Source: an uncultured Candidatus Saccharibacteria bacterium (GTDB lineage Bacteria; Patescibacteriota; Minisyncoccia; Phycocordibacterales; UBA9973). Taken from it: a stretch of DNA of 60,336 bases. The stretch is from contig CAYUQD010000004.1 of the NCBI GenBank assembly GCA_964446965.1, forward strand, positions 1 through 60,336, written 5' to 3'. Below the pieces are notes generated by a model that searched no databases, was not told the origin of the DNA, and saw nothing but the letters and a program-made list of their open reading frames with translations. This document shows positions 1-60,336 of the stretch, piece after piece. How positions within the stretch are numbered: the first letter of the stretch is position 1; every line of letters starts with the position of its first letter. A program made the translations under genes and the position numbers.

Positions 1-324
1 ATAACTATTGATGAATTCAAAAAGGTAGTCGCGAAAGTGGGGAAGGTGATAGCGGCAGAGGCAGTCGAAGGATCTGAAAAGTTGATCAAGCTTAGCTTAG
101 ACTTTGGCGAAGAAACTCCACGACAAATCCTATCGGGGATACGACAGTGGTATACACCTGAAAGTTTGATTGGCAAACAATTGTTGTTCGTCACGAACCT
201 CGCACCCAGATCAATGATGGGGCTCGAAAGCAACGGTATGCTCATGGCAGTCGATGGAGTAGATGGATCTCCAGTATTTCTCGTTCCAGAAAGTGAAGTT
301 GCACCAGGAAGTAGTGTGCGATAG
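1..324 (+). CDS. C-terminal tRNA-binding (EMAP/CsaA-type OB) domain, probably the 3' end of methionine--tRNA ligase; partial at window edge
   Basis: Frame 1 is open from nt 1. Translation GKVIAAEAVEGSEKLIKLSLDFGEE..ILSGIRQWY..GKQLLFVTNLAPRSMMGLESNGMLMA matches the tRNA-binding domain found at MetRS C-termini. Confidence 0.6.
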   Translation: MTIDEFKKVVAKVGKVIAAEAVEGSEKLIKLSLDFGEETPRQILSGIRQWYTPESLIGKQLLFVTNLAPRSMMGLESNGMLMAVDGVDGSPVFLVPESEVAPGSSVR

Positions 325-329
325 GAGAG

Positions 330-1544
330 TTGTATCGTATACTTGTATACGTGTCGCTTTTTTCTTCTCACAAAAAAACAGTAGTCGGTATCGACATCAC
401 TGATACCACACTTCGCATACTGCAGTTGCATCGAGTTGGTGATGCGCTCGTACCATCGATGTGGCGAGAGATCGCGCTCCCTGTCGGGTGTATCGCTAGT
501 GGCGTGATCACTGATGCGCGCGCGCTCACCGCCATACTTGCATCTCTTCGCAAACAATACAAACTCAGAAACGTTCACATCGGTCTCCCTGCGTCCCTCG
601 TCACGCTCGTCACTGTCCCGGTCCAGAAGGACACTCCCAACCTCACGCAGTCCGTCCGTGCGCACATCACAAAGCGTGGCATCGACCCCAAGCAGCACGT
701 CATCGAGTACCGTGTCGTCGCGGCGACCGAGACCGACGCCGTCATCCAAGCGCACGCACTCCCCGAATCCGTCGCCAAGGATTATGTGCGCGTCTGCATG
801 CTCGCTGGACTCACGGCGACTGCATCCATCCTCGATGGCCAAGCCCAAGCTCGTGCACTCCTCACCCCCAACACGCAGACTACCAACCTCATCGTATCGA
901 TCGGGAGCACGCTAACCACAATGACGATTGTCGCACATGGAGTCGCGATGCAGACGACGACAGTACCAACAGGAGGCAGAGCGCTCGTCGACATATATAT
1001 GAATGAACTTGGCATCGATGAAGCGACGGCCCGCAAGCGATTGCTCGATGACGGACTCCTACAGATACCTACACCACTCTTTGAGCTCCTCACTGACTCA
1101 ATCGGACTCCTCAAGGATGAGATCCGCCGTGTCTATGTGCGCTGGCATGAAAAGAAGGGGACATATGGCATCGAACATCCTGTCGACCATATCGTCCTCG
1201 CCGGTGAGTATGGAGCAATCGGGGGACTCGATGACTATCTCAGTGCGAGTCTGCGCACTAAGGTGGTCGTTGGCAATCCGTGGAGTCAGTGCCTCTCATT
1301 TGATGCAGTCATCCCAATGCTCCCGCATGATGACGCACTCGGGTACACGACGGCGATCGGACTCGCACTCGATGATGGGACACACCTCAACCTCATTCCG
1401 AGTATTCAGAAGCGCTATCTGCAGAAGCGTCGTGCAATGCATCGGACCGTCGCCATCATTGTCGTGTGTATCATTGCGATCGTGGCTGCGTTCCTTGTAT
1501 CCACCGTATTTTCTGGTGATATTCACAAAATGCTCACTAAATGA
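330..1544 (+). CDS. Type IV pilus assembly ATPase-fold protein PilM-like, with a C-terminal PilN-like NLIP motif plus one TM helix
   Basis: N-terminus VVGIDITDTTLRILQL is actin-like/PilM-like. The C-terminus LNLIPSIQKRYLQKRR is followed by a hydrophobic helix AIIVVCIIAIVAAFLV. Start codon (TTG 330 or GTG 351) is uncertain. Confidence 0.55.
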   Translation: MYRILVYVSLFSSHKKTVVGIDITDTTLRILQLHRVGDALVPSMWREIALPVGCIASGVITDARALTAILASLRKQYKLRNVHIGLPASLVTLVTVPVQKDTPNLTQSVRAHITKRGIDPKQHVIEYRVVAATETDAVIQAHALPESVAKDYVRVCMLAGLTATASILDGQAQARALLTPNTQTTNLIVSIGSTLTTMTIVAHGVAMQTTTVPTGGRALVDIYMNELGIDEATARKRLLDDGLLQIPTPLFELLTDSIGLLKDEIRRVYVRWHEKKGTYGIEHPVDHIVLAGEYGAIGGLDDYLSASLRTKVVVGNPWSQCLSFDAVIPMLPHDDALGYTTAIGLALDDGTHLNLIPSIQKRYLQKRRAMHRTVAIIVVCIIAIVAAFLVSTVFSGDIHKMLTK

Positions 1545-1572
1545 TACAGTGGCAGTGTCCTCGGATAGCAGA

Positions 1573-1644
1573 GCCCTTGTAGTTAAATGGATATAACTGC
1601 GGACTTCTAAGCCGTTATTGTAGGTTCGATTCCTACCGGGGGCA
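1573..1644 (+). tRNA. tRNA-Arg (anticodon TCT)
   Basis: Hand-folded cloverleaf: acceptor gcccttg/cgggggc, T arm gtagg-ttcgatt-cctac, anticodon loop cttctaa. Confidence 0.85.
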
Positions 1645-1659
1645 CAATATATAGAGCAT

Positions 1660-1732
1660 GCGCTCTTAGCTCAGTTGGTAGAGCAGCGCTTTTACACAGC
1701 GAAGGTCGGGGGTTCGAATCCCTCAGGGCGCA
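1660..1732 (+). tRNA. tRNA-Val (anticodon TAC)
   Basis: Acceptor gcgctct/agggcgc, D arm gctc-agttggta-gagc, anticodon loop tttacac, T loop ttcgaat. Confidence 0.85.
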
Positions 1733-1745
1733 CAAATATTTTGCT

Positions 1746-2183
1746 ATGGAACAATTTGATCATAATAAAAAAATAGAGAATGATCTCGTTTCAAGTAAGG
1801 AGAAGGAATATGATCCAATGAAATTGCAACGATTAACTTTGCATTATGCAGAACTTATAGACGAGCAAGGCAAACTTTGGATCGTACAATTTGATCATAA
1901 TACATGGACAGATGAGATAGGAGAAGAGCGAGGCAATGAAATAGATGTACCATCGGAAAAAATTGAATTTATAAATAAAGAACAAGCGTTTCTATATTTG
2001 AAATCAATCGCCTTTAGAAAAGAAATGGAGGAAAATATTGCAATCTCTAAGCAACACCAACTTGATACTACTGTGTATGAACGTGTTATTGAATTAATCG
2101 ATCAGGCTGAAAAAGAATCCGATGAAAATAAAAAGAAACAACTAATACTTGATGCGTTTACACTTAGTGATGAAGAATCATAA
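1746..2183 (+). CDS. Hypothetical acidic protein (AT-rich islet)
   Basis: 145-aa ORF directly after the tRNA pair. No recognisable motif. Confidence 0.45.
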   Translation: MEQFDHNKKIENDLVSSKEKEYDPMKLQRLTLHYAELIDEQGKLWIVQFDHNTWTDEIGEERGNEIDVPSEKIEFINKEQAFLYLKSIAFRKEMEENIAISKQHQLDTTVYERVIELIDQAEKESDENKKKQLILDAFTLSDEES

Positions 2184-2189
2184 AAATAT

Positions 2190-2900
2190 ATGGAACAACT
2201 TGAAATCAAACCATTCGAAATAAAGAAAGTACAAAAGATTGTTGAATCCCGGGAGACTGAGGCGTTGATTGAATGTATTGAATCATTAGAAATTCATGCA
2301 GAATCAATTGGAGAAGGAGGTAATGCAGAAGTCTTGGCTATCGCCGAAGGTCCGTTCTCAAAAGTGTGTTTGAAACGACTAAAAGAAACCCCGCAAATTG
2401 ATTGTAATACTATTGACCGAGAGAATGAGTTGCAAGGAATGGCTCGAAAGGCTGGAGTTCGTACACCACTATCTCTAATATCAATTACAACAGAAAAAGG
2501 AGATTTTTTGATCATGGAAAGGGTAATTGGATCAACTCTTGAGGAAATCCTCGCGACACCATCCAAATTGCCAGAAAATTTTTCACATGAAGTGTTTATC
2601 AAAGAGCTGGATGAGCAGATCGCACGATTACACAGTGCGGGAATTTATCACCGAGATCTCCATAGTCGCAATGTGATGATCAATGAAGAAGGCTTGCCAG
2701 TGATTATTGATTTTGGAACAGCGACAGAAGGATCAGGAGGGGATTTTACTTATGAAGAGCTGGCAAATGTGTATAACCCAATAAAGAAAAAATACGAACA
2801 AGTGTCAGGTAAGTTTAAAGATGATAAAGATATGGTTCGAAATCTCAAAGGTGCTATGGCGCCACTGATGCTTCGGAAGGTATTGACAAAAACAGATTAA
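2190..2900 (+). CDS. Small protein-kinase-fold protein (RIO/Kdo/eukaryote-like kinase type)
   Basis: Catalytic loop YHRDLHSRNVMI and Mg-binding IIDFGTA. N-lobe GEGGNAEV..CLKRLK. Confidence 0.6.
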   Translation: MEQLEIKPFEIKKVQKIVESRETEALIECIESLEIHAESIGEGGNAEVLAIAEGPFSKVCLKRLKETPQIDCNTIDRENELQGMARKAGVRTPLSLISITTEKGDFLIMERVIGSTLEEILATPSKLPENFSHEVFIKELDEQIARLHSAGIYHRDLHSRNVMINEEGLPVIIDFGTATEGSGGDFTYEELANVYNPIKKKYEQVSGKFKDDKDMVRNLKGAMAPLMLRKVLTKTD

Positions 2901-2927
2901 TGAATATAATATAGAAAAATTAGATAT

Positions 2928-3140
2928 ATGTTTATAGGAGAAGAATACAAGGAAATAGTCGAGAAAAAATTTGCTGAAGCTATAGCTAATGGTCAAACAG
3001 AAATACTATTGGATGAAAAAACAATAGGTGGTATCAAATTATTTATTGGTACAAAGCCAGCTATTTCAATGGGAACATTTGTTATGGAAGATGGTACAGA
3101 GGTACACGTAGGCGCACAATCATTAGAAACGGTTTCTTAA
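2928..3140 (+). CDS. Hypothetical small protein
   Basis: 70-aa ORF, same strand and composition as the two preceding genes. Confidence 0.35.
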   Translation: MFIGEEYKEIVEKKFAEAIANGQTEILLDEKTIGGIKLFIGTKPAISMGTFVMEDGTEVHVGAQSLETVS

Positions 3141-3165
3141 TATATTAAGGAGCCGTTTATTTTTT

Positions 3166-3897
3166 ATGCATATAGATATTTTATTAGAAACACAAAATCT
3201 TCTCATCATCAACAAACCTTCCGGTCTCCGCACCCATGGGGATGGCAAGTCTGATGTACCAACTGTCGTTGACTGGATCTTGAAAGAGCGACCAGAGATC
3301 GCTGGAGTAGGGGAGAACATGGAAGTAGATGGCAAGGTCATCGAGCGCCCGGGTATCGTTCATCGACTCGATGAAGAGACATCGGGGTGTCTGGTCATTG
3401 CCAAGACCCAAGAAGCATTTGAATATTTGAAGCAGCAATTTAAGGATCGCCTCGTCGAGAAGGAATACCACGCGTTTGTCTGGGGGCACTTCAAGGAGAG
3501 TACAGGAATCGTCGATGCACCGATCGGGCGAAGTGTTGGTGACTTTAGACGATGGCAGGCAGGGCGCGGTATCAGAGGAGAAGTCCGCGAGGCTGTGACC
3601 AAGTGGGAAGCTATCGATCAGTTCGAAGACGAGCAAGGGGAGCGGTTCACATTGGTACACCTCTGGCCCAAGACTGGCCGTACGCATCAACTACGCGTCC
3701 ATATGAAGTATCTCCAGCGCCCCATTGTCTCGGACTCGCTCTATGCCGCATCCAAACCCCAAGCCTTGGGATTCTCCCGAGTAGCGCTCCATGCACGCAC
3801 CATATCCTTCGTCGCTCCTGAGGGGCAACAGGTCGCTGTCAGCGCCCCATATCCGGCTGATTTTGAGCAAGCTATTGCAAAGTATACTAAAGCGTGA
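3166..3897 (+). CDS. RluA-family pseudouridine synthase (no S4 domain)
   Basis: Catalytic motif HRLDEETSGCLVIAKT. C-terminal TGRTHQLRVH. Confidence 0.85.
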   Translation: MHIDILLETQNLLIINKPSGLRTHGDGKSDVPTVVDWILKERPEIAGVGENMEVDGKVIERPGIVHRLDEETSGCLVIAKTQEAFEYLKQQFKDRLVEKEYHAFVWGHFKESTGIVDAPIGRSVGDFRRWQAGRGIRGEVREAVTKWEAIDQFEDEQGERFTLVHLWPKTGRTHQLRVHMKYLQRPIVSDSLYAASKPQALGFSRVALHARTISFVAPEGQQVAVSAPYPADFEQAIAKYTKA

Positions 3898-3912
3898 TAG
3901 ATTGGAGGCCTT

Positions 3913-4326
3913 ATGGCAGACTCATTTTCTCCCGTTGATATCGAAGCACGAAAGGCACTTCCGTTTGTGTCAGGTGACACTGTGCGCGTATGGTCAAAGA
4001 TCGAGGACAAGGGCAAATACCGCCTTCAGGCCTTTGAAGGACTCGTCCTCGCCCGCAAGCATGGTACCGGTCCCTCTGCGACATTCACTGTCCGCAAGGT
4101 GTCCAATGCTGTTGGTGTAGAGCGTATTTTCCCACTATACTCACCAATGATCGACAAGATCGAGATCACCAAGAAGGCAAAGACTCGTCGCAGCAAGCTC
4201 TACTACATCCGCGACAAGGCGGCAAAGGAAGTTCGTCGCAAGATGAAGCAGATCCTCGGAGGCAAGATCGCTCCAGAAGCAGAGATCGCCGAGACCGAGA
4301 CTGTCGTCGAAGCTCAAGCAGAATAG
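3913..4326 (+). CDS. rplS: 50S ribosomal protein L19
   Basis: GDTVRVW.KI.....RLQAFEGLVLARKH.G...TFTVRK...GVERIFPLYSP.IDKIEI is the L19 signature. Confidence 0.9.
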   Translation: MADSFSPVDIEARKALPFVSGDTVRVWSKIEDKGKYRLQAFEGLVLARKHGTGPSATFTVRKVSNAVGVERIFPLYSPMIDKIEITKKAKTRRSKLYYIRDKAAKEVRRKMKQILGGKIAPEAEIAETETVVEAQAE

Positions 4327-4339
4327 AACGGTACAACGA

Positions 4340-4370
4340 CTCCCCAGATGGGGAGCGTTTGTCTTTTATT
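4340..4370 (+). terminator. Putative intrinsic terminator after rplS
   Basis: Hairpin ctcccc-agat-ggggag followed by a T-rich tail. Confidence 0.45.
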
Positions 4371-4425
4371 TGCTTTGAGGGTACTTTTTGGTATAGTACG
4401 CAATACATTCGTATGAATGTACCCT

Positions 4426-4509
4426 GCGCGGGTGGCGAAACTGGTAGACGCACTACCTTGAGGTGGTAGCGGGAGCAATCCTATGGAGGTTCAAGTCCTC
4501 TCTCGCGCA
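4426..4509 (+). tRNA. tRNA-Leu (anticodon GAG), long variable arm
   Basis: Acceptor gcgcggg/ctcgcgc, anticodon stem-loop ctacc-ttgaggt-ggtag, long variable arm, T loop ttcaagt. Confidence 0.85.
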
Positions 4510-4554
4510 CAAAAGAATTTGATACTCCGACACAAGAGGTGTAGTATTCAAATT

Positions 4555-5388
4555 ATGAAAAATAATAAGGTTCTAGGATTGGTAGTGGGGATTATACTCA
4601 TCGCAGGTATTGTACTTGTGGTACGTGAGCATAAAACTGAAGTTGCGTCTAATTCGCAATATCCACTACCCGAAATGGTTTCTCCGAATCCTACTACAGT
4701 ACCAACTTCTCAATCAGAACAAGTAGTAATCCCAACTCCAACAGTAACAACATCTCCATCCCCAACACCTATTTCTGAAAATGATGAATGCAAGATGGTG
4801 ACAGGGTTCAGCTGTCTGGAATATAAAAATGGTTGGATTAGTGCATTTAAAGTAGAAAATAATCTAACAGACACTTCATTCAATAATTATATTTCGATTG
4901 ACTCAACCAATTTTGCCGCGGTTGGAACAAACTATGAATACACTGTTACCTACACGATCAAGAAATCGTGGATAACGGTACACAGGGAAGACTCCATGTT
5001 GCTCTACAATGGTACGCGTACTCAGTTCCTCAGCCCAACACAGTGGCCTATTGAGCGAAGTACAACTACAAATGGGAGAGTGGGAGTCTCAACAATTCAT
5101 TTGAATGACAATCTTGCGTTCGCGAACAGCAGCAGTGCGATTGATTATTTTGTAAGCCAGCGCAATGTAGCTGGCACCAATTCGACAATATACAAACAAG
5201 ATTTTCAATACTATTGGAACAAGGAAGCTGCAGACAAGAGCAACACACTTTTCGCAGGACAAGGAGGGGAACCTGTTATTGTTATTGTCGGAACAATCAA
5301 TGCTTCTCAAAATAAATGCTATGTAGGGGAACTATCATTAGTCAGCAGAGAGACAATCTACCGAGAAACACCCTGCGAAATCAATTAA
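4555..5388 (+). CDS. Membrane-anchored, Pro/Thr-linker protein, probably extracytoplasmic, unknown function
   Basis: ATG at 4555 (MKNNKVLGLVVGIILIAGIVLVV) gives an N-terminal TM helix, then a PT-rich linker. The tracked start at 4483 lies inside tRNA-Leu. Confidence 0.55.
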   Translation: MKNNKVLGLVVGIILIAGIVLVVREHKTEVASNSQYPLPEMVSPNPTTVPTSQSEQVVIPTPTVTTSPSPTPISENDECKMVTGFSCLEYKNGWISAFKVENNLTDTSFNNYISIDSTNFAAVGTNYEYTVTYTIKKSWITVHREDSMLLYNGTRTQFLSPTQWPIERSTTTNGRVGVSTIHLNDNLAFANSSSAIDYFVSQRNVAGTNSTIYKQDFQYYWNKEAADKSNTLFAGQGGEPVIVIVGTINASQNKCYVGELSLVSRETIYRETPCEIN

Positions 5389-5443
5389 ATTGCTCAAGTG
5401 GCATGCTCTCATGCTTGGAACTTTTCCATGCTAGACTAACCCT

Positions 5444-6451
5444 ATGTACGAACAATCAACCCGCAAATATTTCTACGCCTCATTATTCATTGGAGGAGCA
5501 ATACTTGTTGCGGCCATACTCTGGCCATTTGCAAAGGTTATTATCCTCTCAGTCGCGCTTTCGGCAGTGCTGTTCCCGGTATATCGCATGCTCAACAAAC
5601 ACCTCAAGGTGTCATGGGTGGCATCACTCCTGACAGTACTCATATTTATTATCGTACTGTGTATCCCACTTTTCACCGTAGGGACGCTTGTGTTCAAACA
5701 ATCACAAAACCTCTCTCTGTGGGTATCTGATCACGGTGGACTCGACAATATCACCCGACTCTTCAATAGATCTATCACCAACCTTTTCCCAGGAGGTGCG
5801 ATCAACCTCAAGCAAAGCATTGCCTCCCTCACTGGCAATTTGAGTGCGGGTATCGGGAACGCATTCACAGCAACTCTTGCGACACTCTTTTCATTCCTCT
5901 TGGTTATTTTGGCTACATTCTATTTCCTCAAAGACGGTACTGATTGGAAGAATACATTGGTACGATTTAGTCCACTCTCTGACGATAGTAGTCACAAGAT
6001 ATTGACCAAGCTCAACGTGGCAGTCAATGGGATTATGAAAGGCTACCTCCTCATCGCGCTCGCACAAGGAGTCCTCATGGGGATAGGGTTGTGGGTCTTT
6101 GGGGTTCCAAATGCGGCACTCTTTGGGGTGCTCGCTGGTATTGCATCTCTTGTGCCCACCATTGGTACCGCGCTCGTCGCAATCCCTGCCATCCTCTTTT
6201 TGGTGATTAGTGGACACACAGGTTCTGCAATCGGGCTCAGTATCTGGGCTGCAGCGTTGGTAGGATCTATCGACAACCTCCTCAACCCATACCTCGTCGG
6301 CAAAAAGATCGACATTCATCCGCTCCTTGTCCTCTTCTCAGTCCTCGGCGGTATCGCACTCATGGGTCCGATCGGTATCCTTGTTGGCCCACTCGCGATC
6401 TCATTTATGTACGCGCTCGCAAGTGTATACAAGACAGAGATAAAGGATTAA
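5444..6451 (+). CDS. AI-2E family transporter (PerM/UPF0118)
   Basis: Polytopic membrane protein with the C-terminal region GIASLVPTIG...LLNPYLVGKK..IHPL typical of this family. Confidence 0.8.
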   Translation: MYEQSTRKYFYASLFIGGAILVAAILWPFAKVIILSVALSAVLFPVYRMLNKHLKVSWVASLLTVLIFIIVLCIPLFTVGTLVFKQSQNLSLWVSDHGGLDNITRLFNRSITNLFPGGAINLKQSIASLTGNLSAGIGNAFTATLATLFSFLLVILATFYFLKDGTDWKNTLVRFSPLSDDSSHKILTKLNVAVNGIMKGYLLIALAQGVLMGIGLWVFGVPNAALFGVLAGIASLVPTIGTALVAIPAILFLVISGHTGSAIGLSIWAAALVGSIDNLLNPYLVGKKIDIHPLLVLFSVLGGIALMGPIGILVGPLAISFMYALASVYKTEIKD

Positions 6452-6460
6452 TCTAAGAGA

Positions 6461-7603
6461 GTGCACCCCCTCGCATCCTCTATCCGCCCAACTTCGCTCG
6501 ACGAGTATATCGGCCAAGACCACTTGGTATCTACGGGCGCGCCACTGCGGGTCGCTATAGAAGAGAAGCATGTATTCTCATTCATCCTCTGGGGTCCGCC
6601 AGGCGTTGGCAAGACGACACTCGCTCGGATCTATGCGGCGAGTCTCAATGCTGACTATCACGAACTCTCGGCCGTGTCTGCGGGCAAGGACGATATACGA
6701 CAGATCATTGAAAAGAGTGGAGACCTCTTTGGTCCCAAAATACTGTTCCTCGATGAGATTCATCGGTTCAACAAAGCACAACAAGACTTCCTCTTGCCAT
6801 ATGTCGAGAGTGGTCGACTGACACTGATCGGGGCAACGACGGAGAATCCGAGTTTCGAAGTGATACCGGCGCTACTCTCGAGACTGCGAGTATTCACACT
6901 CAAGGAACTCACGCATGACAATATACTCAGTATCATTGGTCGGACTAGTATCGAGATGAATGCAGATGCCAAGGACTGGGTCGCATCTATCGCCAATGGC
7001 GACGCACGACAAGCACTCGCATTGATCGAGAATACGAACAAGTTGTACAACGTAGTGACTCTCGAGACGCTACAGCAATCCCTCCAAGATACGCGTCTGC
7101 GATTTGATAAAGGAGGTGAAGAACACTACAACACCATCTCTGCGTTCATCAAAAGTATGCGCGCTTCTCAGCCTGATGCTGCACTCTATTATCTGGCGCG
7201 CATGATCGAAGGGGGAGAGGATGCCAAGTTCATTGCGCGACGTATGGTGGTATTTGCTTCCGAAGATATCGGGATGATGGATCCACATGCACTTGTGCTC
7301 GCCAATGCAGTATTTCGCGCAGTCGAAACTATTGGGTACCCCGAAGCCGGTATCAACCTCTCGCATGGCGTCGTCTATCTATCCAAAGCTCCAAAGAGTA
7401 AGGCTGCATACAATGCCTACAACGCCGCAATGGCAGACGCAAAGAAGCATGGCAACCTCCCGATCCCGCTCAAACTCCGCAATGCACCAACCAAACTCAT
7501 GAAAGACGAAGGGTATGGCAAAGGATACGAGAAATATACCAAAGAAGATTTGTTGCCAGAGAAGTTGAAGGGTGCGAAGTATTGGGAAGAAGATCAAAAA
7601 TAA
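6461..7603 (+). CDS. rarA: Replication-associated recombination protein A (AAA+ ATPase)
   Basis: RP.SLDEYIGQDHL, Walker A GPPGVGKTTLARI, Walker B LFLDEIHRFNK, C-terminal MgsA-type domain (ARRMVVFASEDIG). Confidence 0.85.
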   Translation: MHPLASSIRPTSLDEYIGQDHLVSTGAPLRVAIEEKHVFSFILWGPPGVGKTTLARIYAASLNADYHELSAVSAGKDDIRQIIEKSGDLFGPKILFLDEIHRFNKAQQDFLLPYVESGRLTLIGATTENPSFEVIPALLSRLRVFTLKELTHDNILSIIGRTSIEMNADAKDWVASIANGDARQALALIENTNKLYNVVTLETLQQSLQDTRLRFDKGGEEHYNTISAFIKSMRASQPDAALYYLARMIEGGEDAKFIARRMVVFASEDIGMMDPHALVLANAVFRAVETIGYPEAGINLSHGVVYLSKAPKSKAAYNAYNAAMADAKKHGNLPIPLKLRNAPTKLMKDEGYGKGYEKYTKEDLLPEKLKGAKYWEEDQK

Positions 7604-7628
7604 AAAGTCCGCGTGATATACTCATCCC

Positions 7629-8621
7629 ATGCACATCTATCTCGGACTATTTGCCGCAATCTGCGGACTCATCATATCGACATACATATATCGACAGAAG
7701 AAAAAGAAGACATCCCTCGTCTGTCCTCGTGAAGCGAGTTGTGAAAAGGTTGTGCATAGTATCCATGCGACGACTGCTGGTATCGACAACACACTCCTCG
7801 GTATCGGATACTACGCAACGATCGGCCTACTATATGCCTTTGTACTCGTGTTCCCACAGTATCTCACTGCACCAGTGTTATGGGTGATGACGGTGATGAC
7901 ATGCTTTGGTGTTCTATTCTCTCTCTATCTCATTGCTCTCCAAGCCTTCGTCATTCGCGCGTGGTGTGCGTGGTGTCTCGGGTCGGCTACAGCAACAGCA
8001 CTCCTTGCAGTCGCACTCATGGGTCACCATATGACTGACCTCTACACACTCCTCGGTACACAGCGTATCTGGTGGATCATTGTGCACAACATCGGATTCA
8101 TTCTCGGACTTGGAGGTGCGACCATTACTGATATTTTCTTTTTCCGATTTCTCAAAGATAACCGCATCTCTGAACAAGAAAAGGGGACTATGGATACTCT
8201 CTCCAATGTGATCTGGGTAGGACTCGCGGTGCTTATCATGAGTGGTCTCATGCTTTATTTGCCAGAGCAGGCACGGCTAAGTGTGTCATCGAAGTTCTTG
8301 CTCAAGGTCGTCGTCGTGGGAGTGATCGTCGTCAACGGCATACTTCTCAACCTCCGCGTTGCTCCGCGGATGCGACAGTTCTCGCTCGCGAATACAGTTC
8401 CGGCGAAGAGTTTCCGCCGGCTCGCCTTTGCGCTCGGGGGGATCTCGATTGTGAGTTGGTACACGGCGTTCTTGCTCGGATCGTTGCGGTCGATCAATCT
8501 CGTCTTTCGCGAGGGGGTTGCGCTCTATGTGAGTCTGCTCATCGCCGTTGTGGTGGGGAGTCAGGTATACGAGCGTATCGTCAGTCGGCATCACGACGCG
8601 GTGCCGCCTGCTAGTCAATAA
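7629..8621 (+). CDS. VKOR (vitamin K epoxide reductase)-family domain fused to an extra multi-TM domain
   Basis: Loop cysteine pair CPREASC and active-site CXXC in AWCAWCLGSA. About 190 further residues of TM helices follow. Confidence 0.65.
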   Translation: MHIYLGLFAAICGLIISTYIYRQKKKKTSLVCPREASCEKVVHSIHATTAGIDNTLLGIGYYATIGLLYAFVLVFPQYLTAPVLWVMTVMTCFGVLFSLYLIALQAFVIRAWCAWCLGSATATALLAVALMGHHMTDLYTLLGTQRIWWIIVHNIGFILGLGGATITDIFFFRFLKDNRISEQEKGTMDTLSNVIWVGLAVLIMSGLMLYLPEQARLSVSSKFLLKVVVVGVIVVNGILLNLRVAPRMRQFSLANTVPAKSFRRLAFALGGISIVSWYTAFLLGSLRSINLVFREGVALYVSLLIAVVVGSQVYERIVSRHHDAVPPASQ

Positions 8622-8660
8622 GGGGCAAATCTGGTATAACGAAAAGCACGCAATACACAT

Positions 8661-8733
8661 GGGGCTTATGGTGTAACGGTTAACACTGAGGTTTGTGGAA
8701 CCTTCGATTCGGGTTCGATTCCCGATAGGCCCC
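8661..8733 (+). tRNA. tRNA-His (anticodon GTG) with encoded G-1
   Basis: G-1 opposite discriminator C. Acceptor gggctta/taggccc, D arm gtgt..acac, anticodon loop ttgtgga, T arm tcggg-ttcgatt-cccga. Confidence 0.85.
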
Positions 8734-10380
8734 CTTTTCGGGATTTAATATAACGGAGTCAGGTAATTTGGTCGGTCGTATAGATACGTTCCGACCCCGA
8801 CCCCTGACAGGACTTATTATAACTGAGTCATCCGTTGTAATATTTTCTTTCGCAAAGGCTCGATTCTTCAAAGGATCGGGCTTTTGCGTTTCGTTCCAAA
8901 TGAGCGCGCCGGTTGCCTCGAGTCCGAGCACGATCGGGGATTTTGTTGCCTCAACAATGATCTTGTCTTCGGCTTTGAATTGGTCCCAGAAAAGCCCAAG
9001 GTAGAGGCGTTTTAATTCATCAGGTGCTTTCTCGTAGGTCTTGCCGATATTCCGCATCAGGGCGAGTATGTCCTGAACTACGTCCATTTTGAGGTTCTTG
9101 GTCCGGTCCAGTTTGTGTACTTCATCCTCAACACCCTCGATCTGTTCTCGGTAGCGCAACTTGATCTTAGTAAAGGCTACGTCATCAATGATTCCGTTGA
9201 TCAGTTTTTCTTCGGCAATCTCGAGCTTGCGTTCAAAATTAATCTTCGAGGTCATGAACTGTTTCTTCTGGTTGCCGATATCTGATTTCTTTTCCTCATA
9301 GATACTTCGCATTTTGCTTACGACCTTATCGATGAAGTCGTCGGAGAATTGCAGTCCTTTGAATTTTTCCGTGATCTGGTTTTCCAAATCAAATACCTCG
9401 ACATACTTATCGTTGCACTTTATTTGGTCACTGGACCGATTGCAGTGGTAGTACGCCTTATTCTTTAGGGGATGGTACTCGGCGGTATATCGCTGTCCGC
9501 ATTTTCTACAAAACACAAACCCGCGCAGCAGAAAGTTATGCTTGTGTCGTCGGCACGCGTAGCGATTGTTTTCTTCGAGGACTCGTTGGCATTTATCGAA
9601 TAAGTCTTTTGTGATGATTGCCTCATGCTTACCAATGTCGTTCATACCGCGCCACTCCATCCCGCCGTAGTAGAAGGGACACTTGATGGTCCGAAACATT
9701 TTACTCATAGCGACTCGCTTGCCCACGGTACTCACCAATCCTTTCTTGTAGAGCAGATCCCGAATCTCAATCAGGGAATAGTCGCCAGTGCTGTAGAGTT
9801 TGAACAATTCGGCAATGAGTGGAGCTCGGACCGGATCGGTAGTGATGATTCGTTTCTTCTCGTCGTCAGGAGTTCCCGAGTTGAAATATCCCATGGGAGC
9901 TTTTGTCGGCCACCACCCATCCTTGTATTTTTGTTCCATGCTCTTGAGTGTCTTTCGGGAAGTGATCTGTGATTGTAGTTGGTTCACTCCGGCAATGACA
10001 AGGTCCATGAAGTTTCCCTCGGGCGTGTTCTCGAGTCCCGGCTGTGACACTGAAATAAGTTCAACGCCGTGCTTTCTCAAAAGTGCCTTGATGGTGAGGT
10101 GATCGCCGGCATTGCGGGCGAGTCGGTCCGTATCTTGTACAAAGACAGCAGCGATGCTCTTGTCCTCTTGGATGCGAATGAGCATGTCTTGGAGTCCGGG
10201 ACGGTTCATATTCGTCGCACTCTTGCCGGGGTCCTTGTACACACCGTTGTCGGCTAGCTTATAGACTTTCATGTCTTCGATGCCTCGCTCGCAAAGGCGT
10301 AGCTGAGTCTTGAGGGAATGCCGTTCGTCACCGGCTTGTTCGTCGGTGGAAACTCGGCAGTAAATAAGGGCTTTGTTCAT
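8680..10380 (-). CDS. Large serine recombinase (resolvase/invertase N-domain + recombinase domain + zinc ribbon)
   Basis: LIYCRVSTDEQ catalytic-serine motif, DRLARN, zinc-ribbon cysteines CRKCGQRY..YYHC. The last 54 nt run antisense through tRNA-His. Confidence 0.9.
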   Translation of the reverse strand: MNKALIYCRVSTDEQAGDERHSLKTQLRLCERGIEDMKVYKLADNGVYKDPGKSATNMNRPGLQDMLIRIQEDKSIAAVFVQDTDRLARNAGDHLTIKALLRKHGVELISVSQPGLENTPEGNFMDLVIAGVNQLQSQITSRKTLKSMEQKYKDGWWPTKAPMGYFNSGTPDDEKKRIITTDPVRAPLIAELFKLYSTGDYSLIEIRDLLYKKGLVSTVGKRVAMSKMFRTIKCPFYYGGMEWRGMNDIGKHEAIITKDLFDKCQRVLEENNRYACRRHKHNFLLRGFVFCRKCGQRYTAEYHPLKNKAYYHCNRSSDQIKCNDKYVEVFDLENQITEKFKGLQFSDDFIDKVVSKMRSIYEEKKSDIGNQKKQFMTSKINFERKLEIAEEKLINGIIDDVAFTKIKLRYREQIEGVEDEVHKLDRTKNLKMDVVQDILALMRNIGKTYEKAPDELKRLYLGLFWDQFKAEDKIIVEATKSPIVLGLEATGALIWNETQKPDPLKNRAFAKENITTDDSVIISPVRGRGRNVSIRPTKLPDSVILNPEKGAYRESNPNRRFHKPQC

Positions 10381-10465
10381 GGTAATGGTAATTTAGAGCT
10401 GATAATGGGATGCGAACGACACTATGCCAAGAATACGGGATATAGCAATGGTTTGAGCTGATTTT

Positions 10466-10660
10466 TCACTACTGGCTTAACATGGGTTATTTTGGAACGG
10501 TCCTTATAAAATAAGCATTTTTCAAAAAGGATTTTCGTGACTACTGGGTTTAAGAATCACTGTGGCTTAGTCTGGTTTATTTTGAAACGAGCCTTATATT
10601 TATTGATTTTTCGCTCGGGGTTATTCGGGGTTATTTTGATTTCGTCCTTATTTTATAAGG
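10466..10660. repeat. Iteron-like imperfect direct repeats (two ~57-nt copies plus one partial copy)
   Basis: 10466-10523 and 10557-10612 share tcact..tggctta....gg(g/t)ttattttg(g/a)aacg..ccttata...atttttc. A partial third copy is at 10627-10660. Confidence 0.6.
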
Positions 10661-10769
10661 GTTCGAAAAATGAGGGATTTACTTTTTTGTGGATAAAACC
10701 TTCTTTTTTGGCAGGGTGTGTTTGGTTTCTTTTTTTATTTCCTTTCTTTTCTTTCTTACCCCCGCCAAA

Positions 10770-10789
10770 GTGTTCAGTACGCTGAACAC
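10770..10789 (-). terminator. Hairpin at the 3' end of the 157-aa gene
   Basis: Perfect 8-bp stem gtgttcag-tacg-ctgaacac immediately after the stop codon. Confidence 0.45.
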
Positions 10790-10790
10790 C

Positions 10791-11264
10791 CTACAGCGGT
10801 TTCACCCTGAATTTATCAGCTAAATTCTCGATTTCGCCTTGTAGATTTGAGCGGTCTTGCTGTTCATTCTGTCGAATGTTCTGTTCGGTAGGCTGAATAT
10901 CCTGTTCAATACATCGAAATCCCTGTTCAGCTTGGAGAACGTTAGCTTGATATATCCAGAAGTTATTCACACCTGTTTTGTTTTTTGGGAGCGTGGCGAG
11001 ATATCCCTTTTTGACAAGGGATGCCCGGACCCCACTGATCTTGCCAACGGACCACTCTGGTAGGCAATCGCTTTGGATGTCTCGTAGTGAAAAATCCTCA
11101 ACAATGCCGAACCGTTCCTTGTCGCGTTTATCCCACCTTGCATGGATCACATACATGTCAAAAAGCCGATACTCTTGATCGGTCATCGGTTTCTTGTATT
11201 TGACTGCCATGTACCTATACAGCTTCAGGTATCCTACTGGTTTGTTCTTCATGTTCATTTTCAT
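10791..11264 (-). CDS. Hypothetical protein, possibly winged-helix DNA-binding or replication-related
   Basis: 157-aa ORF ending in a Q/E-rich repeat tail (QDIQPTEQNIRQNEQQD). No firm motif. Confidence 0.45.
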   Translation of the reverse strand: MKMNMKNKPVGYLKLYRYMAVKYKKPMTDQEYRLFDMYVIHARWDKRDKERFGIVEDFSLRDIQSDCLPEWSVGKISGVRASLVKKGYLATLPKNKTGVNNFWIYQANVLQAEQGFRCIEQDIQPTEQNIRQNEQQDRSNLQGEIENLADKFRVKPL

Positions 11265-11376
11265 GCTCGATTTGCATCAAGAGGATTTGGGCGAGACGTT
11301 CGACAAAGAAGTCCAAGTCTTTTGGATTCATAGGGACCTGTGCAGGGACCGGATTGTTGTCGAGCGTCTGGTCCAT
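11215..11376 (-). CDS. Possible 53-aa small ORF, translationally coupled
   Basis: ATG sits 2 nt after the TAA of the upstream 83-aa gene. The ORF overlaps the start of the 157-aa gene. Below the ORF-track cutoff and read by hand. Confidence 0.25.
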   Translation of the reverse strand: MDQTLDNNPVPAQVPMNPKDLDFFVERLAQILLMQIEHENEHEEQTSRIPEAV

Positions 11377-11378
11377 GA

Positions 11379-11630
11379 TTAATTCACCTCGTATAGGCGG
11401 GTCTTTAATGCTTTGATCTGGTCAAAGTATGCGCGCGGTTCGACCGACAGCTGACGCTTTTGGAATTCTGAAACGATGTCTTCAAGCTCCGGGGTTCGGG
11501 CGAATATGAATTGCGCCCGCCTCGGGATACTCTTGTCGACATCTTCGAGCGGTACGAACAGCGAGAGGGCTGCCGCGCACGCGAGATCGGAGGTTTGGTA
11601 CATGTGTTGTGTATTCATCGTCATGTTCAT
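11379..11630 (-). CDS. DUF5659-like small protein
   Basis: YQTSDLACAAALS......FIFAR.PELEDIVSEF...QLSVEPRAYFDQIKALKTRLY resembles, from memory, the DUF5659 pattern. Confidence 0.45.
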   Translation of the reverse strand: MNMTMNTQHMYQTSDLACAAALSLFVPLEDVDKSIPRRAQFIFARTPELEDIVSEFQKRQLSVEPRAYFDQIKALKTRLYEVN

Positions 11631-11718
11631 TGATAATCGCCAATAAAAAATAGGCTTGTGTACAGCCTACTTTCGGGGGAGTGATTCAATTTCGAATACT
11701 GCGACTCAAGTGAGTCAC

Positions 11719-12483
11719 TTATTGCTCACGCCAGATGGTATTCATGCGCCAATGAAAAAGTTCGGGAATATCGAGCTGTTCTTTGGCACGCTTGTTTACG
11801 AGGCGCATTGCATCATAAACGCTACGGCTCGAGTCCTTGCTCCAGTCGATCATATCCATGACATCGGTTTCTTTGACGCGTGTACCAAGAGGGACCTCGA
11901 ATAGTTTCTTGCAGAGGAAGAACTGGTTGGTGTTGATGGGTACCTCCGTTTGTCGGCCGTTGAATGAGAAGATGCCGGTTGCGGTATCGAATACAAGTTT
12001 GGTGTCGGAGGTTACATTTTCTTTCACATCGAGCTTTTCGTATACGGTGTTGCGTACTTTCTCGAATGCTTTCCAGTTCGGAATGCGAAAGCTCACAAAA
12101 TTCTTTTTGAATACCTTGGGGTCATTGATTGCATCAAGGTATGCGGAATCGTGATTACCTAGGTAGTCGGGACCGTAGTGGAAATTGATCAGCTCGCCGG
12201 GGCCCGTCGAGATTTTAACAGGGAGGTATAGGTCCTCGATGGTGTTGGTACGGTAGAGGTGTATGAAAAATACGAGGGCGTTCTCATCCATCAGGAGTCT
12301 CGGGAATTCACTTGAAGTCAGAATGATCTCGCCATTTGCCCGATCGAGTACGTTGTACGCCGAAGAAATGCAATCAATGACGGTCTTGATGGTTTCGGTA
12401 GTGACGAAGGTTTTGTTTTCTGGGTACAGGTCCAATAGGGCGGACCAGTCCTTGGTATTCATTTTCATAGTAATTTTGGGCAA
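11719..12483 (-). CDS. Hypothetical protein, possible C-terminal winged-helix
   Basis: 254-aa ORF, first gene of the minus-strand module. No catalytic motif seen. Confidence 0.5.
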   Translation of the reverse strand: MPKITMKMNTKDWSALLDLYPENKTFVTTETIKTVIDCISSAYNVLDRANGEIILTSSEFPRLLMDENALVFFIHLYRTNTIEDLYLPVKISTGPGELINFHYGPDYLGNHDSAYLDAINDPKVFKKNFVSFRIPNWKAFEKVRNTVYEKLDVKENVTSDTKLVFDTATGIFSFNGRQTEVPINTNQFFLCKKLFEVPLGTRVKETDVMDMIDWSKDSSRSVYDAMRLVNKRAKEQLDIPELFHWRMNTIWREQ

Positions 12484-12632
12484 ACGGAGTTGATCACGTT
12501 CAGCTTTAGCGATTATAGCTATTTTGAGTATTTTTAACAGCCCCTACACCTGCTGTGGGGTATTGCTTTCCAAATCGGGATAATATACAATCAGAAAAGA
12601 ATGTAAGGTAAAAACTAACATTCAGTCCAGAT

Positions 12633-13232
12633 ATGGAAAATAAAGGATATTTATCAATTCTCTTGCGATCGCCACAAACCGTCTTTTCATTCAAGGACAT
12701 TATTTCCTTGTGGGGCGAGGAAGTGAAAAGTGCTACAGATAGTTCCTTGCGCGTACGCGTGAATTACTATGTCAAAAGTGGAGAGCTTTACCCGATTCGT
12801 CGTGGGATTTATGCGAAGGATAAGAATTACGATAAATTCGAAGCGGGCAATAAAATCTTTACTCCGTCCTATATCAGCTTTGAAACAGTTCTTAGTCGAT
12901 CAGGAGTATTGATTCGTCGTTTCAATCAGATATTTCTTGCATCGTATCTTTCTCGGGAAATCATTGCCGACAATCAGGTGTACACATACCGAAAGATAAA
13001 AGACTCGGTGCTGAAGACGGAAGGCTCAGGTGTTGAGCGTAAGACAGGGTATTCTATTGCGACACCGGAGAGGGCATTCCTTGATCTCGTGTATCTTTCC
13101 ACGGAATACCATTTTGATAATTTATCAGCATTGGACTGGGAGAAAGTTTTTGAACTCCTACCGATTTTCGAAAGCGAGCAGCTTGAAAAACGAGTACGAA
13201 AATATTATGAGCAATTCCAAAGCTCGGAGTAG
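12633..13232 (+). CDS. AbiEi-family (type IV TA antitoxin-like) transcriptional regulator, with no AbiEii partner
   Basis: VFSFKDI...YVKSGELYPIRRGIYA and PSYISFETVLSRSGVL match AbiEi N- and C-domain signatures. Confidence 0.65.
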   Translation: MENKGYLSILLRSPQTVFSFKDIISLWGEEVKSATDSSLRVRVNYYVKSGELYPIRRGIYAKDKNYDKFEAGNKIFTPSYISFETVLSRSGVLIRRFNQIFLASYLSREIIADNQVYTYRKIKDSVLKTEGSGVERKTGYSIATPERAFLDLVYLSTEYHFDNLSALDWEKVFELLPIFESEQLEKRVRKYYEQFQSSE

Positions 13233-13266
13233 GGAAAAGAATAATGAGAATGAAAATGAACATCAT

Positions 13267-16221
13267 ATGAAAATCACCGACCAACATGCAAAATATTTCG
13301 CCTATGAGCTCACCAAGCGGTGTCCTTCTGATAGCTTGGAGAAACTTTCTTCGACGCTATCGAATGCTCAGGTCGATTTGAATCCGCACCAAATTGAGGC
13401 GGCACTTTTTGCTTTTCGTTCACCGCTTTCAAAAGGAGCGATTCTTGCCGACGAGGTGGGTCTTGGAAAGACGATCGAAGCAGGCTTGGTCCTTTCTCAG
13501 AAATGGGCTGAACGAAAACGGCAGATACTTTTGATCGTCCCATCAAGTTTGCGTAAGCAGTGGAACACTGAGCTTCAGGAAAAATTCTTTTTGCCGTCAT
13601 CCATTCTTGAAACAAAATCATTTAATCAGGCGATCAAAGATGGAAACCTTAATCCATTTGTTCAAGAAGATTCAATCGTCATTTGCTCTTATCAGTTCGC
13701 TCGTTCGAAGTCGCCGTATCTTAAGCAGGTGAAATGGGACCTTGTTGTTATTGATGAAGCGCACCGATTGCGAAATGTGTACAAGACAAGCAATAAGATT
13801 GCGCGTGAAATTAAGGACGCGCTTTCAGACGTTCCGAAAATTCTCCTTACTGCAACTCCACTTCAGAATTCGCTCCTTGAGCTGTACGGTTTGGTTAGCA
13901 TTATTGATGATCATGTCTTTGGTGATCTGAAGAGTTTCAAGGAAAACTACAGCAGGGTTTCTCGAGAGCAAAGCCAGTATGACAGTGAGCTCGGGCTTGT
14001 TGAGCCAAGACAGGAAATGTTTAACGATCTACGCGCACGCCTGAAGCCTGTGTGTATTCGTACGCTCCGAAGCCAGGTTCTCGAATATATTAAATACACC
14101 AAGCGTATTCCTATGACGCAGGATTACACCCCTACGGCGGATGAAGTAGAGCTCTACGAGGGGATGTCTGAGTATCTTCGCAAGCCGAAGCTCTTTGCCT
14201 TGCCGAATAGTCAGCGACAGTTGATCACTTTGATTCTTCGCAAACTGCTCGCATCTTCAACGTTTGCAATCGCGAGCACACTCAGTGGTCTAGTTTCAAA
14301 GCTTACAATCTTGATTGATCAGGCAGAGAAACAGCAGTCGCTCCAAGAGACCGGCATTCCGGACCTTGCTGAAAACTTTGAGTCATTTGATGAAATTTCC
14401 GACGAATGGATTGATGATGAGGAAGAAGAGGTTGAAGAAAAAGACAAGGAAAAGGAAGCGAAATATACCCCCGAGGATATTGAGCTTATGAAAGAAGAAA
14501 AAGGGGAGCTCGAGCATTTCCACGATCTTGCAAAAAGCATTTTCAAAAACTCAAAGGGGGATGCATTGATCACTGCCTTGGAGAATGGGTTCAAAATGAC
14601 CGAAGAGCTTGGTGCAAAAAAGAAAGCTATCATTTTCACTGAATCAACTGTCACGCAAAACTACCTTTTGAAACTTCTATCCGAGCAGGGATACGATGAC
14701 AAGATCGTCTTCTTTAATGGCTCAAACAATGACGAGAAATCGAAGAAGATTTATCAAGCGTGGATGGCGCAGCATAAAGATACCGATAAGGTGACAGGGT
14801 CAAAGACCGCAGACATGCGCGCCGCGCTTGTGGACTACTTCAGAAATGAAGCAGAAATCATGATCGCGACTGAAGCGGCAGCAGAAGGCATCAACCTACA
14901 ATTCTGTTCTCTTCTTATCAACTATGACTTGCCATGGAATCCGCAACGTATTGAGCAGCGCATCGGACGTTGTCATCGTTATGGACAGAAACATGACGTA
15001 GTGGTTATCAACTTTGTGAACAAGACGAATGCGGCAGACCAACGCGTCTACGAATTGCTTGATCAGAAATTTAACCTTTTCAAGGGCGTATTCGGTGTAA
15101 GCGATGAGGTACTTGGGAATATTGAATCTGGTATGGATTTTGAAAAGCGAATCGTAAAGATCTATCAGACGTGCCGAAGTGAAAGTGAAATCAATACTGC
15201 ATTCGATACTCTCCAAGAGGAAATGGAGGAAAGTATTCAGGGTAACTTGCGGGAAACCCGCCAGAAGCTTTTGGAAAACTTTGATGCCGAAGTCCATGAG
15301 AAGTTGAAGATGAACCTGAAGGAAAGTCAGGCCTACTTGGATACCTACGAACGATGGTTGTGGGATGCGACCCGCTACTACCTTGGTGACCATGCGGATT
15401 TTTCAGAACAGGAGTATTCCTTTGTCTTGAAAGACAATCCGTTTGTGAGCGAGGCGATCGATCCGGGTCCTTACAAGATCGGAAAGAATATCGAGGATGC
15501 TCATGTGTATCGTCCGGCGCATCCTTTGGCACAACTGATTTTGTCTGATATCAAAGCTAAGAGTCTTGATGAAGCAGAGGTCACCTTTGATTATGCGACA
15601 AGTTCAAAAGAACAGGGGATTGTTTCAGTCATCGCTCCGCTTGTCGGGAAAGGTGGTGTATTGAAAGTTTCAAACTATACAGTCGATTCATTTGAGGTAG
15701 AGGATATGGTCATCGTTTCGGCGATCGATGACTCAGGAGATGTTATTGATTCTGAGACCGCAAAAAAACTATTTACGATCGCTGCACAATCGGTTGCTCC
15801 GGCTATCGTTTCTGATGATCAAAAAACAAAGCTCGATGAGATTGAGGATGGTTCGGTTGATTTTGTCTCGAGTCGCATTGCCGAGCGTAATGGAGAATTC
15901 TTTGACGATGAAGTTGATAAGCTCGACAAGTGGGCCGACGACATGAAACGAGCGCTTGAGCTTGATCTCAAAAAGCTCGATGTCGACATCAAGATCAACA
16001 AGACAAGTGCAAAGAAAATACTGAACCTTGAAGAAAAGTTGAAAGCACAGCGTGGGATCAAGGATATGGAAAAGAAGCGAAACGAGATGCGAAAGAAATT
16101 GTACGAGGCACAGGACGATGTTGATACTAGAAAGGAAAAACTTATCGGACAAGTAGAATTACAACTCAAGCAAAAGTCGAAGCGCGAGCACCTGTTCACC
16201 ATGAGGTGGAAAGTGGTATAA
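13267..16221 (+). CDS. SNF2-family helicase with a long C-terminal coiled-coil region
   Basis: LADEVGLGKTIEAG (motif I), VIDEAHRLRN (II), LTATPLQNSLLELY (III), QRIGRCHRYGQ (VI). Start chosen at MKITDQHAKYFAYELT; ATG 13207 is also possible. Confidence 0.85.
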   Translation: MKITDQHAKYFAYELTKRCPSDSLEKLSSTLSNAQVDLNPHQIEAALFAFRSPLSKGAILADEVGLGKTIEAGLVLSQKWAERKRQILLIVPSSLRKQWNTELQEKFFLPSSILETKSFNQAIKDGNLNPFVQEDSIVICSYQFARSKSPYLKQVKWDLVVIDEAHRLRNVYKTSNKIAREIKDALSDVPKILLTATPLQNSLLELYGLVSIIDDHVFGDLKSFKENYSRVSREQSQYDSELGLVEPRQEMFNDLRARLKPVCIRTLRSQVLEYIKYTKRIPMTQDYTPTADEVELYEGMSEYLRKPKLFALPNSQRQLITLILRKLLASSTFAIASTLSGLVSKLTILIDQAEKQQSLQETGIPDLAENFESFDEISDEWIDDEEEEVEEKDKEKEAKYTPEDIELMKEEKGELEHFHDLAKSIFKNSKGDALITALENGFKMTEELGAKKKAIIFTESTVTQNYLLKLLSEQGYDDKIVFFNGSNNDEKSKKIYQAWMAQHKDTDKVTGSKTADMRAALVDYFRNEAEIMIATEAAAEGINLQFCSLLINYDLPWNPQRIEQRIGRCHRYGQKHDVVVINFVNKTNAADQRVYELLDQKFNLFKGVFGVSDEVLGNIESGMDFEKRIVKIYQTCRSESEINTAFDTLQEEMEESIQGNLRETRQKLLENFDAEVHEKLKMNLKESQAYLDTYERWLWDATRYYLGDHADFSEQEYSFVLKDNPFVSEAIDPGPYKIGKNIEDAHVYRPAHPLAQLILSDIKAKSLDEAEVTFDYATSSKEQGIVSVIAPLVGKGGVLKVSNYTVDSFEVEDMVIVSAIDDSGDVIDSETAKKLFTIAAQSVAPAIVSDDQKTKLDEIEDGSVDFVSSRIAERNGEFFDDEVDKLDKWADDMKRALELDLKKLDVDIKINKTSAKKILNLEEKLKAQRGIKDMEKKRNEMRKKLYEAQDDVDTRKEKLIGQVELQLKQKSKREHLFTMRWKVV

Positions 16222-16249
16222 ATTATCAATTTTAATTATCATTACATTT

Positions 16250-17296
16250 ATGAACGAATCAAAAGACATAATCCCTCAAGAGTCCGATTTTCTTCTCTAC
16301 ACCACTCCAGAAGGTGGTGTACGTGTGGATGTACTATTCCATGATGAAACTGTTTGGCTAACCCAAAAAAGAATGGCCGAATTGTTCGGTGTTGATGTGC
16401 GAACAATCAATGAACACATCCAAAATATTTACAAAGGTCAAGAGCTTTCTGAGGAGGCAACTATCCGGAATTTCCGGATAGTTCAAAAAGAGGGAAACCG
16501 CGATGTAAATCGGGATATTGAGTTCTATAACCTTGACGTTATCATTTCTGTGGGTTACAGAGTGAACTCTGAAAAGGCTACCCGATTTCGTACATGGGCA
16601 ACACAAACACTCCGCAATTACATCGTCAAGGGATTTGCTATTGATGATGAGCGATTGAAGAACGGCATTCATTTTGGTAAAGATTATTTTGATGAGTTAC
16701 TTGAGAAGATCCGGGAGATTCGTGCGAGCGAACGCCGGTTCTACCAGAAAATCACTGATCTCTATGCGGAGGCGAGCATTGATTATGACAAGGACTCCGA
16801 GATTACTCAAAAATTTTTCAAAACAGTTCAGAATAAATTGCATTGGGCAATAACTGGGCACACTGCAGCTGAATTAGTTGCGGGACGGGCAGATAGTGAT
16901 AAGCCCAAGATGGGACTTTCAACATGGAAGAATGCCCCTAAGGGTAAGGTTATGAAATCAGATGTTTCTGTTGCCAAAAATTATCTTGAAGAAAAAGAAA
17001 TGTCTGAATTGAACCGAGTAGTATCAATGTATTTGGATTATGCTGAAAATCAAGCAAAAAAACAGCGTCCGATGAGTATGGCTGAATGGGTTGAAAAGCT
17101 CGATGCGTTCTTGCGGTTTAACGAATACGAGATTCTCGACAACCCAGGAAAGATTTCACACGAGGTTGCAAAAGAGCTTGCGGAAAAAGAATACGAAAAG
17201 TACCGGGTGATTCAGGATCAAGAGTTCATTTCCGATTTTGACAAGGAAACAAAGAGATATCTTGATGGAGGGGAACCTAGTAGTGAACAAAAATAA
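16250..17296 (+). CDS. RhuM-family protein
   Basis: VWLTQKRMAELFGVDVRTINEHI...YNLDVIISVGYRVNS..ATRFR.WAT is the RhuM signature, a family often embedded in R-M loci. Confidence 0.75.
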   Translation: MNESKDIIPQESDFLLYTTPEGGVRVDVLFHDETVWLTQKRMAELFGVDVRTINEHIQNIYKGQELSEEATIRNFRIVQKEGNRDVNRDIEFYNLDVIISVGYRVNSEKATRFRTWATQTLRNYIVKGFAIDDERLKNGIHFGKDYFDELLEKIREIRASERRFYQKITDLYAEASIDYDKDSEITQKFFKTVQNKLHWAITGHTAAELVAGRADSDKPKMGLSTWKNAPKGKVMKSDVSVAKNYLEEKEMSELNRVVSMYLDYAENQAKKQRPMSMAEWVEKLDAFLRFNEYEILDNPGKISHEVAKELAEKEYEKYRVIQDQEFISDFDKETKRYLDGGEPSSEQK

Positions 17297-17299
17297 TTT

Positions 17300-19072
17300 A
17301 TGAGTAACAAGAAACAAAAACTAGAACTTACATGGATCGGCAAGGATGCGGAGCTCAATCTCGAACCGCGGATTTTGATTGAGGACCCGACTAAGTCCTA
17401 CGGCGACAAATCGACAGAGAACTTACTGATTCATGGAGATAATTTACTTGCGCTCAAAGCACTTGAGCAGGACTTTGCAGGAAAAATAAAGTGCATATAC
17501 ATCGATCCGCCTTACAATACAGGTAGTGCTTTTGAGCACTATGATGATAATCTTGAACATTCCACTTGGCTTAGTTTAATGCGACCACGCCTAGAGTTAC
17601 TAAAAAAACTTTTGAGAAAGGATGGAGCTATTTTTATACAAATTGATGATGAAGAACAAGCGTACTTAAGAGTCATGATGGATGAAATCTTTGGGAGAAA
17701 TAATTTCATCAATACTGTATCCGTTAATATGAAGAATATTGCGGGAGCATCGGGTGGCGGTGAAGATAAGAAGCTAAAAAAGAATATCGAATATATCCAT
17801 TTATATGCAAAAGACTATACGGAATTTCCATCATTTGAAAATGTTTATGACTATATCCCTGTTGCTGAATTAGTTCAGGCCTACAGAGACGAAGATAAAA
17901 GTTGGAAGTACACAAGTGTTCTTGTCTATGATGGCGATGAAGAATATGTCGGATCAACAGTTGATGGTGACGGAAATGAAATAAAAATATTTAGTCGAAA
18001 AAATCCAATAATTAAATCTGTAAATCAAATAATAAAGGAAGAAAAACTATCCGAAAAAGAGGTGTACAACAAATATGCTAAAAAGATTTTCCAGACAGCA
18101 ATGCCACAGAGTTCTATTCGACCTCGGGTGATGGAAAAAGTTGCAGAGCTAGGTATTCATGAAGAATTTTACTCAATAAAATATGTTCCTAAGACAGGAA
18201 GAAATAAGGGTCAGGAATATCAGCAGTTCTATAAAGGAGACCAATTCAGACTTTTGGCATGGCTGGGCGATGTTTCAGAAGAGCGCGATGGAGAATTATA
18301 TAAAAAGGAAATGCAAGGTACCTATTGGAATTTTGCAGGTGAGACAAAAAATCTAACAAAAGAAGGAAATGTTTCTTTTCCCAACGGTAAGAAACCAGAG
18401 GCGTTGATTTCTAGAATTCTTGAAATGACAACTGATGTTGGCGACATTATCTTAGACTCTTTCCTTGGTTCAGGAACAACTGCGGCTACTGCTCACAAAA
18501 TGGGAAGAAAATATATTGGTATAGAAATGGGTGATCAGGCGGACACCCATTGCAGGAATCGCTTGGTTGCGGTTGTTGATGGTACGGATCAAAATGGTAT
18601 TAGTAAAAAGGTTGATTGGCACGGCGGCGGCGGTTTTAAGTTCTACGATCTTGCTCCATCTCTTTTGCGAAAAGATATTTTTGGCAACTTTGTAATTGAT
18701 GAGGAATACAATCCGAATATGCTCGCAGCTGCTATGTGTAAACACGAGGGATTCAAGTTCCACCCCGATGAGGCTTTATATTGGAAGCAGGGTAAGTCAA
18801 CCGAGACAGATTTCATTTTTGTGACCACCGGCTTTGTTACAACAGAACAACTTGATAAGATTCATTCAGAAATGAAAGAGGGTGAAAGTCTGCTTATCTG
18901 TGCGAAGTCATTTGCACCGGAATGCGAGAATCGATTCGTGAATATCACTATCAAGAAAATTCCACAGATTATCTTGGGTAAATGCGAATTCGGTAAGCAC
19001 AACTACGATCTTAATATCATTCGTGCAACCGAAGCGGCTGCCGAGAGTGAGGAAACAAAAGACTATGAATAG
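17300..19072 (+). CDS. mod: Type III restriction-modification methyltransferase (Mod)
   Basis: Motif IV IYIDPPYNTG precedes motif I DSFLGSGTTA (beta-class order). The stop overlaps the res start. Confidence 0.9.
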   Translation: MSNKKQKLELTWIGKDAELNLEPRILIEDPTKSYGDKSTENLLIHGDNLLALKALEQDFAGKIKCIYIDPPYNTGSAFEHYDDNLEHSTWLSLMRPRLELLKKLLRKDGAIFIQIDDEEQAYLRVMMDEIFGRNNFINTVSVNMKNIAGASGGGEDKKLKKNIEYIHLYAKDYTEFPSFENVYDYIPVAELVQAYRDEDKSWKYTSVLVYDGDEEYVGSTVDGDGNEIKIFSRKNPIIKSVNQIIKEEKLSEKEVYNKYAKKIFQTAMPQSSIRPRVMEKVAELGIHEEFYSIKYVPKTGRNKGQEYQQFYKGDQFRLLAWLGDVSEERDGELYKKEMQGTYWNFAGETKNLTKEGNVSFPNGKKPEALISRILEMTTDVGDIILDSFLGSGTTAATAHKMGRKYIGIEMGDQADTHCRNRLVAVVDGTDQNGISKKVDWHGGGGFKFYDLAPSLLRKDIFGNFVIDEEYNPNMLAAAMCKHEGFKFHPDEALYWKQGKSTETDFIFVTTGFVTTEQLDKIHSEMKEGESLLICAKSFAPECENRFVNITIKKIPQIILGKCEFGKHNYDLNIIRATEAAAESEETKDYE

Positions 19073-21716
19073 ATACTCGCAAAACATCAAAAATAGATTG
19101 AGTCTTCGCAAACCGCAATCCGAGAGCTTGGATATTTTGGAGCGTATTACTGATACGATTGAGCTCAAGAAAAACGCGCCGGCCGCCGAGGCGCTTACTG
19201 CAGTCCGGGAACTGTATCCGACATGTAGTGATTTTGAACGAGATTTTCCATCGGTGTGTTTTTCACTTGCTACAGGTGTTGGTAAGACCCGCTTGATGGG
19301 TGCATTTATTGCATATCTTTATGTCGCAAAGGGTATTAAGAATTTCTTTATTCTTGCTCCAAACCTGACGATTTACAATAAACTCATTGATGATCTTTCT
19401 AATACACAAAGCCCGAAGTATGTTTTTCGCGGCATCAGTGAATTTGCAATACAAACGCCCCGAATTATCACTGGCGATAATTATGCTCAGGCACGGACTG
19501 AATCACTTTTTGGTGAGTCGGTGAAAATTAACATTTTCAATATCTCAAAAATCAACTCCGAGGTGCGCGGCGGGAAAGAACCCAAAATCAAACGCCTCTC
19601 AGAATACCTTGGTGAATCCTATTTCAATTACTTGTCTGAATTGCCGGACCTTGTGCTTTTGATGGACGAATCTCATCACTACCGTGCCGATGCTGGACTC
19701 AAGGCGATCAATGAGCTCCGTCCAGTCCTTGGTCTTGAGCTCACGGCTACACCTATCGATACGAAAAGTAATAAATTCAAGAATGTGGTGTATGACTATC
19801 CGCTTGCACTTGCACTCAAGGATGGCTTTGTAAAAGAGCCAGCTGTTGCAACTCGACGGGATTTTAATCCTGAGCAGTACAAGAATGATCCACGGGAATT
19901 GGACCTTATCAAACTCGAGGACGGTGTACGTCTGCACGAAGACACCAAGGTTGCTTTGGATATTTATTCGCGTGATACCGGCAATCGTTTGGTCCGACCG
20001 TTCGTGCTTGTCGTTGCTCGCGATACTGATCATGCGAAAGAAATTCGAGAAATGATTGAATCCGATCGGTTCTTCGAGGGACGCTACAAAGGCAAAGTAA
20101 TGGAAGTTCATTCCAATCAGCGCGGTGAAGAAAAAGAGGAAAACGTTGAACGGCTCTTGGGATTGGAAAAGCCCGAGAATACCATTGAAATTGTCGTACA
20201 CGTGAACATGCTCAAGGAGGGGTGGGATGTTACAAACTTGTACACCATCATTCCGCTCCGCGCGGCAAACTCACAAATCCTTACTGAACAAACCATCGGG
20301 CGAGGACTTCGTTTGCCGTATGGCATACGGACCGGCGTGGACAAGGTAGACAAGCTCACGATCATCGCGCACGACCGATTCCAGTCGATCGTGGATGCTG
20401 CAAATGACCCGACTTCCATCATTAGACAGGAGAATATTATTGAAATCGATCCAAACGCTATACCCGAGGGGCAGGAGGTTATCACTTCATCAAATGCAAC
20501 GGAGGAAGCATTGATCCAAAAGAGGGAAGAGGTTGCTCAGATTATAAACGTGGAAGATCGGCAGAAAGCGGGTCTTATGCTCGATGCTGAGGCATTGATT
20601 GCTGAGACCGTGAATACGCTTGGCTCATCAATCAAAAATATCAATGATCTCGGCAGTGTTGAAATCAAACAGCTGGCGATCGAGAAAATGATCGAGCGTA
20701 TCGAAAGTAGTCCGCAACAGAGTTTGTTCAAGGATGAAATTATTGCAATTGCCAAGCAGGAGTATGAAGCAGTGGTGGCGGAAATAATCGACAAGACGAT
20801 TCCGATTCCGCGCGTGCTCATTCAGCAGAAGCATGACATCAAGTCTGGATTCAAAGATTTTGACTTGGACCTTGATGGTTTGAACTATCAGCCGGTGTCT
20901 GAGGAGATTATTCGCCGCACGCTCCGTACCAACGAAAATGAAGTTCTTCAAAGCGAGTCTTCAGGCGTGACACTTGATACTCCGGATAACATCGTTATCA
21001 ATGAGCTCATCAACTACCCCGAAGTTGATTATGATCGAGATGCGGAACTTTTGTACAAGCTCGTGCGCCAGGCAACGGCAAAACTCGGAAAGGGACGCGA
21101 TGAGGACGATCTGCACAATATTGTTTTCTATAACAAGCGTGAGATCGGAAAATATATCTATGCTCAATTGCAGCATCATTTCTTCTTGGAGAGTTCAGGC
21201 TTTGAAGAGCCGGTAGTCTATCCATTTGACCGCATCAAGCCTCATAATTTCTCGAAGTACACGGCCGATAGTATTCACCACTACACTGAGACAATCACCC
21301 CGACCAATACAATCCCGTCGAAGGTATTCGGTGGATTCAAAAAGTCATGCCACAACCTCTATAAGTTTGACTCGAAAACAGAAAAGGATTTTGCCACTAT
21401 CCTTGAAAACGATGGAGCGGTTTTGAAATGGTTGCGCCCGGCTGATTCTCAATTCGAGCTTTACTGGAAGCACAATTCAAGACGGTACAGTCCTGACTTC
21501 GTAGTAGAGACAGGTGATACGATTTACCTTATTGAAATCAAGGCTGAGAAAGACATCGATGATACCGAGGTTCAGGAGAAAGCAGAATCAGGTAAGAAAT
21601 ATTGTGAAGTGGTGAGTCACTTCAGTCTCATAAACGGTAGTAAGAAATGGGCCTATGTTTTGATTCCGCATAATGCTGTTTCATTGAATATGAGTTTGAG
21701 TGGATTGATACGCTAA
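19065..21716 (+). CDS. res: Type III restriction enzyme Res subunit (helicase + PD-(D/E)XK nuclease)
   Basis: LATGVGKT, LLMDESHHY, NMLKEGWDV, TIGRGLRL. C-terminal nuclease motif YSPDFVV...IYLIEIKAEKD. ATG 19065 overlaps the mod stop by 8 nt. Confidence 0.9.
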   Translation: MNRYSQNIKNRLSLRKPQSESLDILERITDTIELKKNAPAAEALTAVRELYPTCSDFERDFPSVCFSLATGVGKTRLMGAFIAYLYVAKGIKNFFILAPNLTIYNKLIDDLSNTQSPKYVFRGISEFAIQTPRIITGDNYAQARTESLFGESVKINIFNISKINSEVRGGKEPKIKRLSEYLGESYFNYLSELPDLVLLMDESHHYRADAGLKAINELRPVLGLELTATPIDTKSNKFKNVVYDYPLALALKDGFVKEPAVATRRDFNPEQYKNDPRELDLIKLEDGVRLHEDTKVALDIYSRDTGNRLVRPFVLVVARDTDHAKEIREMIESDRFFEGRYKGKVMEVHSNQRGEEKEENVERLLGLEKPENTIEIVVHVNMLKEGWDVTNLYTIIPLRAANSQILTEQTIGRGLRLPYGIRTGVDKVDKLTIIAHDRFQSIVDAANDPTSIIRQENIIEIDPNAIPEGQEVITSSNATEEALIQKREEVAQIINVEDRQKAGLMLDAEALIAETVNTLGSSIKNINDLGSVEIKQLAIEKMIERIESSPQQSLFKDEIIAIAKQEYEAVVAEIIDKTIPIPRVLIQQKHDIKSGFKDFDLDLDGLNYQPVSEEIIRRTLRTNENEVLQSESSGVTLDTPDNIVINELINYPEVDYDRDAELLYKLVRQATAKLGKGRDEDDLHNIVFYNKREIGKYIYAQLQHHFFLESSGFEEPVVYPFDRIKPHNFSKYTADSIHHYTETITPTNTIPSKVFGGFKKSCHNLYKFDSKTEKDFATILENDGAVLKWLRPADSQFELYWKHNSRRYSPDFVVETGDTIYLIEIKAEKDIDDTEVQEKAESGKKYCEVVSHFSLINGSKKWAYVLIPHNAVSLNMSLSGLIR

Positions 21717-21740
21717 CTTGCCGGTCGCCGAAGAATTAAA

Positions 21741-23252
21741 ATGACAATGAATATGAAATTATCGAAAACAGACTTTTTAATATGTCTCGACTGTGCAAAG
21801 AATGCATGGCTCAAGATACATAAGCCCGATATTTATAAAAAATATCCGTTGTCTTCTTTTGAATTGAACATTATCAATACAGGCAATCAAATTGACGAAC
21901 TCGCACGGGGCTTATTTCCGGATGGAGTGACTGTCGAATCACGCGACGATACGGAATTCACTAATAAATTTCTTTCAAATAAGACACCAGTAATTTATCA
22001 ACCAGTTTTTACTACAGATAAATTCATTACCGCCTCGGATATTTTTGTATGGAATGTAGGCACAGGTGTGTACGATCTCTATGAAGTAAAATCATCTACT
22101 GCCTCTGATGAGGGAGGGGGACGCAAAACTGAAGAATACTTGGTAGATATGGCATTTCAGAAAGTCATACTCAATGACTTGGGTATTCAAATCGGGACCA
22201 CGAGTCTCATTCGTCTAAATAAAGAATACGTGCGAATGGGAGATATTAATCTACAGGAACTTTTCTTTATCGAAAACCTCACTGACCAAGTGAATGAAAA
22301 ACTTGAAGAGATAAAGCAAAAGATGGAAGGGGTTTACGAATATTTTGTGAAAGAAGCTGAACCTGTCGGACACTGTGATTGTATTATGAAAGGTTGGAAT
22401 TCTCACTGCACGACTTCAGGCCACTCTAATTCTGATCTTCCAGAATATCCTGTTCATGCTATATCTCGTATTCATAAGAAAAAACTGGCAGAGTTGGTTG
22501 ATAGTAATATTTTCAGCATTCACGATGTGCCGGACGACTTTGAATTATCTGATAATCAGCGCAGGCAAGTAGATACGGCGCAGTCGGGCAAGGAATATAT
22601 TGATAAAGATGGTATATCAGATTTTTTGCAGACTATGCAGTACCCACTCGCTTTTCTCGATTATGAAACATACCCATCTGCAATTCCCAAGTACAACGGC
22701 TACAGGCCGTATCAGCAAATTCCGTTTCAGTTTTCACTTCATGTGATTGAAGCGCCGAACGGTGAGTCCGTCCATTATGATTTTATTTACACTGATCAAG
22801 TTTGTCCGGACGAACATTTTGCCGAAGCATTAAAAAAGCATTTACCAAAAACAGGTAGTGTTGTTGTCTGGAATCAGAAATTTGAAAAAGGCATCAACGA
22901 ACAGCTAGGGGAACACTTGCCAGGGTATAAGGATTTTATGGAGGAAGTTAATGTCCGTGTCGTTGATTTAATGATTCCATTCTATGGTAAAACAACGATG
23001 TACGATCATCCTGAATTTAAGGGTAGTGCATCGATCAAGTATGTTTTACCCGCTCTTGTCCCGACTTTGTCCTACAAAAAAATGCATATTCAAGAGGGTG
23101 GAACTGCATCAGATACATGGAACCGTATCGTGTCCGGTGAGTATTCAGAAGAAGATAAAAATATGAAGATACAGGCACTCAAGGATTATTGTCATCTTGA
23201 TACTTTGGCGATGGTTGAAATTTGGCGAGTTTTGAACAGCTCATCATCCTAG
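21741..23252 (+). CDS. DUF2779-family protein (N-terminal Cas4/RecB-like nuclease fold, C-terminal exonuclease-like fold)
   Basis: LSKTDFL..LDC.KNAWL, YDLYEVKSST, and FLDYETYPSAIPKYNGYRPYQQIPFQFSLHV match the DUF2779 pattern. Confidence 0.7.
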   Translation: MTMNMKLSKTDFLICLDCAKNAWLKIHKPDIYKKYPLSSFELNIINTGNQIDELARGLFPDGVTVESRDDTEFTNKFLSNKTPVIYQPVFTTDKFITASDIFVWNVGTGVYDLYEVKSSTASDEGGGRKTEEYLVDMAFQKVILNDLGIQIGTTSLIRLNKEYVRMGDINLQELFFIENLTDQVNEKLEEIKQKMEGVYEYFVKEAEPVGHCDCIMKGWNSHCTTSGHSNSDLPEYPVHAISRIHKKKLAELVDSNIFSIHDVPDDFELSDNQRRQVDTAQSGKEYIDKDGISDFLQTMQYPLAFLDYETYPSAIPKYNGYRPYQQIPFQFSLHVIEAPNGESVHYDFIYTDQVCPDEHFAEALKKHLPKTGSVVVWNQKFEKGINEQLGEHLPGYKDFMEEVNVRVVDLMIPFYGKTTMYDHPEFKGSASIKYVLPALVPTLSYKKMHIQEGGTASDTWNRIVSGEYSEEDKNMKIQALKDYCHLDTLAMVEIWRVLNSSSS

Positions 23253-23257
23253 GTTGG

Positions 23258-23572
23258 TTATATTTTGAAATCCCTTATTTCTTTTTCCGCTTTCTCAATT
23301 TCTTTCAGTACCCGCAGATAGAGCGCTTTAGTCTTTTTGCTTTCAGGGTTCCGCTCCATGAATGCCACATCATCATCGTCGATAAATGTGGCGAGGGATG
23401 TGTATGCGTCCGCGAGGTGTCGGATGCGCTCTTTGATTCCGGCTCGTAGTTTTTCTTTGGAAGAAGGAAGAGACGACAGTGCGTTCATCGGTCTGTGTCT
23501 GTTGTGAGGGATATGCGTGTGTGCGGCGGTTTTGAGGACCGCGTCGATGTCATCTTCCACGGCATCGAACAC
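23258..23572 (-). CDS. Hypothetical protein
   Basis: 104-aa ORF convergent with the DUF2779 gene. Shares an upstream gaagtctag element with the next small gene. Confidence 0.4.
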   Translation of the reverse strand: MFDAVEDDIDAVLKTAAHTHIPHNRHRPMNALSSLPSSKEKLRAGIKERIRHLADAYTSLATFIDDDDVAFMERNPESKKTKALYLRVLKEIEKAEKEIRDFKI

Positions 23573-23725
23573 AGTACCAAGACAACGGGCGAAGTCTAGG
23601 GATACTGTGAATTTTTAGTAAAAGCAGGCATAATTCACGGCAAAACTGCTTTTTCGCGTGAATTTGCGAACGCGGCGTTGAAAGCTCCCGAAGGCTATTA
23701 CTTCCCGAACAGTCCGAGAAGATCG

Positions 23726-23758
23726 CACACAGGGGCGAACACGCGCGAATTACGCCAA
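23726..23758. repeat. Copy A of a ~33-nt direct repeat (partner at 28099-28131)
   Basis: cacacaggggcgaacacgcgcgaattacgccaa versus cacacggggcaaaatacgcgcgaattatgccaa. Confidence 0.7.
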
Positions 23759-23769
23759 GACGGTGGAGC

Positions 23770-23976
23770 TTATTGCTTGAGGAAGTCGAGCTCGTTATTT
23801 TCTATGACCTTGGTCAGCTTTTGGTAGGCAACCGTCATTATTCGCATTCGTGCTTTTACATCGGCAATGATTTCTTTCTTCGTTTCGCCCTTTATGGCAT
23901 AGGACCCAAGAACGCGCCTCATGAACAGCCACTCGAACTCATCCTTTGCTTTGGTAACATCGATGTCTTTTTTCAT
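23770..23976 (-). CDS. Hypothetical small protein
   Basis: 68-aa ORF. Its upstream element gaagtctagtgatcattgaaaa is paralogous to the one upstream of the 104-aa ORF. Confidence 0.4.
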   Translation of the reverse strand: MKKDIDVTKAKDEFEWLFMRRVLGSYAIKGETKKEIIADVKARMRIMTVAYQKLTKVIENNELDFLKQ

Positions 23977-24048
23977 ACGAACCGCACACTACCGAGAAGG
24001 TCCGATGAAGTCTAGTGATCATTGAAAAACTCTTCTCAAAAATATAAA

Positions 24049-25352
24049 TTTGCGAATGGGTACCGACCGTGGTTGTTGTGCGTGCGCCTCGGCACATAAC
24101 ACATCATGAAAAACACACTATCGTACGCCGATTACCAAAAGAAAATGAAAGAGCTCAAGACTCCGGAGGATATCGCCGCATTCGCGCAGGAGCTCATCGC
24201 TCCCATGCTCGGCAATATCCAGAATGTGTCGGCACTAGAAGCGGTTGAGGAAGAAATCGAGGAACCGTTCGTTCCCGAACAGCCGAAAGCGGTTGCACCC
24301 GTTAAAAAGTACAACCGCAGGAATCCGTATCAGTTGGAAGTTGTCAGTCCGTGGCACGATGTCGCGGGAAACGACACCGAGGCTATGGTCATTGATCTTT
24401 ATGCAAAGGGTCTGACCACTCGAGACATTGTAAACCATCTCAAACGCAGTCATGGTATTGAAATGTCTCAACCGAACGTATCCACGATCACCGACAAAGT
24501 ATTTCCGTTGGTGAAAGAATGGCAGTCGCGTGCGCTCTCGTCATGCTATCCGATCATGTATCTCGATGGCATGCACTTCAAGGTTCGCGAGGCGGGGAAG
24601 ATCGCATCCAAGGTTGCGTACATCGCCCTTGGCATAAACAACTACGGACAAAAAGAGGTCCTTGGCATTTGGGTTTCAGAAACTGAAGGAGCGAAGTTCT
24701 GGATGCATGTCTTGAACGATCTGAAGAACCGCGGCGTGGATGACATTCTCATTGCATGCGTTGATGGGCTGAAAGGATTTCCCGAAGCAATCAAAGCAAT
24801 GTATCCGCACACTGATGTTCAAGTCTGTGTCGTCCATCAGATCAGACACACGGTCATGTTCATCGCATCCAAAGACAAGGACAAGTTCTGCGACGAGCTA
24901 AAAACGATCTACACCGCGCCGTCCGAGGAAGCGGGATTGGATGCACTGAAGACAATGCAGGAAAATTGGCCGATGTATCAGGTGTACCTCAAAAGTTGGG
25001 AAACGCGTTGGGCGGACCTCGCGCCGTTCTTTAGCTACCCGCAAGCAGTCCGAAAGACGGTCTACACGACAAATGCGATCGAAAATCTGAACCGTCAGTT
25101 CCGAAAGGTTACCAAGACGACACAGATATTCCCGCACGACGATGCGCTCTTGAAACTCCTATGGCTCGCGCAAGCCGATATCACCCAGAACTGGCAGCTT
25201 GCTGTCCGCAACTGGGGAGAGGTGATGGCGCAGCTTAGTATTATGTTCCCGGACCGCGTTCAGTTTTAGCAGTTAAAATATCTCTGAAGAAATTATAATC
25301 AATTAATAAAGTCCGAGCGTTACGCACTTCGATTGGTCGGTACTCGGCAAAG
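24049..25352 (+). mobile_element. IS256-family insertion sequence (~1.3 kb)
   Basis: Imperfect terminal inverted repeats: tttgcgaatgggtaccgacc..gtgcgt..cctcggcac (left) against the reverse complement of gtccgagcgttacgcac..ggtcggtactcggcaaag (right). Single transposase ORF. No clear target-site duplication. Confidence 0.6.
24106..25269 (+). CDS. IS256-family (mutator-type) transposase
   Basis: YPIMYLDGMHFKVRE, ALGIN..G.KEVLGIW, ACVDGLKGFPEAI...P...VQVCVVHQIRH, YTTNAIENLNRQFRK. Confidence 0.9.
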   Translation: MKNTLSYADYQKKMKELKTPEDIAAFAQELIAPMLGNIQNVSALEAVEEEIEEPFVPEQPKAVAPVKKYNRRNPYQLEVVSPWHDVAGNDTEAMVIDLYAKGLTTRDIVNHLKRSHGIEMSQPNVSTITDKVFPLVKEWQSRALSSCYPIMYLDGMHFKVREAGKIASKVAYIALGINNYGQKEVLGIWVSETEGAKFWMHVLNDLKNRGVDDILIACVDGLKGFPEAIKAMYPHTDVQVCVVHQIRHTVMFIASKDKDKFCDELKTIYTAPSEEAGLDALKTMQENWPMYQVYLKSWETRWADLAPFFSYPQAVRKTVYTTNAIENLNRQFRKVTKTTQIFPHDDALLKLLWLAQADITQNWQLAVRNWGEVMAQLSIMFPDRVQF

Positions 25353-25426
25353 GTCGCGGCATGGTCCGTGGCCTTTTGCGTATAAAAGCAGGGGACCCGT
25401 GGTTTCCAAGGCTATATAGCTATATA

Positions 25427-25455
25427 TTGACTTTTAAGGTGAATAGTGCTATAAT
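25427..25455 (+). promoter_or_regulatory. Sigma70-like promoter upstream of the DGR target gene
   Basis: TTGACT, 17-nt spacer, TATAAT (25427-25432 and 25450-25455). Confidence 0.5.
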
Positions 25456-25534
25456 ATACCCAGAATACAGTACACCTCTCGCTGTCTTCAATATACCGAG
25501 TAGAGGCAACTTTCTTTCACAAAAAACAAATAAA

Positions 25535-26173
25535 ATGAGAACAAAAACTCTCGAGCAGAACACGGCGCAAGATTTCGCTGGACTGCAAATCGACCAGTTG
25601 AGCAAATTGCGCAACGGCAACATGACCTTTCAACAGGTGAAATGGTTTAACAACCTTTCGTTTGAGCAAAGGGAAGCACTGATGGGCAAGCAACCTGAAA
25701 AGGCACTTATCCTGAAATTGATTTCCGAAGCACACGAAATCATCATTGAAACCTGTGACGGTTCCCAAACTATTGCAACTGCCAAAGAAACCTTTAAATC
25801 AGGAATCGATGGTGACTTCAAAAACTGGGGTACCAACAAGGCCGGTGCATCAACTGAAAAAACATCAGTACAGGTTCACGAGATGGTAAAGGATGCCACG
25901 TTCGCACAAATGTTCGGCTCCCTCGGGACCGATCTGGACAAACTGTGTCTGACACAACACCAGATAAAAACATTTTGCGAGGTTCACAAAGAGTGGCTCC
26001 GCAAAGACGGATACGCAACATTCTTCCTGTTTAAGGTTGATGAGCAATTCTTCGTTGCCTACGTGCTCGTGTACTCTGGCGGCTTGCGCGTCAGCGTGTA
26101 CCGGTTCTGGAACGACCTCGTTTGGAATGCCGAGTACTCCCATCGTATGGTGGTTCCGCAACTGACCGCTTAG
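25535..26173 (+). CDS. DGR variable (target) protein, 212 aa, no obvious signal peptide, VR at the C-terminus
   Basis: ATG 25535 lies downstream of the promoter. The last ~43 codons carry the VR. The tracked 25361 start would span the promoter and the IS end. Confidence 0.7.
26045..26165 (+). repeat. DGR variable repeat (VR)
   Basis: 121-nt match to 26486-26606. Differences fall on TR adenines, apart from one G/T site. Confidence 0.85.
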
Positions 26174-26202
26174 AACCTTGTTCTACTGACACTTATTTTC
26201 TT

Positions 26203-26247
26203 AATCCCTTTGATTCTTCCGAATTGAAGGGATTTTTTTATTTTTAT
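26203..26247 (+). terminator. Intrinsic terminator after the DGR target gene
   Basis: aatccctt-(16 nt)-aagggatt followed by tttttttattttt. Confidence 0.65.
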
Positions 26248-26485
26248 ATAATGTCCGGGCAGTGGTGCGGGTATGTCGCGGTTATGGCTGCGGGATCACG
26301 ATTGCTCAAAATCATCATCGAGAATTTTGCCGGCTACGGCTATCAAAAGAGTGAGGGTTGTTTTGGAACAAAAAACTTTTCAGTTGGTGTGATGCGCTTG
26401 CGGACTTCTAGGTCCCGAATAAAATACAGCACGATCCCTGATGGAAACATGCTTGGATCGGCAGTGGTAGAGATGGTGCATCACA

Positions 26486-26606
26486 CAATTCTTCGTTGCC
26501 AACGTGAACGTGAACTCTGACGGCTTGAACGTCAACGTGAACCGGTTCGAGAACGACAACGTTTGGAATGCCGAGTACTCCCATCGTATGGTGGTTCCGA
26601 AAATGA
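26486..26606 (+). repeat. DGR template repeat (TR)
   Basis: Non-coding copy with 8 in-register AAC codons: gcc AAC gtg AAC gtg AAC tct GAC ggc ttg AAC gtc AAC gtg AAC cgg ttc GAG AAC gac AAC. Confidence 0.85.
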
Positions 26607-26628
26607 GGGTTTTCTCCTCTCGGATTTA

Positions 26629-26970
26629 TTATCTGGGAGGAGTTTTCTTTTCAAGCCCCTTTCTCCATCCGCCGAGCATTTTTCCTATCTCATCCAACTG
26701 TTCGGAGAGCGTTGCGTACTTGTCATTCGGCAGGCATTTGTTTTCCCATGCCAATTGCAAAAAGAATTTCACCCCGTCGAGCTTTGATATTGAAATGGTG
26801 ATGCGGTTTATCTTCTGATCACCCGAAAGGTATAGGGATACAAAAATGTTTTCTAACAATTCTAAAAAGTAGCTATCAATCTTGCCACCAAGGTTGTGAC
26901 GATAGGTCTTTGGAAAATCCGCCAGTAATTTAAACCAGACTGAATACGATTCTTTCGCTTTTACGAGCAC
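26629..26970 (-). CDS. avd: Avd-like four-helix-bundle protein (23S rRNA IVS protein family), antisense to TR and RT
   Basis: KESYSVWFKLLADFPKTYRHNLGGKIDSYFLELLENI....KLDGVKFFLQLAWENKCL...Y..L.EQLDEIGKMLGGW. GTG 26970 preferred as start; ATG 27108 would overlap the RT start. Confidence 0.6.
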   Translation of the reverse strand: MLVKAKESYSVWFKLLADFPKTYRHNLGGKIDSYFLELLENIFVSLYLSGDQKINRITISISKLDGVKFFLQLAWENKCLPNDKYATLSEQLDEIGKMLGGWRKGLEKKTPPR

Positions 26971-26981
26971 TGTAGGTGTTC

Positions 26982-26990
26982 GGGGGGGGG
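26982..26990. repeat. Homopolymeric G9 (C9 on the avd strand)
   Basis: cggggggggg read directly. It lies between the avd GTG start and the RT start, or inside avd if ATG 27108 is used. Confidence 0.9.
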
Positions 26991-27019
26991 TAAATTTATA
27001 GGCATAGTAATTGGATAAA

Positions 27020-28042
27020 ATGTATATGAAAAAATTCGGAAACTCGTATAACAATATCATAACGACCTCAAATTTGCTCCGGGCGTGGGAAGAGTTTTTG
27101 GCAGGCAAAAAGAACCGGGCTGATGTCGCTGCATTTCAGTATCGACTCATGAACAATATCTGCGATCTGCATCAGGAACTTGCCGATAAAACATACAGGC
27201 ACGGTGCGTACCACGCATTCAACATCTCCGATCCAAAGCCGAGGAATATTCACAAGGCTACGGTCCGGGACCGATTACTGCATCATTTGCTCCACGCTGA
27301 AATGTATCCGTACTTCGACAAGAAGTTTATTTACGATTCGTATTCATGCCGTATCAATAAGGGTACGCACAAATCCATGGATCGTTTCAGGGATTTCGGC
27401 CGCATCGTTTCCAAGAATGACACTCGCGCATGTTGGGTCCTGAAGTGCGACATCAGGAAGTTCTTCGCCAATATCGACCATGCCATTCTGAAGGAGATAC
27501 TTGCGCGGCACATCGAGGATACTGACCTCTTGCAACTGCTCGGGCATATCATTGATAGCTTTTCGACGCAGGGAAGGACTGACGTTGGGTTGCCACTAGG
27601 GAACCTCACAAGTCAGTTACTGGTAAACGTCTACATGAACGAATTTGATCATTTCATGAAGCGGACGCTCAAGGTTACCCACTATATCCGTTACGCCGAT
27701 GACTTTGCCATTCTCCACCAGGACCCGAGCTATCTAGCGAGCCTTATTCCGCAAATCTCCGATTTCCTTGAGACCAAGCTGAAACTGTCATTGCACCCTG
27801 ACAAGGTATTCATCAAAACCCTCGCCTCGGGCGTTGATTTCTTGGGATGGGTGCATTTCCCGCATCATCGAGTTTTGCGTACTGCAACGAAACGGCGAAT
27901 GTTTGCCAACCCAGGCATTTACGCTGCCGATGAGGCTGTCGTGAATTCATACCGAGGGCTACTGTCGCATGGCGATGGATACAAGTTGGTCCGGACGATC
28001 GAGGACATTTCGGCGAACGTGCCATCGCCTGAAATCGGCTGA
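27020..28042 (+). CDS. DGR reverse transcriptase
   Basis: GLPLGNLTSQLLVNVYMNEFDHFMK (DGR-type motif 4 ending in SQ), YIRYADDF (YxDD), RNIHKATVRDRLLHH. No maturase or endonuclease domain. Confidence 0.9.
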   Translation: MYMKKFGNSYNNIITTSNLLRAWEEFLAGKKNRADVAAFQYRLMNNICDLHQELADKTYRHGAYHAFNISDPKPRNIHKATVRDRLLHHLLHAEMYPYFDKKFIYDSYSCRINKGTHKSMDRFRDFGRIVSKNDTRACWVLKCDIRKFFANIDHAILKEILARHIEDTDLLQLLGHIIDSFSTQGRTDVGLPLGNLTSQLLVNVYMNEFDHFMKRTLKVTHYIRYADDFAILHQDPSYLASLIPQISDFLETKLKLSLHPDKVFIKTLASGVDFLGWVHFPHHRVLRTATKRRMFANPGIYAADEAVVNSYRGLLSHGDGYKLVRTIEDISANVPSPEIG

Positions 28043-28098
28043 ACGAGGGGGTTGAAAATGTGAAGGGGGACAAAGTCTCGAATGCGGTTTGAAGAGCT

Positions 28099-28131
28099 CA
28101 CACGGGGCAAAATACGCGCGAATTATGCCAA
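28099..28131. repeat. Copy B of the ~33-nt direct repeat
   Basis: See copy A at 23726-23758. About 27 of 33 positions are identical by hand alignment. Confidence 0.7.
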
Positions 28132-28277
28132 TTGTAATTCCTTCTTCTTGTCGGCAATCAGCCTTAGTTTCTCTCGTAAAATTTGCATATACCCCTCGTC
28201 GAGAAGTATAGTTAGAAGGTCATTCTGACTCTGCCCCAATAATCCATAAGAGAGTATTTGTTTGCTACAATTCTCTC

Positions 28278-28673
28278 ATGTCATCATTTGAATCATTCCC
28301 AGGCAAAGTTGAAAAAGCACAAGTAATCGAAGCTTATAAAAAACTAATTGAAAAAGGTATAACCAACCCCTACGATTACAAAGAAACCGATACGGATGCA
28401 AAAATAGCGAATGATTTGTGTACAAAGTATTTCGAACAATTGGACCAAAGCGCAGAAGTTGATCCAACATTGAAACATCGAGTGAATTTCGAGAAAACAT
28501 TCTTTTACCTTGACGCCGGATTTACTGACCCAGATTATGTAGAAGAAGTGTTAGTGGAATGGGTTCCAGAAGATCTCGCAGAAGCTGAGGAATCAGATCC
28601 GGCACTTGCACAAGAGATGAAAGAAAAAATTGCTCATTACAAAGCAATACTACTCCCTGATCTCAAGGAATAA
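28278..28673 (+). CDS. Hypothetical acidic protein
   Basis: 131-aa ORF, AT-richer than the following genes. May still belong to the island. Confidence 0.45.
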   Translation: MSSFESFPGKVEKAQVIEAYKKLIEKGITNPYDYKETDTDAKIANDLCTKYFEQLDQSAEVDPTLKHRVNFEKTFFYLDAGFTDPDYVEEVLVEWVPEDLAEAEESDPALAQEMKEKIAHYKAILLPDLKE

Positions 28674-28778
28674 AATTTGAAAATTCTCCCAAAAGTGCTA
28701 TAACATCCTGACAAGGACGTGTTCTATACTCCAAGGCAAGTATGACGCTAGTCATGAACTCGAAGACCTTGTAGGTAT

Positions 28779-30284
28779 ATGAAAACAGTCTCCCTCAAAA
28801 ACATAACGCACGGATTTCTCGAAAAGCCAGTCCTCACTGGTGTCTCTTTCAAATTCACGGATAGTGAGCGCATCTGTATTGTGGGTGATAACGGTACCGG
28901 CAAGTCAACGTTGCTCAAGATCATCGCGGGTGAAATAGAACCCGACAACGGCAGAGTCGAAACGACGGGTCATGTCCGCTACTACTACGTCCCTCAAGAA
29001 TTCCCGCACGACCACCTCACCGAGACAGTCGAACACTTTCTCGAGACCTTCGCTGGCAAGACTTTGCTCAAGAAGGCATTCGCGTTTGGCACTGCGCTCG
29101 GATTTAACCTCGAGAAGCACCTCGCAAAAGAATGTCGACTCCTCTCGGGAGGACAGCAAAAGATCCTCGCGCTCTCTGTCGGTCTCGCGTCGGCCCCTGA
29201 CTTCCTCATGCTCGACGAGCCCGAGAACCACCTCGACATCGTGAGTCGTCTCGAACTCATCAAAGTGTTGCAGCAATATCGCGGTGGTATATTATTCGTC
29301 TCTCACGATCGCCTCATGGTCGACTCAGTCGCAACCAAAGTCGCCGAAGTCACTGGTGGCAAAGCATATATCTCCGAAGGTGGATACCAAGACTACATTG
29401 ACCAGCGACTCTCTCGTATCGCGGGACTCCAACGTGCGTTCGACAACGACTCTCGTCGTATCAAGCAACTCCAAGCCATGCTCCCGATCCTCGAACAAAA
29501 GGCGTTCCGTGGCAAGGACGTACCGACATTCCTCAAGCGCAAAGCCGAGCTCGCAGAGCTCAAGGAAAAGCAAGCAGATAGTCCTCGTGCTCGAGACTCT
29601 CGTACTTCGATCAAGCTCGCACAGAGTACAAGTGCGCTCCACAACGGCAAACTACTGTGTCGTATCGAAGACGCGTCGTTCCGATATCCGGATCGGGCAG
29701 GGGATATCTTTCACGATGTATCATTCGACATTCGCACTGGCAACCATCTCGTCCTGTTGGGCCGCAACGGTACCGGCAAGTCAACATTTCTCAAATCAAT
29801 CACTGGAGAGCTCGCGCTTGGAGCAGGGAGTGTGCGATGGATCGAGGGAGTAACTCGTGCATATTTTGATCAGCACACAGCATTCGATCCTGCCAAGACC
29901 GCAATCGAAGTTATTGTTGAGACGCTCGGACTCACTGATATCAAGGCTCGTGCGGCGCTGGGTGCGATGAAATTTTCAACAGACAAAATGGAGACCAAGA
30001 CTGGCGCGCTCTCTGGAGGTGAACGCATGCGATTGCGGTTTGCGATGGTCTTTGGGGTGAACCCAGACTTCATCATTCTCGACGAGCCGACCAACCACCT
30101 CGACGAAGTCACCTGGCAGATCCTCCTCGATGCATGCAATGCAACCAAGGCGACCATCCTCCTCGTCACCCACGACTTCGAGTTCATTCAAGAACTCAAG
30201 GACAAGCACTTCCTCTTGATCAAAAATCAGACCGTTGTAGAGCGCTACAAAGACCTCGAGGAGATTATTGAAGAACTCAGATAG
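28779..30284 (+). CDS. ABC-F family ATPase (two ABC cassettes, no TM domain)
   Basis: GDNGTGKSTLLK / LSGGQQKILAL / LDEPENHLD, then GRNGTGKSTFLK / LSGGERMRL / LDEPTNHLD. Confidence 0.85.
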   Translation: MKTVSLKNITHGFLEKPVLTGVSFKFTDSERICIVGDNGTGKSTLLKIIAGEIEPDNGRVETTGHVRYYYVPQEFPHDHLTETVEHFLETFAGKTLLKKAFAFGTALGFNLEKHLAKECRLLSGGQQKILALSVGLASAPDFLMLDEPENHLDIVSRLELIKVLQQYRGGILFVSHDRLMVDSVATKVAEVTGGKAYISEGGYQDYIDQRLSRIAGLQRAFDNDSRRIKQLQAMLPILEQKAFRGKDVPTFLKRKAELAELKEKQADSPRARDSRTSIKLAQSTSALHNGKLLCRIEDASFRYPDRAGDIFHDVSFDIRTGNHLVLLGRNGTGKSTFLKSITGELALGAGSVRWIEGVTRAYFDQHTAFDPAKTAIEVIVETLGLTDIKARAALGAMKFSTDKMETKTGALSGGERMRLRFAMVFGVNPDFIILDEPTNHLDEVTWQILLDACNATKATILLVTHDFEFIQELKDKHFLLIKNQTVVERYKDLEEIIEELR

Positions 30285-30303
30285 CCTGCTATACTCATTT
30301 CCT

Positions 30304-30801
30304 ATGATATATACCAAAGAAAACCTTATCGCTTCTATTGAAAACGAATTTCGCATTATCAAGCATTTGGCTGAGAAAGTCCCTGCAGATACCGAAGGGT
30401 ACAAGCCAACAGAAGGGCAGCGCACCACACTGGAACTCTTGCAGTACCTCTCATCAGTATTTGCCAATGCGACACATGTCATCTATGAAGGCAACACTGA
30501 TGCGTACAAGACATCTCCATTGACTGGGGCAGATACAACACTTGCAAACTTTGGGGAGAAAATGGACGCACAACTCTCACTCTGGAAGGGGATGATGGAG
30601 AAGTTCGATGATGCGCAACTGCAAACTGTCATCAATATCTACGGTATGGGCGACATGACCAAAGGGCGATACCTCGTGGAGAACCTTATCAAATGGGCAG
30701 GCGCATACAAGATGCAACTCTTTCTCTATATCAAAAGCTCTGGCAATAGTTCTATCGGTACTTCCAATCTCTGGGGTGGGATGGACATGCCGGTGAAATA
30801 A
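30304..30801 (+). CDS. DinB/YfiT-like four-helix-bundle protein (tentative)
   Basis: 166-aa ORF from MIYTKENL. Helical pattern with a C-terminal ...YKMQLFLYIK. Weak assignment. Confidence 0.4.
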   Translation: MIYTKENLIASIENEFRIIKHLAEKVPADTEGYKPTEGQRTTLELLQYLSSVFANATHVIYEGNTDAYKTSPLTGADTTLANFGEKMDAQLSLWKGMMEKFDDAQLQTVINIYGMGDMTKGRYLVENLIKWAGAYKMQLFLYIKSSGNSSIGTSNLWGGMDMPVK

Positions 30802-30804
30802 AGT

Positions 30805-32544
30805 ATGAAAATCCTCAAACTATACCTCCGCAAATACTGGAAAATGTGCGTCCTCGTTGTAGTACTCGCGGTGATCAACACGGTGTTCTCATTGATTGAG
30901 CCCATCATCTACCAGCGCATCATCGATGACTATGCGCTTCGCTTTGACGAGCTTACTCGTGAGGAGTTCTTGCGAGGGACGATAACGCTGTTGCTCGTCT
31001 TTATTGGGACCGCATTTGTATCTCGAGTTGCAAAGAACTTCCAGGACTACTATCTCAATAGAGTCAGTCAAAGATCAGGTGCCGATATGTACAGCCAAGG
31101 TGTGGCGCACTCGCTCGACTTGCCATACGCAGTCTTTGAGGATGAACGCAGTGGTGAGACGCTGGGCAAGTTGCAGAAGGCTCGCACTGATACGGAGAAA
31201 CTTATCCAAGATACGATTAATGTATTTTTTCTCTCAGGTATCACGCTCATCTTTGTACTCGTGTATGCGGCGACTATTTATTGGGTGATCCCTGCTATCT
31301 ATGGAGCAATGGTGTTGATCATCGGTACGATCACGCTCGTATTCTCAAAGAAGATCAAAACAGTGCAGACGCTCATCGTCGCAGAGACGACAGCACTCGC
31401 TGGTTCCACTACTGAAAGTCTGCGCAACATTGAGCTCGTCAAAAGTCTCGGTCTCGCTGGACAGGAAGTGGGACGTCTCAATACGACAACTGAAAAGATT
31501 CTCAAGCTCGAACTCAAGAAACTTAAGTATGTACGCACACTCGACTTCATCCAAGGCACTGTCACCAACTTCATTCGTGCCGCTATCTACCTCTGCCTCT
31601 TTTATTTGATATTCACACGCAAGATTACATTGGGGCAATATTTCTCATTGAATATCTATTCATACTATTTGTTCTTCCCATTGACGATGTTTGCGGGATT
31701 CATCGCAACATACCGCACCGCCGAAGCATCACTTGCTAACTATGAACAACTCATGAACACTTCACCGGAACCTCGTGCAGACAACCCAACTGCAGTGGGT
31801 GACGTCACCAAGCTCGAGTTTGACACTGTCTCATTTGCGTACAAGTCCGCTACCAACCAAGCACTCACTGACATTAGCTACAGTGTGTCCAAAGGCGAGA
31901 CGATTGCATTTGTCGGTCCATCTGGCTCCGGCAAGACATCTCTCGTCAAACTCCTCGTAGGACTCTACGAACCTACCAGTGGCACTATCAAGTATAACGA
32001 CATCGCATATGATGCCATCGACAAAGATGAGCTTCGTGCACAGATCGGATTTGTCACCCAAGATACCCAGCTCTTTTCTGGTACTATCCGCGAAAATCTC
32101 TTGTTCGTCAGTCCAGATGCGTCAGACGAACAATGTCTCGATGCATTGCAAAAAGCACAGTGTCAGAACTTGCTCGAACGAGGAGGTCTCGGGCTCGATA
32201 CTGTCATTGGTGAAGGTGGGGTCAAGGTTTCTGGTGGAGAAAAACAGCGTCTCTCGATTGCTCGCGCACTCTTGCGCAAGCCCCGAGTGCTCATATTTGA
32301 TGAAGCGACATCTGCACTCGACTCCATCACCGAAGAAGAAATCGGCAAGACCATCAAGGATGTGTCTCAGACAGCAGTCCACATCACCATCATGATCGCG
32401 CACCGACTCTCGACCATCATGCATGCAGACCGCATCTATGTACTAGAAAAGGGGATTCTCAGCGAGAGTGGCACCCACGATGAACTCATTGCAAAGCAGA
32501 GCCTGTACCAAGCAATGTGGCGACAGCAGGTGGGGGAACGATAG
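30805..32544 (+). CDS. ABC exporter, fused permease-ATPase (MsbA/multidrug type)
   Basis: Six-TM N-domain. GPSGSGKTSLVKLL, VSGGEKQRLSIARALL, LIFDEATSALD. Confidence 0.85.
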   Translation: MKILKLYLRKYWKMCVLVVVLAVINTVFSLIEPIIYQRIIDDYALRFDELTREEFLRGTITLLLVFIGTAFVSRVAKNFQDYYLNRVSQRSGADMYSQGVAHSLDLPYAVFEDERSGETLGKLQKARTDTEKLIQDTINVFFLSGITLIFVLVYAATIYWVIPAIYGAMVLIIGTITLVFSKKIKTVQTLIVAETTALAGSTTESLRNIELVKSLGLAGQEVGRLNTTTEKILKLELKKLKYVRTLDFIQGTVTNFIRAAIYLCLFYLIFTRKITLGQYFSLNIYSYYLFFPLTMFAGFIATYRTAEASLANYEQLMNTSPEPRADNPTAVGDVTKLEFDTVSFAYKSATNQALTDISYSVSKGETIAFVGPSGSGKTSLVKLLVGLYEPTSGTIKYNDIAYDAIDKDELRAQIGFVTQDTQLFSGTIRENLLFVSPDASDEQCLDALQKAQCQNLLERGGLGLDTVIGEGGVKVSGGEKQRLSIARALLRKPRVLIFDEATSALDSITEEEIGKTIKDVSQTAVHITIMIAHRLSTIMHADRIYVLEKGILSESGTHDELIAKQSLYQAMWRQQVGER

Positions 32545-32593
32545 AAACTTGATATATTTTCCAAGTGTAGTAGAGTGTGGAAAATATTAAATT

Positions 32594-33100
32594 ATGACAA
32601 CAAACACACTTGAGGCAGTGAAAGAGAAGAGATTCTCTGTCACTGGTTTATCTGCAAAAAATGCTGCAAAAATTATTGCTGACATAAACACTGAAAAGAA
32701 ATATTGGTATACAGAGACAAGACCTATGATAAATCCTGTACCAAATATGAGTTGCCAACGGCCTGGTTCAGCTGGAACATCACCGGTTATCTTTGATAAT
32801 TTTAGTAAGGATAAATTTGATGAAAGCTATATGCAATTTGTCCTAGATTGCTCGAAGTGTTTTCCAAAATTTACGATGTATGTTCACGACAGCCATTGCA
32901 TGTTCTACCCAATTTTTGGGATATTGTATCGACCATGGTTTCTTGCTAAAGAATCATATATTCTAAAATTTACTAAATCTAATATACCTGACACAATGTA
33001 TAAGGATTTTGTAGAATATTTGTATTCAAAGACAAATATAAGAAAGCATCAACACTTTGGTTTAGAAGCTATCAAAAAACTATCTCATTACGAGTATTAA
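32594..33100 (+). CDS. Hypothetical protein (AT-rich)
   Basis: 168-aa ORF with no recognisable motif, followed by a terminator. Confidence 0.45.
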   Translation: MTTNTLEAVKEKRFSVTGLSAKNAAKIIADINTEKKYWYTETRPMINPVPNMSCQRPGSAGTSPVIFDNFSKDKFDESYMQFVLDCSKCFPKFTMYVHDSHCMFYPIFGILYRPWFLAKESYILKFTKSNIPDTMYKDFVEYLYSKTNIRKHQHFGLEAIKKLSHYEY

Positions 33101-33112
33101 AGATTACAACAG

Positions 33113-33136
33113 GTCCCTTTAAAAAGGGACTTTTTG
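33113..33136 (+). terminator. Intrinsic terminator
   Basis: gtcccttt-aa-aaagggac followed by ttttt. Confidence 0.6.
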
Positions 33137-33162
33137 CTTGACGACTCTGCTATAGTAAAGAT

Positions 33163-33711
33163 ATGGAAACAGCAACAGCAGTATTTGGCGGAGGATGCTT
33201 TTGGTGTACGGAAGCAGTCTTTAAGATGATGAAGGGGGTGAGTTCGGTATTGCCAGGGTATGCGGGTGGCACGGTGCCAAATCCGACATACGAACAGGTC
33301 TGTGATGGAACGACAGGTCATGCAGAAGTTGTGAAGGTTGAGTATGATCCGACACTCGTGAAGTACGAGGACTTGCTCACGGTATTCATGGGTTCTCATG
33401 ATCCGACGACGCTCAATAGACAGGGAGCTGATGTTGGGACCCAGTATCGCTCAGTCGTTTTTTATACGACACCAGAACAAAAGGAGATTGCCGAGAAGTT
33501 CATACGGGATGCAAATAGTTCAAATGACATGGGCGCACCCATCGTCACAACCATTGAACCTCTCGACATATTTTATGTAGCAGAAGACTATCACAAGGAT
33601 TATTATTCCAATCATCAAAATGCAGGGTACTGCATCGCCGTCATCAATCCCAAGCTCGAAAAGGTACAACAAAAATACGCAGATTTATTACAAGATATGT
33701 ATAAAAAATAA
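33163..33711 (+). CDS. msrA: Peptide-methionine (S)-S-oxide reductase
   Basis: GGGCFWCTEAVF, GHAEVV.V.YDP, DPTTLNRQG.D.GTQYRS. Confidence 0.9.
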   Translation: METATAVFGGGCFWCTEAVFKMMKGVSSVLPGYAGGTVPNPTYEQVCDGTTGHAEVVKVEYDPTLVKYEDLLTVFMGSHDPTTLNRQGADVGTQYRSVVFYTTPEQKEIAEKFIRDANSSNDMGAPIVTTIEPLDIFYVAEDYHKDYYSNHQNAGYCIAVINPKLEKVQQKYADLLQDMYKK

Positions 33712-33712
33712 T

Positions 33713-34141
33713 ATGTCAGACAACATTATCAAAACCGAAGAAGAATGGAAAAAGGAACTGACACCTGAGCAGTACGCAGTGTTGCGCGAGAAGGGAACTG
33801 AGGCTCGCATGAGTAGTGAGCTCCTACATGAGAAGGCAGACGGTACGTATATGTGTGCTGCGTGCGGGAACCCGCTCTTTGCAAGTGACGCGAAGTTTGA
33901 TAGTGGCACTGGTTGGCCGTCATTTGATCAGGTAATTCCTGGATCGGTAGAAGAAGTCGTAGATGAAAGTCATGGCATGCGTCGCGTTGAAGTAGTATGT
34001 GCTCGGTGCAAGAGCCATCTCGGGCATGTCTTCAACGACGGACCAACAGCAACGGGCAACCGATACTGTATGAACGGTGTCTGTCTCGACCTCCAAAAGA
34101 AAGATACATCCGTCGATGACGAGCGCGAGCACAATTGGTAA
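33713..34141 (+). CDS. msrB: Peptide-methionine (R)-S-oxide reductase
   Basis: LTPEQY.V.REKGTE, CAACGNPLF.S..KFDSGTGWPSF, CARCKSHLGHVFNDGP...RYC. ATG 33713. Confidence 0.9.
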   Translation: MSDNIIKTEEEWKKELTPEQYAVLREKGTEARMSSELLHEKADGTYMCAACGNPLFASDAKFDSGTGWPSFDQVIPGSVEEVVDESHGMRRVEVVCARCKSHLGHVFNDGPTATGNRYCMNGVCLDLQKKDTSVDDEREHNW

Positions 34142-34180
34142 ACCTTTCTATAATGGCCAAATTTTGCTAAGCTCTCCACC

Positions 34181-35116
34181 ATGGAACATCAGATTCTTCT
34201 CTTCTACAAATACGTCCACATCGACAACCCCGAAACAACTCGGGATTGGTTTCGTGGGCTCTGTGAAAAGCTCGGCCTCAAGGGTCGCTTGATCGTTGCC
34301 ACAGAAGGGATCAATATCACGCTCGAAGGCGCCAAGGAAAACACCGAAACCTTCATACAAGAAATGGAAAACGATGAACGTTTCCAGCACATCCACATGA
34401 AGCGTAGTGTTGGTACCGGGAATGCATTCCCGAGACTTTCAGTGAAAGTTCGTCCAGAGATCGTATCACTACACCTCGGCGTGTGTGATATCGACCCCAA
34501 TGAAATGACAGGTGTTCATCTTGCGCCTGCAGAACTCCATCAGTGGATTGCCGACGGCAAAGAATTCTACATCGTCGACATGCGCAATGCGTATGAGCAC
34601 GCGATTGGAAAATTCGCAGGATCGATCTGTCCCCCAATGAATAACTTCCGCGATCTGCAAAAGGTAGTGAAAAGCCTCGCGCATCTCAAAGACAAGACAG
34701 TCCTCACGGTCTGTACTGGTGGTGTCCGTTGTGAGAAGGCATCAGGGTATTTGATCTCACAAGGATTCACCGATGTGTATCAACTCGATGGCGGTATCGT
34801 CAGCTATATGGAGCAGTATCCCAACGAAGACTTCGAAGGCAAGCTCTATGTATTCGACGGGCGAGTTGCGATGGGGTTCTACACTGATGACCCAAAGCAC
34901 GTGATCATTGGTACCTGCGAAAACTGCGGTACAAAAAGCGAAAACATTGTTGACTGCCGAAGCGGTGCGTGTAATGGCCAATTCATTATTTGTGAAGACT
35001 GTGAAAAGAAGCAGATAGATGAGAAAGGGATTACCTATTGCCCGAAGGGGTGTGATGGTAAGGTGAAAAGTCCGTTTGGGAAAATAGTGGATAAAGTAAA
35101 AAATATCCTTAAATAA
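34181..35116 (+). CDS. trhO: Rhodanese-domain tRNA uridine(34) hydroxylase (UPF0176/YceA family)
   Basis: ILLFYKY..I.NPE, GRLIVA.EGIN.T, CTGGVRCEKASGYL. Confidence 0.8.
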   Translation: MEHQILLFYKYVHIDNPETTRDWFRGLCEKLGLKGRLIVATEGINITLEGAKENTETFIQEMENDERFQHIHMKRSVGTGNAFPRLSVKVRPEIVSLHLGVCDIDPNEMTGVHLAPAELHQWIADGKEFYIVDMRNAYEHAIGKFAGSICPPMNNFRDLQKVVKSLAHLKDKTVLTVCTGGVRCEKASGYLISQGFTDVYQLDGGIVSYMEQYPNEDFEGKLYVFDGRVAMGFYTDDPKHVIIGTCENCGTKSENIVDCRSGACNGQFIICEDCEKKQIDEKGITYCPKGCDGKVKSPFGKIVDKVKNILK

Positions 35117-35153
35117 AGTTGACAGAAATATTCATTTGTATATACTTTTGAAT

Positions 35154-35384
35154 ATGGACACAACTATCCTCATCAAGACTAAAAAGGAAACAAAACTCAA
35201 AGCTCAGAAGCTCGCCAAAGAACTCGGCCTTTCACTTGCCGATGTGGTCAATGCATCACTGCGACAATTTGTCGTTAACCAAGGTATTACGATTTCCAAA
35301 CTTCCAACTGAGAGCCTCAATGACTATCGCAATAAAGCTGCGATCATGAAGGCATACAAGGAATCGTTTAAAGAGTTCAAATAA
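35154..35384 (+). CDS. RelB/DinJ-type antitoxin
   Basis: ILIKTKKETKLKAQKLAKELGLSLADVVNASLRQFV is a ribbon-helix-helix DinJ-like N-terminus. The gene sits 5 nt upstream of the toxin. Confidence 0.6.
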   Translation: MDTTILIKTKKETKLKAQKLAKELGLSLADVVNASLRQFVVNQGITISKLPTESLNDYRNKAAIMKAYKESFKEFK

Positions 35385-35388
35385 TCGT

Positions 35389-35655
35389 ATGGCGCTCTTG
35401 AAGACCAAGTCATACATCAAGCAGTGCCAGACACTCACAAACAAAGACAAAACACTTCTCAGGTTACAAGAGAAGCGACTTGAGAAAGATATTCTTCATC
35501 CTTTGCTTCATACGAAGCGTCTCAAAGGGTTTGGATCTGATAGAGTATATTCATTTCGAGTCACGCGGACGTATCGTGGTGTATTTCGTATCCAAGGAAA
35601 CGATGTTGTTCTGTTTGCAATAGGCCACCGCAAGGATATATACGACTCTTTGTAA
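35389..35655 (+). CDS. RelE/ParE-superfamily toxin
   Basis: HPLLHTKRLKG......YSFRVTRTYRGVFRIQGNDVVLFAIGHRKDIY. Confidence 0.65.
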   Translation: MALLKTKSYIKQCQTLTNKDKTLLRLQEKRLEKDILHPLLHTKRLKGFGSDRVYSFRVTRTYRGVFRIQGNDVVLFAIGHRKDIYDSL

Positions 35656-35686
35656 AATCTCGGTATTTTCTGTATAGTTTCCATAC

Positions 35687-36376
35687 ATGCAAATCCCTAC
35701 CGGAACACTCCACCCACTGAGCCTTGTAACTGAAGAAGCGATCAATATCCTTGCAAAACAAGGATTTAGTGTCGCGCTTGGTCCAGAGCTCGAGGACGAA
35801 TGGCACAACTTCGACGCGCTCAATGTCCCCAAGGACCATCCCGCTCGTGATATGCAGGACACGTTCTTCCTCAAGGACAAGTCAGGATTCGTCATGCGCA
35901 CCCATACGTCTCCCGTGCAGATCCGATATATGGAATCGAATACGCCGCCATTTGCCATTGTTGTGCCGGGCAAAGTCTTTAGAAATGAAGCAACTGATGC
36001 GACACACGAAATGCAGTTTCACCAACTCGAAGGCCTCGTCGTCGCACCAGACATCACCGTCGAACACCTCAAGGGAACACTACTGACATTCTTCAAGGAA
36101 TTATTCGGAGAGAAGACAGACATTAGACTCCGGCCGAGCTTCTTTCCATTTGTTGAACCCGGCTTTGAAGTAGATGTGAAAGTTGGCGACAAATGGCTCG
36201 AGGTGTGTGGTGCTGGCATGGTGCACCCAACCGTGCTCACGAACGTCGGTTATGACCCCAAGGCAGTGACTGGTTTTGCATTCGGTATGGGTATCGATCG
36301 TCTCGCCATGATCAAATACGGCATGACAGATATCCGCAACTTTTATCAAGGAGATCTCCGTATTAGTCAATTTTAG
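35687..36376 (+). CDS. pheS: Phenylalanine--tRNA ligase alpha subunit, catalytic core only (229 aa)
   Basis: HPARDMQDTFF, RTHTSPVQIR, FRNE..DATH...FHQLEGL, GAGMVHP.VL. Confidence 0.85.
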   Translation: MQIPTGTLHPLSLVTEEAINILAKQGFSVALGPELEDEWHNFDALNVPKDHPARDMQDTFFLKDKSGFVMRTHTSPVQIRYMESNTPPFAIVVPGKVFRNEATDATHEMQFHQLEGLVVAPDITVEHLKGTLLTFFKELFGEKTDIRLRPSFFPFVEPGFEVDVKVGDKWLEVCGAGMVHPTVLTNVGYDPKAVTGFAFGMGIDRLAMIKYGMTDIRNFYQGDLRISQF

Positions 36377-36391
36377 AAAACAAAAATACAG

Positions 36392-38176
36392 ATGAAATAC
36401 TCCTACAACTGGCTACAAAAACATATTGAAGAAAAGCTTCCATCAGTCGAGAGTCTCAAAGAGACGATTATTTTTCATGCATTCGAAGTAGAAGATGTAG
36501 AGACAGTAGGAGATGATGCTATATTCGATATCAAGGTGTTGCCTGACCGAGCACACGACTGTCTCTCACACTATGGCATGGCGCGAGAGATCGCGGGGCT
36601 ATGCAAACTCACACTGAAACCTCTCGAGTTGATCCCACTCCCAACTACTGATCTTGATACACCTGTCGAAGTCGCGAGCGATCTCTGTCGTCGATACATC
36701 GCGATCAAAATGGACACTGTCACGGTTGCGCCGTCTCCTACATGGCTTCGGACTGCGCTCGAGAGTATTGGCCAAAAGTCAGTCAACAACATCGTCGACG
36801 CGACCAACTATGTCCTCTTTGATCGAGGACAGCCCGTACATGCATTCGATACGAGTAATGTTGATGGTGGTATCGTTGTGCGTCTCGCAAAAGAAGGAGA
36901 AAAGATCATCACACTATCTACTGAAGAAAAAGAACTCAACCCCGACATGCTCGTCATCGCAGACTATATAGGTGCACTCGCAATAGCGGGAGTAAAAGGG
37001 GGCAAGAATGCAGAAGTCACTAACGCAACAACCTCTATTATTATAGAAGTTGCAAACTTTGATGCGACAAGTGTGCGCAAGACTTCCCGTGGTCTCGGAC
37101 TTGTCACTGATGCATCAAAGCGATTTGAGAATGATCTCAGTCCTGTGGTCGCATTTGATGCTGCGCAGCAAGTGGTTGCATTGATCAAGGATCTCGCGGG
37201 TGGGGAAGTCGCTGGTGTGTACGAATATTTTCCCAAAAAGCCAGAGCAGACCAAGATCTCATTTACGCTTGCTGACATCACTCGATACTTGGGTCCAAGT
37301 ATTACTGCACAGCATATCGACGATGTGTGTTTTTCTCGATATCACTACGACTACACAAAAGAAGGTGAGGTATATACACTCACCGTGCCATACGAACGCC
37401 TCGATCTGACAGGTCCACATGATATCGCCGAAGAAGTTGGACGAGTAGTCGGGTACGAGACTATCGCGGCTGCACCGTTGCCGCTTGAGTTCTCCGTTTC
37501 GCACTCTCCACAATATCAAGCAATCCGTGCGGTCAAAGCATGGCTCGTCCATGATGGGTATCGCGAAGTCCAGACGTATACGTTCGTAAAGAAGGGGCAG
37601 ATCGAGATCGCACGTGGCCCAAAGGGCAAATCTGCACTACGAGCAAATCTCTCGGACGGACTCAAAGAGAGTGGGGAACTCAACAAACGCAATGTGGCAC
37701 TCTTTGGGGATGGTGCAGTCAAGCTCTTTGAGATTGGGACAGTATTTCTCGGAGACCGAGAAGAAATACACGTCGCGACCATCGACACAGACGGTACTAT
37801 CACCGAGACAACCATCGAGCAGTACATAGCAGATCGAAAGATAGTGGTTGAGACGACTGAGCTCGAGATCACCCCAACGACTACTTCATTTAAACCGTGG
37901 TCCATCTATCCGTTCAGTACACGCGACATCGCCGTATGGGTGCAATCAGACCAAGACAAGCAGATGCTCGAAACTATCATCACCGACTTTGCCAAGCAGT
38001 ACTGCGTCCGTGCACCATACCTCTTTGATACATTCACCAAAGAAGGTAAAACAAGTGTTGCATATCGACTCGTCTTTCAATCGTATGACAAAACACTGAC
38101 CGAAGCAGAGATAGAAGGATGGGTTACGATCCTCGTCACTCGCATTACTGAGAGGGGTGTATTTGAGATCCGATAG
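36392..38176 (+). CDS. pheT: Phenylalanine--tRNA ligase beta subunit, short form (594 aa, lacks the B2 OB tRNA-binding domain)
   Basis: MKYSYNWLQKHI, then directly FDIKVLPDRAHDCLSHYGMAREIAG. B3/4 domain and C-terminal FDX-ACB-like end (SVAYRLVFQS.DKTLT..E). Confidence 0.85.
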   Translation: MKYSYNWLQKHIEEKLPSVESLKETIIFHAFEVEDVETVGDDAIFDIKVLPDRAHDCLSHYGMAREIAGLCKLTLKPLELIPLPTTDLDTPVEVASDLCRRYIAIKMDTVTVAPSPTWLRTALESIGQKSVNNIVDATNYVLFDRGQPVHAFDTSNVDGGIVVRLAKEGEKIITLSTEEKELNPDMLVIADYIGALAIAGVKGGKNAEVTNATTSIIIEVANFDATSVRKTSRGLGLVTDASKRFENDLSPVVAFDAAQQVVALIKDLAGGEVAGVYEYFPKKPEQTKISFTLADITRYLGPSITAQHIDDVCFSRYHYDYTKEGEVYTLTVPYERLDLTGPHDIAEEVGRVVGYETIAAAPLPLEFSVSHSPQYQAIRAVKAWLVHDGYREVQTYTFVKKGQIEIARGPKGKSALRANLSDGLKESGELNKRNVALFGDGAVKLFEIGTVFLGDREEIHVATIDTDGTITETTIEQYIADRKIVVETTELEITPTTTSFKPWSIYPFSTRDIAVWVQSDQDKQMLETIITDFAKQYCVRAPYLFDTFTKEGKTSVAYRLVFQSYDKTLTEAEIEGWVTILVTRITERGVFEIR

Positions 38177-38201
38177 GGGGCTCGTGCTATACTGCACTCC
38201 T

Positions 38202-38723
38202 ATGAAGCATGCAAAGGTTTGGATTAGTAGTATCGTAATAGTTATTGTACTCGCACTTGTTATTAGTAGTAGAACATCACGCCAGGAAGCACAACTTCCA
38301 CCTGCTGATGCAACACTCGCCGGCCCCCAAGAATCTATCCCCGCAAGTACGTATGGCCCGACAGCACCATTAACAAAAAATAAAGTAATTTATAGTAACA
38401 GTATGAAAATAGAAATAACCACCGAAGGAACTGGAGCAGAGATAGACAATGGTCAGACTGCCGTCATGACATATGTTGGAAGACTCGAAAATGGTACCGT
38501 CTTTGACGCGAGCAAGAACCATGGTGATGGCACATTCTCGTTCACGCTCGGAGCAGGGCAGGTGATCAAGGGATGGGATCTCGGAGTGCTCGGTATGAAG
38601 GTTGGAGAAAGTCGAACGCTCACGATCCCTGGTGAACTCGCCTATGGACCAATGGGGATACCTGGTGCAATTCCACCCAATGCAACCCTTGTATTCGATG
38701 TCTCATTGGTAGCAATCAAGTAA
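38202..38723 (+). CDS. FKBP-type peptidyl-prolyl isomerase with an N-terminal membrane anchor
   Basis: YVGRLENGTVFDAS....F.F.LGAGQVIKGWD.GVLGMKVGE.R.L.IP..LAYG......IPPNATLVFDV.L. Confidence 0.85.
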   Translation: MKHAKVWISSIVIVIVLALVISSRTSRQEAQLPPADATLAGPQESIPASTYGPTAPLTKNKVIYSNSMKIEITTEGTGAEIDNGQTAVMTYVGRLENGTVFDASKNHGDGTFSFTLGAGQVIKGWDLGVLGMKVGESRTLTIPGELAYGPMGIPGAIPPNATLVFDVSLVAIK

Positions 38724-38744
38724 TCTGTGATAGTATCAGGTCCT

Positions 38745-40172
38745 ATGAAAAACACTCGCATCGGTGCCTGGTGGCGCCAACAATCAACTCGACGCAAGAT
38801 CTTTTATGTGGCAATCCTCGTCATTGTCTTACTCATTGTCTTTATCAAAAAGAATGATAATGCCAATGCAACGATCGAGACTGTTACTCGTCAAAATCTC
38901 GTGCGTACTATTTCTGCGTCTGGTACGGTTGTATCGTCGACTGACCTCAGTCTCGGATTTGAGCAGAGCAAAATGGTATCGAGTATTCGCGTCGCTGTTG
39001 GTGCAAAGGTTCGTACGGGCGATGTACTTGCGAGTCTCTCCAATGGAACTGAGCGAGCAGCACTCGCATCTGCGAAAGGATCCCTGCTTGCAGCCCAAGC
39101 TCGCTACAAAAAGGTCCTCGAAGGAAACTCGAGTGAGGAAGTGAAGCTTGCACAAGTACAGCTTGCCAATGCGCGTCGCGCACTCCTCTCCGAAGGGCTT
39201 GTAGTAAAACCCGAAGATACTGCTGTCACGATTGCACCTACTATTTCTGGTACTTATACTGGTCAAGAAGGTGAATACCGTCTCGAGCTCCTGACACTTC
39301 TTCAGAACACTCTCGAATACAGAGGACTAGAAAGCGGTAGTGTGCGCATGAGTGAGTCAGTACCGCAAAAGCTTGGTACCAAAGGGCTCTATGTGCAGTT
39401 CGCACCCAACACGCTCAAGCAAATCACGAATGGCACGACATGGACTATTGCAATACCTAACATAGAAGGAAGTTCATATATCGCCAACAAAGCAACTGTT
39501 GATGAAAAGGAGGCGGCGCTTGCGGTGACACAGGCAACTGCGCGACAGCCTGACATCGATGCAGCACTCGCTGATGTTGTCACCGCCCAAGCAGGAGTTG
39601 ATACAGCCAATGCTGCCCTCGAAAAGACGATCCTACGTGCACCTGCAGATGGCACGATCACTGCGGTTAATGTAAAGGTAGGAGAGATACCCGCTGTCGG
39701 CAAGGTTGCAATAGCACTCCAAGATGTCTCCAATCTCTACCTCGAAGCAAATGTTAACGAAAGTAATATCAAGAGTGTCTCAGTAGGACAGCGTGTGACG
39801 GTCACCTTTGATGCATTCACCGGAGATACATACTACGCCACTGTCTCATCTATTGATCCTGCGGCAACGATCGAGAACAATGTCGTCAACTACAAGATCA
39901 AGGCACTCATCACTGAAGTAGGGGTTATTCGCCCTGGAATGACTGCCAACATGGTTGTCCAGACTGCGGCAGTCGATGGAGTACTCGTCATTCCTGGTCG
40001 TGTCATTACGACTACTGATGGAGTACAGCGTGTTGAAGTCGTCACTGATGAACGACGCAAAAAGACACAGCCACGTACGATCACTACTGGCCTCAAAGGA
40101 GATGGAGATCTGGTCGAAATACAATCTGGACTCACCGAAGGAGAAAAAGTTCTCTGGAATCCTGCAGTATAA
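38745..40172 (+). CDS. HlyD/MacA-type periplasmic adaptor (membrane fusion protein)
   Basis: N-terminal TM, lipoyl-like GDVLASL, coiled-coil segment, ILRAPADGTI..VNVKVGE, beta-barrel C-terminus. Confidence 0.75.
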   Translation: MKNTRIGAWWRQQSTRRKIFYVAILVIVLLIVFIKKNDNANATIETVTRQNLVRTISASGTVVSSTDLSLGFEQSKMVSSIRVAVGAKVRTGDVLASLSNGTERAALASAKGSLLAAQARYKKVLEGNSSEEVKLAQVQLANARRALLSEGLVVKPEDTAVTIAPTISGTYTGQEGEYRLELLTLLQNTLEYRGLESGSVRMSESVPQKLGTKGLYVQFAPNTLKQITNGTTWTIAIPNIEGSSYIANKATVDEKEAALAVTQATARQPDIDAALADVVTAQAGVDTANAALEKTILRAPADGTITAVNVKVGEIPAVGKVAIALQDVSNLYLEANVNESNIKSVSVGQRVTVTFDAFTGDTYYATVSSIDPAATIENNVVNYKIKALITEVGVIRPGMTANMVVQTAAVDGVLVIPGRVITTTDGVQRVEVVTDERRKKTQPRTITTGLKGDGDLVEIQSGLTEGEKVLWNPAV

Positions 40173-40173
40173 T

Positions 40174-41451
40174 ATGCCAAAAAAGCACAGCGCATGGACG
40201 AGACTCAAGACTGACGGTGTTGTCGGTATGTTCCTCGCAAAACGAGATCTCAAACGAGCAAATCCATGGACGACCTCACTCATTGTCTTTGTGATGCTCC
40301 TGACGTTCCTCAACCTCGTCGTTGTGTCAGGTATCCTCGTCGGACTTATCGAAGGATCTGTCAGTGCTGACAAACAGTATTCGTCAGGCGACATTCTCGT
40401 CTCGCCATTTTTGAACAAATCGTCTATCGAACAAACTCCCGAAGCAGTAGCTGTTGCAAAGACCGTGCCGGGATATGTCGCAAGTGTTGTGCGATATACG
40501 GGTAGTGCGCGCGTCGAGAGCAACTACCGTACCACGATCCGCGCTGATGAACTACGCGATGGTGCAGGAGGGTCATTGCTCGGAGTCGATCCGGTCAAAG
40601 AAGATGAATTTTCAGGGATCAAGAAATTTGTTGTCGAAGGCACCTTCATTGAACCCGGGGATAGTGACTCAGTTGTCCTCGGCAAGAACTTGCTCTACAA
40701 ATACACTCCTATCGAAGCCCCTGGTTTCCAGACACTCAAGGATGTATCGGTCGGATCTCGTATCCGTATCACCATCGGAGATGTGCAGAAGGAATACTAT
40801 GTAAAGGGTATCATCGCGAGCAAGGTTGATACATTCGATAGTTCGGTGATCATGCTCGATAGCGAGGCACGCAAACTCATCGGTCGCTCTGACTTCAATG
40901 CAAATCAGATCGCAATCCAACTTGCACCAGGGACTGATCCTAGTGTCGCAAAGGCAATGCTCATCCAGAGTGGGGTAGGAGAGTATGGCCGCGTACAGAC
41001 ACACGACGAAGCCTTGCCCAAGTTTCTCAAGGATATCCAAGCAACGTTCGGCATTCTCGGGAACGCAATCTCGAGTATCGGGCTCGTTGTCGCGGCGATC
41101 ACGATATTCATTGTGATCTTCGTCAACGCCATTACGCGTCGTCGCTACATTGGTATCCTCAAAGGGATCGGTATCACACCTCGTGCGATTGCGATCTCAT
41201 ACATGGTCCAATCTATATTTTATGCACTTGCAGGATCTCTCATTGGTATCATTGTCGTCTTTGCATTACTCAAACCACTCTTTGTGGCGCACCCGATCGA
41301 CTTTCCATTCTCAGATGGTATCCTCGTTGCGACGATCCCTGGTACGATCACTCGCACGGTGATATTGCTCATCGCAACGATCGTTGCAGGATACATACCA
41401 GCACGTATCGTGATCAAACAGAACACACTATCAGCAATTTTGGGACGATAA
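40174..41451 (+). CDS. ABC transporter permease, FtsX/MacB-type
   Basis: TM1, large extracytoplasmic domain, then a C-terminal three-TM FtsX domain (RRRYIGILKGIGITPRAI). ATG 40174. Confidence 0.8.
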   Translation: MPKKHSAWTRLKTDGVVGMFLAKRDLKRANPWTTSLIVFVMLLTFLNLVVVSGILVGLIEGSVSADKQYSSGDILVSPFLNKSSIEQTPEAVAVAKTVPGYVASVVRYTGSARVESNYRTTIRADELRDGAGGSLLGVDPVKEDEFSGIKKFVVEGTFIEPGDSDSVVLGKNLLYKYTPIEAPGFQTLKDVSVGSRIRITIGDVQKEYYVKGIIASKVDTFDSSVIMLDSEARKLIGRSDFNANQIAIQLAPGTDPSVAKAMLIQSGVGEYGRVQTHDEALPKFLKDIQATFGILGNAISSIGLVVAAITIFIVIFVNAITRRRYIGILKGIGITPRAIAISYMVQSIFYALAGSLIGIIVVFALLKPLFVAHPIDFPFSDGILVATIPGTITRTVILLIATIVAGYIPARIVIKQNTLSAILGR

Positions 41452-41452
41452 C

Positions 41453-42127
41453 ATGATAACCATCAACAACCTTTCAAAAATTTTCAAAAGTGGCGACGCC
41501 GAAATACGCGCCGTCGACAACGTCTCGCTCGTCATCCCCGAAGGGGAGTTCGTTGCAATCACTGGTCGTTCTGGGTCGGGCAAGAGCACACTCCTCTATC
41601 AACTCGGTCTCCTCGACCGACCAACGCAGGGCACGATCCAGATCGATGGAGTTGATGTGACCGCACTCTCCGACAACGAACAGACACTCATGCGCCTCCA
41701 TGCGCTCGGCTATATTTTCCAAGATTATGCGATCTTGCCGACACTGAGCGCCATTGAGAACGTCATGGTACCACTCCTCATGCAGGGTGACTCTGAGTCT
41801 GCTGCGCGTCACAAGGCAGCAGTTGCACTCAAGCGTGTCGGACTCGGAGATCGCATGGACAACTTGCCAGGACAGCTCTCGGGTGGACAACAACAGCGTG
41901 TCTCGATCGCGCGTGCGATCGGGCACAACCCCAAGATCGTCTTTGCTGACGAGCCGACAGCCAACCTCGATAGTGAGACATCTCGTACCGTACTCGACGC
42001 ATTCATCGAACTCAACAAGGAAGGCCAGACCATCATCATGGTCACTCACGAACCAGAGTACGCAGCACTCGCAGACCGTATCGTCACCCTTGCTGACGGC
42101 AAGATAGTCGGGGATGTCATGAACTAG
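41453..42127 (+). CDS. ABC transporter ATP-binding protein (MacB/LolD type)
   Basis: [36 protein letters not shown]. Confidence 0.9.
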
Positions 42128-42148
42128 GTGCATGCTATACTGGGGTAT

Positions 42149-42952
42149 ATGCAACCATTTATTGAAAAGTACCACACTGCCATTATCAGAATCATTGTAG
42201 GGGTAGGGATTTTGCTCGCGCTCTTTTTGCTCGCGGCAACTGTCGTCAAAGTAAAGGAGTACCGATTTGTCGGATCTGGAGTTTCGGCGAGCAATACGAT
42301 CACTGTCTCAGGAGAAGGCAAGGTAGATCGCGCGCCTGATACAGCAAAGGTTTCATTCACCATCATGGATGAACAAAAGGATCTCAAGAGTGCGCAGAAC
42401 AATGTTAGTACAAAGGTAGACGCAGTGACCAAATCACTCAAAGCACTCGACATTGACGAAAAACATATCAAGACTGACTCGTATGACTCATATCCCCAGT
42501 ACGACTACGTCAACACTATTCGATGTATCACCACTCCATGTCCAGGGAACAGTACACCAGTACTGCGTGGCTATCAGGTGTCACACAACATCACCATCAG
42601 TATCAAGAATCTCGAGTCAGTCCCTGCAGTTCTCGGAGCACTAGGAGATGTAGGAGTAACCAATATTTCGGGGCCACGCTTTGGCTTCGAAGATGACAAA
42701 GAGATCGCACGAGAAGCTCGTGACCTCGCCATCAAAGACGCTCGCAAAGAAGCAGACAAGCTCGCAGGATCACTCGGAGTACATATCGTGCGCATCGTAT
42801 CATTCAGCGAAGGCGCAAATGGTATGCCAGTCCCAATGTATGCAACGCGTGATGCGATGATGGGCACGGAGAAAGCTGGTGCAGTGCCGAGCATTCCTGT
42901 TGGAGAGCAAAATATCACCTCTAATGTAACGATCGTCTACGAAATACAGTAG
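42149..42952 (+). CDS. SIMPL-domain (DUF541) protein
   Basis: ITVSGEGKV...PD.A.V.F.I; GY.VSHNITI.IKNLE; VTNISGPRF. A GTG at 42128 is also possible. Confidence 0.7.
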   Translation: MQPFIEKYHTAIIRIIVGVGILLALFLLAATVVKVKEYRFVGSGVSASNTITVSGEGKVDRAPDTAKVSFTIMDEQKDLKSAQNNVSTKVDAVTKSLKALDIDEKHIKTDSYDSYPQYDYVNTIRCITTPCPGNSTPVLRGYQVSHNITISIKNLESVPAVLGALGDVGVTNISGPRFGFEDDKEIAREARDLAIKDARKEADKLAGSLGVHIVRIVSFSEGANGMPVPMYATRDAMMGTEKAGAVPSIPVGEQNITSNVTIVYEIQ

Positions 42953-42958
42953 CAGACT

Positions 42959-44251
42959 ATGGAACAGGACAAAGACACTACTTCAGTACGGTTCTACTTG
43001 AAAGCTGTAGCAGTCATCCTTGTCCTCGCTCTTGTCTTGTCAAAAGGGGTACCAATAGTGAATCGTGCGATGTACGGCAACGCGATCACCTCATCACGAC
43101 TTGGTGCAGATGCATACGAGAGTTTGTTGCTATTGAAAAACCTCCAATCATCACCTACTACCGTAGGTCGTGATGATCTCACCACAGCTTCAGTCGTAGA
43201 CACTCCTGTATTGGCTATTGCACCATCATCCACAATGCCTGGTCCACAAGTGGTGGCACCAGGGCAACTTGATGTACATATTGCAGATTTTGATCTGACA
43301 CTCACCGGTACAGCTACTCCAGCAAAGCTTGGCAGAGCATTATATCTGAGAGGTATCTGTACTCCTGACCCGAGTGCGAGCTATGTGGATGCGTCGCTCC
43401 TCAATGTGCGCTACTACAGTGGCACAACCCTTCTTGCGACTGATGAGGCGTTTGGAGGATTCCCGTGCGGGGTACTCAATGCTGCATATCTCCAAAAAAC
43501 TGTTGCATTAACACCAGGAGTCAGCAAGAAAATTTCGATATACGCAGATATTGACCCTGCGGCACAGTGGGGGACACAGTATCTGTTCAATTTTAGAGCA
43601 TCAGTATATGGGGCCGCGAGCGTGCAAGACGGATATACAGCTGCGCCTATTACCGTTGGACCACAGACTGCATGTAGTATCGATGCATTTGTTCCACCGA
43701 CGAGTACTACAGCTGCATCCAAATTGGTAGTTACTACTACATGGGCAACGAGCAATTGCACAGGGGTCGTGCTACAGATAGGTGTGGGTTCAGAACAACG
43801 CCGATATAGTGTCCCGACTACAGGATCCCTCAGGACGTCTTCGCGACCGACTGATCGTGATACGAGTATGGAAGTTACATTGATCGCATCAAACATAAAA
43901 GGGATTACTTCTCGTACGAGTGTCGTACCTATTACTGATATTGCACTACCTGATGTGACAGAGCAGTGTGGATTTTTCAACATTAGCGCAGTGCCGATGT
44001 CTGTGTTTGCAGCGGTACCCACCACCACACTCAGTTGGGATGCACCGAATGGTTGTGCTGTGGGTATTACCGCCTGGAGACCCAACACAACCGGAGTCCC
44101 TACACCGATGGTGATCCCTAATGGGACTGAAACAGTGTTCCCAAATGACGGACGTCTAGAGTACACTCCGCCAAAACCAACTAGTTTTTTGTTTATTTCA
44201 CAGACCCCATCAGTCTCTGCCGCGAGGACTCTTGATATAGAGAAGCATTAG
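42959..44251 (+). CDS. Membrane-anchored protein, probably extracytoplasmic, unknown function
   Basis: 430-aa ORF with an N-terminal TM (AVAVILVLALVL), T/S/P-rich. Confidence 0.5.
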   Translation: MEQDKDTTSVRFYLKAVAVILVLALVLSKGVPIVNRAMYGNAITSSRLGADAYESLLLLKNLQSSPTTVGRDDLTTASVVDTPVLAIAPSSTMPGPQVVAPGQLDVHIADFDLTLTGTATPAKLGRALYLRGICTPDPSASYVDASLLNVRYYSGTTLLATDEAFGGFPCGVLNAAYLQKTVALTPGVSKKISIYADIDPAAQWGTQYLFNFRASVYGAASVQDGYTAAPITVGPQTACSIDAFVPPTSTTAASKLVVTTTWATSNCTGVVLQIGVGSEQRRYSVPTTGSLRTSSRPTDRDTSMEVTLIASNIKGITSRTSVVPITDIALPDVTEQCGFFNISAVPMSVFAAVPTTTLSWDAPNGCAVGITAWRPNTTGVPTPMVIPNGTETVFPNDGRLEYTPPKPTSFLFISQTPSVSAARTLDIEKH

Positions 44252-44333
44252 GGGCTAGTTGACCAGACTTTATGTTTAGGGTATTATGTGTGGGTAATGC
44301 CCCCAGGGCGTTTTTTAGTAAGAACAAAAACCG

Positions 44334-44519
44334 ATGATCAAACCATTTCAATTCCTCAAAGAAACTCGTCTCGAACTCAAGCATGTTGTGTGGCCTACAC
44401 GCACGCGCGCTATCATGTATGCAGTTATCATTATCTTATTCTCTCTCGCGATGGGGTATATGCTGTTTGGATTTGACGCGCTATTCCGAGAACTCCTCAA
44501 ACTCATTATTGTTAAATAA
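44334..44519 (+). CDS. secE: Preprotein translocase subunit SecE
   Basis: FLKETRLELKHVVWPTR......AVIIILFSLAMGYMLFGFD. Conserved position upstream of nusG. Confidence 0.8.
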   Translation: MIKPFQFLKETRLELKHVVWPTRTRAIMYAVIIILFSLAMGYMLFGFDALFRELLKLIIVK

Positions 44520-44530
44520 CATTTATCCCT

Positions 44531-45079
44531 ATGTCGAAACAAGAACACACCGGTATCCGCCAATGGTATACCATTCATACATACTCTGGATACGAAAATG
44601 CCGTACAGCGCAACTTGCGTCAGCGTATCGATAGTCTCGGGATGCAAGACAAGATCTTTAGTGTGGTGGTACCAACTGAAAAGAAGATCAAGATCAAGGG
44701 TGGCAAACGTGTCGAAGTCGAAGAAAAGGTGTACCCAGGGTACGTGCTCGTCGAGATGATCGTAGACGACGACTCATGGTTCGTGGTGCGCAACACACCT
44801 CGCGTAACCGGATTTGTGGGAGCGGGAGTTACTCCAGTACCATTGACCCAAAAGGAGATCGACTACTTCCTCGGACGTATGAACGATGACTCAGTCACCA
44901 AGCATGCCATCGACCTCGAAGTAGGGGAGACGATCATCATCAACGATGGTCCGTTCAAGGAGAGTGAAGGACGTGTCTCCGAAGTAGACTCAGAGCGTGG
45001 CAAGGTGAAGGTTATGGTATCGCTCTTTGGGCGAGAGACTCCGGTAGAGCTCGACTTCTTGCAGGTGAAGAAGTTATAA
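44531..45079 (+). CDS. nusG: Transcription termination/antitermination factor NusG
   Basis: WYTIHTYSGYENAV NGN domain and KOW motif GETIIINDGPFKESEGRVSEVD. Confidence 0.9.
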   Translation: MSKQEHTGIRQWYTIHTYSGYENAVQRNLRQRIDSLGMQDKIFSVVVPTEKKIKIKGGKRVEVEEKVYPGYVLVEMIVDDDSWFVVRNTPRVTGFVGAGVTPVPLTQKEIDYFLGRMNDDSVTKHAIDLEVGETIIINDGPFKESEGRVSEVDSERGKVKVMVSLFGRETPVELDFLQVKKL

Positions 45080-45099
45080 GAACAGTTCGCTTCGAAAAA

Positions 45100-45156
45100 G
45101 GCCAATTTGTATACTATCCTCGCTACGCTGCGGGGTATACAAATTTGCCTTTTTCT
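45100..45156 (+). terminator. Long hairpin plus T-tract between nusG and rplK (terminator or attenuator)
   Basis: ggccaatttgtatac-(20 nt)-gtatacaaatttgcc followed by tttttc. Confidence 0.5.
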
Positions 45157-45259
45157 CTGCTCGCGGTAGGTTTGAAACACTCCTTTACACACAGCCAATT
45201 TCTGCTATAGTACACAGCGTTACGCTATCGCTTCTACTTTAGCAATCACACACATTTAT

Positions 45260-45685
45260 ATGGCAAAAAACATTACAAAAAAGATCAAACTCCAAGCAAT
45301 GGGAGGCATGGCAACCCCAGCCCCACCACTTGGTCCTGCACTCGGTCAAGCCGGAGTCAACATTGGTGACTTCGTCCAGAAGTTCAACGCTGCTACTGCT
45401 GACCAGCGTGGCGAGAAAGTCGGTATCAAGATCTCAGTATACGACGACCGGTCATATGACTTCGCGGTAACACAGCCAACTGTGACGTCTCTAATCTTCA
45501 AGGCAGCAGGCATCGAGAAAGGTTCTCAGAAGCCTCGCACCTCAAAGGCAGGCAAGCTCACTCGAGACCAGGTCCGTGCGATCGCAGAACGCAAGATGCC
45601 CGACCTCAACGCCAACGACATCGACGCAGCAATGAAAATCGTCGAAGGTTCAGCACGAAGTGCTGGTATCGAAGTGGTAGGATAA
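45260..45685 (+). CDS. rplK: 50S ribosomal protein L11
   Basis: KLQ...G.ATPAPPLGPALGQAGVNI..F...FN..T. Confidence 0.9.
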   Translation: MAKNITKKIKLQAMGGMATPAPPLGPALGQAGVNIGDFVQKFNAATADQRGEKVGIKISVYDDRSYDFAVTQPTVTSLIFKAAGIEKGSQKPRTSKAGKLTRDQVRAIAERKMPDLNANDIDAAMKIVEGSARSAGIEVVG

Positions 45686-45714
45686 TTATTTCTACTATAT
45701 ATCACAAAAGAAAA

Positions 45715-45742
45715 GCCACTCCTGCAAGGGAGTGGTTTTTTT
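45715..45742. terminator. Bidirectional terminator between rplK and the convergent DHFR gene
   Basis: ccactcc-tgcaag-ggagtgg followed by ttttttt. Confidence 0.6.
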
Positions 45743-45748
45743 AATTAC

Positions 45749-46306
45749 TTATGCTCTGACCCATACTTCGACTGTGGCGTCATTGCTGTTGCCTCTGTCT
45801 TTGTCATCATTTGTTTTTGGAGCTCGTTGTTTAATCTCCATTGTTCTACTCGGATCAATACGATACTGATCGTGTGAGAAACCGCAAAATTTAATTTCTT
45901 GAGATTTATCACTACAAGGATATGATCCAAAGATGCGTGTTTGGTGGATTTCTTGAATTGCGAGATATTGCAATCCCAGAGAGTATATTATTCCACCACC
46001 AATAATCCAGGTGATCGTTCCCGTACAACGCTCTGCGAACGCAAGTGCTTCCCATAGATTCGGCACAACCGTAAAACCTAGATTTTCGAGTTGAGAAACT
46101 CTGTTTGTTGATATGGCAATACACGGCCTCCCTTTCAATGGTTTTCCCAAGGCCAGTGCGGTATTTGCACCCATTATGACAGGGTTACCCTTTGTTTTTG
46201 CCAAAAAGTTTAATACGAGATCATCATACATCTCCCATACCATATTGAGACCATGACCGATGATATTGTTTACTTCTGTGGCGACTATTAAATGTACAGG
46301 TTTCAT
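45749..46306 (-). CDS. folA: Dihydrofolate reductase-like protein
   Basis: IVA...NIIG....M.W....DL..F...TKGNPVIMG..T...LGKPLKGR and WIIGGGIIY match DHFR motifs. C-terminal extension present. Confidence 0.65.
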   Translation of the reverse strand: MKPVHLIVATEVNNIIGHGLNMVWEMYDDLVLNFLAKTKGNPVIMGANTALALGKPLKGRPCIAISTNRVSQLENLGFTVVPNLWEALAFAERCTGTITWIIGGGIIYSLGLQYLAIQEIHQTRIFGSYPCSDKSQEIKFCGFSHDQYRIDPSRTMEIKQRAPKTNDDKDRGNSNDATVEVWVRA

Positions 46307-46431
46307 AAAAATAATTATTTTGGTTTAATTCACCCTACCAAACATTGAACTTTTGTCAACTTTGACATATGAGGTAGAAAGGGTAATGTTGGGACAAATA
46401 AACAAAATTTCATAATTTAAATTCTTTGAAA

Positions 46432-47064
46432 ATGAAAAAACAGAAAATAATTTCCGTTACTAAATGGGCTGTTTTGGAAGAATGCAGACTCATCGAAAAT
46501 CACGAAGAGGTTCTTGATATCGTCAATGAAGCTCGAACATTAGGATTAAAAATTATATACACAATGGGTGCATACGACATGTTCCATGTCGGACATGCTC
46601 GATACGTAAGAAAGGCAAAAGAAAAAGGAGATCTGCTCATTGTTGGTGTTGATTCTGATGAATATATCAAAGCAACAAAAGGAGAAGATCGGCCAGTTGT
46701 ACCATATGTAGAGCGCTCAGAGATGCTGATTGAAAATCGATCAGCAGACATTGTTGTAATGCTTCAAACACAGGATGCAAATATGCAATTAGTTGAGATG
46801 ATTCGTCCTGATGCCGTAGTACTTTCATTCAGTAGTACAAAAGAAGATGTATCTATTTATCAGAAAAGAATGAATGAAAAATACGGTAAATACTGCGGTG
46901 ATGTAATCATATTTGAGCGGCAGGCTGAAACTTCAACAAGTGCAAAAATACGTCTCATTGTTATAGATGGTGCAAAAACGCTTCTCGATAAAATTCAAAA
47001 AACTATTGATGAGCTCACAGAAGCATATAAATCATTCTTCAAAAAAAATGGAGGTGAATCATGA
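46432..47064 (+). CDS. Cytidylyltransferase-fold nucleotidyltransferase (TagD/RfaE-II/RibL-like) with a C-terminal extension
   Basis: GAYDMFHVGHARYVRKAKEKGDLLIVGVDSDE (HxGH motif). TTG at 46426 is possible. The stop overlaps the next start (ATGA). Confidence 0.65.
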   Translation: MKKQKIISVTKWAVLEECRLIENHEEVLDIVNEARTLGLKIIYTMGAYDMFHVGHARYVRKAKEKGDLLIVGVDSDEYIKATKGEDRPVVPYVERSEMLIENRSADIVVMLQTQDANMQLVEMIRPDAVVLSFSSTKEDVSIYQKRMNEKYGKYCGDVIIFERQAETSTSAKIRLIVIDGAKTLLDKIQKTIDELTEAYKSFFKKNGGES

Positions 47065-47918
47065 AAGAAGAAATAGCAATCGTATTGTACATGCCAGCTT
47101 TGCACAAAGGGTATTTAGATCTCATCAAGAAGGATGATAGGAACATCGATACGATTTTCCTCATTAGCGAAACATTGGTAAAAGAAACCGATGAGGAGCT
47201 TGCTTGGATGTTTGAAAAAGACCTTCGAGCAGTATCGGCTACTGAAATGCAACTAGCGCTTTCCGCCTTACAGCTCGCAAGTAGTGTAAAAATTTTGGAT
47301 GAACATAATCTTGTAGGATTTAATCTTGTTATCATTCCAGATAATGATGATTTAGTGGAAAAAATAGTATCAAAATTATATCCACTCATTGTCCCTCAAA
47401 AAGAGAAATGGTTTATCCGGTGGGGTAAGAAGACCGTACTATCACAACGTGCACCTGTTCCAACTGCAAGTATTTCAACCACTGAACTTGATCAGGAAAT
47501 TATGATGAAAGCTTTTAGTTTTGCTGAAAAAAGCTCAGACTGGTGGAGACAGGTAGGTGTGATTATTTTTCCATTACATGGACAACCAATTACAGGATTC
47601 AACCAGCACGTGCCGCATCCACAGGCTCCATATATAAATGGTGATCCACGGACAAATTTTAAACCCGGTGAATATATTGAGTTGTCTACAGCAGGACATG
47701 CAGAACCAACAGTAATTGGTTTTGCTAGTAGAAAAGGAATTGTTCTTGATGGTGCAAGTATTTATGTAACAACTCTTCCTTGTCCTGCCTGTGCATGGCT
47801 TATTATGAGTTGTGGCTTCAAGAAAGTATATTACTGCGAAGGGTATTCACAAATGGGTTCGATCGAAACATTTCAAAATGCTGGAATAGAAGTGATCTTT
47901 GTCGACGTCCCAAAATAA
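47061..47918 (+). CDS. dCMP/cytidine deaminase-fold domain fused to an N-terminal ~140-aa domain of unknown function
   Basis: Zinc motifs HAEPT and PCPACAWLI in the C-terminal half. The N-terminus has a degenerate nucleotidyltransferase-like LHKGY. Confidence 0.65.
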   Translation: MKEEIAIVLYMPALHKGYLDLIKKDDRNIDTIFLISETLVKETDEELAWMFEKDLRAVSATEMQLALSALQLASSVKILDEHNLVGFNLVIIPDNDDLVEKIVSKLYPLIVPQKEKWFIRWGKKTVLSQRAPVPTASISTTELDQEIMMKAFSFAEKSSDWWRQVGVIIFPLHGQPITGFNQHVPHPQAPYINGDPRTNFKPGEYIELSTAGHAEPTVIGFASRKGIVLDGASIYVTTLPCPACAWLIMSCGFKKVYYCEGYSQMGSIETFQNAGIEVIFVDVPK

Positions 47919-47956
47919 TAAAACTGCTGATTGTTACATCAGCAGTTTTTTTGTTT

Positions 47957-48394
47957 TTACTTAAGAGGAATTCTAACGCCAGGACCATTTGGATCTGCTG
48001 CAATGATATGCCCGTGCAATCTTTTTACGGTTGCTCCGGTAAGATCAGTATCACCATATCGCATCCAATATCCACCGCCTTTAATTTCATACTCCGTGTT
48101 CATCTCAGCAATTACTTTTTGAAATTCAACAATTGCCTCAACGGGCAATTCTTCAAAAAGTTCAACATATATATTTGAGATTACCATGAAATGATGAATG
48201 GATCCGGGGTAGGGGTGAGCTGTCCTGGTAACGAACCAGTGATTGTAGTGCTTCAATATTGGGTATGGGTGATTCCTTAAGATATATTCTGGATCAAAAG
48301 GATCTATCCCATCGTCAATAATTTTTTGAAGCATTTCGATGTATCTTTCTCTCCCTCTTGCATTCTTGATGTTAACAAAGACTTTCTTTTCCAT
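47957..48394 (-). CDS. HIT-like nucleotide hydrolase/transferase (tentative)
   Basis: C-terminal VKRLHGHIIA resembles a partial histidine-triad motif. Confidence 0.45.
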   Translation of the reverse strand: MEKKVFVNIKNARGRERYIEMLQKIIDDGIDPFDPEYILRNHPYPILKHYNHWFVTRTAHPYPGSIHHFMVISNIYVELFEELPVEAIVEFQKVIAEMNTEYEIKGGGYWMRYGDTDLTGATVKRLHGHIIAADPNGPGVRIPLK

Positions 48395-48493
48395 AAGTGA
48401 AATTTTGCTTACTTTACCATAGGTTTATAAATAAGCAACTGATTAAAAAAGCCTCTTTCGTTTTAGAAAGAGGCTTCAAATTTTGTTACATAC

Positions 48494-49375
48494 TTACACA
48501 GTAATATCGCCTTTGATTTTTGGGTGCGGATCATAATTCCTAATTTCAACATCTTCTGGTTTAAATTCAAAGATATCTTTTATATCAGGATTTATGTATA
48601 GCTGCGGAAGCTCTTTTGGTGGTCTCGTCAGCTGTAGTTTCATTTGCTCAACATGGTTCTCATAAATATGAGCGCTTGCTTCTGAAACAATTAGTCTTCC
48701 TGGTGTATACCCAGTAACCTGTGCAATGAAAGATAACTGTAATGCATACTGAGCAATATTAAATGGAACTCCTAAAAAGAAATCACCGCTTCGCTGATAC
48801 AGTTTCATATTCAAAAACTTTTCATCAGCAGAAACACTGCACTGGAAAAACGGATGACATGATCTAAGCTTTACCTTATTGAATCCAAGGTCGGGTGGAT
48901 TCCACGCACTTACCAACATTCCTTTTGAGTGTGGAGCACGCTTTATCTCATTGATTAAGTCTTGAATCTGGTCAATAGTACTACCATCTGGTGTTCGCCA
49001 GTTTCTCCACTGTTGTCCATAAATTGGACCTAGGTCGCCGTTTTCATCAGCCCATTCATCCCAAATTTTTACCTTTCTTTCGTTTAAATATCTCGTGTTC
49101 GTATCACCAGATAACATCCACACGAGTTCGGTTGCGATGGTTTTCATAGGCATACCTTTTGTCGTCATAAGTGGAAATCCTTTTGTAAGGTCAAATTCCA
49201 TTTGAACGGTCCCAAAGAATTCAAGGTCATCAGTCTTTCTACCTTTCTTAAGAGGTTGATCCAGTATGGGTTGAACCCAGCGGAGATACTCGTAATCCAC
49301 ATGGAATGGAGTGTATTGTTCTGTATGGTAAGGCATTATTCCAGTAGCCTGCCATTTTTGTAGTTGTGTATCCAT
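48494..49375 (-). CDS. thyA: Thymidylate synthase (ThyA family)
   Basis: IWDEWADENGDLGPIYGQQWR.W.TPDG..IDQI, SCHPFFQ, LYQRSGDFFLGVPFNIAQYAL, HIYENH, YDPHP.IK. Confidence 0.8.
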   Translation of the reverse strand: MDTQLQKWQATGIMPYHTEQYTPFHVDYEYLRWVQPILDQPLKKGRKTDDLEFFGTVQMEFDLTKGFPLMTTKGMPMKTIATELVWMLSGDTNTRYLNERKVKIWDEWADENGDLGPIYGQQWRNWRTPDGSTIDQIQDLINEIKRAPHSKGMLVSAWNPPDLGFNKVKLRSCHPFFQCSVSADEKFLNMKLYQRSGDFFLGVPFNIAQYALQLSFIAQVTGYTPGRLIVSEASAHIYENHVEQMKLQLTRPPKELPQLYINPDIKDIFEFKPEDVEIRNYDPHPKIKGDITV

Positions 49376-49453
49376 ATTTTATTTTTTTAAATTTGTCCAA
49401 ATACTACCTTTATTTAGACCAAAGTCAAACGATGAAAATGTTACAATTTCTTC

Positions 49454-49876
49454 ATGCAAATCCGGGTGAAAAAGTTGGATCCATCGTTGCCAGATCTGTG
49501 CTACGCAAAGCCAGGCGATGCAGGCTTTGATCTGTATGCTCGTGAAGTGACGGTGTTGGAGCCAGGTGTACAGACCGCAGTAGCGACCGGAGTGTCTATT
49601 GAGCTCCCCGTAGGCTACGTCTCGCTCGTCTGGGACAAGAGTGGGCTCGCCATCAAGCATGGCCTCAAGGTCCTCGGTGGAGTCATCGACGCAGAGTACC
49701 GTGGCGAGTACATGGTCGGGATGATCAACCTCTCTGACAAGCCATATACCTTCGAGAAAGGGGACAAGGTCGCGCAGGTGTTGATACAGAAAGTTGAACA
49801 CGTGACATTTGAGATGGTCGATGAGCTCTCGGAGACAGCACGTGGAGCGACGGGCTTTGGCAGCTCGGGCAAGTAG
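49454..49876 (+). CDS. dut: dUTP diphosphatase
   Basis: GDAGFDLYA, GVIDAEYRGE, RGATGFGSSG. Confidence 0.85.
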   Translation: MQIRVKKLDPSLPDLCYAKPGDAGFDLYAREVTVLEPGVQTAVATGVSIELPVGYVSLVWDKSGLAIKHGLKVLGGVIDAEYRGEYMVGMINLSDKPYTFEKGDKVAQVLIQKVEHVTFEMVDELSETARGATGFGSSGK

Positions 49877-49918
49877 GGTCCAATAGCAAAACACGGGTTT
49901 TCTGTTAGAATCACTGGT

Positions 49919-51610
49919 ATGAACGACTATCTCGCAAAGTATGTATCCAAGGCAGTCCATGCTCTATTTGGGATTACCGGCGACTACGTCATCGAGCACC
50001 CCAAGGATATGTCGCACGGCGACTATGCGACCAGTGCAGCACTTGCTGTAGCAAAGCACGTCGGCAAGAGTCCGATCGAGGTTGCCACAGCACTCGTCGA
50101 GGAGTTGGAGAAAAATAAAGAAGCCTTCATCGAACGCATCGAGATCGCAGGTCCTGGTTTCATCAACTTCACCCTCGCTCGCGCGCATTTTGTATCTGCG
50201 ATCAGTGAAGCCGCCAATGTATCGATGTACGGACACACCAACGTATATGCGGGCAAGAATATATTGGTAGAGCACTCATCTCCCAACCTCTTCAAGCCAT
50301 TCCACATTGGTCACCTCATGAACAACACGATCGGGGAGAGTATTACTCGTCTCGCGCGCATGTCAGGTGCACAGGTATCTACGGTCTCATTCCCATCTGA
50401 TATCTCACTCGGAGTCGCAAAGGCGATCTTCATTCTCCTTGAGAACTATGGCGCAGACTATGTACCGACTGATGTCGCAGTACTCGGAGATGCATATGTG
50501 GAGGGCGTGAAGCGATACGATGATACTGAGAGTCCATCATGTGGTAGTACGCAGTACCGCGTCAAAGAAATCGCCGACAACCTCTATACTGGCAAGGACT
50601 CTCCAGAATTGAAACTCTATAATACATGTAAGAAATTCAATATCGAGTATTTCGAAACCATCGTCGCAAAACTCGGTTCACACTTCGACGCATATATATA
50701 TGAGAGCGAGGCAGGAGTCGATGGTGCAAAGATCGTCAAAGAGAATACCCCAAAGGTCTTTACTCAAAGTGATGGTGCGATCGTGTATATACCAGACGAA
50801 TCAAAGAAAAGTTTGCACACTGCAGTATTCATCAACTCCCAAGGCAACCCTACCTACGAAGCCAAGGACATTGGGCTCCTCGATCTCAAGTTCCGTCGCT
50901 ACAATCCTGACCTCTCCATATTCATCACCGACGTTCAGCAAGTCTCGCATTTTGGTGTCGTGCTCGATGCTGCCACCCATATCAATAGTGACTGGGCTGA
51001 GAAATCCCTCCACCGATACCACGGTCGCATGACATTCAAAGGGCAAAAGATGTCGTCTCGTCTCGGCGGGGTACCGCTCGTCACCGACGTACTCACTACT
51101 GTAGTCGAAGAAGTGAAGGAGAAAAATAGTGACATAGACGACGCAACTGCAGAGACGATCGGCATCGCTGCGATCAAGTTTGCAATATTGCGCGCAGCAG
51201 CGGGGAGCAACATCAACTTCGATCCTGAGACATCACTCTCGTTCATTGGAGACTCGGGTCCGTACCTCCAGTACACAGCCGTGCGTGCACAGGCACTATT
51301 ATCAAAGGGGAGTGAGGCAGGCATTGCTCCCGATGCGACAACTGCCGTTGCTGGCACAGAGACTATCGAGCGTCTCATTGCACGGTTCCCCGAATTCATG
51401 ACCCTCTCGCAGAGAGAATGGGCACCGCATCATATCGTCGGGTATCTCCTCGATGTCGCGCAAGCATTCAACTCTTGGTATGGGCAAGGCAAGATCATCG
51501 ATGAAGACACTACTGCAACCGCATATAGACTCGCCGTCGTGAAGGCAGTGCGCCAGACACTCGTCAACGGACTCGAGGTGTTGGGTATAGAAGTACCGGA
51601 TAGGATGTAA
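49919..51610 (+). CDS. argS: Arginine--tRNA ligase
   Basis: SSPN..KPFHIGHLMN (HIGH), KMSSRLG (class I KMSKS-like motif), C-terminal DALR anticodon-binding region, ends in RM. Confidence 0.9.
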   Translation: MNDYLAKYVSKAVHALFGITGDYVIEHPKDMSHGDYATSAALAVAKHVGKSPIEVATALVEELEKNKEAFIERIEIAGPGFINFTLARAHFVSAISEAANVSMYGHTNVYAGKNILVEHSSPNLFKPFHIGHLMNNTIGESITRLARMSGAQVSTVSFPSDISLGVAKAIFILLENYGADYVPTDVAVLGDAYVEGVKRYDDTESPSCGSTQYRVKEIADNLYTGKDSPELKLYNTCKKFNIEYFETIVAKLGSHFDAYIYESEAGVDGAKIVKENTPKVFTQSDGAIVYIPDESKKSLHTAVFINSQGNPTYEAKDIGLLDLKFRRYNPDLSIFITDVQQVSHFGVVLDAATHINSDWAEKSLHRYHGRMTFKGQKMSSRLGGVPLVTDVLTTVVEEVKEKNSDIDDATAETIGIAAIKFAILRAAAGSNINFDPETSLSFIGDSGPYLQYTAVRAQALLSKGSEAGIAPDATTAVAGTETIERLIARFPEFMTLSQREWAPHHIVGYLLDVAQAFNSWYGQGKIIDEDTTATAYRLAVVKAVRQTLVNGLEVLGIEVPDRM

Positions 51611-51664
51611 GTACTATCCTTGACTTCACAACTGTGCATGGTATTGTCATAAAAATTATTCATT

Positions 51665-52261
51665 ATGACAATCATAGGACAACTCGAAATTTTTAGTAAT
51701 CCATTTAACCTTTCATTTATTCTCTCTGGTAGTTCCTCCGAATGGTTTGAGATGATCGACATCTCGGGCCCCAATGTATACAAGAAGCAACTTTTTGTCG
51801 GAGAGCATGTTGCCAGTAGAGAGGAAATGATCCAACGTATTCGCACATTGCTCGCTAATGTGTTGGAGAACGGCAAAAAAGTTTTTGGTGTTTTACCAAA
51901 TGAATTTGGTGAAAACCCGAGATTTTTGACCAAGGGTATGGCGGATAAGATCATTGATACTTTGCAAAAGCCTGACACTTGGCGAGTCGATACGCATTTT
52001 AGTCATTGGAAGAAATTATTTCTTACCAAGCAAGATGGACTCATCGCCGGCCAAAAGATAGTATTGATCTACAAAACCGGCGCAATGAATGGTGAACGCA
52101 GACATTTAACAATCCAATCTGATATCAGAAAGGGATATCAGATGGAATTTGCAGGAAAACTCAAAGATGGTAATCCAGTACAGAGCATCGAGACAACGGC
52201 GGTTGAGGGAACATTCCTTGTATCGACTAGAGACTTTATCTGTACTATTGATATCATTTAG
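51665..52261 (+). CDS. Hypothetical protein
   Basis: 198-aa ORF followed by a terminator. No motif recognised. Confidence 0.45.
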   Translation: MTIIGQLEIFSNPFNLSFILSGSSSEWFEMIDISGPNVYKKQLFVGEHVASREEMIQRIRTLLANVLENGKKVFGVLPNEFGENPRFLTKGMADKIIDTLQKPDTWRVDTHFSHWKKLFLTKQDGLIAGQKIVLIYKTGAMNGERRHLTIQSDIRKGYQMEFAGKLKDGNPVQSIETTAVEGTFLVSTRDFICTIDII

Positions 52262-52269
52262 TTACGACA

Positions 52270-52293
52270 AGCCGCGCATTGCGGCTTTTTTTA
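52270..52293 (+). terminator. Intrinsic terminator
   Basis: agccgc-gcatt-gcggct followed by ttttttt. Confidence 0.6.
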
Positions 52294-52314
52294 TTTCCTG
52301 TACGATATGCGGGT

Positions 52315-52791
52315 ATGATTCACGAAACAGAAGAACGATCCCTTATTATCATTAAGCCAGACGCAGTCCAACGCTCACTCGTCGGAGAGATTATTACTCG
52401 CTTTGAACGCAAAGGTCTCAAGATCATCGGTATGAAGATGATGCATCTTAAAGAGGCATTGCTCAAGGAGCATTACGCACATGTCGCCGACAAGCCATTC
52501 TATCCACGTATCGAGCGCTTCATGATGTCTAGCCCTGTCATTATCATGGCAGTCGCTGGCATCAAGGCTGTGGACGCGATCCGTGTGATCGTGGGACCAA
52601 CCAAAGGGTATGAAGCAACAGCAGGAACGATCCGCGGAGACTTCGCACTCTCGATGCAGAGCAATGTTGTACACGCATCAGACTCTGTAGAGAATGGTGC
52701 AACTGAGATCAAGAGATTCTTTGATGAGAGCGAGATCATTGACTACGACAAAGTAGATACCAAGTTCATATTCTCTGACGACTTGATGTAA
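52315..52791 (+). CDS. ndk: Nucleoside-diphosphate kinase
   Basis: ERSLIIIKPDAV.R.L.GEII.RFE.KGL.I, GTIRGDFA, NVVHASDS. Confidence 0.9.
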   Translation: MIHETEERSLIIIKPDAVQRSLVGEIITRFERKGLKIIGMKMMHLKEALLKEHYAHVADKPFYPRIERFMMSSPVIIMAVAGIKAVDAIRVIVGPTKGYEATAGTIRGDFALSMQSNVVHASDSVENGATEIKRFFDESEIIDYDKVDTKFIFSDDLM

Positions 52792-52849
52792 AAAACTTTT
52801 GTTGTTTGCTTGTGAGGTAACTCAACAACGAAGTTATCCACTGTCTATC

Positions 52850-52877
52850 TTGTCCACACTGGTGAGGAAGATATAAT
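52850..52877 (+). promoter_or_regulatory. Sigma70-like promoter for the sRNA candidate
   Basis: TTGTCC, 16-nt spacer, TATAAT. The predicted start (~52884) coincides with the 5' arm of the long closing stem. Confidence 0.4.
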
Positions 52878-52883
52878 GAACAT

Positions 52884-53082
52884 ACGGCTATTTGAAAATA
52901 GTACTTAGAACATGACGATACGGGTAACCGTTGTAGTTGTCTGGAAACTATGGATGTGCTTTTTATTACGTACATCGAAGTCTCCTTGCAGCTCGCGTGA
53001 CCCACTTGGCTTGAAGCTAAGGTACTATTTTATAAATAGCCGTAACGAACGATCCCTTGGGCATTGCCCAAGGGATTTTTCT
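52884..53082 (+). ncRNA. Candidate ~200-nt structured RNA (unclassified sRNA or cis-leader of the downstream membrane-protein gene)
   Basis: 5' arm acggctatttgaaaatagtacttag (52884-52908) pairs with ctaaggtactattttataaatagccgt (53017-53043). A terminator atcccttgggc-att-gcccaagggat plus T-run follows. No convincing ORF. Confidence 0.35.
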
Positions 53083-53105
53083 GTACGGTGCTGTATACTG
53101 GCGAT

Positions 53106-53504
53106 ATGTATAGACGATTGATTGGGAGCGCAGCACTGGTGGGAATAGGACTATTTGTCGTCAATGCACTCGCCGTGACGTTCTACTGGTATGTATCGAT
53201 CCTATGGTTCGATATGCTCATGCATACGATCGGGGGAGTATTCGTTGCACTTCTCGGAGCAGCGGTACTGTGGCGTCATATCAAGGATCTGCGTGGATGG
53301 GATGTGTTCATCACACTCGCACTCTTTGTATTCATCATCGGGCTCGCATGGGAATACTATGAATACGTCGTGCAGTTCTTTATCAAGAGTGTGCACCTCG
53401 CCGACATATCAGACTCAATATCTGACCTCATCTGTGATATGTGTGGAGGAATGCTCGGCGCAATCTTTGTCATCGTGCTCCAGAAACGGTACAATAGGAG
53501 ATAA
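53106..53504 (+). CDS. Small four-TM membrane protein, unknown function
   Basis: ATG 53106 (MYRRLIGSAALVGIGLF). Four hydrophobic segments. Confidence 0.5.
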   Translation: MYRRLIGSAALVGIGLFVVNALAVTFYWYVSILWFDMLMHTIGGVFVALLGAAVLWRHIKDLRGWDVFITLALFVFIIGLAWEYYEYVVQFFIKSVHLADISDSISDLICDMCGGMLGAIFVIVLQKRYNRR

Positions 53505-54898
53505 TGTCGCAACCATCTTCGTCTTCGATAGAAAAAAAGAACACGCTGAGACTCACCTTTGCTGGTGGGACAGGTTCAGTTACTGGTGCAAACTTTCTCA
53601 TAGAAGGAGAAGGCAAAAAAATCTTGATCGACTGCGGACTCAACCAGGGGACAAAGATGGCCGATGACAAGAACTGGGATCCATTTATCTATGACCCATC
53701 CACGATCGACATCCTCTTTATCACACATGCGCATATCGACCACATCGGACGCATCCCCAAGCTCGTACACGACGGCTTCAAGGGCGAGATATACTCGACG
53801 ATCCCGACCAAGGATATCACTGAGCTCATGCTCGACGACACTGCGAACATTCTCGGTCACTCTGAGAACCCTACACTCAAGGAGATCTATAGCCCAAAGA
53901 TCCTCGAACAAGTATTTCGCAATTGGAAGGTGATCGACTACCATCAGGATCTCACGGTCGGACCATTCGTCTTTCGCTATCGAGACTCTGGACATGTGCT
54001 CGGCTCCGGTATGCTCGAGATGATGTATAATAATAAAAAGATCGTATTCACGGGCGACCTCGGCAACTCACCGTCTCCACTTTTGCGCGATACTGAACCC
54101 CTCAAAAATGTGGACTATCTCCTCATGGAAAGTGTGTATGGTGACCGCAACCACAGCGAGCGCGCTGTACGACGAGAGAAGCTTGAAGCAACCATTGAGG
54201 ATAACTACAAGCGCAAGGGGACACTCGTCATCCCAACATTCTCGCTCGAACGCTCCCAAGAACTTCTCTTTGAGATCGATCAACTCGTCGAACACGACCG
54301 CGTGCCACAGATGCCAATATTCTTTGATAGTCCGCTCGGCATTCGACTCACGACTATCTATGCAAAGTATGGACGATATTTCAATGACCTTGCCCGCAAG
54401 CTCGTCGGGGATGGTAATGACATCTTCAATTTTCCCGGACTCAAGTCAACCCTCCTCACCGAAGAATCCAAAAGCATATTGCACGAGACCAACCCCAAGA
54501 TCGTCATTGCGGGGAGTGGGATGAGTAATGGCGGGCGGGTGCTCCACCACGAAGCCAACTACTTGCCCAACCCCAACAACACGCTTCTCCTCACCGGCTA
54601 CCAATCGTTGGGTACGATGGGACGCGCCATCCAAGACGGCGCAAAGGAAGTGCACATCAATGGTCGTGTCGTACCAGTCAAAGCCAACATCGTCTTTATC
54701 GATGGATACTCTGGTCACAAAGACTCAGATCACCTCATCGAATTCGTTGAACAGATCGCAGACACTGTGAAGAAAGTGTATGTCGCAATGGGCGAGCCAA
54801 AGAGTGCGCTGTATCTCACCCAACGACTGCGTGACTATCTCGGTGTCGAAGCGTTCGCTCCCCAAGAAGGTGATGTGGTAGAATTGGACTGCAATTAA
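53504..54898 (+). CDS. MBL-fold beta-CASP family hydrolase (probable RNA/DNA nuclease)
   Basis: ITHAHIDHIG, FRYRDSGHVLGS, VFTGDLG, beta-CASP motifs, GYSGH.D. Confidence 0.8.
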   Translation: MSQPSSSSIEKKNTLRLTFAGGTGSVTGANFLIEGEGKKILIDCGLNQGTKMADDKNWDPFIYDPSTIDILFITHAHIDHIGRIPKLVHDGFKGEIYSTIPTKDITELMLDDTANILGHSENPTLKEIYSPKILEQVFRNWKVIDYHQDLTVGPFVFRYRDSGHVLGSGMLEMMYNNKKIVFTGDLGNSPSPLLRDTEPLKNVDYLLMESVYGDRNHSERAVRREKLEATIEDNYKRKGTLVIPTFSLERSQELLFEIDQLVEHDRVPQMPIFFDSPLGIRLTTIYAKYGRYFNDLARKLVGDGNDIFNFPGLKSTLLTEESKSILHETNPKIVIAGSGMSNGGRVLHHEANYLPNPNNTLLLTGYQSLGTMGRAIQDGAKEVHINGRVVPVKANIVFIDGYSGHKDSDHLIEFVEQIADTVKKVYVAMGEPKSALYLTQRLRDYLGVEAFAPQEGDVVELDCN

Positions 54899-54903
54899 TA
54901 TCT

Positions 54904-55554
54904 ATGGATACACCTTCACCATCAACCACAAACAAATACGTCTGTTACAACGGCCCAATGGAAAATGGCGAGAAGCATGGCCACATCAAGATCAAGATCG
55001 GCGTGAGTGGTGCAGCAGAGACAGGACATTGTGGACTCAATGCACTCGACAAAGCAAAGGACTTGGGTCGTGAAGTCATCCGACAAGGAGGCATTCTCAT
55101 TACCGGAGCAACCACCGGCTTCCCATTGTGGGCATGTATGGGTGCCAAGGAAGAACACGGTGTATCGATCGGACTCTCTCCAGCAATTAGTGAGAAGGAT
55201 CATGTCGAAGGCTATCACTTGCCGCTCGACTATATGGATCTCATCATCTATACAGGGTTCGGATTCCCAGGACGAGACCTCCTCTTTACTCGGTCGTGCG
55301 ACGCCATCATCATTGGGTGTGGACGCATTGGTACGATTCATGAGTTCACGATCGCATTTGAGGACGGCAAGCCGATGGGTGTACTCGAAGGTCCATGGAC
55401 GATGGCAGAGCAGATCAAGGACATGATCGCAAAGGGCAACCGTCCAGCAGATCGTGTCATCTTTGACGAAGATCCCAAGCGCCTCATCGAGAAAGTGATC
55501 AAGATGGTAGAGTCAGACCGCGAAGCATTACACAAAAACAATCCGCATATCTAA
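54904..55554 (+). CDS. TIGR00725/LOG-like Rossmann-fold protein
   Basis: IGVSGAA......L..A..LG.E....G.ILITGATTG and IIIGCGRIGTIHEF. Confidence 0.6.
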   Translation: MDTPSPSTTNKYVCYNGPMENGEKHGHIKIKIGVSGAAETGHCGLNALDKAKDLGREVIRQGGILITGATTGFPLWACMGAKEEHGVSIGLSPAISEKDHVEGYHLPLDYMDLIIYTGFGFPGRDLLFTRSCDAIIIGCGRIGTIHEFTIAFEDGKPMGVLEGPWTMAEQIKDMIAKGNRPADRVIFDEDPKRLIEKVIKMVESDREALHKNNPHI

Positions 55555-55574
55555 GTATTGAAAAGGTCGCGGAG

Positions 55575-55770
55575 TATGCTAGGATAGGAATACAAGCAAT
55601 GAAGAGGCTATCACCTCTGAGCTCCGAGAAGAATCCGTAAGGATGTAGACCTCGGCGGGTATGCCCGATATAGCGGTAATGAGATCAAACTAAGGTGGTA
55701 CCGCGGAATAAAAAATCCGCCCTTGGAAATAATCTTTTTGATTATTTCTGTGGGCGGGTTTTTATTTTTT
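55575..55770 (+). promoter_or_regulatory. T-box riboswitch leader of ileS with an intrinsic terminator
   Basis: T-box sequence aaggtggtaccgcgg (55692-55706). Terminator atccgccc...gggcgggt plus T-run overlaps the antiterminator 3' strand. AUC-A candidates at 55610 and 55684. Confidence 0.75.
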
Positions 55771-55774
55771 ATAT

Positions 55775-58700
55775 ATGGAACAAACACAAACAAACAAATC
55801 AATGGAGAAAAGTAGTGCAGCCCTTCGCGAAGAGGCAGTCTTGGCATTCTGGAAAGAGAACGGGATTTTTGAAAAGACTGTCGCAAAGAACAAGGGGCAA
55901 AAAGAATTCGTATTTTTTGAAGGGCCACCGACTGCGAATGCAAAGCCTGCACTCCATCACCTCGAAGCGCGCGCCTTCAAGGATGTCATTCCTCGATACA
56001 AGACGATGCAGGGCTTCTATGTACCACGCCGCGCTGGGTGGGACACGCACGGACTCCCCGTAGAACTCCAGATCGAAAAGAAGATTGGCTCACAGTCAAA
56101 GAAGGATATCGAAGCGTATGGTATCGCGAAGTTCAATCAGGAATGCAAGGACTCAGTATTCACCCACATCAAGGATTGGGAAGACTTCACGGACCGTATG
56201 GGGTACTGGGTAGACAAGGCATCTGCATACTACACATTCAACCCGTCATATATGGAGAGCTTGTGGAGTATCATTGGCAAGGTTAATGATCGAGGACTCT
56301 TGTACAAAGATTATCGAGTGCTGCCATGGTGCGCGCGCTGTGGTACGACACTTGCAACCCATGAACTCGCGCAAGGATATCAGGATGATAAGGATCTCAC
56401 CGTCTATGCCAAGTTTCCACTCAAGGCCTTTCCCAACGCATACTTCGTCGCATGGACGACGACTCCATGGACATTGCCGGGCAACGTCGCACTCGCAGTG
56501 GGGCCAGATATTGTCTATGTTGAAGCAAAGGTAGGAACAGAAGTATTGATCATTGCAAAAGAACGCATTGCGTTGCTCGGTGAAAACGTGGAGATACTCG
56601 CAGAACACAGGGGGAGTGAGATGGTGGGTATGGAATACGAAGCACTTTATGATGTACCTTCGCTACAATCTGAGAACTCGTACAAAGTGTATGCGGCAGA
56701 CTTTGTCACAACGACTGATGGTACAGGGATCGTACACATCGCACCGATGTATGGAGCGGACGACTTTGCAGTTGCGACAAAACATGGCTTGCCCAAGGTG
56801 CACACCGTAGACGAGGCAGGGCACTTCATTGCGGGAGTGTCATTTCTCGACGGGAGATTTGTGAAGGATGAAGATGTCGCTGTGGATATTATTAAGGACT
56901 TGGCAAACCGTCCGACAGGATCACTCTTGTTCAAGAAAGAAAAGTACGAACACTCATACCCACACTGCTGGAGATGCAAGACGGCGCTCATCTACTACGC
57001 ACGCGACTCATGGTACATCCGCATGAGCGAGCTCCGTGAGGACTTGATCAAGGCAAACGAGACGATCAACTGGGAGCCAGACCATATAAAGGAGGGGAGA
57101 TTTGGCGAATGGATCGACGGTGTCAAAGACTGGGCAATCTCTCGCGAACGATATTGGGGGACACCCCTACCGATCTGGCAGTCTGCGGACGGGGAACGGA
57201 TCGTTGTGGACTCTATCGCCACACTCAAACAGTATGCAAAAAAGTCTGGCAACAACTACTATGTCATGCGACACGGACAGACTGGAAATAATCTAAAAAA
57301 TCTTTGGAGTTGTGATAGTACAATCCCAGATCCATTGACACAAGAAGGGGTAATACAGGTGAGAAATGCCGCTTCACAATTACTCGATAAGAAAATAGAT
57401 ATTATTATTTCGTCGCCATTTCCACGCACACATGAGACAGCAGAATTGATTGCAGATATTTTGAAATATCCAATTGTAAACATTGGTATCGATAAGAGGT
57501 TAGGGGAATGGAATGTGGGTAAAGAATTTGATGGCAAAACTCATGAAGAATATTTTTCTATTCGAAATCAATCAGACGATCGATATGGATTCAAAACAAA
57601 AGATGGAGAATCATATGCAGATGTACTTACACGCTCTGCGGAGTTTATGTACGAAATTGATAAACAATATCACGGAAAAAATATTCTTATCGTCTCACAC
57701 GGTGCCCCAACTCGTGCTATTGAGCTAGTGACAGAAGGATTTTCATACGATACTCTCTTTTCTCGAAATAGGAGTTACAAAAATTTCGACAATGCAGAAA
57801 TTCGTAAAGTAGATTTTGCACCACTTCCTCATAACGACAATTTTGAGCTAGATTTACACCGTCCATATATCGACAGTATCGTCCTCGAGAGAGATGGCAA
57901 GGAATTCCATCGCGTCAAAGAAGTCATGGACGTCTGGTTCGACTCCGGCTCAATGCCATTTGCACAGGATCACTACCCATTTGAACACAAGGATGATCTC
58001 GCATATCCTGGCGATTTCATCTCCGAAGCCATCGACCAGACTCGTGGATGGTTCTATACACTTCTCGCGGTCGGGGTGCTCATGGAGCGTGGCGCTCCGT
58101 ACAAGAACGTCATCTGTCTCGGGCACCTCCTCGACAAGGAGGGTAAAAAGATGAGTAAGTCGATCGGCAACATTGTTGAACCATATGAACAAATGGATAA
58201 ATTTGGTGTAGATGCAGTTCGCTTTTGGATGTATTCGGTGAATGCGCCAGGTGAGAGCAAAAACTATGATGAAAAGTCTGTTGCTGAAATCAATAACAAA
58301 GTATTCAATCTACTCGGCAATGTGTATTCGTTCTACGAACTCTATCGAGACAAGGCGCTCGAAGGGGAATACAAAGCAAGTACCAACGTACTCGATCAGT
58401 GGATCATTGCGCGCCTCAACCAGCTCACCGAAAGTGTAACGAAGGGGCTCGATGTATACGATCTCTTCACCCCAACGCGCGCAATCCGTGAATTTTGCGA
58501 TGATCTCTCGACGTGGTACCTTCGTCGTTCTCGTGATCGACTCAAGGATGGGGATGTGAGCGCAAAGCAGACACTCTATACAGTGCTCAAAACTACAGCC
58601 CAACTCATTGCTCCATTCGCTCCATTCACCGCAGAGGATATGTGGTTGAAGCTCAAGACTGAGAGTGATGAGGAGAGCGTGCACTTGAGTATGTGGCCAA

Positions 58701-59290
58701 AGCTTGGTGCGGTAGATAATGATGTAATTAAAAAAATGGAAGAGATTAGAGAAATTTGTAGTCTCGGTAATGCGGAAAGGAAAAAAAATAATATCGCAGT
58801 ACGACAACCGCTTCAATGGATTCTCGTCAACGACACAAACTTTACGGTAAATGAGGAAGTGTATCTGCAATTAATTAAGGATGAGTTAAATGTAGAAAAA
58901 GTTCTATTGGCGTATTCGATGAATGAAGAAACAACCAAAGTAATCAAAAAAGTTACTATTGATAAAAGTAAAAGAGCTCAACTAGAAACAGAAATTACTC
59001 CAGATCTTAAAATAAAAGGCACTGTAAATGAGGTAAAAAGATATCTGCAAGATTGGCGAAAGGAAAATAATCTGACCATAGAGGACACTGTAACTGGAAG
59101 AATGTATTGTGTTCAGCAGGAATTCTTAATTGGAGAAGGAAAACAAATTCTAGAAGACGGTCTAAAACCTGCCAGATTTGCAATAACTGTTGTTGGTGGC
59201 GCACTGCCAGGAGATCGACTAGATGTATTAAATTTCTCTGTTAATAACATTGAATTTGCTCTCGAGTTTAATATAGTAAAAGGTAAATAA
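55775..59290 (+). CDS. ileS: Isoleucine--tRNA ligase (type 2-like) carrying an inserted histidine-phosphatase domain
   Basis: PPTANAKPALHHL (HIGH region), CP1 editing domain, YPHCWRCKT, WAISRERYWGTPLPIW, DVWFDSGSMPF, KKMSKSIGN. Confidence 0.9.
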   Translation: MEQTQTNKSMEKSSAALREEAVLAFWKENGIFEKTVAKNKGQKEFVFFEGPPTANAKPALHHLEARAFKDVIPRYKTMQGFYVPRRAGWDTHGLPVELQIEKKIGSQSKKDIEAYGIAKFNQECKDSVFTHIKDWEDFTDRMGYWVDKASAYYTFNPSYMESLWSIIGKVNDRGLLYKDYRVLPWCARCGTTLATHELAQGYQDDKDLTVYAKFPLKAFPNAYFVAWTTTPWTLPGNVALAVGPDIVYVEAKVGTEVLIIAKERIALLGENVEILAEHRGSEMVGMEYEALYDVPSLQSENSYKVYAADFVTTTDGTGIVHIAPMYGADDFAVATKHGLPKVHTVDEAGHFIAGVSFLDGRFVKDEDVAVDIIKDLANRPTGSLLFKKEKYEHSYPHCWRCKTALIYYARDSWYIRMSELREDLIKANETINWEPDHIKEGRFGEWIDGVKDWAISRERYWGTPLPIWQSADGERIVVDSIATLKQYAKKSGNNYYVMRHGQTGNNLKNLWSCDSTIPDPLTQEGVIQVRNAASQLLDKKIDIIISSPFPRTHETAELIADILKYPIVNIGIDKRLGEWNVGKEFDGKTHEEYFSIRNQSDDRYGFKTKDGESYADVLTRSAEFMYEIDKQYHGKNILIVSHGAPTRAIELVTEGFSYDTLFSRNRSYKNFDNAEIRKVDFAPLPHNDNFELDLHRPYIDSIVLERDGKEFHRVKEVMDVWFDSGSMPFAQDHYPFEHKDDLAYPGDFISEAIDQTRGWFYTLLAVGVLMERGAPYKNVICLGHLLDKEGKKMSKSIGNIVEPYEQMDKFGVDAVRFWMYSVNAPGESKNYDEKSVAEINNKVFNLLGNVYSFYELYRDKALEGEYKASTNVLDQWIIARLNQLTESVTKGLDVYDLFTPTRAIREFCDDLSTWYLRRSRDRLKDGDVSAKQTLYTVLKTTAQLIAPFAPFTAEDMWLKLKTESDEESVHLSMWPKLGAVDNDVIKKMEEIREICSLGNAERKKNNIAVRQPLQWILVNDTNFTVNEEVYLQLIKDELNVEKVLLAYSMNEETTKVIKKVTIDKSKRAQLETEITPDLKIKGTVNEVKRYLQDWRKENNLTIEDTVTGRMYCVQQEFLIGEGKQILEDGLKPARFAITVVGGALPGDRLDVLNFSVNNIEFALEFNIVKGK
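57245..57850 (+). other. In-frame histidine-phosphatase (PGAM/CobC-type) domain inserted in ileS; AT-rich segment
   Basis: YVMRHGQTGNN, SSPFPRTHETAE, LGEWNVG, ILIVSHGAPTRA, between PLPIW and DLHRPYID. Confidence 0.75.
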
Positions 59291-59291
59291 T

Positions 59292-59855
59292 ATGAAAACC
59301 GTAATTATCATTCACGGCAGACCAGACAAGGACGAGTACTTCGATCCGACGAAGCCAAAGCCTGAGAATGCGCATTGGTTGCCGTGGCTCAAGAGGGAAT
59401 TGGAAGCGAACGGGTACTTTGTGCAGGTCCCCGCAATGCCGGTGCCGTATGAGCCAGACTATGAATCATGGAAAAAGGTATTCGAAGAACTGACTCTCGA
59501 TACCGACACAGTACTTGTCGGTCATAGTCGCGGCGGTGCGTTCCTGTTGCATTGGTTGAGTGATCACGATATGAAAGTTGGCAAAGTACTACTCGTTGCG
59601 CCATCTATTACTCCTAACCATCCTGTCGAGATAGGGTTTTCAGAGTTTGCGATCGATACTGATCTTATCGCAAAGACTGATGGTGTCACTATGTTTTATT
59701 CTACAGATGACGAAGAGGAAATACTTGAGAGTGTTGCACATATTAAGGAAGCCATTAAGGATATCAATGTTATAGAACTCCATGACGCCGGACATTTCAC
59801 TTCCGGAGATGGGTATGATGAGTTTCCTGAATTACTAAAGGAGATAGTGCGATAA
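59292..59855 (+). CDS. Alpha/beta hydrolase, YdeN/RBBP9-like serine hydrolase
   Basis: IIIHG......HW.PWL...L, nucleophile elbow VGHSRGG, C-terminal GHF. Confidence 0.7.
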   Translation: MKTVIIIHGRPDKDEYFDPTKPKPENAHWLPWLKRELEANGYFVQVPAMPVPYEPDYESWKKVFEELTLDTDTVLVGHSRGGAFLLHWLSDHDMKVGKVLLVAPSITPNHPVEIGFSEFAIDTDLIAKTDGVTMFYSTDDEEEILESVAHIKEAIKDINVIELHDAGHFTSGDGYDEFPELLKEIVR

Positions 59856-59859
59856 ATTA

Positions 59860-59883
59860 AAATCCCGAACATGTTCGGGATTT
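59860..59883. terminator. Bidirectional terminator (24-nt perfect palindrome)
   Basis: aaatcccgaaca|tgttcgggattt between convergent genes. Confidence 0.6.
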
Positions 59884-60172
59884 ATCGTAGGTCAATTTCT
59901 TCGACAACAAAGGGATAGCTGCTGCGTATTTTTTCTTCAGAAATAGAACTTTCGGTAATCGGGAAGCAGATATATTCCTGTCTGAGATATCCGAGCATTC
60001 TTCCTTCGCAAATAAGTATTTTTTCAACTCCAGCTTCTATGAATAGAATGAATAGATCTTCCCAGCGCGGATGGTATTTGTAACCACGTTCTGAAATGTA
60101 TTGCCATTCAAAGACTTGTATCGAAAGCTGTAAGTATCTTCTGAAATAGGGGGCTGTATATAAAGGGTGCAT
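59882..60172 (-). CDS. Hypothetical protein
   Basis: 96-aa ORF, the only minus-strand ORF in this part of the core. No motif. Confidence 0.35.
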   Translation of the reverse strand: MHPLYTAPYFRRYLQLSIQVFEWQYISERGYKYHPRWEDLFILFIEAGVEKILICEGRMLGYLRQEYICFPITESSISEEKIRSSYPFVVEEIDLR

Positions 60173-60236
60173 AGGTAAGTTTTTGCAAACTATACTTTCT
60201 CTCCGAGATAAGTCAATAGTGCTACAATATCACCAC

Positions 60237-60336
60237 ATGCACACCATCCATCACACTCGTGCGGTGATCCTCAAGAGTACGCCGATGCGTGAAGCCAACA
60301 AGATGTTCTGGCTGTTCACAGAGGAGCTCGGGCTCA
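60237..60336 (+). CDS. Probable DNA repair protein RecO, N-terminal fragment (runs off the window)
   Basis: MHTIHHTRAVILKSTPMREANKMFWLFTEELGL resembles the RecO OB-fold N-terminus. Confidence 0.4.
   Translation, partial: MHTIHHTRAVILKSTPMREANKMFWLFTEELGL

Follow-up and report, generated by a model that had tools for sequence, protein, structure and literature searches.

A defence island at tRNA-His in a Candidatus Saccharibacteria genome and a large serine recombinase gene that probably spans its own attachment site

Serine integrases are the textbook avoiders of tRNA targets, and the direction of their reaction is set by a separate protein. Attachment sites lying inside a gene are known from other elements. 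In the SSV1-type integrases of archaeal Fuselloviridae, the int gene contains attP and is partitioned when the element integrates into a tRNA gene, while in mycobacteriophages BPs and Brujita, integration at an attP inside a gene changes the C-terminus and the behaviour of the product. For phage Mx8 (IntP/IntX), a review (PMC6070905, based on Tojo 1996 and Magrini 1999) places attP in the integrase coding sequence, where integration creates a new 3' end and alters the specificity of the enzyme without inactivating it. Among large serine recombinases (LSRs), the closest layout is that of DsiB in the Dehalococcoides ssrA islands, where the gene stands beside attL at the 3' end of the tDNA, has no stop inside the island, and continues into the antisense strand of its target (McMurdie et al. 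2011, PMC3146451). The authors guessed that DsiB might be complete only in the circular form or in a position downstream of an adjacent island (PMC3146451).

The locus described here lies in a window of 60,336 nucleotides (contig CAYUQD010000004.1, assembly GCA_964446965.1) from an uncultured Candidatus Saccharibacteria bacterium. Window positions 8735-28237 (19,503 bp, around 3% of the 643-kb genome) are an integrative, probably mobilisable defence island, bounded by the C-run that ends tRNA-His and by a matching C-run (Table 1), which bears out the ~19.5-kb island at tRNA-His proposed in a first-pass annotation. As that annotation supposed, the crossover falls in the last tRNA-His bases: in relatives with the identical tRNA-His allele, the match to the window ends exactly at 8734 and is followed by unrelated A/T-rich DNA. 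The comparison with relatives lacking the island, which had been suggested, found the site empty in four genomes with the same allele (Table 1) and in two with a different allele (G015, G016). The right end, previously left somewhere within 28043-28778, is now set at 28237 by the junctions of G024, G010, and L051. Genome G024 has the same left junction and an equivalent right end, with an LSR 84.6% identical in nucleotides and a core flank of ~67%. attL and attR share only a G and a C-run of 4-5 nt, and the right side carries no repeat of a tRNA segment, as already noted in the first pass. The C-runs balance (attB 5 + attP 4 = attL 5 + attR 4) and are compatible with crossover at a CC dinucleotide, the exact position being unreadable from the sequence. 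A terminator and promoter scan of the right island end found none. An island reaching to ~30300 was considered, as tRNA-His directly precedes the homologue of 30303 in G015 and G016, and was rejected because the element ends of G024, G010, and L051 all fall at the equivalent of 28237 and because the ABC-F gene (28779-30284) belongs to the core genome and has other locations in relatives. Nor is 8735-8803 chromosomal flank, since sequence divergence from relatives that share the tRNA allele begins at 8735.

Table 1 Features of the tRNA-His island in window coordinates
Feature	Position	Strand	Remarks
tRNA-His (GTG)	8662-8734	+	integration target, intact after insertion; ARAGORN; identical allele unoccupied in G002, G003, G014, G017
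LSR, 566-aa chromosomal isoform	8680-10380	-	last 17 codons and stop antisense to tRNA
attL crossover core (C-run), left copy of junction J1	8730-8734		homology to relatives stops at 8734
69-bp (23-codon) in-frame module, J1 P' arm and J2 P arm	8735-8803	-	4 nt differences to G024
Internal attP-type junction J2, intact	8778-8830		C-run 8801-8804
Conserved small ORF of integration module	10791-11264	-	DNA common to G008, L054, L057 elements
DUF5659 protein	11379-11630	-	E 3.8e-09; same family adjoins LSR in L043, L054, L057
Conserved 254-aa ORF of module	11719-12483	-	
AbiEi-like antitoxin/regulator	12633-13232	+	E 2.9e-56
SNF2 helicase, DrmD-like	13030-16221	+	E 4.6e-214; real start probably downstream of 13030
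RhuM / PDC-S05 protein	16250-17296	+	
Type III restriction-modification methyltransferase (Mod)	17300-19072	+	PADLOC MTase_III E 8.3e-159
Type III restriction enzyme (Res)	19023-21716	+	PADLOC REase_III E 8.6e-195
DUF2779 protein	21741-23252	+	homologue also cargo in L054
IS256/Mutator-family transposase	24106-25269	+	single copy in assembly
DGR target gene	25361-26173	+	variable repeat (VR) at 26045-26165
DGR template repeat (TR)	26486-26606	+	
DGR reverse transcriptase	27011-28042	+	RT PF00078
Conserved non-coding block directly 3' of displaced piece	28060-28125	-	8 elements
Displaced C-terminal LSR coding piece, 37 codons and stop	28123-28236	-	in frame with LSR only once island ends are joined
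attR crossover core (C-run), right copy of J1, right island end	28234-28237		G024:C62, G010, L051

The cargo consists of defence genes and a DGR, in agreement with the first reading. The AbiEi-like and RhuM/PDC-S05 genes are joined by adjacent Mod and Res genes that form a type III restriction-modification system and by the DrmD-like helicase; the DUF2779 gene and the IS256-family transposase are further cargo. The helicase is the only DISARM-type component, with no DrmA, DrmB, or DrmC among the ORFs scanned, and a DISARM system is thus not recognised. The DGR is identified by repeats of 121 nt in which 14 of the 15 mismatches between TR and VR fall at TR adenines, while no profile confirms an accessory Avd. 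Between the LSR and the defence genes lie the small conserved ORFs of the integration module, for which PHROGs and Pfam yielded DUF5659 only, leaving the ORF at 10791-11264 with no family match in either. No candidate for a directionality factor was found, the three conserved small ORFs in 10791-12483 having no informative family match.

The LSR gene is the only long ORF adjoining tRNA-His. It has no stop of its own and extends 55 nt (counting the stop codon) into the tRNA; the codon at the junction (Lys, 8734-8736) is followed by 17 residues encoded entirely by antisense tRNA, so that both the abutting 566-aa recombinase and its tRNA-encoded tail stand as first described. The protein contains the Resolvase (PF00239, E 1.5e-25, residues 4-155), Recombinase (PF07508), and Zn_ribbon_recom (PF13408) domains, its serine nucleophile Ser11 is nearly invariant in an alignment of 64 sequences, and its matches in the PDB include TP901-1 integrase and catalytic domains of the resolvase family. 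An AlphaFold2 prediction for the relative P0071 places helices 345-392 and 398-441 between the zinc-ribbon strands. The two other LSR genes of the genome (contigs C5 and C1) are distant and do not lie beside tRNAs. Tails antisense to tRNA occur in at least 47 of 73 family proteins (the query and 72 homologues), and the read-through is not a chance event because it recurs across the family. In general, this clade targets the last bases of tRNA-His, sometimes of tRNA-Pro, in small-genome hosts of the Parcubacteria/Paceibacterota type. Two fears attached to the island in the first pass proved unfounded: the gene content is not shared without an empty site, as empty sites exist and a close LSR occurs in only 3 of the 51 genomes of the genus, and the tail does not recur in unrelated contexts, being found again only in relatives that are also in tRNA genes.

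At the far island end, a short coding piece lies on the same strand as the LSR, open over 28126-28236 with its stop at 28123-28125. Joining 28237 to 8735 in silico gives an in-frame fusion, a single ORF of 586 aa; the integrated and excised forms are thus predicted to differ in their C-termini, as had been anticipated, with a conserved coding piece as the alternative tail. In six elements, the piece retains all 37 codons and the identical stop, and synonymous change far outweighs non-synonymous change in all 15 pairs (pS 0.21-0.98, pN 0.03-0.22). Between the window and G024, the DNA of the first 25 codons is nearly invariant, and part of the conservation is therefore an att-site rather than a protein constraint, while the distal 13 codons show 8.5 synonymous versus 5.5 non-synonymous differences. 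Downstream of the stop, these two copies differ by an indel of ~22 nt before a common conserved block, for which no Rfam match and no consensus fold were found. The fused arrangement also occurs naturally: module and piece form one frame in L050, L051, L052, L053, and G010, contiguous in metagenome contigs (ORFs P0075, P0077, P0078, and P0079), and in the unsplit relatives P0080 and P0071, the homologous tail is the contiguous C-terminus of a full-length LSR. The AlphaFold2 model of P0071 gives the tail helix a low pLDDT of 48-61 and no docking site, and therefore indicates no structural role. The piece is mostly deleted in L043, and in L057 none lies within 10 kb of the LSR.

The 69-bp module provides a second attP-type junction, J2, whose P' arm (8809-8830) repeats 8740-8761 in direct orientation. 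The module lies at the opposite element end in G010 and L051, and J2 is used by G010, by L057, where it is intact at tRNA-His, and by isoforms of 535 and 543 aa from the 90% cluster of P0001, which also contains J1 isoforms of 566, 558, 559, and 598 aa. J1 and J2, 69 bp apart, are thus both used within one closely related element population, and three LSR isoforms follow: 586 aa on the circle, 566 aa at J1, and ~543 aa at J2.

Directly observed are the anatomy, the reading frames, the conservation, and the fact that both junctions are used, and the explanation regarded as likely is that the LSR inserted the island into the end of tRNA-His through an attachment site inside its own gene, swapping its tail on integration. 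On the excised circle, the gene would cross the joined ends and encode a 586-aa enzyme with the conserved, helix-prone tail of 37 residues. Either J1 or J2 would then recombine with tRNA-His, giving an isoform on the chromosome of 566 aa for J1, the case in this window, or of ~543 aa for J2. Integration would strand the tail-coding piece 19.5 kb away, at the other island end, and the integrated gene would run into antisense tRNA and end with 17 unrelated residues. The full-length enzyme of the circle may be the one tuned for integration, while the tail-swapped chromosomal enzyme may have a changed activity or directionality, by analogy with IntP and IntX of Mx8. A sensor of integration state, as suggested in the first-pass annotation, would be a functional reading of this sequence arrangement. 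It could tentatively be speculated that the swap is a built-in directionality or commitment switch, in which the circle enzyme integrates and the chromosomal one is locked or excision-biased, replacing or supplementing a directionality factor, with the two junctions adding a third isoform and a second docking mode.

It is unlikely that the read-through is incidental, i.e., that the enzyme is complete before the crossover, attP merely overlaps the 3' end of the gene, and neither the antisense tail nor the far-end piece is functional. Such a view would suit the predicted fold of P0071, which ends at around residue 493 and is followed by a variable, low-confidence linker, as well as the element of P0003, which has lost most of the piece yet persists on 21 contigs. 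For DsiB, a coding role of antisense ssrA was likewise judged unlikely (McMurdie et al. 2011, PMC3146451). However, in all 72 homologues the frame is free of stops up to the crossover, despite the highly variable linker, and the far-end piece keeps its codons and stop in six elements with pS far above pN. It is also conserved in G008, where the LSR is only 57% identical and a homologous in-frame piece lies 11 kb from it (tblastn E 4e-7). Reading the piece as a small stand-alone gene of ~38-90 aa (e.g., a regulator), with a start formed at or beyond the right junction, is very improbable. While a TTG codon arises exactly at the attR junction in the window and in G024, and gene callers place ORFs over the piece in L050-L053 (P0075, P0077-P0079), the in-frame upstream sequence and the start vary with context, and no ribosome-binding motif is evident. 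Moreover, the 23-codon module contains no stop and shares its frame with the LSR as well as with the piece, and the homologous tail is the true C-terminus in P0080 and P0071.

The island might instead be a fixed fossil, no longer moved by its recombinase and with its junction anatomy a relic, although this has a low probability. The first pass had proposed a search for circular or excision junctions; made among the contigs of this assembly, it found no circle and no empty site, which is consistent with a fossil and leaves excision of this copy a prediction. An IS256-family transposase inside the island and the existence of decayed relatives (G010 without LSR and RT, L043 without the piece) point the same way. 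Against this, strong purifying selection acts on the undamaged LSR ORF (pN/pS of the body 0.046/0.64 versus G024), the displaced piece and the two att junctions are likewise intact, and the LSR of G024 at the same site is 92% identical versus ~67% for the core flanks. The preferred reading thus remains insertion by the LSR with exchange of its tail.

Contrary to the textbook picture, a whole clade of serine integrases here targets tRNA ends, and the LSR has one C-terminus on the free element and another on the integrated one. Should this exchange alter activity, the clade would control direction without an extra gene, which would be useful for integrase engineering. In practice, the annotated C-termini of these LSRs are partly tRNA antisense, and such islands will escape finders built around tyrosine integrases and repeats of tRNA fragments. 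Finally, the island burdens a small genome with restriction, abortive-infection-type, and DGR cargo.

The phage serine integrases TP901-1, phiC31, Bxb1, and A118/LI share with this LSR the domain order of catalytic domain, recombinase domain, and zinc ribbon with a long coiled coil, and probably also short att sites with a tiny common core, but their attP lies outside the gene, their targets are protein-coding, and their direction comes from a separate directionality factor. SSV1-type integrases differ in being tyrosine recombinases, in the cutting of the gene into two large parts, and in a long tRNA-matching repeat, while in BPs and Brujita the split gene is the repressor, the integrase is a tyrosine enzyme, and what integration removes is a degradation tag. 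DsiB, likened to this LSR by layout rather than by sequence homology, also lacks its own stop and continues at attL into the antisense strand of the tDNA, and the layout guessed for it, an LSR downstream of a neighbouring island, occurs here in L054. However, its target is tmRNA and its islands are flanked by ssrA direct repeats, in contrast to tRNA-His and a common core of only 4-5 nt. A second, small serine recombinase, DsiA, and a ParB/Mom module are also present there, and a conserved displaced tail was not demonstrated. The island ORFs scanned here include no second resolvase-domain ORF, ParB, or Mom. Apart from the 2011 remark on DsiB, the literature searched did not describe any serine integrase that targets a tRNA gene and has its own gene split. 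Like that of Mx8, the attP lies inside the integrase ORF, as seen from the in silico fusion, the natural fused junctions, and the conserved displaced piece. Mx8 differs, in the review cited above, as a phage tyrosine recombinase with one attP and two attB, as opposed to a serine recombinase on a defence island with two attP-type junctions and one attB. The LSR works like the gene-spanning-attP integrases of the Mx8 and SSV1 type but is no member, given its serine chemistry, and what is new here is a 69-bp in-frame module that provides two attP-type junctions.

The large serine recombinase gene (LSR; protein P0001) runs out of its island and into the neighbouring tRNA-His gene, as the first-pass annotation had proposed. 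Its stop codon falls within the D-arm region of the tRNA gene, the C-terminal 17 residues are encoded purely by antisense tRNA, and a Lys codon straddles the junction at 8734-8736. The body of the protein displays strong purifying selection (pN/pS 0.046/0.64). The gene belongs to a 643-kb genome of 19 contigs (G000, 96% complete; the window is contig C4), and its nearest homologues are assigned by their sources to Candidatus Parcubacteria, Paceibacterota or Minisyncoccia. Two more LSR genes in G000 (C5:29167-30153 and C1:2525-3547) are distant, being 27-34% identical, and neither adjoins a tRNA gene.

The island is real and well bounded. The relatives G002, G003, G014 and G017 carry a tRNA-His allele identical to that of the window, and the match ends at 8734, followed by unrelated A/T-rich DNA; a close LSR is absent from all four, and their tRNA-His loci are empty sites, supplying the empty attB that the first-pass annotation suggested looking for. 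In G015 and G016, the tRNA-His allele is different and the next core gene starts within about 25 bp. The relative G024 has the same left junction as the window, with an LSR 84.6% identical in nucleotides and 92% in amino acids and a neighbouring core gene only about 67% identical, and on a second G024 contig the similarity to the window ends after the C-run equivalent to 28234-28237, giving way to a different core gene. Because the empty-site relatives diverge after 8734 and G024 provides both ends, the island is placed at 8735-28237 (19,503 bp), at the tRNA-His gene where it had been expected. Its GC content is 44.3% versus 46.2% for the genome; low-GC stretches (0.36-0.38 versus 0.46) also occur outside it, at 2001-3000 and 46001-49000. 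attL and attR have only a G plus the C-run in common, and the C counts (attB 5, attP 4, attL 5, attR 4) are consistent with crossover where the run ends. The tRNA-His acceptor stem is preserved in both the integrated and the empty state. The B' flanks are unrelated to one another, which suggests that the LSR may recognise chiefly the half-site contributed by the tRNA. The stretch from the island to the gene placed directly after tRNA-His in G015 and G016 (28238-30300) holds a 131-aa ORF, for which no homologues were found in the relatives, and an ABC-F-type ATPase, whose homologues are located elsewhere in the relatives, marking the region downstream of tRNA-His as a rearrangement hot spot.

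Features of the tRNA-His island and of the comparison locus L054
Feature	Position	Strand	Remark
tRNA-His (GTG)	8662-8734	plus	
LSR ORF, 566 aa	8680-10380	minus	Resolvase, Recombinase and zinc-ribbon domains
Module, 69 bp (23 codons)	8735-8803		
P' arms	8740-8761; 8809-8830		direct repeats
AbiEi-like gene	12633-13232		defence cargo
DrmD-like SNF2 helicase, RhuM/PDC-S05, type III Mod, type III Res			defence cargo
DUF2779; IS256-family transposase			other cargo; transposase in single copy
DGR with RT	TR 26486-26606; VR 26045-26165		
Conserved 3' block, ~60-70 nt	28060-28125	minus	directly 3' of displaced piece
Displaced piece, 37 codons	28126-28236; stop 28123-28125	minus	in-frame fusion on joining ends
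L054: unsplit LSR, 567 aa, then 4.9 kb (DEAD/ResIII helicase, DUF347, others), then tRNA-His	10001-16632		

When 28237 is joined in silico to 8735, the LSR ORF continues in frame into a displaced C-terminal coding piece at the far end of the island, and the product has 586 aa versus 566 aa, in line with the earlier suggestion that the excised form would encode another C-terminus. In the chromosome, the piece lacks an upstream ORF. Between the window and G024, 26 of its codons are identical, eight differ synonymously and four conservatively, and the stop is the same. The six copies (window, G024 and loci L050-L053) each have 37 codons, and pS exceeds pN in 15/15 pairs (0.21-0.98 versus 0.03-0.22). 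The proximal 25 codons are nearly invariant at the DNA level, which reflects constraint on the att arm, while synonymous change is saturated in the distal 13 codons. Judged by these patterns of substitution, the piece behaves as coding sequence. In G008, whose LSR is just 57% identical and located at its own tRNA-His, a homologous piece lies 11 kb from the LSR; it is encoded on the same strand as the LSR and keeps the reading frame across the C-run. Counter-examples to the pattern exist in L043 and L057; in L043 (360-430; the element of P0003, found on 21 contigs), almost all of the displaced piece has been deleted. The L043 element ends right next to a palindrome that precedes a CsoR-type repressor gene. 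The block directly 3' of the displaced piece is kept in eight elements (window, L038, L043, L050-L053 and L028). It matches nothing in Rfam and yields no consensus fold; in the circle form it may act as a regulatory site at the 3' end or as a site for protein binding.

The module is located at the left end of the element in the window and G024, but at the right end in G010 and L051, where it is 96% identical to that of the window. The two P arms are similar to each other, like the P' arms. The simplest reading is that the circle would carry two attP-type junctions 69 bp apart, J1 and J2, with integration via J1 in the window and G024 and via J2 in G010, L051 and L057. The circle would then join 28237 to 8735, or alternatively show the J2 join at 8803/8804, and the empty site would join 8734 to 28238. 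A single 90%-identity cluster holding the window's LSR comprises J1 isoforms of 566, 558, 559 and 598 aa and J2 isoforms of 535 and 543 aa. Only a single junction is present in some relatives, G008 and P0004 among them, and the module is therefore taken to have arisen when att arms were duplicated; it may be all that is left of a tandem partner. In G010, tRNA-His carries a decayed relative of the island (L029, G010:C8, 7559-9321): about 210 bp of the LSR survive and the RT is deleted, but the DGR target gene and the TR region persist, with 86% identity.

Using the C-terminal half as query, 72 homologues were found, giving a family of 73 proteins. All 72 stay open up to a conserved crossover motif, a hydrophobic stretch followed by R/W-G, and an antisense T-arm signature, (D/E)SNP-like, follows the crossover in at least 47 of the 73; about 19 of the remaining proteins are cut off at the tRNA boundary and seven have tails of other kinds. 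Since the tRNA is read backwards in a frame that holds the anticodon's complementary codon in phase, each tail names its own target tRNA. Among the 24 long tails, 20 have a His codon at the backwards-read anticodon and four a Pro codon, from which we infer tRNA-His as the usual target of the clade and tRNA-Pro as an occasional one. The tRNA-His target was checked directly in the window, G024, G008, G010, L043, L054 and L057.

Fused forms are found in nature. The module and displaced piece are contiguous in one frame in contigs L050-L053 and G010, and in the full-length relatives P0080/P0094 and P0071 the homologous tail is the protein's own C-terminus. In L054, a 4.9-kb neighbour situated between LSR and tRNA-His completes an unsplit LSR with its right end; the locus reads as a tandem or co-integrate with the tail supplied by the neighbour. 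Beyond the anatomy shown here, the inference is that only the circle, or a position behind a tandem neighbour, yields a complete LSR, which would be the form selected for integration; the chromosomal isoforms may have altered activity or direction. AlphaFold2 predicts a confident fold of unsplit P0071 to about residue 493; the tail is a free helix of low confidence, and therefore no structural role can be claimed for it.

The cargo consists of defence genes, DUF2779, a transposase and a DGR, as foreseen for the defence genes and DGR, and 14/15 TR/VR mismatches fall at TR adenines. A recognisable AbiEii partner of the AbiEi-like gene is absent, and the start of the SNF2 helicase is probably further downstream, because its listed ORF overlaps the AbiEi-like gene by 200 nt. 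In G008, L043, L054 and L057 the LSR is accompanied by three small ORFs that lie upstream of it, of which one encodes a DUF5659 protein; the rest of the cargo varies from element to element.

Island bounds, read-through, alternative C-terminus and conserved displaced piece together support the structural part of the initial reading; the tail swap may also serve as the sensor of integration state that it proposed. Literature searches found no description of this LSR clade. For Dehalococcoides, McMurdie et al. 2011 (PMC3146451) noted that the LSR gene dsiB overlaps attL in every case and has no stop codon of its own, and that only the circle might carry it in complete form. The layout of L054 matches the arrangement guessed for dsiB in 2011, and Mx8 IntP/IntX, in the account of the review PMC6070905, is a tested tyrosine-recombinase analogue of the present LSR.

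Follow-up and report, generated by a model that had tools for sequence, protein, structure and literature searches.

Does the segment at positions 25427-28042 of the window (the whole 60,336-nt stretch of DNA that was analysed) hold a working diversity-generating retroelement (DGR), and what does it add to the DGRs already catalogued in CPR bacteria? The first-pass annotation had claimed a complete DGR here, and each part of that claim passed: the reverse transcriptase (RT) is of the DGR type, the template repeat (TR) and the variable repeat (VR) differ in an adenine-specific manner, the VR lies at the 3′ end of an ORF, and an Avd gene is present. It had also rightly called the class known in CPR; the architecture is the ‘B3’ order, TR-(avd)-RT, which passages of Wu et al. 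2018 (PMC5758913) report for 90% of CPR DGRs. The window follows this order with the TR on the + strand, avd on the - strand (26629-26970 when counted from its GTG), and the RT on the + strand. The arrangement target(+), avd(-), RT(+) is kept in 38 of the 39 RT-bearing related loci, and the titles of the related contigs name Nomurabacteria, Paceibacterota, Yonathbacteria, Falkowbacteria, and Uhrbacteria. Similarity to the related cassettes starts at about 25415-25425. We regard it as very probable that the whole is an intact chromosomal DGR of the CPR B3 type, working as we propose below. The element class is already catalogued in CPR; the features beyond it are the leader RNA, the fold of the target protein, and a C-run in avd (Table 1).

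Table 1. Positions of the parts of the element in the window, with the structured elements of the putative TR RNA.
Feature	Positions	Strand	Remarks
Promoter-like site of target gene	25427-25455	+	TTGACT-17-TATAAT, TG before the -10 box; 11/12 matches
Target (variable protein) gene	25535-26173	+	212 aa; N-terminal helical part, ~155-aa C-terminal domain (residues 58-212) with the VR
VR	26045-26165	+	TR-homologous part stops at 26158; 26159-26165 (CAACTGA) is the fixed VR-specific 3′ boundary
Hairpin and T-run, putative target-gene terminator	26203-26244	+	conserved in 46 loci
Promoter-like site of TR RNA	26224-26252	+	TTGAAG-17-TATAAT; -10 box conserved in relatives, commonly TGTATAAT
Structured non-coding leader of TR RNA	26259-26485	+	RNAalifold on 46 loci
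Leader P1	26259-63/26301-05	+	
Leader P2	26273-83/26286-96	+	
Leader P3	26307-19/26353-65	+	
Leader P4	26325-35/26338-48	+	
Leader P5	26387-98/26475-86	+	adjoins TR 5′ boundary
Leader P6	26402-05/26412-15	+	
Leader P7	about 26429/26462	+	
TR	26486-26606	+	templating part 26486-26599; 26600-26606 (AAAATGA) is the fixed TR-specific 3′ boundary
3′ hairpin, then GTTTTCTTTT	26614-26651	+	directly 3′ of the TR; looks like an intrinsic terminator
avd	26629-27005	-	stop 26631-26629; conserved body from GTG 26970-26968 (113 aa)
Homopolymer in 5′ coding part of avd	26982-26990		G9 on + strand, C9 on avd strand
DGR RT	27020-28042	+	340 aa from ATG 27020 or 338 aa from ATG 27026; Pfam RVT_1 only
Right end of cassette, conserved	28043-28242		kept in relatives without RT and avd

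DGR RTs have (I/L)GxxxSQ where group II RTs have QGxxxSP, together with a YxDD motif, and carry neither a maturase nor an endonuclease domain. The RT of the window was confirmed to possess the LGNLTSQ and YADD motifs and, with RVT_1 as the sole domain found, to be free of a maturase or endonuclease domain. As judged by similarity search, it does not side with the group II or retron RTs: its best solved relative is the DGR RT of Bordetella phage BPP-1 (bRT; 8ub7_A, E 2.2e-38), with the group II or retron-type RTs about 20 orders worse (group II ~1e-18). Moreover, the residues aligned with F66, R74, I76, G182, and Q187 of bRT are identical, and I181 is replaced by leucine. The best NCBIfam model is a group II RT/maturase (143 bits, against a cut-off of 300), and it covers the RT domain only. 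A group II intron or retron identity was rejected, as the maturase domain is absent, the NCBIfam group II and retron models score far under their cut-offs, and Rfam finds nothing but tRNAs over the window at gathering thresholds, with no group II intron or retron RNA.

How are the two repeats related? A repeat finder returned one repeat family only, an ungapped direct pair of 121 nt with 88% identity, at the same coordinates as first annotated. Base by base, the two copies differ at 15 positions, 14 of which are A in the TR. With 32 A among the 121 nt of the TR, at least 14 of 15 differences would fall on A by chance with P 7.9e-9 (hypergeometric), and the adenine restriction is thus seen in a machine alignment as well. 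The single non-adenine difference, a G in the TR that reads T in the VR (26549/26108), is as it had been described, and the earlier codon count is exact in the VR frame: the changed codons are seven of the eight AAC codons, GAC182, and GAG192. The VR indeed encodes the 3′ end of the 212-aa ORF (residues 171-208), and the TR is non-coding. No TR codon can be converted to a stop by an A substitution, while about 15, and up to ~19, codons can be recoded (8 AAC, 1 AAT, and others), which gives a theoretical repertoire of ~1e15 proteins. Neither tblastn nor a TR scan in which the A positions could match any base found a second VR or a remote target within the window.

At the 3′ end of the repeats, the first-pass annotation stood only in part. 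The two differences at the 3′ edge (26600 and 26603; A in the TR, C in the VR) exist, but they are the same in 10/10 related cassettes, and we therefore take them as fixed boundary differences, putatively of the IMH/IMH* type, rather than products of mutagenesis. Without them, 12 adenine changes and one non-adenine change remain (12/13). The boundary reads CAACTGAC in the VR and AAAATGA in the TR in all ten cassettes, and these fixed differences look, in sequence, as those between IMH and IMH* would. Likewise, the 39-nt 3′ tail is identical in the TR and the VR, but it is not a constant IMH-like block, because the relatives mutate its adenines (codons 198, 200, 201, 203, and 205); only about GGTGGTTCCG is constant across them. 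The tail contains 6 template adenines, and the rest of the VR is substituted at roughly 57%; at that rate an unmutated tail is unlikely, with a chance of about 0.6%, which counts against our best explanation.

Is the element active in its lineage? Across 10 related cassettes, 154 of the 160 TR-VR mismatches fall on TR adenines; the TRs are near-identical and the VRs differ. Relative to the closest cassette, L084, the VR is 14.0% divergent, as compared to 1.6% for the remaining target gene and 1.8% for the TR. Among the cassettes the TR is the most conserved segment (1.8-6.1% divergence, vs. 14-22% for the VR), and the leader diverges by 4.0-9.6%, as compared to 5.4-19.5% for the RT gene. Consistently, in the proteins that share 90% or more identity with the target, the AAC positions are hypervariable and only isolated substitutions are seen outside the VR, and near-identical cassettes from other samples have constant TRs and VRs that differ at TR-adenine positions. 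Near-identical TRs with different VRs in ten cassettes indicate that the lineage is active; for mutagenic retrohoming itself, the different VRs of near-identical cassettes from other samples are indirect evidence.

The ~230-nt segment 5′ of the TR (about 227 nt) is a covarying structured RNA common to the lineage. It has 53 pairs, 45 of them with compensatory changes; 95.1% of the cells are paired, vs. 43-47% when the partners are slid, and none of 500 shuffles gave as good a pairing statistic. A single-sequence fold gives back P1, P2, P5, P6, and P7. On the other side of the TR, the 3′ hairpin has 8 pairs, 5 with compensatory changes, and is followed by a GTTTT that is invariant in 40 loci; the avd stop codon sits in its loop. 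Read on the opposite strand, its U-run codes for the lysines at the C-terminus of Avd, which is a second possible cause of the conservation of this run. By analogy, this hairpin may correspond to the stem-loop that binds Avd in BPP-1 and to the primer strand there. The promoter and terminator calls are consensus matches, and the 4 promoter-like sites in the region do not exceed the shuffle mean of 5.2.

The leader falls into no Rfam family at threshold, and our literature search found no earlier description of this RNA. In being a structured ncRNA that adjoins an RT gene, it resembles the RT-associated Rfam motifs RT-1 to RT-19 treated in passages of Weinberg et al. 2017 (PMC5737381), which identify RT-10 as the BPP-1 spacer; none of the related loci reaches the threshold of any of the RT motifs. 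RT-9 (RF03080) gives a weak full-length match at 26271-26359 (P2 and its surroundings) with a similar GGUUACGGCU loop. We rejected membership of this family, as the score is 19.4 bits, against a gathering threshold of 46.1, with E 0.7-2.5, a match by chance or a very distant one. It was not repeated in another locus (L018), in a narrow search that would have detected it, and RT-9 was absent from 8 whole loci, in a search too large to show 19-bit matches. Pairing of the leader with the 3′ end of the TR, noticed by eye (GAUGG/CCAUC; UUUUGGAAC/GUUCCGAAA), was likewise discarded, since the segments are complementary in the window and not conserved in the relatives.

How does Avd production start? 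[quoted passage not shown] Its orientation on the minus strand, antisense, is a detail that was missing from the first reading. The upstream ATG 27005-27003 (MPINL) is cut off from the body of the gene by the C-run and is one base out of frame here; the run of the window is C9, and only C10 would join this ATG to the Avd frame. The run was found in 37 distinct related cassettes with lengths of C8-C12, and it is kept across cassettes whose RT proteins are as much as about 45% divergent; in L084, a cassette of 97% identity, C11 stands between the same flanks. Of 36 cassettes, 27 have the upstream ATG out of frame and 20 have ‘one C too many’, a bias that would fit programmed recoding as well as random switching. 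In three relatives that lack the run, the start of avd is an in-frame ATG that precedes the same PTV motif by 7-8 codons, and the ATG thus looks like the ancestral avd start. Because the upstream ATG is out of frame at C9, the start of Avd is doubtful. In the window, as in many relatives, an in-frame GTG lies 11 nt past the run, and from the reading frames Avd may be made here from GTG 26970 only, via slippage, or not at all. Our literature search found no paper that ties a C-run to a DGR accessory gene, and the flanks of the G-run gave no match in a metagenome scan. A hairpin at the G-run was rejected as a lineage-wide RNA element, being present in only about half of the loci and showing no clear strand preference (19 vs. 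15).

What protein does the element diversify? The target family is very large in CPR (at least 2,474 sequence clusters). The 561 homologues of about 212 aa begin with MRTKTLEQ, and the public gene call P0125 (270 aa from 25361), which starts upstream of the promoter-like site, is probably too long. The target matched nothing in Pfam, in NCBIfam, or among the PDB sequences, by sequence or by profile search, and exact look-ups of the target and RT proteins of the window returned no record. The C-terminal domain alone was modelled with a pLDDT of 94.5 and a pTM of 0.91. Foldseek with this model against the PDB gave a best E of 0.39, with no C-type lectin in the best 50 matches. Nothing at E below 0.1 came from this search or from those with the full-length model against the PDB and BFVD, where a single human C-type lectin was listed at rank 37 (TM 0.28/0.37). 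The VR-bearing domain, as modelled, was not recognised as a C-type lectin fold, and the confident predicted fold of the target matches no solved structure, C-type lectins included. In the predicted model, the recoded residues occupy alternate positions of a beta-hairpin and the loop after it. Downstream of the gene, the conserved hairpin with its T-run could double, by analogy, as the DNA hairpin downstream of the VR that is used in BPP-1 homing.

We propose that the element works in the following manner. A small RNA of ~390 nt would be transcribed from its own promoter, and would consist of the ~227-nt structured leader, the 114-nt template, and the 3′ hairpin with its U-run. The RT and Avd would copy the template into cDNA, misincorporating opposite the template adenines, and the cDNA would replace the homologous 114 nt at the 3′ end of the target gene. 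Following the Bordetella phage model, an RT-Avd complex would perform both the cDNA synthesis and the homing. The same model suggests that P5, directly at the 5′ boundary of the TR, would stop cDNA synthesis, and that AAAA (26600-26603), the hairpin, and GUUUU would place the primer. With the primer so positioned, the first templated base would be G26599, the last base common to the TR and the VR; this priming involves 3-4 bp of A/U complementarity, without covariation. Finally, the C-run may gate the production of Avd and hence the activity of the DGR.

Could the repeats instead be an ordinary duplication or gene-conversion tract, next to the RT of an unrelated group II intron, retron, or defence system? 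In NCBIfam, the RT scores best against the group II RT/maturase model, with no DGR RT model among the matches, but this score is far under the cut-off and extends over the RT domain only, and neither a maturase nor any extra domain is present. Neither group II intron nor retron RNAs are found by Rfam in the window, adenine-specific mismatches occur in all 10 cassettes, and the target gene, TR, avd, and RT are found together in 38 loci. The adenine bias, the bRT-like RT, the co-travelling of the parts, and the ten cassettes refute this explanation, to which we give practically no credence. A second alternative is that the TR RNA is not a separate small RNA and runs, as in BPP-1, through the antisense avd towards the RT, with the priming and RT-Avd-binding elements 3′ of the TR. 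Indeed, all of the known RT- and Avd-binding RNA elements of BPP-1 are located in the 140-nt spacer 3′ of the TR (bioRxiv 10.1101/2023.10.23.563531, our source for the phage RNA elements). The leakiness of terminators, the coding explanation of the T-run, and the hairpin by the G-run, at the far end of the antisense avd in about half of the relatives, also agree with a long RNA. Nevertheless, the hairpin with compensatory changes in its stem and the GTTTT are found in about 40 loci, the RNA with strong covariation lies on the 5′ side of the TR and is more conserved than the RT gene, and the coding of avd constrains the sequence 3′ of the hairpin. We consider the long RNA unlikely and keep the ~390-nt RNA as our working model.

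A different doubt concerns the present state of the element, which might be intact but off here, with C9 blocking Avd and the present VR as the frozen product of an earlier homing event. Neither the window (C9) nor L084 (C11) has the C10 that would put ATG 27005 in the Avd frame, most of the cassettes likewise have the upstream ATG out of frame, and this start looks ancestral. The in-frame GTG after the run, however, would yield an Avd roughly as long as the family models, and transcriptional or ribosomal slippage on C9-C12 could bring the frame back into register. Metagenome assemblies are error-prone in the length of homopolymers, and near-identical cassettes with different VRs imply that homing was recent. 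An element switched off at this locus appears rather unlikely to us.

Can the three features be read together? As a tentative proposal, one that we hold at somewhat less than even chance, this CPR B3 lineage would combine a 5′ RNA scaffold, C-run-gated Avd, and a target scaffold other than the C-type lectin fold. The scaffold that recruits RT-Avd would lie 5′ of the template, within a self-contained ~390-nt RNA, and not in a 3′ spacer. The C8-C12 run would gate Avd, and with it hypermutation, by phase variation or programmed frameshifting, and one of the largest target families in CPR would diversify a fold other than that of the C-type lectins.

The element is one more CPR DGR beside the tens of thousands catalogued, and its interest lies in these three features. 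The one system in which DGR reverse transcription is understood is that of a phage, with the essential RNA 3′ of the template; for the lineage reported as 90% of CPR DGRs, the strong covariation points to a different layout, and an RNA of ~390 nt can be defined for reconstitution. For the restraint of a hypermutator, a conserved, length-polymorphic homopolymer in an essential accessory gene is a candidate switch. The C-type lectin fold is said to be required of DGR targets if they are to bear massive variation, and the present family (at least 2,474 clusters, with a confident model unlike the solved structures) is a good candidate for a second scaffold. If true, this would run counter to reports that C-type lectin folds are near-universal in annotated DGR VRs, and the 155-residue domain could serve protein engineers as a compact scaffold for diversification.

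How does the element compare with the known systems? It shares the gene order, orientation, and host group of the CPR B3 DGRs (Wu et al. 2018, PMC5758913) and of clade 2 (Roux et al. 2021, PMC8144416), and like the CPR targets in the passages of these papers, the present target has no recognisable domain, signal peptide, or TM segment. In classification the element does not differ from them, and a structured leader, an avd C-run, or the target fold was not found described in these passages. The avd gene resembles the homopolymer-controlled genes, which are governed by slipped-strand phase variation, transcriptional slippage, or +1 frameshifting on CCC_C: a run of 8-12 identical bases is located in the 5′ coding part, its length varies between near-identical sequences, and it sets the reading frame. 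The target has its VR at the C-terminus, as do the C-type lectin variable proteins Mtd, TvpA, AvpA, and TaqVP, and its variable residues are likewise predicted to cluster on a single face of a compact domain. Its secondary-structure elements (strand, helices, four strands) follow an order that loosely resembles that of a C-type lectin domain.

The mechanistic prototype is the BPP-1 DGR (mtd-avd-TR-brt), with which the element shares a homologous RT and an Avd partner. Both have adenine-only changes between the TR and the VR (here with one non-adenine exception), AAC-rich codons barred from becoming stops, and a VR at the 3′ end of the target gene. At the 5′ boundary of the TR, P5 takes the place that the avd:Sp ‘stop’ duplex has in the phage, and a stem-loop just 3′ of the TR is common to both. 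[quoted passage not shown] The TR of the element also appears to have its own promoter and terminator, unlike that of BPP-1. Finally, the BPP-1 DGR resides in a phage and diversifies the tip of a tail fibre, while the present element is chromosomal in a CPR bacterium, and its target is a small, soluble-looking protein without a detectable C-type lectin fold.

The DGR in the window is real and was correctly interpreted: the target gene with its VR, the TR, the Avd-like gene and the RT gene are all present, as the first-pass annotation had claimed. A repeat finder applied to 24000-30000 detects one long direct repeat, which is 121 nt long, ungapped and 88% identical. In a base-by-base comparison of the two copies, 14 of the 15 differences fall on an adenine of the downstream copy, the TR (P = 7.9e-9 for at least 14 of 15, given 32 adenines in 121 nt). 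The upstream copy forms the end of the 212-aa target ORF, and the downstream copy encodes 38 residues in the same frame. Seven of the eight AAC codons are altered in the ORF copy, together with GAC182 and GAG192. The lone non-adenine difference is G26549 in the TR versus T26108 in the VR, within a codon that reads GAG in the TR and TGG in the VR; such changes are rare in nine other cassettes (5 of 147 mismatches). No adenine substitution turns a template codon into a stop, and the theoretical repertoire of the template is about 1e15 proteins. A scan tolerating any base at A detected no further template copy in the whole window. Given this result and our recount of the differences, the earlier description of the repeat pair, including its adenine bias and its altered codons, is therefore accurate.

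Is the VR diversified across the lineage? Ten cassettes have almost identical TRs and different VRs, and at the DNA level 154 of their 160 TR-VR mismatches lie on TR adenines. Between the window and L084, the closest cassette (96.9% identical over 5.2 kb), the VR diverges by 14.0%, the rest of the target gene by 1.6% and the TR by 1.8%. The 90%-identity cluster holding the window's target contains 12 members. Outside residues 176-205 its full-length members show isolated substitutions only, and within this segment the members differ at exactly the AAC-derived positions. The anticipated VR polymorphism at TR-adenine positions is thereby observed, in a comparison across samples rather than within one.

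The 3′ end of the VR requires a different reading from the earlier one. The two differences reported at its edge exist and are A in the TR, but positions 26600 and 26603 are A in all TRs and C in all VRs of the ten cassettes, and thus appear to be fixed boundary differences of the IMH/IMH* type (the non-identical sequences at the 3′ ends of the VR and TR). The last 39 nt (VR 26120-26158, TR 26561-26599) are identical despite six template adenines, and L005 is likewise unmutated. This stretch had been taken for an IMH-like segment, an assignment that fails because in relatives the adenines are altered at codons 198, 200, 201, 203 and 205. At codon 201 (TR 26576-26578), the window has TAC in both its TR and its VR, and most of nine relatives examined have AAC in the TR. 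Both the unmutated stretch and TAC201 could have arisen by gene conversion from VR to TR or by a recent exchange without mutagenesis.

In a search of all solved structures, the RT best matches 8ub7_A, the Bordetella phage DGR RT, over nearly its full length (E 2.2e-38), whereas about 1e-18 is the best value for group II and "retron-type" RTs. This gap of about 20 orders in E, together with the single domain of the protein, bears out the proposed DGR type. Residues F66, R74, I76, G182 and Q187 of bRT, the BPP-1 enzyme, are identical in the aligned window RT, while I181 is replaced by L, and LGNLTSQ...YADD reads as the DGR form of the RT motif. In NCBIfam, the highest scores come from a group II model (143 bits against a cut-off of 300) and from defence RT models, none of which comes near its cut-off. 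[quoted passage not shown] Mechanically called plus-strand ORFs (26122-26520 and 26504-26818) cross the leader, TR and avd antisense, as do public plus-strand gene calls of L085 (4719-4937 and 4906-5337) in the same region. These ORFs and gene calls are very likely spurious, displacing the true minus-strand avd call.

Features of the DGR region. Promoter and terminator entries are consensus matches only, and the region holds no more of them than expected from shuffled sequence.
Feature	Coordinates	Strand	Basis
IS256-family transposase gene, intact-looking, directly upstream of DGR	24106-25269	+	NCBIfam, 331 bits
Near-perfect promoter before target gene	25427-25455	+	consensus scan
Target ORF	25535-26173		
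VR	26045-26165		repeat finder
Terminator	26203-26234		consensus scan
Second promoter-like site	26224-26252		consensus scan; -10 box conserved in 46-locus alignment
Leader RNA	26259-26485		
TR	26486-26606		repeat finder
Hairpin and GTTTTCTTTT directly 3′ of TR	26614-26651		consensus scan
avd ORF	26629-27108	-	Pfam bAvd, 51.6 bits (cut-off 40)
RT ORF	27011/27020-28042	+	RVT_1 the only domain

We compared the window with 79 distinct loci encoding target relatives, drawn from one-genome-per-species contigs, and with 8 further loci added by exact protein look-ups. An RT gene lies within the fetched flanks (up to 4-5 kb) in 39 loci, and the order target(+), avd(-), RT(+) is found in 38 of them. In every RT-bearing locus except L056, a TR follows the target gene at a distance of about 300 nt, with 12-28 mismatches, most of them at A; the best repeat of L056 lies upstream and lacks the adenine bias. 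The taxa given in the contig titles are Nomurabacteria, Paceibacterota, Yonathbacteria, Falkowbacteria, Uhrbacteria and other Patescibacteria. Roughly half of the genes in the target family (those of L003, L004, L008, L010, L011, L014 and about 30 others) lack a TR, avd and RT within 4 kb; they may not be diversified at all, or may be served remotely by a DGR at another site in the genome.

Similarity between cassettes extends from the target promoter (about 25415-25425) to ...CTGACTCTGCCCCA (about 28239-28242); no terminal repeats were seen. Close cassettes (77-90% DNA identity) occupy different genomic neighbourhoods, and the cassette behaves as a discrete block (L084-L087, L005, L006, L007, L015). 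L084 and the window have the upstream IS256 side in common and differ on the downstream side. In L006 and L007, the RT and all or part of avd have been lost, but the final 70-90 nt at the right end persist. The transposase gene itself is outside the DGR. Further upstream, the window encodes a DUF2779 protein (21741-23252) and L084 has a ResIII helicase-like gene. In L058, a LOOT RNA (Rfam, 75.9 bits; 3850-3971) follows the RT gene by about 140 nt, and the L005 cassette lies directly after a 23S-5S rRNA operon (1-1578).

Across 46 distinct loci, the approximately 227 nt from the -10 box of the second promoter to the TR are highly conserved, and RNAalifold predicts eight helices in this leader. 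Of the cells, 95.1% are paired; sliding the partners by 1-3 columns lowers this to 43-47%. Double-change cells number 404, as compared to 51-80 in the slid controls, although the structure was derived from the same alignment and is therefore favoured over these controls. Compensatory double changes occur in 45 of the 53 leader pairs, and none of 500 shuffles reached the observed pairing values. P5, a long-range helix (26387-98 paired to 26475-86), ends precisely at the first base that the TR and VR have in common. In the hairpin 3′ of the TR, five of the eight pairs show compensatory changes, and an invariant GTTTT follows; the avd stop codon is in the hairpin loop, and the 3′ arm and T-run encode the Avd C-terminus on the opposite strand. 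Among cassettes, the leader diverges by 4.0-9.6%, as compared to 5.4-19.5% for the RT gene. No Rfam family reached threshold for the leader in the window or 17 relatives; Rfam RT-9 was rejected as its identity, being a weak match (19.4 vs 46.1 bits) that does not recur elsewhere.

Between the Avd body and the RT start, the plus strand carries nine G (26982-26990), read as C9 on the avd strand. Thirty-seven distinct related cassettes have such a run at the same site, 8-12 long (C10 in 18, C11 in 10, C9 in 6, C12 in 2 and C8 in 1). Its Avd-frame reading is always PPP, usually followed by R-x-P-x-V. In the three cassettes that lack it, avd begins with an in-frame ATG located 7-8 codons ahead of the same PTV motif; the run is therefore an insertion within the 5′ coding part of avd. 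In 36 of the 37 cassettes, the avd strand carries an ATG upstream of the run (4-22 nt away in most, as far as 78 nt in a few), and its frame is open into the run. This ATG is in the Avd frame in 9 cassettes and out of frame in 27, of which 20 would need the loss of one C and 7 the gain of one. In ten cassettes no other in-frame start follows the run; the upstream ATG is in frame in four of these and out of frame in six. The run is flanked identically in the window (C9) and in L084 (C11), and C10 would be in frame.

What could such a run do? The run is a candidate switch for the DGR, through phase variation or recoding, and its length and frame distribution are compatible with slipped-strand phase variation, with transcriptional slippage and with +1 frameshifting on CCC_C. 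In the window, the upstream ATG is at 27005-27003 on the minus strand, and avd translation could alternatively start from an in-frame GTG (26970-26968), 11 nt past the run. Homopolymer assembly errors may have inflated the length variation; their having created the run itself is excluded. Our literature search found no paper tying DGRs to such a run.

A word-indexed search yielded 561 target relatives, almost all of 205-225 aa and none with a Pfam domain; an exhaustive profile search yielded 2,474 clusters (50% identity) at E up to 1e-3, and 936 at E up to 1e-30. The conserved part spans residues about 53-211. A few proteins, among them P0155 (476 aa), P0156 (560 aa), P0157 and P0158, carry two or three tandem copies of a VR-bearing domain of about 155 residues, and ten multi-copy proteins have no Pfam domain over the conserved part. 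The public target call, P0125, has 270 aa from ATG 25361, upstream of the target promoter-like site. The listed homologues cluster near 212 aa and the most similar ones begin MRTKTLEQ (25535), so the longer call (25361-25534 extra) is probably wrong.

AlphaFold2 gave a pLDDT of 86.5 for the full-length target, and of 94.5 (pTM 0.91) for residues 58-212 alone. In the model, the variable residues alternate on two adjacent predicted strands (176, 178, 180 and 185, 187, 189) and continue in the turn (182) and the following loop (192-203), thus forming one face of a predicted β-hairpin plus loop. Foldseek detected no PDB match better than E 0.34-0.39, the TM for the domain model being at most 0.26, and, for the full-length model, nothing with E below 0.1 in the viral library. 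The 50 best PDB matches of the domain model include no C-type lectin, and among those of the full-length model a single C-type lectin, a human one, is listed 37th (TM 0.28/0.37). A C-type lectin fold is thus not supported, as judged from a predicted model and one search method. Roux et al. (PMC8144416) anticipated new C-type lectin variants for CPR targets of this kind, and a 2024 survey (PMC11661182) suggested other domains for some VRs.

The window element is a typical member of a catalogued CPR DGR lineage. Its class was already known in CPR, as had been noted, and it matches the architecture that Wu et al. 2018 (PMC5758913) named B3, TR-(avd)-RT; Roux et al. 2021 describe a DGR clade 2 confined to Patescibacteria, with targets lacking recognisable domains. 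The value of the locus lies in the lineage-wide features revealed by comparison: a putative 5′ RNA scaffold, the avd C-run, and a target fold not detectably C-type lectin. In phage BPP-1, the RT/Avd-binding, priming and stop elements are in the 140-nt spacer 3′ of the TR and 20 nt upstream (10.1101/2023.10.23.563531). We propose that the hairpin 3′ of the TR may be the counterpart of the BPP-1 Avd-binding stem-loop, and that P5 could stop cDNA synthesis. AAAA at 26600-26603 (AAAC or CAAC in most relatives) might pair with the GUUUU after the hairpin, and the first templated base would then be G26599, the last base of the TR-VR homology. The conserved RNA structure of the window lineage lies 5′ of the TR, whereas the BPP-1 elements are chiefly 3′.

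Follow-up and report, generated by a model that had tools for sequence, protein, structure and literature searches.

A predicted histidine phosphatase nested in the CP3 subdomain of a type 2 isoleucyl-tRNA synthetase from Patescibacteria

What might a phosphatase domain be doing in the middle of an isoleucyl-tRNA synthetase (IleRS)? Few enzymes have been studied as much as the aminoacyl-tRNA synthetases or are as highly conserved, and synthetase domains appended in eukaryotes are well known. In bacteria, it is unusual for the catalytic body of a synthetase to enclose a second, intact enzyme. The question is raised by the ileS gene (55775..59290, + strand, as are all features given below) in the window, i.e., the whole analysed stretch of 60,336 nucleotides from contig CAYUQD010000004.1. 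Its open reading frame of 1171 aa encodes a type 2 (MupA/MupB-like) IleRS with a nested phosphatase.

The TIGR00392 equivalog model recognised the whole protein with 869.4 bits (cut-off 621.4), the insert dividing the match in two. Among solved structures, the closest is the GVHH mutant of the Priestia megaterium IleRS2 (PmIleRS2, 8c8w), and comparison of the AF2 model of the ileS product with this structure gave a target-normalised TM-score of 0.81. The editing domain (CP1) is matched by T. thermophilus 1wk8 at aa 201–397. Among the motifs read from the sequence, the class I signature HxGH is replaced by the non-canonical ALHH (aa 59–62, 55949..55960), which is invariant in the family; ALHH is the natural motif of the D. 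radiodurans IleRS2, a functional IleRS2 variant linked to mupirocin hyper-resistance (PMC10485003). The KMSKS motif lies at aa 792–796 (58148..58162). As judged from alignment and sequence, the Rossmann/HUP catalytic core resumes with its second half at the DVWFDSG motif (57929..57949), the HUP core of PmIleRS2 being formed by residues 40–168 and 513–632 (PMC10485003). The anticodon-binding domain (aa 874–1014, 58394..58816; PF08264, E 3e-31) is followed by the C-terminal tRNA-binding region (aa 1015–1171, 58817..59287), which is AT-rich (GC3 0.25) and unusually diverged, showing 32–35% identity to relatives vs. 50–60% in other pairs. This region matches the type 2 C-terminal domain DUF5915 (PF19302) only weakly (21.1 bits, cut-off 27), although the homologues do carry PF19302. 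With the MupA and MupB models (NF000257 and NF000258), the scores were 743 and 780 bits (cut-off 1900), so that the protein, although a relative within IleRS2, falls outside both families. Taken together, the score, the class I motifs, the CP1 editing domain and the fold allow us to conclude that the host is a type 2 IleRS. The 8c8w-like model, the KMSKS motif and the ALHH variant suggest that the synthetase in the fusion is intact and working. No Rfam leader or T-box was found upstream of ileS, and neither a ValRS or LeuRS gene nor a further His_Phos paralogue was found within the window.

The preliminary description had reported a complete histidine-phosphatase domain lying in frame in the catalytic body, with four motifs in the proper order, and both statements were confirmed. 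Pfam clearly detected PF00300 (His_Phos_1) at aa 496–679 (E 2.2e-31, 109.5 bits, cut-off 21.7), covering profile positions 2–179 of 194 and interrupting the tRNA-synt_1 match, and the motifs RHGQTGNN (499–506), SSPFPRTHETAE (546–557), LGEW (576–579) and IVSHGAP (639–645) were all located. The predicted active site comprises the RHG motif with R499, the putative nucleophile H500 and G501 (57269..57277), the second phosphate-binding arginine R551 (57425..57427), the predicted general acid E578 (57506..57508) and the second catalytic histidine in H642-G643 (57698..57703). Neither the 120 close homologues nor 20 distant fusions with 33–42% insert identity show any change in the core residues R499, H500, R551, E578 and H642, in agreement with the earlier view that the domain looks catalytically competent. 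Of the glycines, G501 is kept in 99% of the close and at least 90% of the distant set, and G643 is invariant only in the close family. More broadly, the RHREH set is retained in 136 of 147 domains and, across three different IleRS sites, in 120 of 126 copies, whereas about half of the non-catalytic insert positions vary freely.

When the insert profile was compared with the PDB, PhoE and PspA came first (106 bits each), followed by CobC (90 bits); solved dPGMs gave ~55 bits, with the match confined to insert-profile positions 8–113, that is, to the N-terminal half. Judged by score and catalytic core, the insert is predicted to belong to branch 1 of the histidine phosphatase superfamily, and its nearest solved relatives, PhoE, PspA and CobC rather than dPGM, point to a phosphatase and not a mutase. 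None of the equivalog cut-offs was reached: CobC alpha-ribazole phosphatase (TIGR03162) gave 78 bits (cut-off 162.9), dPGM_arch (NF038349) 70.4 bits (cut-off 225), and the metal-independent phosphoserine phosphatase PspA (NF045917) 51.3 bits (cut-off 350), though 4IJ5 ties as the best PDB match. The substrate is thus not readable from homology.

The last conserved IleRS motif 5′ of the insert, recognised by alignment and sequence, is the CP2-CP3 linker DWAISRERYWGTPLPIW (aa 452–468, 57128..57178), whose ScIleRS equivalent (453–465) lines the tRNA/reveromycin pocket (PMC7955072). Then come the N-terminal half of the CP3 subdomain (aa 469–488, 57179..57238), which is devoid of the zinc-knuckle cysteines according to alignments with PmIleRS2 and insert-less IleRS2, and the nested PhoE/PspA/CobC-like His_Phos_1 domain itself (aa 489–679, 57239..57811), supported by Pfam (E 2e-31), the PDB profile and pLDDT. 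The C-terminal half of the CP3 linker, DFAPLPHNDNFELDLHRPYID (aa 680–700, 57812..57874), belongs to IleRS and not to the insert, as the insert-less IleRS2 shows: that of Microbacterium L034 bears the similar 'DFGTLPRNPEGEVDLHRPYID'. The location first proposed for the domain, 57245–57850 (aa 491–692), holds, while its exact limits have moved to aa 489–679 (nt 57239–57811). In the alignment with 8c8w, aa 488 of the query corresponds to residue 478 and aa 689 to residue 483, such that a CP3 loop of ~4 residues gives way to a full His_Phos_1 domain. Likewise, the two flanking motifs are ~850 nt apart here vs. ~260–410 nt in insert-less IleRS2 (at least 67 genes among the matches listed). CP3 is a peripheral module of variable fold that follows the CP2-3 linker and precedes the second half of the catalytic core, and its fold differs in each solved IleRS (PMC7191050). 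In the AF2 model, the first and last β-strands of the insert (494–499 and 676–679; pLDDT of the domain >90) adjoin, so that the domain hangs from the loop and leaves the synthetase fold undisturbed. The zinc cysteines of CP3 are kept in many fusions and are missing both in the query lineage and in insert-less IleRS2 genes. An intein was rejected, in line with the earlier view that the domain stays in the mature protein: Pfam found no Hint/intein family match in the protein, the insert begins with K489, and the 'PHN' at aa 685–687, which precedes an Asp, is part of the ancestral IleRS linker.

The DNA of the insert had been described as AT-richer than its flanks, and indeed the GC content falls to 0.34–0.38 over the insert, with GC3 of 0.27 vs. 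0.57 in the N-terminal body. The separate origin that this had suggested, in the sense of a recent one, must be given up, because the C-terminal domain (0.25) and whole genes of the window (GC3 0.26–0.31) are equally low, and among the homologues the contrast between insert and body is absent in P0050 and weaker in P0002. GC3 tracks conservation in 30-codon windows (rho 0.73, or 0.64 with the insert removed); conserved codons within the insert are also AT-rich, thus indicating a regional effect. Moreover, the insert is shared with IleRSs whose bodies are only 35–45% identical to that of the query, which argues for an ancient insertion. Replacement of the insert by recombination was considered as well and is unsupported: the identities of insert and body do not correlate (rho −0.09, plateau near 0.52), but this holds family-wide and the query is not an outlier.

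All 120 closest homologues (61–74% identity) contain both PF00133 and PF00300, and the 150 best representative clusters for the insert include at least 91 IleRS fusions or fragments thereof. Hundreds of independent assemblies (NCBI, JGI, ENA, Logan) share this architecture, some of them on contigs of up to 0.8 Mb, and the synteny around ileS is conserved on independent contigs, one of them of 804 kb. Beyond what the preliminary description covered, other IleRS loops and ValRS host the domain as well. In IleRS it is nested in three loops (CP3, post-WFDSG and post-KMSKS) and in ValRS in two (CP3 and CP2), the ValRS fusions being found in Gracilibacteria and Peregrinibacteria, and there are 1–4 nested His_Phos copies. 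The best-hit comparison of copies between sites gave 30–40% identity throughout, in a sample biased towards fusions. A rule whereby the phosphatase resides in IleRS or ValRS but never in both was discarded, since contig ctg6932c (962,416 bp) encodes an IleRS and a ValRS that each bear it, and mixed genomes and genomes with neither exist too; the data suggest several further genomes with both fusions.

The relatives also reveal variations on the theme. A stand-alone relative of the insert (198 aa, ~40% identity) is encoded as a separate gene. In the P0456 IleRS, two Gph-type HAD phosphatases are present where its relatives have His_Phos. One ValRS subclade has kept the phosphate-binding R-H-R triad and lost the catalytic Glu and the second His, which means that catalysis is not universally required. 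Gracilibacteria and Peregrinibacteria IleRSs with a nested GNAT domain, for which only generic matches were obtained, usually bear His_Phos as well. A P-loop kinase is also nested in relatives, and among solved structures it comes closest to the RNA-repair kinase Pnkp1 (a weak match, E 7.5e-4, 22.7 bits); the loops also house a Y1/REP transposase domain and a DUF559 endonuclease-like domain. Taken together, these results allow us to conclude that the insertion is ancient, widespread in Patescibacteria and part of a wider IleRS/ValRS pattern. As for the proviso made at the outset, that the architecture might already be widespread and annotated, it is widespread in Patescibacteria and is labelled automatically by the Pfam and JGI pipelines, but our literature search found no paper describing a phosphatase nested in IleRS or ValRS.

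Probably, the ileS product is a bifunctional enzyme in which a working type 2 IleRS harbors, nested in CP3, an autonomous small-molecule phosphomonoesterase; we favour this explanation with reasonable, though not high, confidence. By analogy with the family mechanism, H500 would attack a phosphomonoester to give a phospho-histidine intermediate, with the phosphate held by R499, R551 and H642 and the leaving group protonated by E578. The substrate would most likely be a small phosphorylated metabolite or nucleotide and not a macromolecule. The autonomy of the domain is suggested by its copy number of 1–4, its several sites, the stand-alone relative, the uncoupled identities of insert and body, and the variable fold of CP3. 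The HAD phosphatases that stand in for His_Phos in P0456 point to the phosphatase activity as the selected trait. Selection appears to keep the catalytic activity along with its physical linkage to (or joint expression with) a class Ia synthetase, but apparently not a precise geometry relative to the aminoacylation site.

Alternatively, the phosphatase, positioned beside the acceptor end, may act on tRNA(Ile) itself, removing a blocking phosphate so that charging can proceed, as a kind of built-in end-healing or quality control; we regard this as possible but rather unlikely. Such a phosphate might be, for instance, a 3′-phosphate left by a ribotoxin or nuclease, or some other phospho-modification. 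The same domain has been repeatedly recruited into tRNA-binding class Ia enzymes, IleRS and ValRS, which both carry it in one genome, and CP3 starts at the CP2-3 linker lining the CCA/reveromycin pocket; the presence of three IleRS sites, however, speaks against a fixed geometry towards the 3′ end, and it is hard to account for why such a need should be restricted to IleRS and ValRS. The nested kinase of relatives, combined with a phosphatase, would follow the PNKP logic, but its match to Pnkp1 is weak and the HAD analogue belongs with the capped Gph/COG0546 phosphatases, not with those of the PNKP type. The ValRS subclade with R-H-R but without Glu and His looks as a phosphate-end binder might, whereas the insert has its nearest relatives among small-molecule phosphatases, and we know of no His_Phos_1 enzyme acting as an RNA 3′-phosphatase.

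The repeated nesting in the tRNA-binding IleRS and ValRS could reflect functional coupling rather than mere tolerance of insertions. In its broadest form, which we put forward only tentatively and consider rather improbable, the class Ia synthetases of Patescibacteria would serve as scaffolds for nested catalytic modules acting on their own ligands, thus providing built-in tRNA repair, quality control or self-protection. The modules would be the histidine and HAD phosphatases, the P-loop kinase and the acetyltransferase, and the ligands tRNA ends, aminoacyl-tRNA or adenylate-like inhibitors; the IleRS phosphatase of the window would be the commonest component.

Self-protection may also be considered separately: the domain, like the nested GNAT and kinase of relatives, might inactivate a natural inhibitor or antimetabolite directed at IleRS or ValRS, or it might undo an inhibitory phosphate placed on the synthetase by a toxin kinase. 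Aminoacyl-nucleotide antibiotics are detoxified by the GNAT MccE, and synthetases are targets of phosphorylation by HipA-family kinases. The nested acetyltransferase, P-loop kinase and phosphatase represent classical classes of antibiotic-modifying enzymes, and the ALHH motif, that of the mupirocin hyper-resistant D. radiodurans IleRS2, may be a sign of past inhibitor pressure. Nevertheless, we consider this explanation improbable, as the nested GNAT yields generic matches only, the gene context of ileS is free of toxin-kinase genes, and to our knowledge no phosphorylated inhibitor of IleRS or ValRS has been described.

Little likelihood is also left for a passenger or structural prop whose chemistry is irrelevant and which entered a permissive loop via mobile DNA or illegitimate recombination. 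A passenger of this kind could persist for want of precise excision from an essential gene, or by stabilising a CP3 devoid of its zinc knuckle. The five catalytic residues are invariant across a very deep IleRS divergence while about half of the other positions are free, which is difficult to reconcile with irrelevant chemistry, even if the degenerate catalytic set of the ValRS subclade fits it. The Y1/REP transposase and DUF559 endonuclease-like domains in the loops of relatives hint at mobile DNA, and CAAD offers a precedent for a structural guest dispensable for catalysis. The loss of the zinc cysteines in the query lineage would suit a prop; however, they are kept in many fusions and lost in insert-less IleRS2 too.

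It is very unlikely that the insert is the cofactor-dependent phosphoglycerate mutase of the cell. There is a reported gap that it might fill, phosphoglycerate mutase being described as absent from several shallow Parcubacteria clades (Jaffe et al. 2020, PMC7304191), and NF038349, the short archaeal dPGM model, gives 70 bits, near the 78 of CobC. Both scores are far under their cut-offs (225 and 163), and true dPGMs align over the N-terminal half only, with ~55 bits vs. 106 for PhoE/PspA. Furthermore, the dPGM contexts 'ERHY' and 'HGN' read 'EWNV' and 'HGA/variable' here, and two to four copies over two synthetases in some genomes would be odd for a glycolytic enzyme. Finally, an assembly chimera, with nothing more in its favour than the GC drop across the insert, is ruled out by the uninterrupted frame, the domain in 120 of 120 homologues, the conserved synteny and the hundreds of independent assemblies.

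We thus return to the bifunctional enzyme and its meaning. The nested phosphatase is not a one-off: within the Candidate Phyla Radiation (CPR) it is fixed in large sections. Its recurrence in IleRS and ValRS, in five or more loops and up to four copies, with an unrelated phosphatase family substituting once, speaks for selection on a phosphatase activity linked to these two synthetases, and this in organisms whose genomes are tiny. If the domain is an independent metabolic enzyme, it would provide a clear example of essential genes carrying accessory enzymes, and metabolic reconstructions of CPR would miss the activity. If it is coupled to tRNA or inhibitors, a new kind of synthetase accessory function would emerge. 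CP3 and two other loops also represent natural permissive sites for engineered domain insertion in class Ia synthetases.

Among known systems, the NCBIfam entry NF040702 (ileS_w_GNAT) likewise describes an IleRS2 with an additional enzymatic domain inside the polypeptide; our protein is not a member (353 bits, cut-off 1999, and no GNAT family match), and NCBIfam has no curated model for the phosphatase-bearing form. The G/AXHH IleRS2 enzymes (Brkic et al. 2023, PMC10485003) include exactly the ALHH form of our host, but none described there has a nested domain. With PhoE (1EBB/1H2E), PspA (4IJ5) and CobC (6NRU), the insert has in common the fold, the size of ~190–210 aa, the R-H-G...R...E...H-G set and the 'LT..G', 'SSP..R...TA' and 'GES' motifs; they, however, are free-standing enzymes. 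In Rv2228c and M. smegmatis RnhC (NF005567), a CobC-like phosphatase is fused to a nucleic-acid enzyme, RNase H, each half acting autonomously. Against the phosphatase half of NF005567 the insert gives 72 bits, below the cut-off of 326; that fusion, however, is end-to-end and with another partner, whereas here the domain is nested in a loop.

A close parallel is the CAAD domain of cyanobacterial class I synthetases (Olmedo-Verd 2011; Santamaria-Gomez 2016, PMC4893482), which is likewise lineage-restricted and derived from a stand-alone protein. Monomeric class I synthetases, among them ValRS, IleRS and LeuRS, have acquired it repeatedly and at several internal positions; some of the events are ancient, there are hints of transfer from synthetase to synthetase, and the synthetase remains active. 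In contrast to CAAD, the guest here is an enzyme with an intact predicted active site, it resides in CP3 of the catalytic body, and the lineage is Patescibacteria. Moreover, in the relatives the phosphatase is found in two other loops, often in tandem copies.

The ileS reading frame (55775-59290, + strand, 1171 aa) is uninterrupted and is assigned by the NCBIfam model TIGR00392 (isoleucine--tRNA ligase) with 869 bits against a cut-off of 621, the type 2 enzymes MupB and MupA being its next-best NCBIfam matches. In the Pfam search, tRNA-synt_1 was split in two by His_Phos_1 (PF00300; aa 496-679; E 2.2e-31, 109.5 bits, threshold 21.7). The four motifs quoted in the preliminary description are present, thus confirming, at the coordinates it gave (57245-57850), its claim that a PGAM-type domain lies in frame within IleRS. 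The AlphaFold model (mean pLDDT 83, >90 through the insert) superposed on Priestia megaterium IleRS2 (PmIleRS2, 8c8w) with a target-normalised TM-score of 0.81. The class I signature motif is ALHH, not HxGH (55949-55960), and does not vary across the family alignment of 67 sequences; D. radiodurans IleRS2 naturally has the same motif, and there ALHH has been linked to mupirocin hyper-resistance (mupirocin Ki 6.6 mM; PMC10485003). The query is ~40-55 aa longer than its nearest relatives. Its C-terminal region (aa 1015-1171; 58817-59287) is AT-rich like the insert (GC3 0.25) and shares no more than 32-35% identity with relatives that are 80-86% identical in the body, where other pairs of this kind show 50-60%; a tRNA-binding domain that was replaced or is evolving fast is one possible reading.

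In the sequence alignment, query aa 488 and 689 pair with PmIleRS2 residues 478 and 483, so that ~200 query residues replace ~4 in the solved enzyme. The borders were refined by aligning the region with IleRS2 genes that lack the insert, taken from Bacillota, Bacteroidota, Actinomycetota and Chloroflexota. The 'DF..LP(H/R)N..ELDLHRPY' stretch was found to be an ancestral IleRS linker (the Microbacterium counterpart is 'DFGTLPRNPEGEVDLHRPYID'), which leaves aa 489-679 (nt 57239-57811) as the true insert, essentially the Pfam domain plus very short linkers. In the AlphaFold model it is bracketed by its first (aa 494-499) and last (aa 676-679) strands, a predicted arrangement as required of a domain suspended from a loop. 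The HUP core of PmIleRS2 comprises residues 40-168 plus 513-632 (PMC10485003), and the connective peptide CP3 covers residues 473-534 in Candida IleRS (PMC7191050) and 459-526 in the yeast enzyme (PMC7955072); by these published boundaries, the insertion site is the last connective-peptide module. The CP3 fold differs in each solved IleRS and bears a zinc knuckle in T. thermophilus (PMC7191050). In PmIleRS2 and T. thermophilus IleRS, the zinc-knuckle cysteines flank the insertion loop, whereas all four are missing in the query, which has 'QSADGE' and 'ERDGKE' instead (57179-57238 and 57875-57928). They are kept in several phosphatase-bearing IleRS (loci L005, L009, L010, L011; proteins P0184, P0251) and are likewise missing in some insert-less IleRS2. 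About 27 residues upstream of the insert, 'DWAISRERYWG' is the counterpart of the CP2-3 linker, which lines the tRNA/reveromycin pocket (PMC7955072).

The CP3 loop is not the only site of insertion. Two tandem copies occupy it in the representatives P0147 and P0229, and other representatives bear copies at different sites, mapped by motifs to a second position right after DxWF(D/E)SGSMP and a third after KMSKS, where the anticodon-binding domain begins. Among 120 IleRS relatives of P0152, those with names coming from Gracilibacteria, Peregrinibacteria and Peribacteria, 59 His_Phos copies lie after KMSKS, 44 in CP3 and 12 after WFDSG. Gracilibacteria-type IleRS bear the domain at these two further positions, after WFDSGSMP and after KMSKS (P0152 at locus L084, P0246, P0213, P0214, P0396-P0505, L088), some of them also with nested GNAT, AAA_33 or Zeta-like kinase, or DUF559 domains; the proteins reach 1859 aa. 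Atypically for a reduced Candidate Phyla Radiation (CPR) genome, the P0152 contig encodes POR, PurA, DAHP synthase and an SLH protein.

The host loops tolerate other guest domains, namely GNAT, an AAA_33 or Zeta-like P-loop kinase, DUF559 and Y1/REP transposase domains. The best solved match of the nested kinase was the RNA-repair kinase Pnkp1, a weak one (E 7.5e-4), and a search for relatives of the nested GNAT gave generic matches only. Furthermore, the IleRS P0456 has no His_Phos; a tandem pair of Gph/COG0546-type HAD phosphatases (residues ~556-975) sits at the post-WFDSG site, where its relatives have His_Phos, showing that an unrelated, non-homologous phosphatase family can occupy the same place. 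A Y1/REP-associated tyrosine transposase lies in the CP1/editing region of IleRS that also bear His_Phos and GNAT (P0250, residues 326-472; P0478); such a nested domain may be a vestige of how guest domains are delivered.

The domain was also found in ValRS. P0137 (loci L085/L086), with four copies, is a ValRS by NCBIfam, and its 120 best matches include ~70 ValRS-phosphatase fusions, several of them full-length on contigs of up to 1.37 Mb, the named ones from Gracilibacteria or Peregrinibacteria. These ValRS bear 1-4 nested copies (P0137; P0277-P0394; L087); overall, 72 copies map to the homologous CP3 loop and 8 to the CP2 region. A complementary distribution of the IleRS and ValRS fusions was considered and refuted, since one 962,416-bp record encodes both a domain-bearing ValRS and a domain-bearing IleRS; contigs of matching length suggest several more genomes with both fusions, and others with one or none.

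We infer that the query protein is a bifunctional IleRS/phosphomonoesterase whose nested phosphatase is autonomous; that this is an autonomous small-molecule phosphatase is a prediction we make with moderate confidence. Selection would act on phosphatase activity that is attached to a class Ia synthetase or expressed together with it. Because the sites and copy numbers vary, a precise geometric link with the aminoacylation site is disfavoured. A link to tRNA or to an inhibitor would fit the restriction of the domain to IleRS and ValRS and the kinase and acetyltransferase domains alongside it; we regard a tRNA-directed role as unlikely, and a role in self-protection and a passenger or structural role as improbable. 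The conserved ileS neighbourhood (46426-55554) is rich in nucleotide metabolism (a cytidylyltransferase-like gene, dCMP deaminase, thymidylate synthase, NDK) and encodes ArgRS, a beta-CASP RNase and a SLOG (LDcluster4) protein as well; DHFR, NUDIX and dUTPase are added near ileS in loci L001 and L002. By weak guilt by association, these neighbours hint at a nucleotide-type substrate.

Across the 120 close homologues, mean identity to the query is lower in the insert (0.54) than in the synthetase body (0.74-0.81). Residues R499, H500, N506, R551, E578, E612, S613, R620, H642 and G643 are invariant in these homologues, and G501 is conserved in 99%. In 20 distant fusions with inserts 33-42% identical, the invariant set (R499, H500, T522, G525, S547, R551, E578, E612, H642, P685) contains the whole histidine-phosphatase catalytic core. 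The catalytic set R-H-R-E-H (R499, H500, R551, E578, H642) was found in 136/147 complete domains of the cluster representatives, 9 of the remaining 11 having Asp for Glu, and in 120/126 complete copies of the P0152-related IleRS. The catalytic residues of the IleRS inserts are thus under strong purifying selection, irrespective of where the domain is inserted and in how many copies. The ValRS copies vary more: only 56/84 have the set, and a subclade with R-H-R-S/A-N has lost the catalytic Glu and the second His (e.g. P0301, P0303, P0305, P0315, P0317, P0320).

Judged by its sequence profile, the insert family belongs to the small-molecule phosphatase branch of the histidine-phosphatase superfamily, its best matches being PhoE (106 bits), PspA (a metal-independent phosphoserine phosphatase, 106) and CobC (86-90). 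True dPGM mutases matched at only ~55 bits, over the N-terminal half, and we find it very improbable that the insert is a mutase. The insert stayed below every NCBIfam equivalog cut-off, including those for CobC (78 vs. 163), dPGM_arch (70 vs. 225) and PspA (51 vs. 350); therefore, its fold and chemistry can be assigned but not its substrate.

That the fusion is an artefact has a negligible probability, the architecture being real, ancient and widespread. The 120 best homologues (61-74% identity, 1056-1183 aa), drawn from NCBI, JGI, ENA and Logan assemblies with some contigs of up to 804 kb, all have PF00133 together with PF00300; those with a name belong to Candidatus Nomurabacteria, Paceibacterota, Pacebacteria, Minisyncoccia or Patescibacteria. 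When the insert alone was searched against 1.84 billion cluster representatives, 91 of the best 150 matches were IleRS fusions or fragments thereof, and the identity of their synthetase bodies to the query goes down to 35-45%. The window and two independent contigs share one gene order: β-CASP RNase, SLOG/LDcluster4, ileS and Ser_hydrolase, following ArgRS and NDK. Among the matches listed from species-representative genomes, at least 12 loci bear the insert, labelled Patescibacteria group, Paceibacteria, Paceibacterota, Yanofskybacteria, Spechtbacterales, 'Saccharibacteria' and, for one MAG, 'uncultured Gammaproteobacteria', a label we suspect to be wrong; at least 68 loci, from other phyla, are without it. 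At the Yanofskybacteria RIFOXYD1 locus L014 (MGLG01000014.1), translation across the insert is poor, with a run of X and an apparent frame-shift, probably because the sequence on record is masked or misassembled at that point. Rather than a singular oddity, the query gene is an ordinary example of an architecture that is large and unstudied.

The AT-rich DNA of the insert had been taken as a sign of separate origin, a view that is not supported. The insert has a GC of 0.37 and a GC3 of 0.27, against a GC3 of 0.57 and 0.51 in the flanking synthetase segments, but equally low values were found in the C-terminal domain (0.25) and in whole genes of the window (0.26-0.31), and the insert/body contrast is absent in homologue P0050 (0.43 vs. 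0.45) and weaker in P0002 (0.37 vs. 0.51). Along the gene, GC3 tracks amino-acid conservation in 30-codon windows (Spearman 0.73, and 0.64 without the insert), not codon by codon; conserved codons within the insert are AT-rich too, so the effect is regional. GC3 heterogeneity is strong within ileS and between the window genes (0.26 to 0.63). Throughout the family, the identity of the insert does not follow that of the body but levels off near 0.52; the query is no outlier. Because the fusion is ancient, composition is uninformative on its origin. Elsewhere in the window, a probable integrated mobile or defence island (8662-23252) adjoins a tRNA gene (8662-8733) and encodes a large serine recombinase (8680-10380, - strand), a SNF2-family helicase (13030-16221), an N6/N4 DNA methylase (17300-19072), a ResIII/TnsA-like protein (19023-21716) and a DUF2779 protein (21741-23252); Rfam places three further tRNA genes at 1573-1644 and 1660-1732 (a tandem pair) and at 4426-4509.

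The possibility that the architecture is already widespread and annotated, raised at the outset, proved true in part: it is widespread and automatic pipelines label its domains (JGI: 'isoleucyl-tRNA synthetase/phosphohistidine phosphatase SixA/...GNAT'), but the full-text literature searched, of incomplete coverage, yielded no paper describing a phosphatase-bearing synthetase, and none is mentioned in the main text of a 2026 survey covering 109,435 bacterial IleRS. Both this architecture and the wider pattern of catalytic domains inside CPR class Ia synthetases are worth experimental follow-up. Among known systems, the NCBI-curated IleRS with a GNAT domain (NF040702) is not matched by the query. 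The RNase H/CobC-type fusions (NF005567) likewise join the same phosphatase family to a nucleic-acid-handling enzyme, but end to end, whereas the query phosphatase is nested. The closest precedent is the cyanobacterial CAAD, a lineage-specific domain that derives from a stand-alone protein and entered monomeric class I synthetases on at least eight occasions, at several internal positions (PMC4893482); CAAD, however, is a membrane anchor and no enzyme, while the guest described here is a predicted phosphatase.
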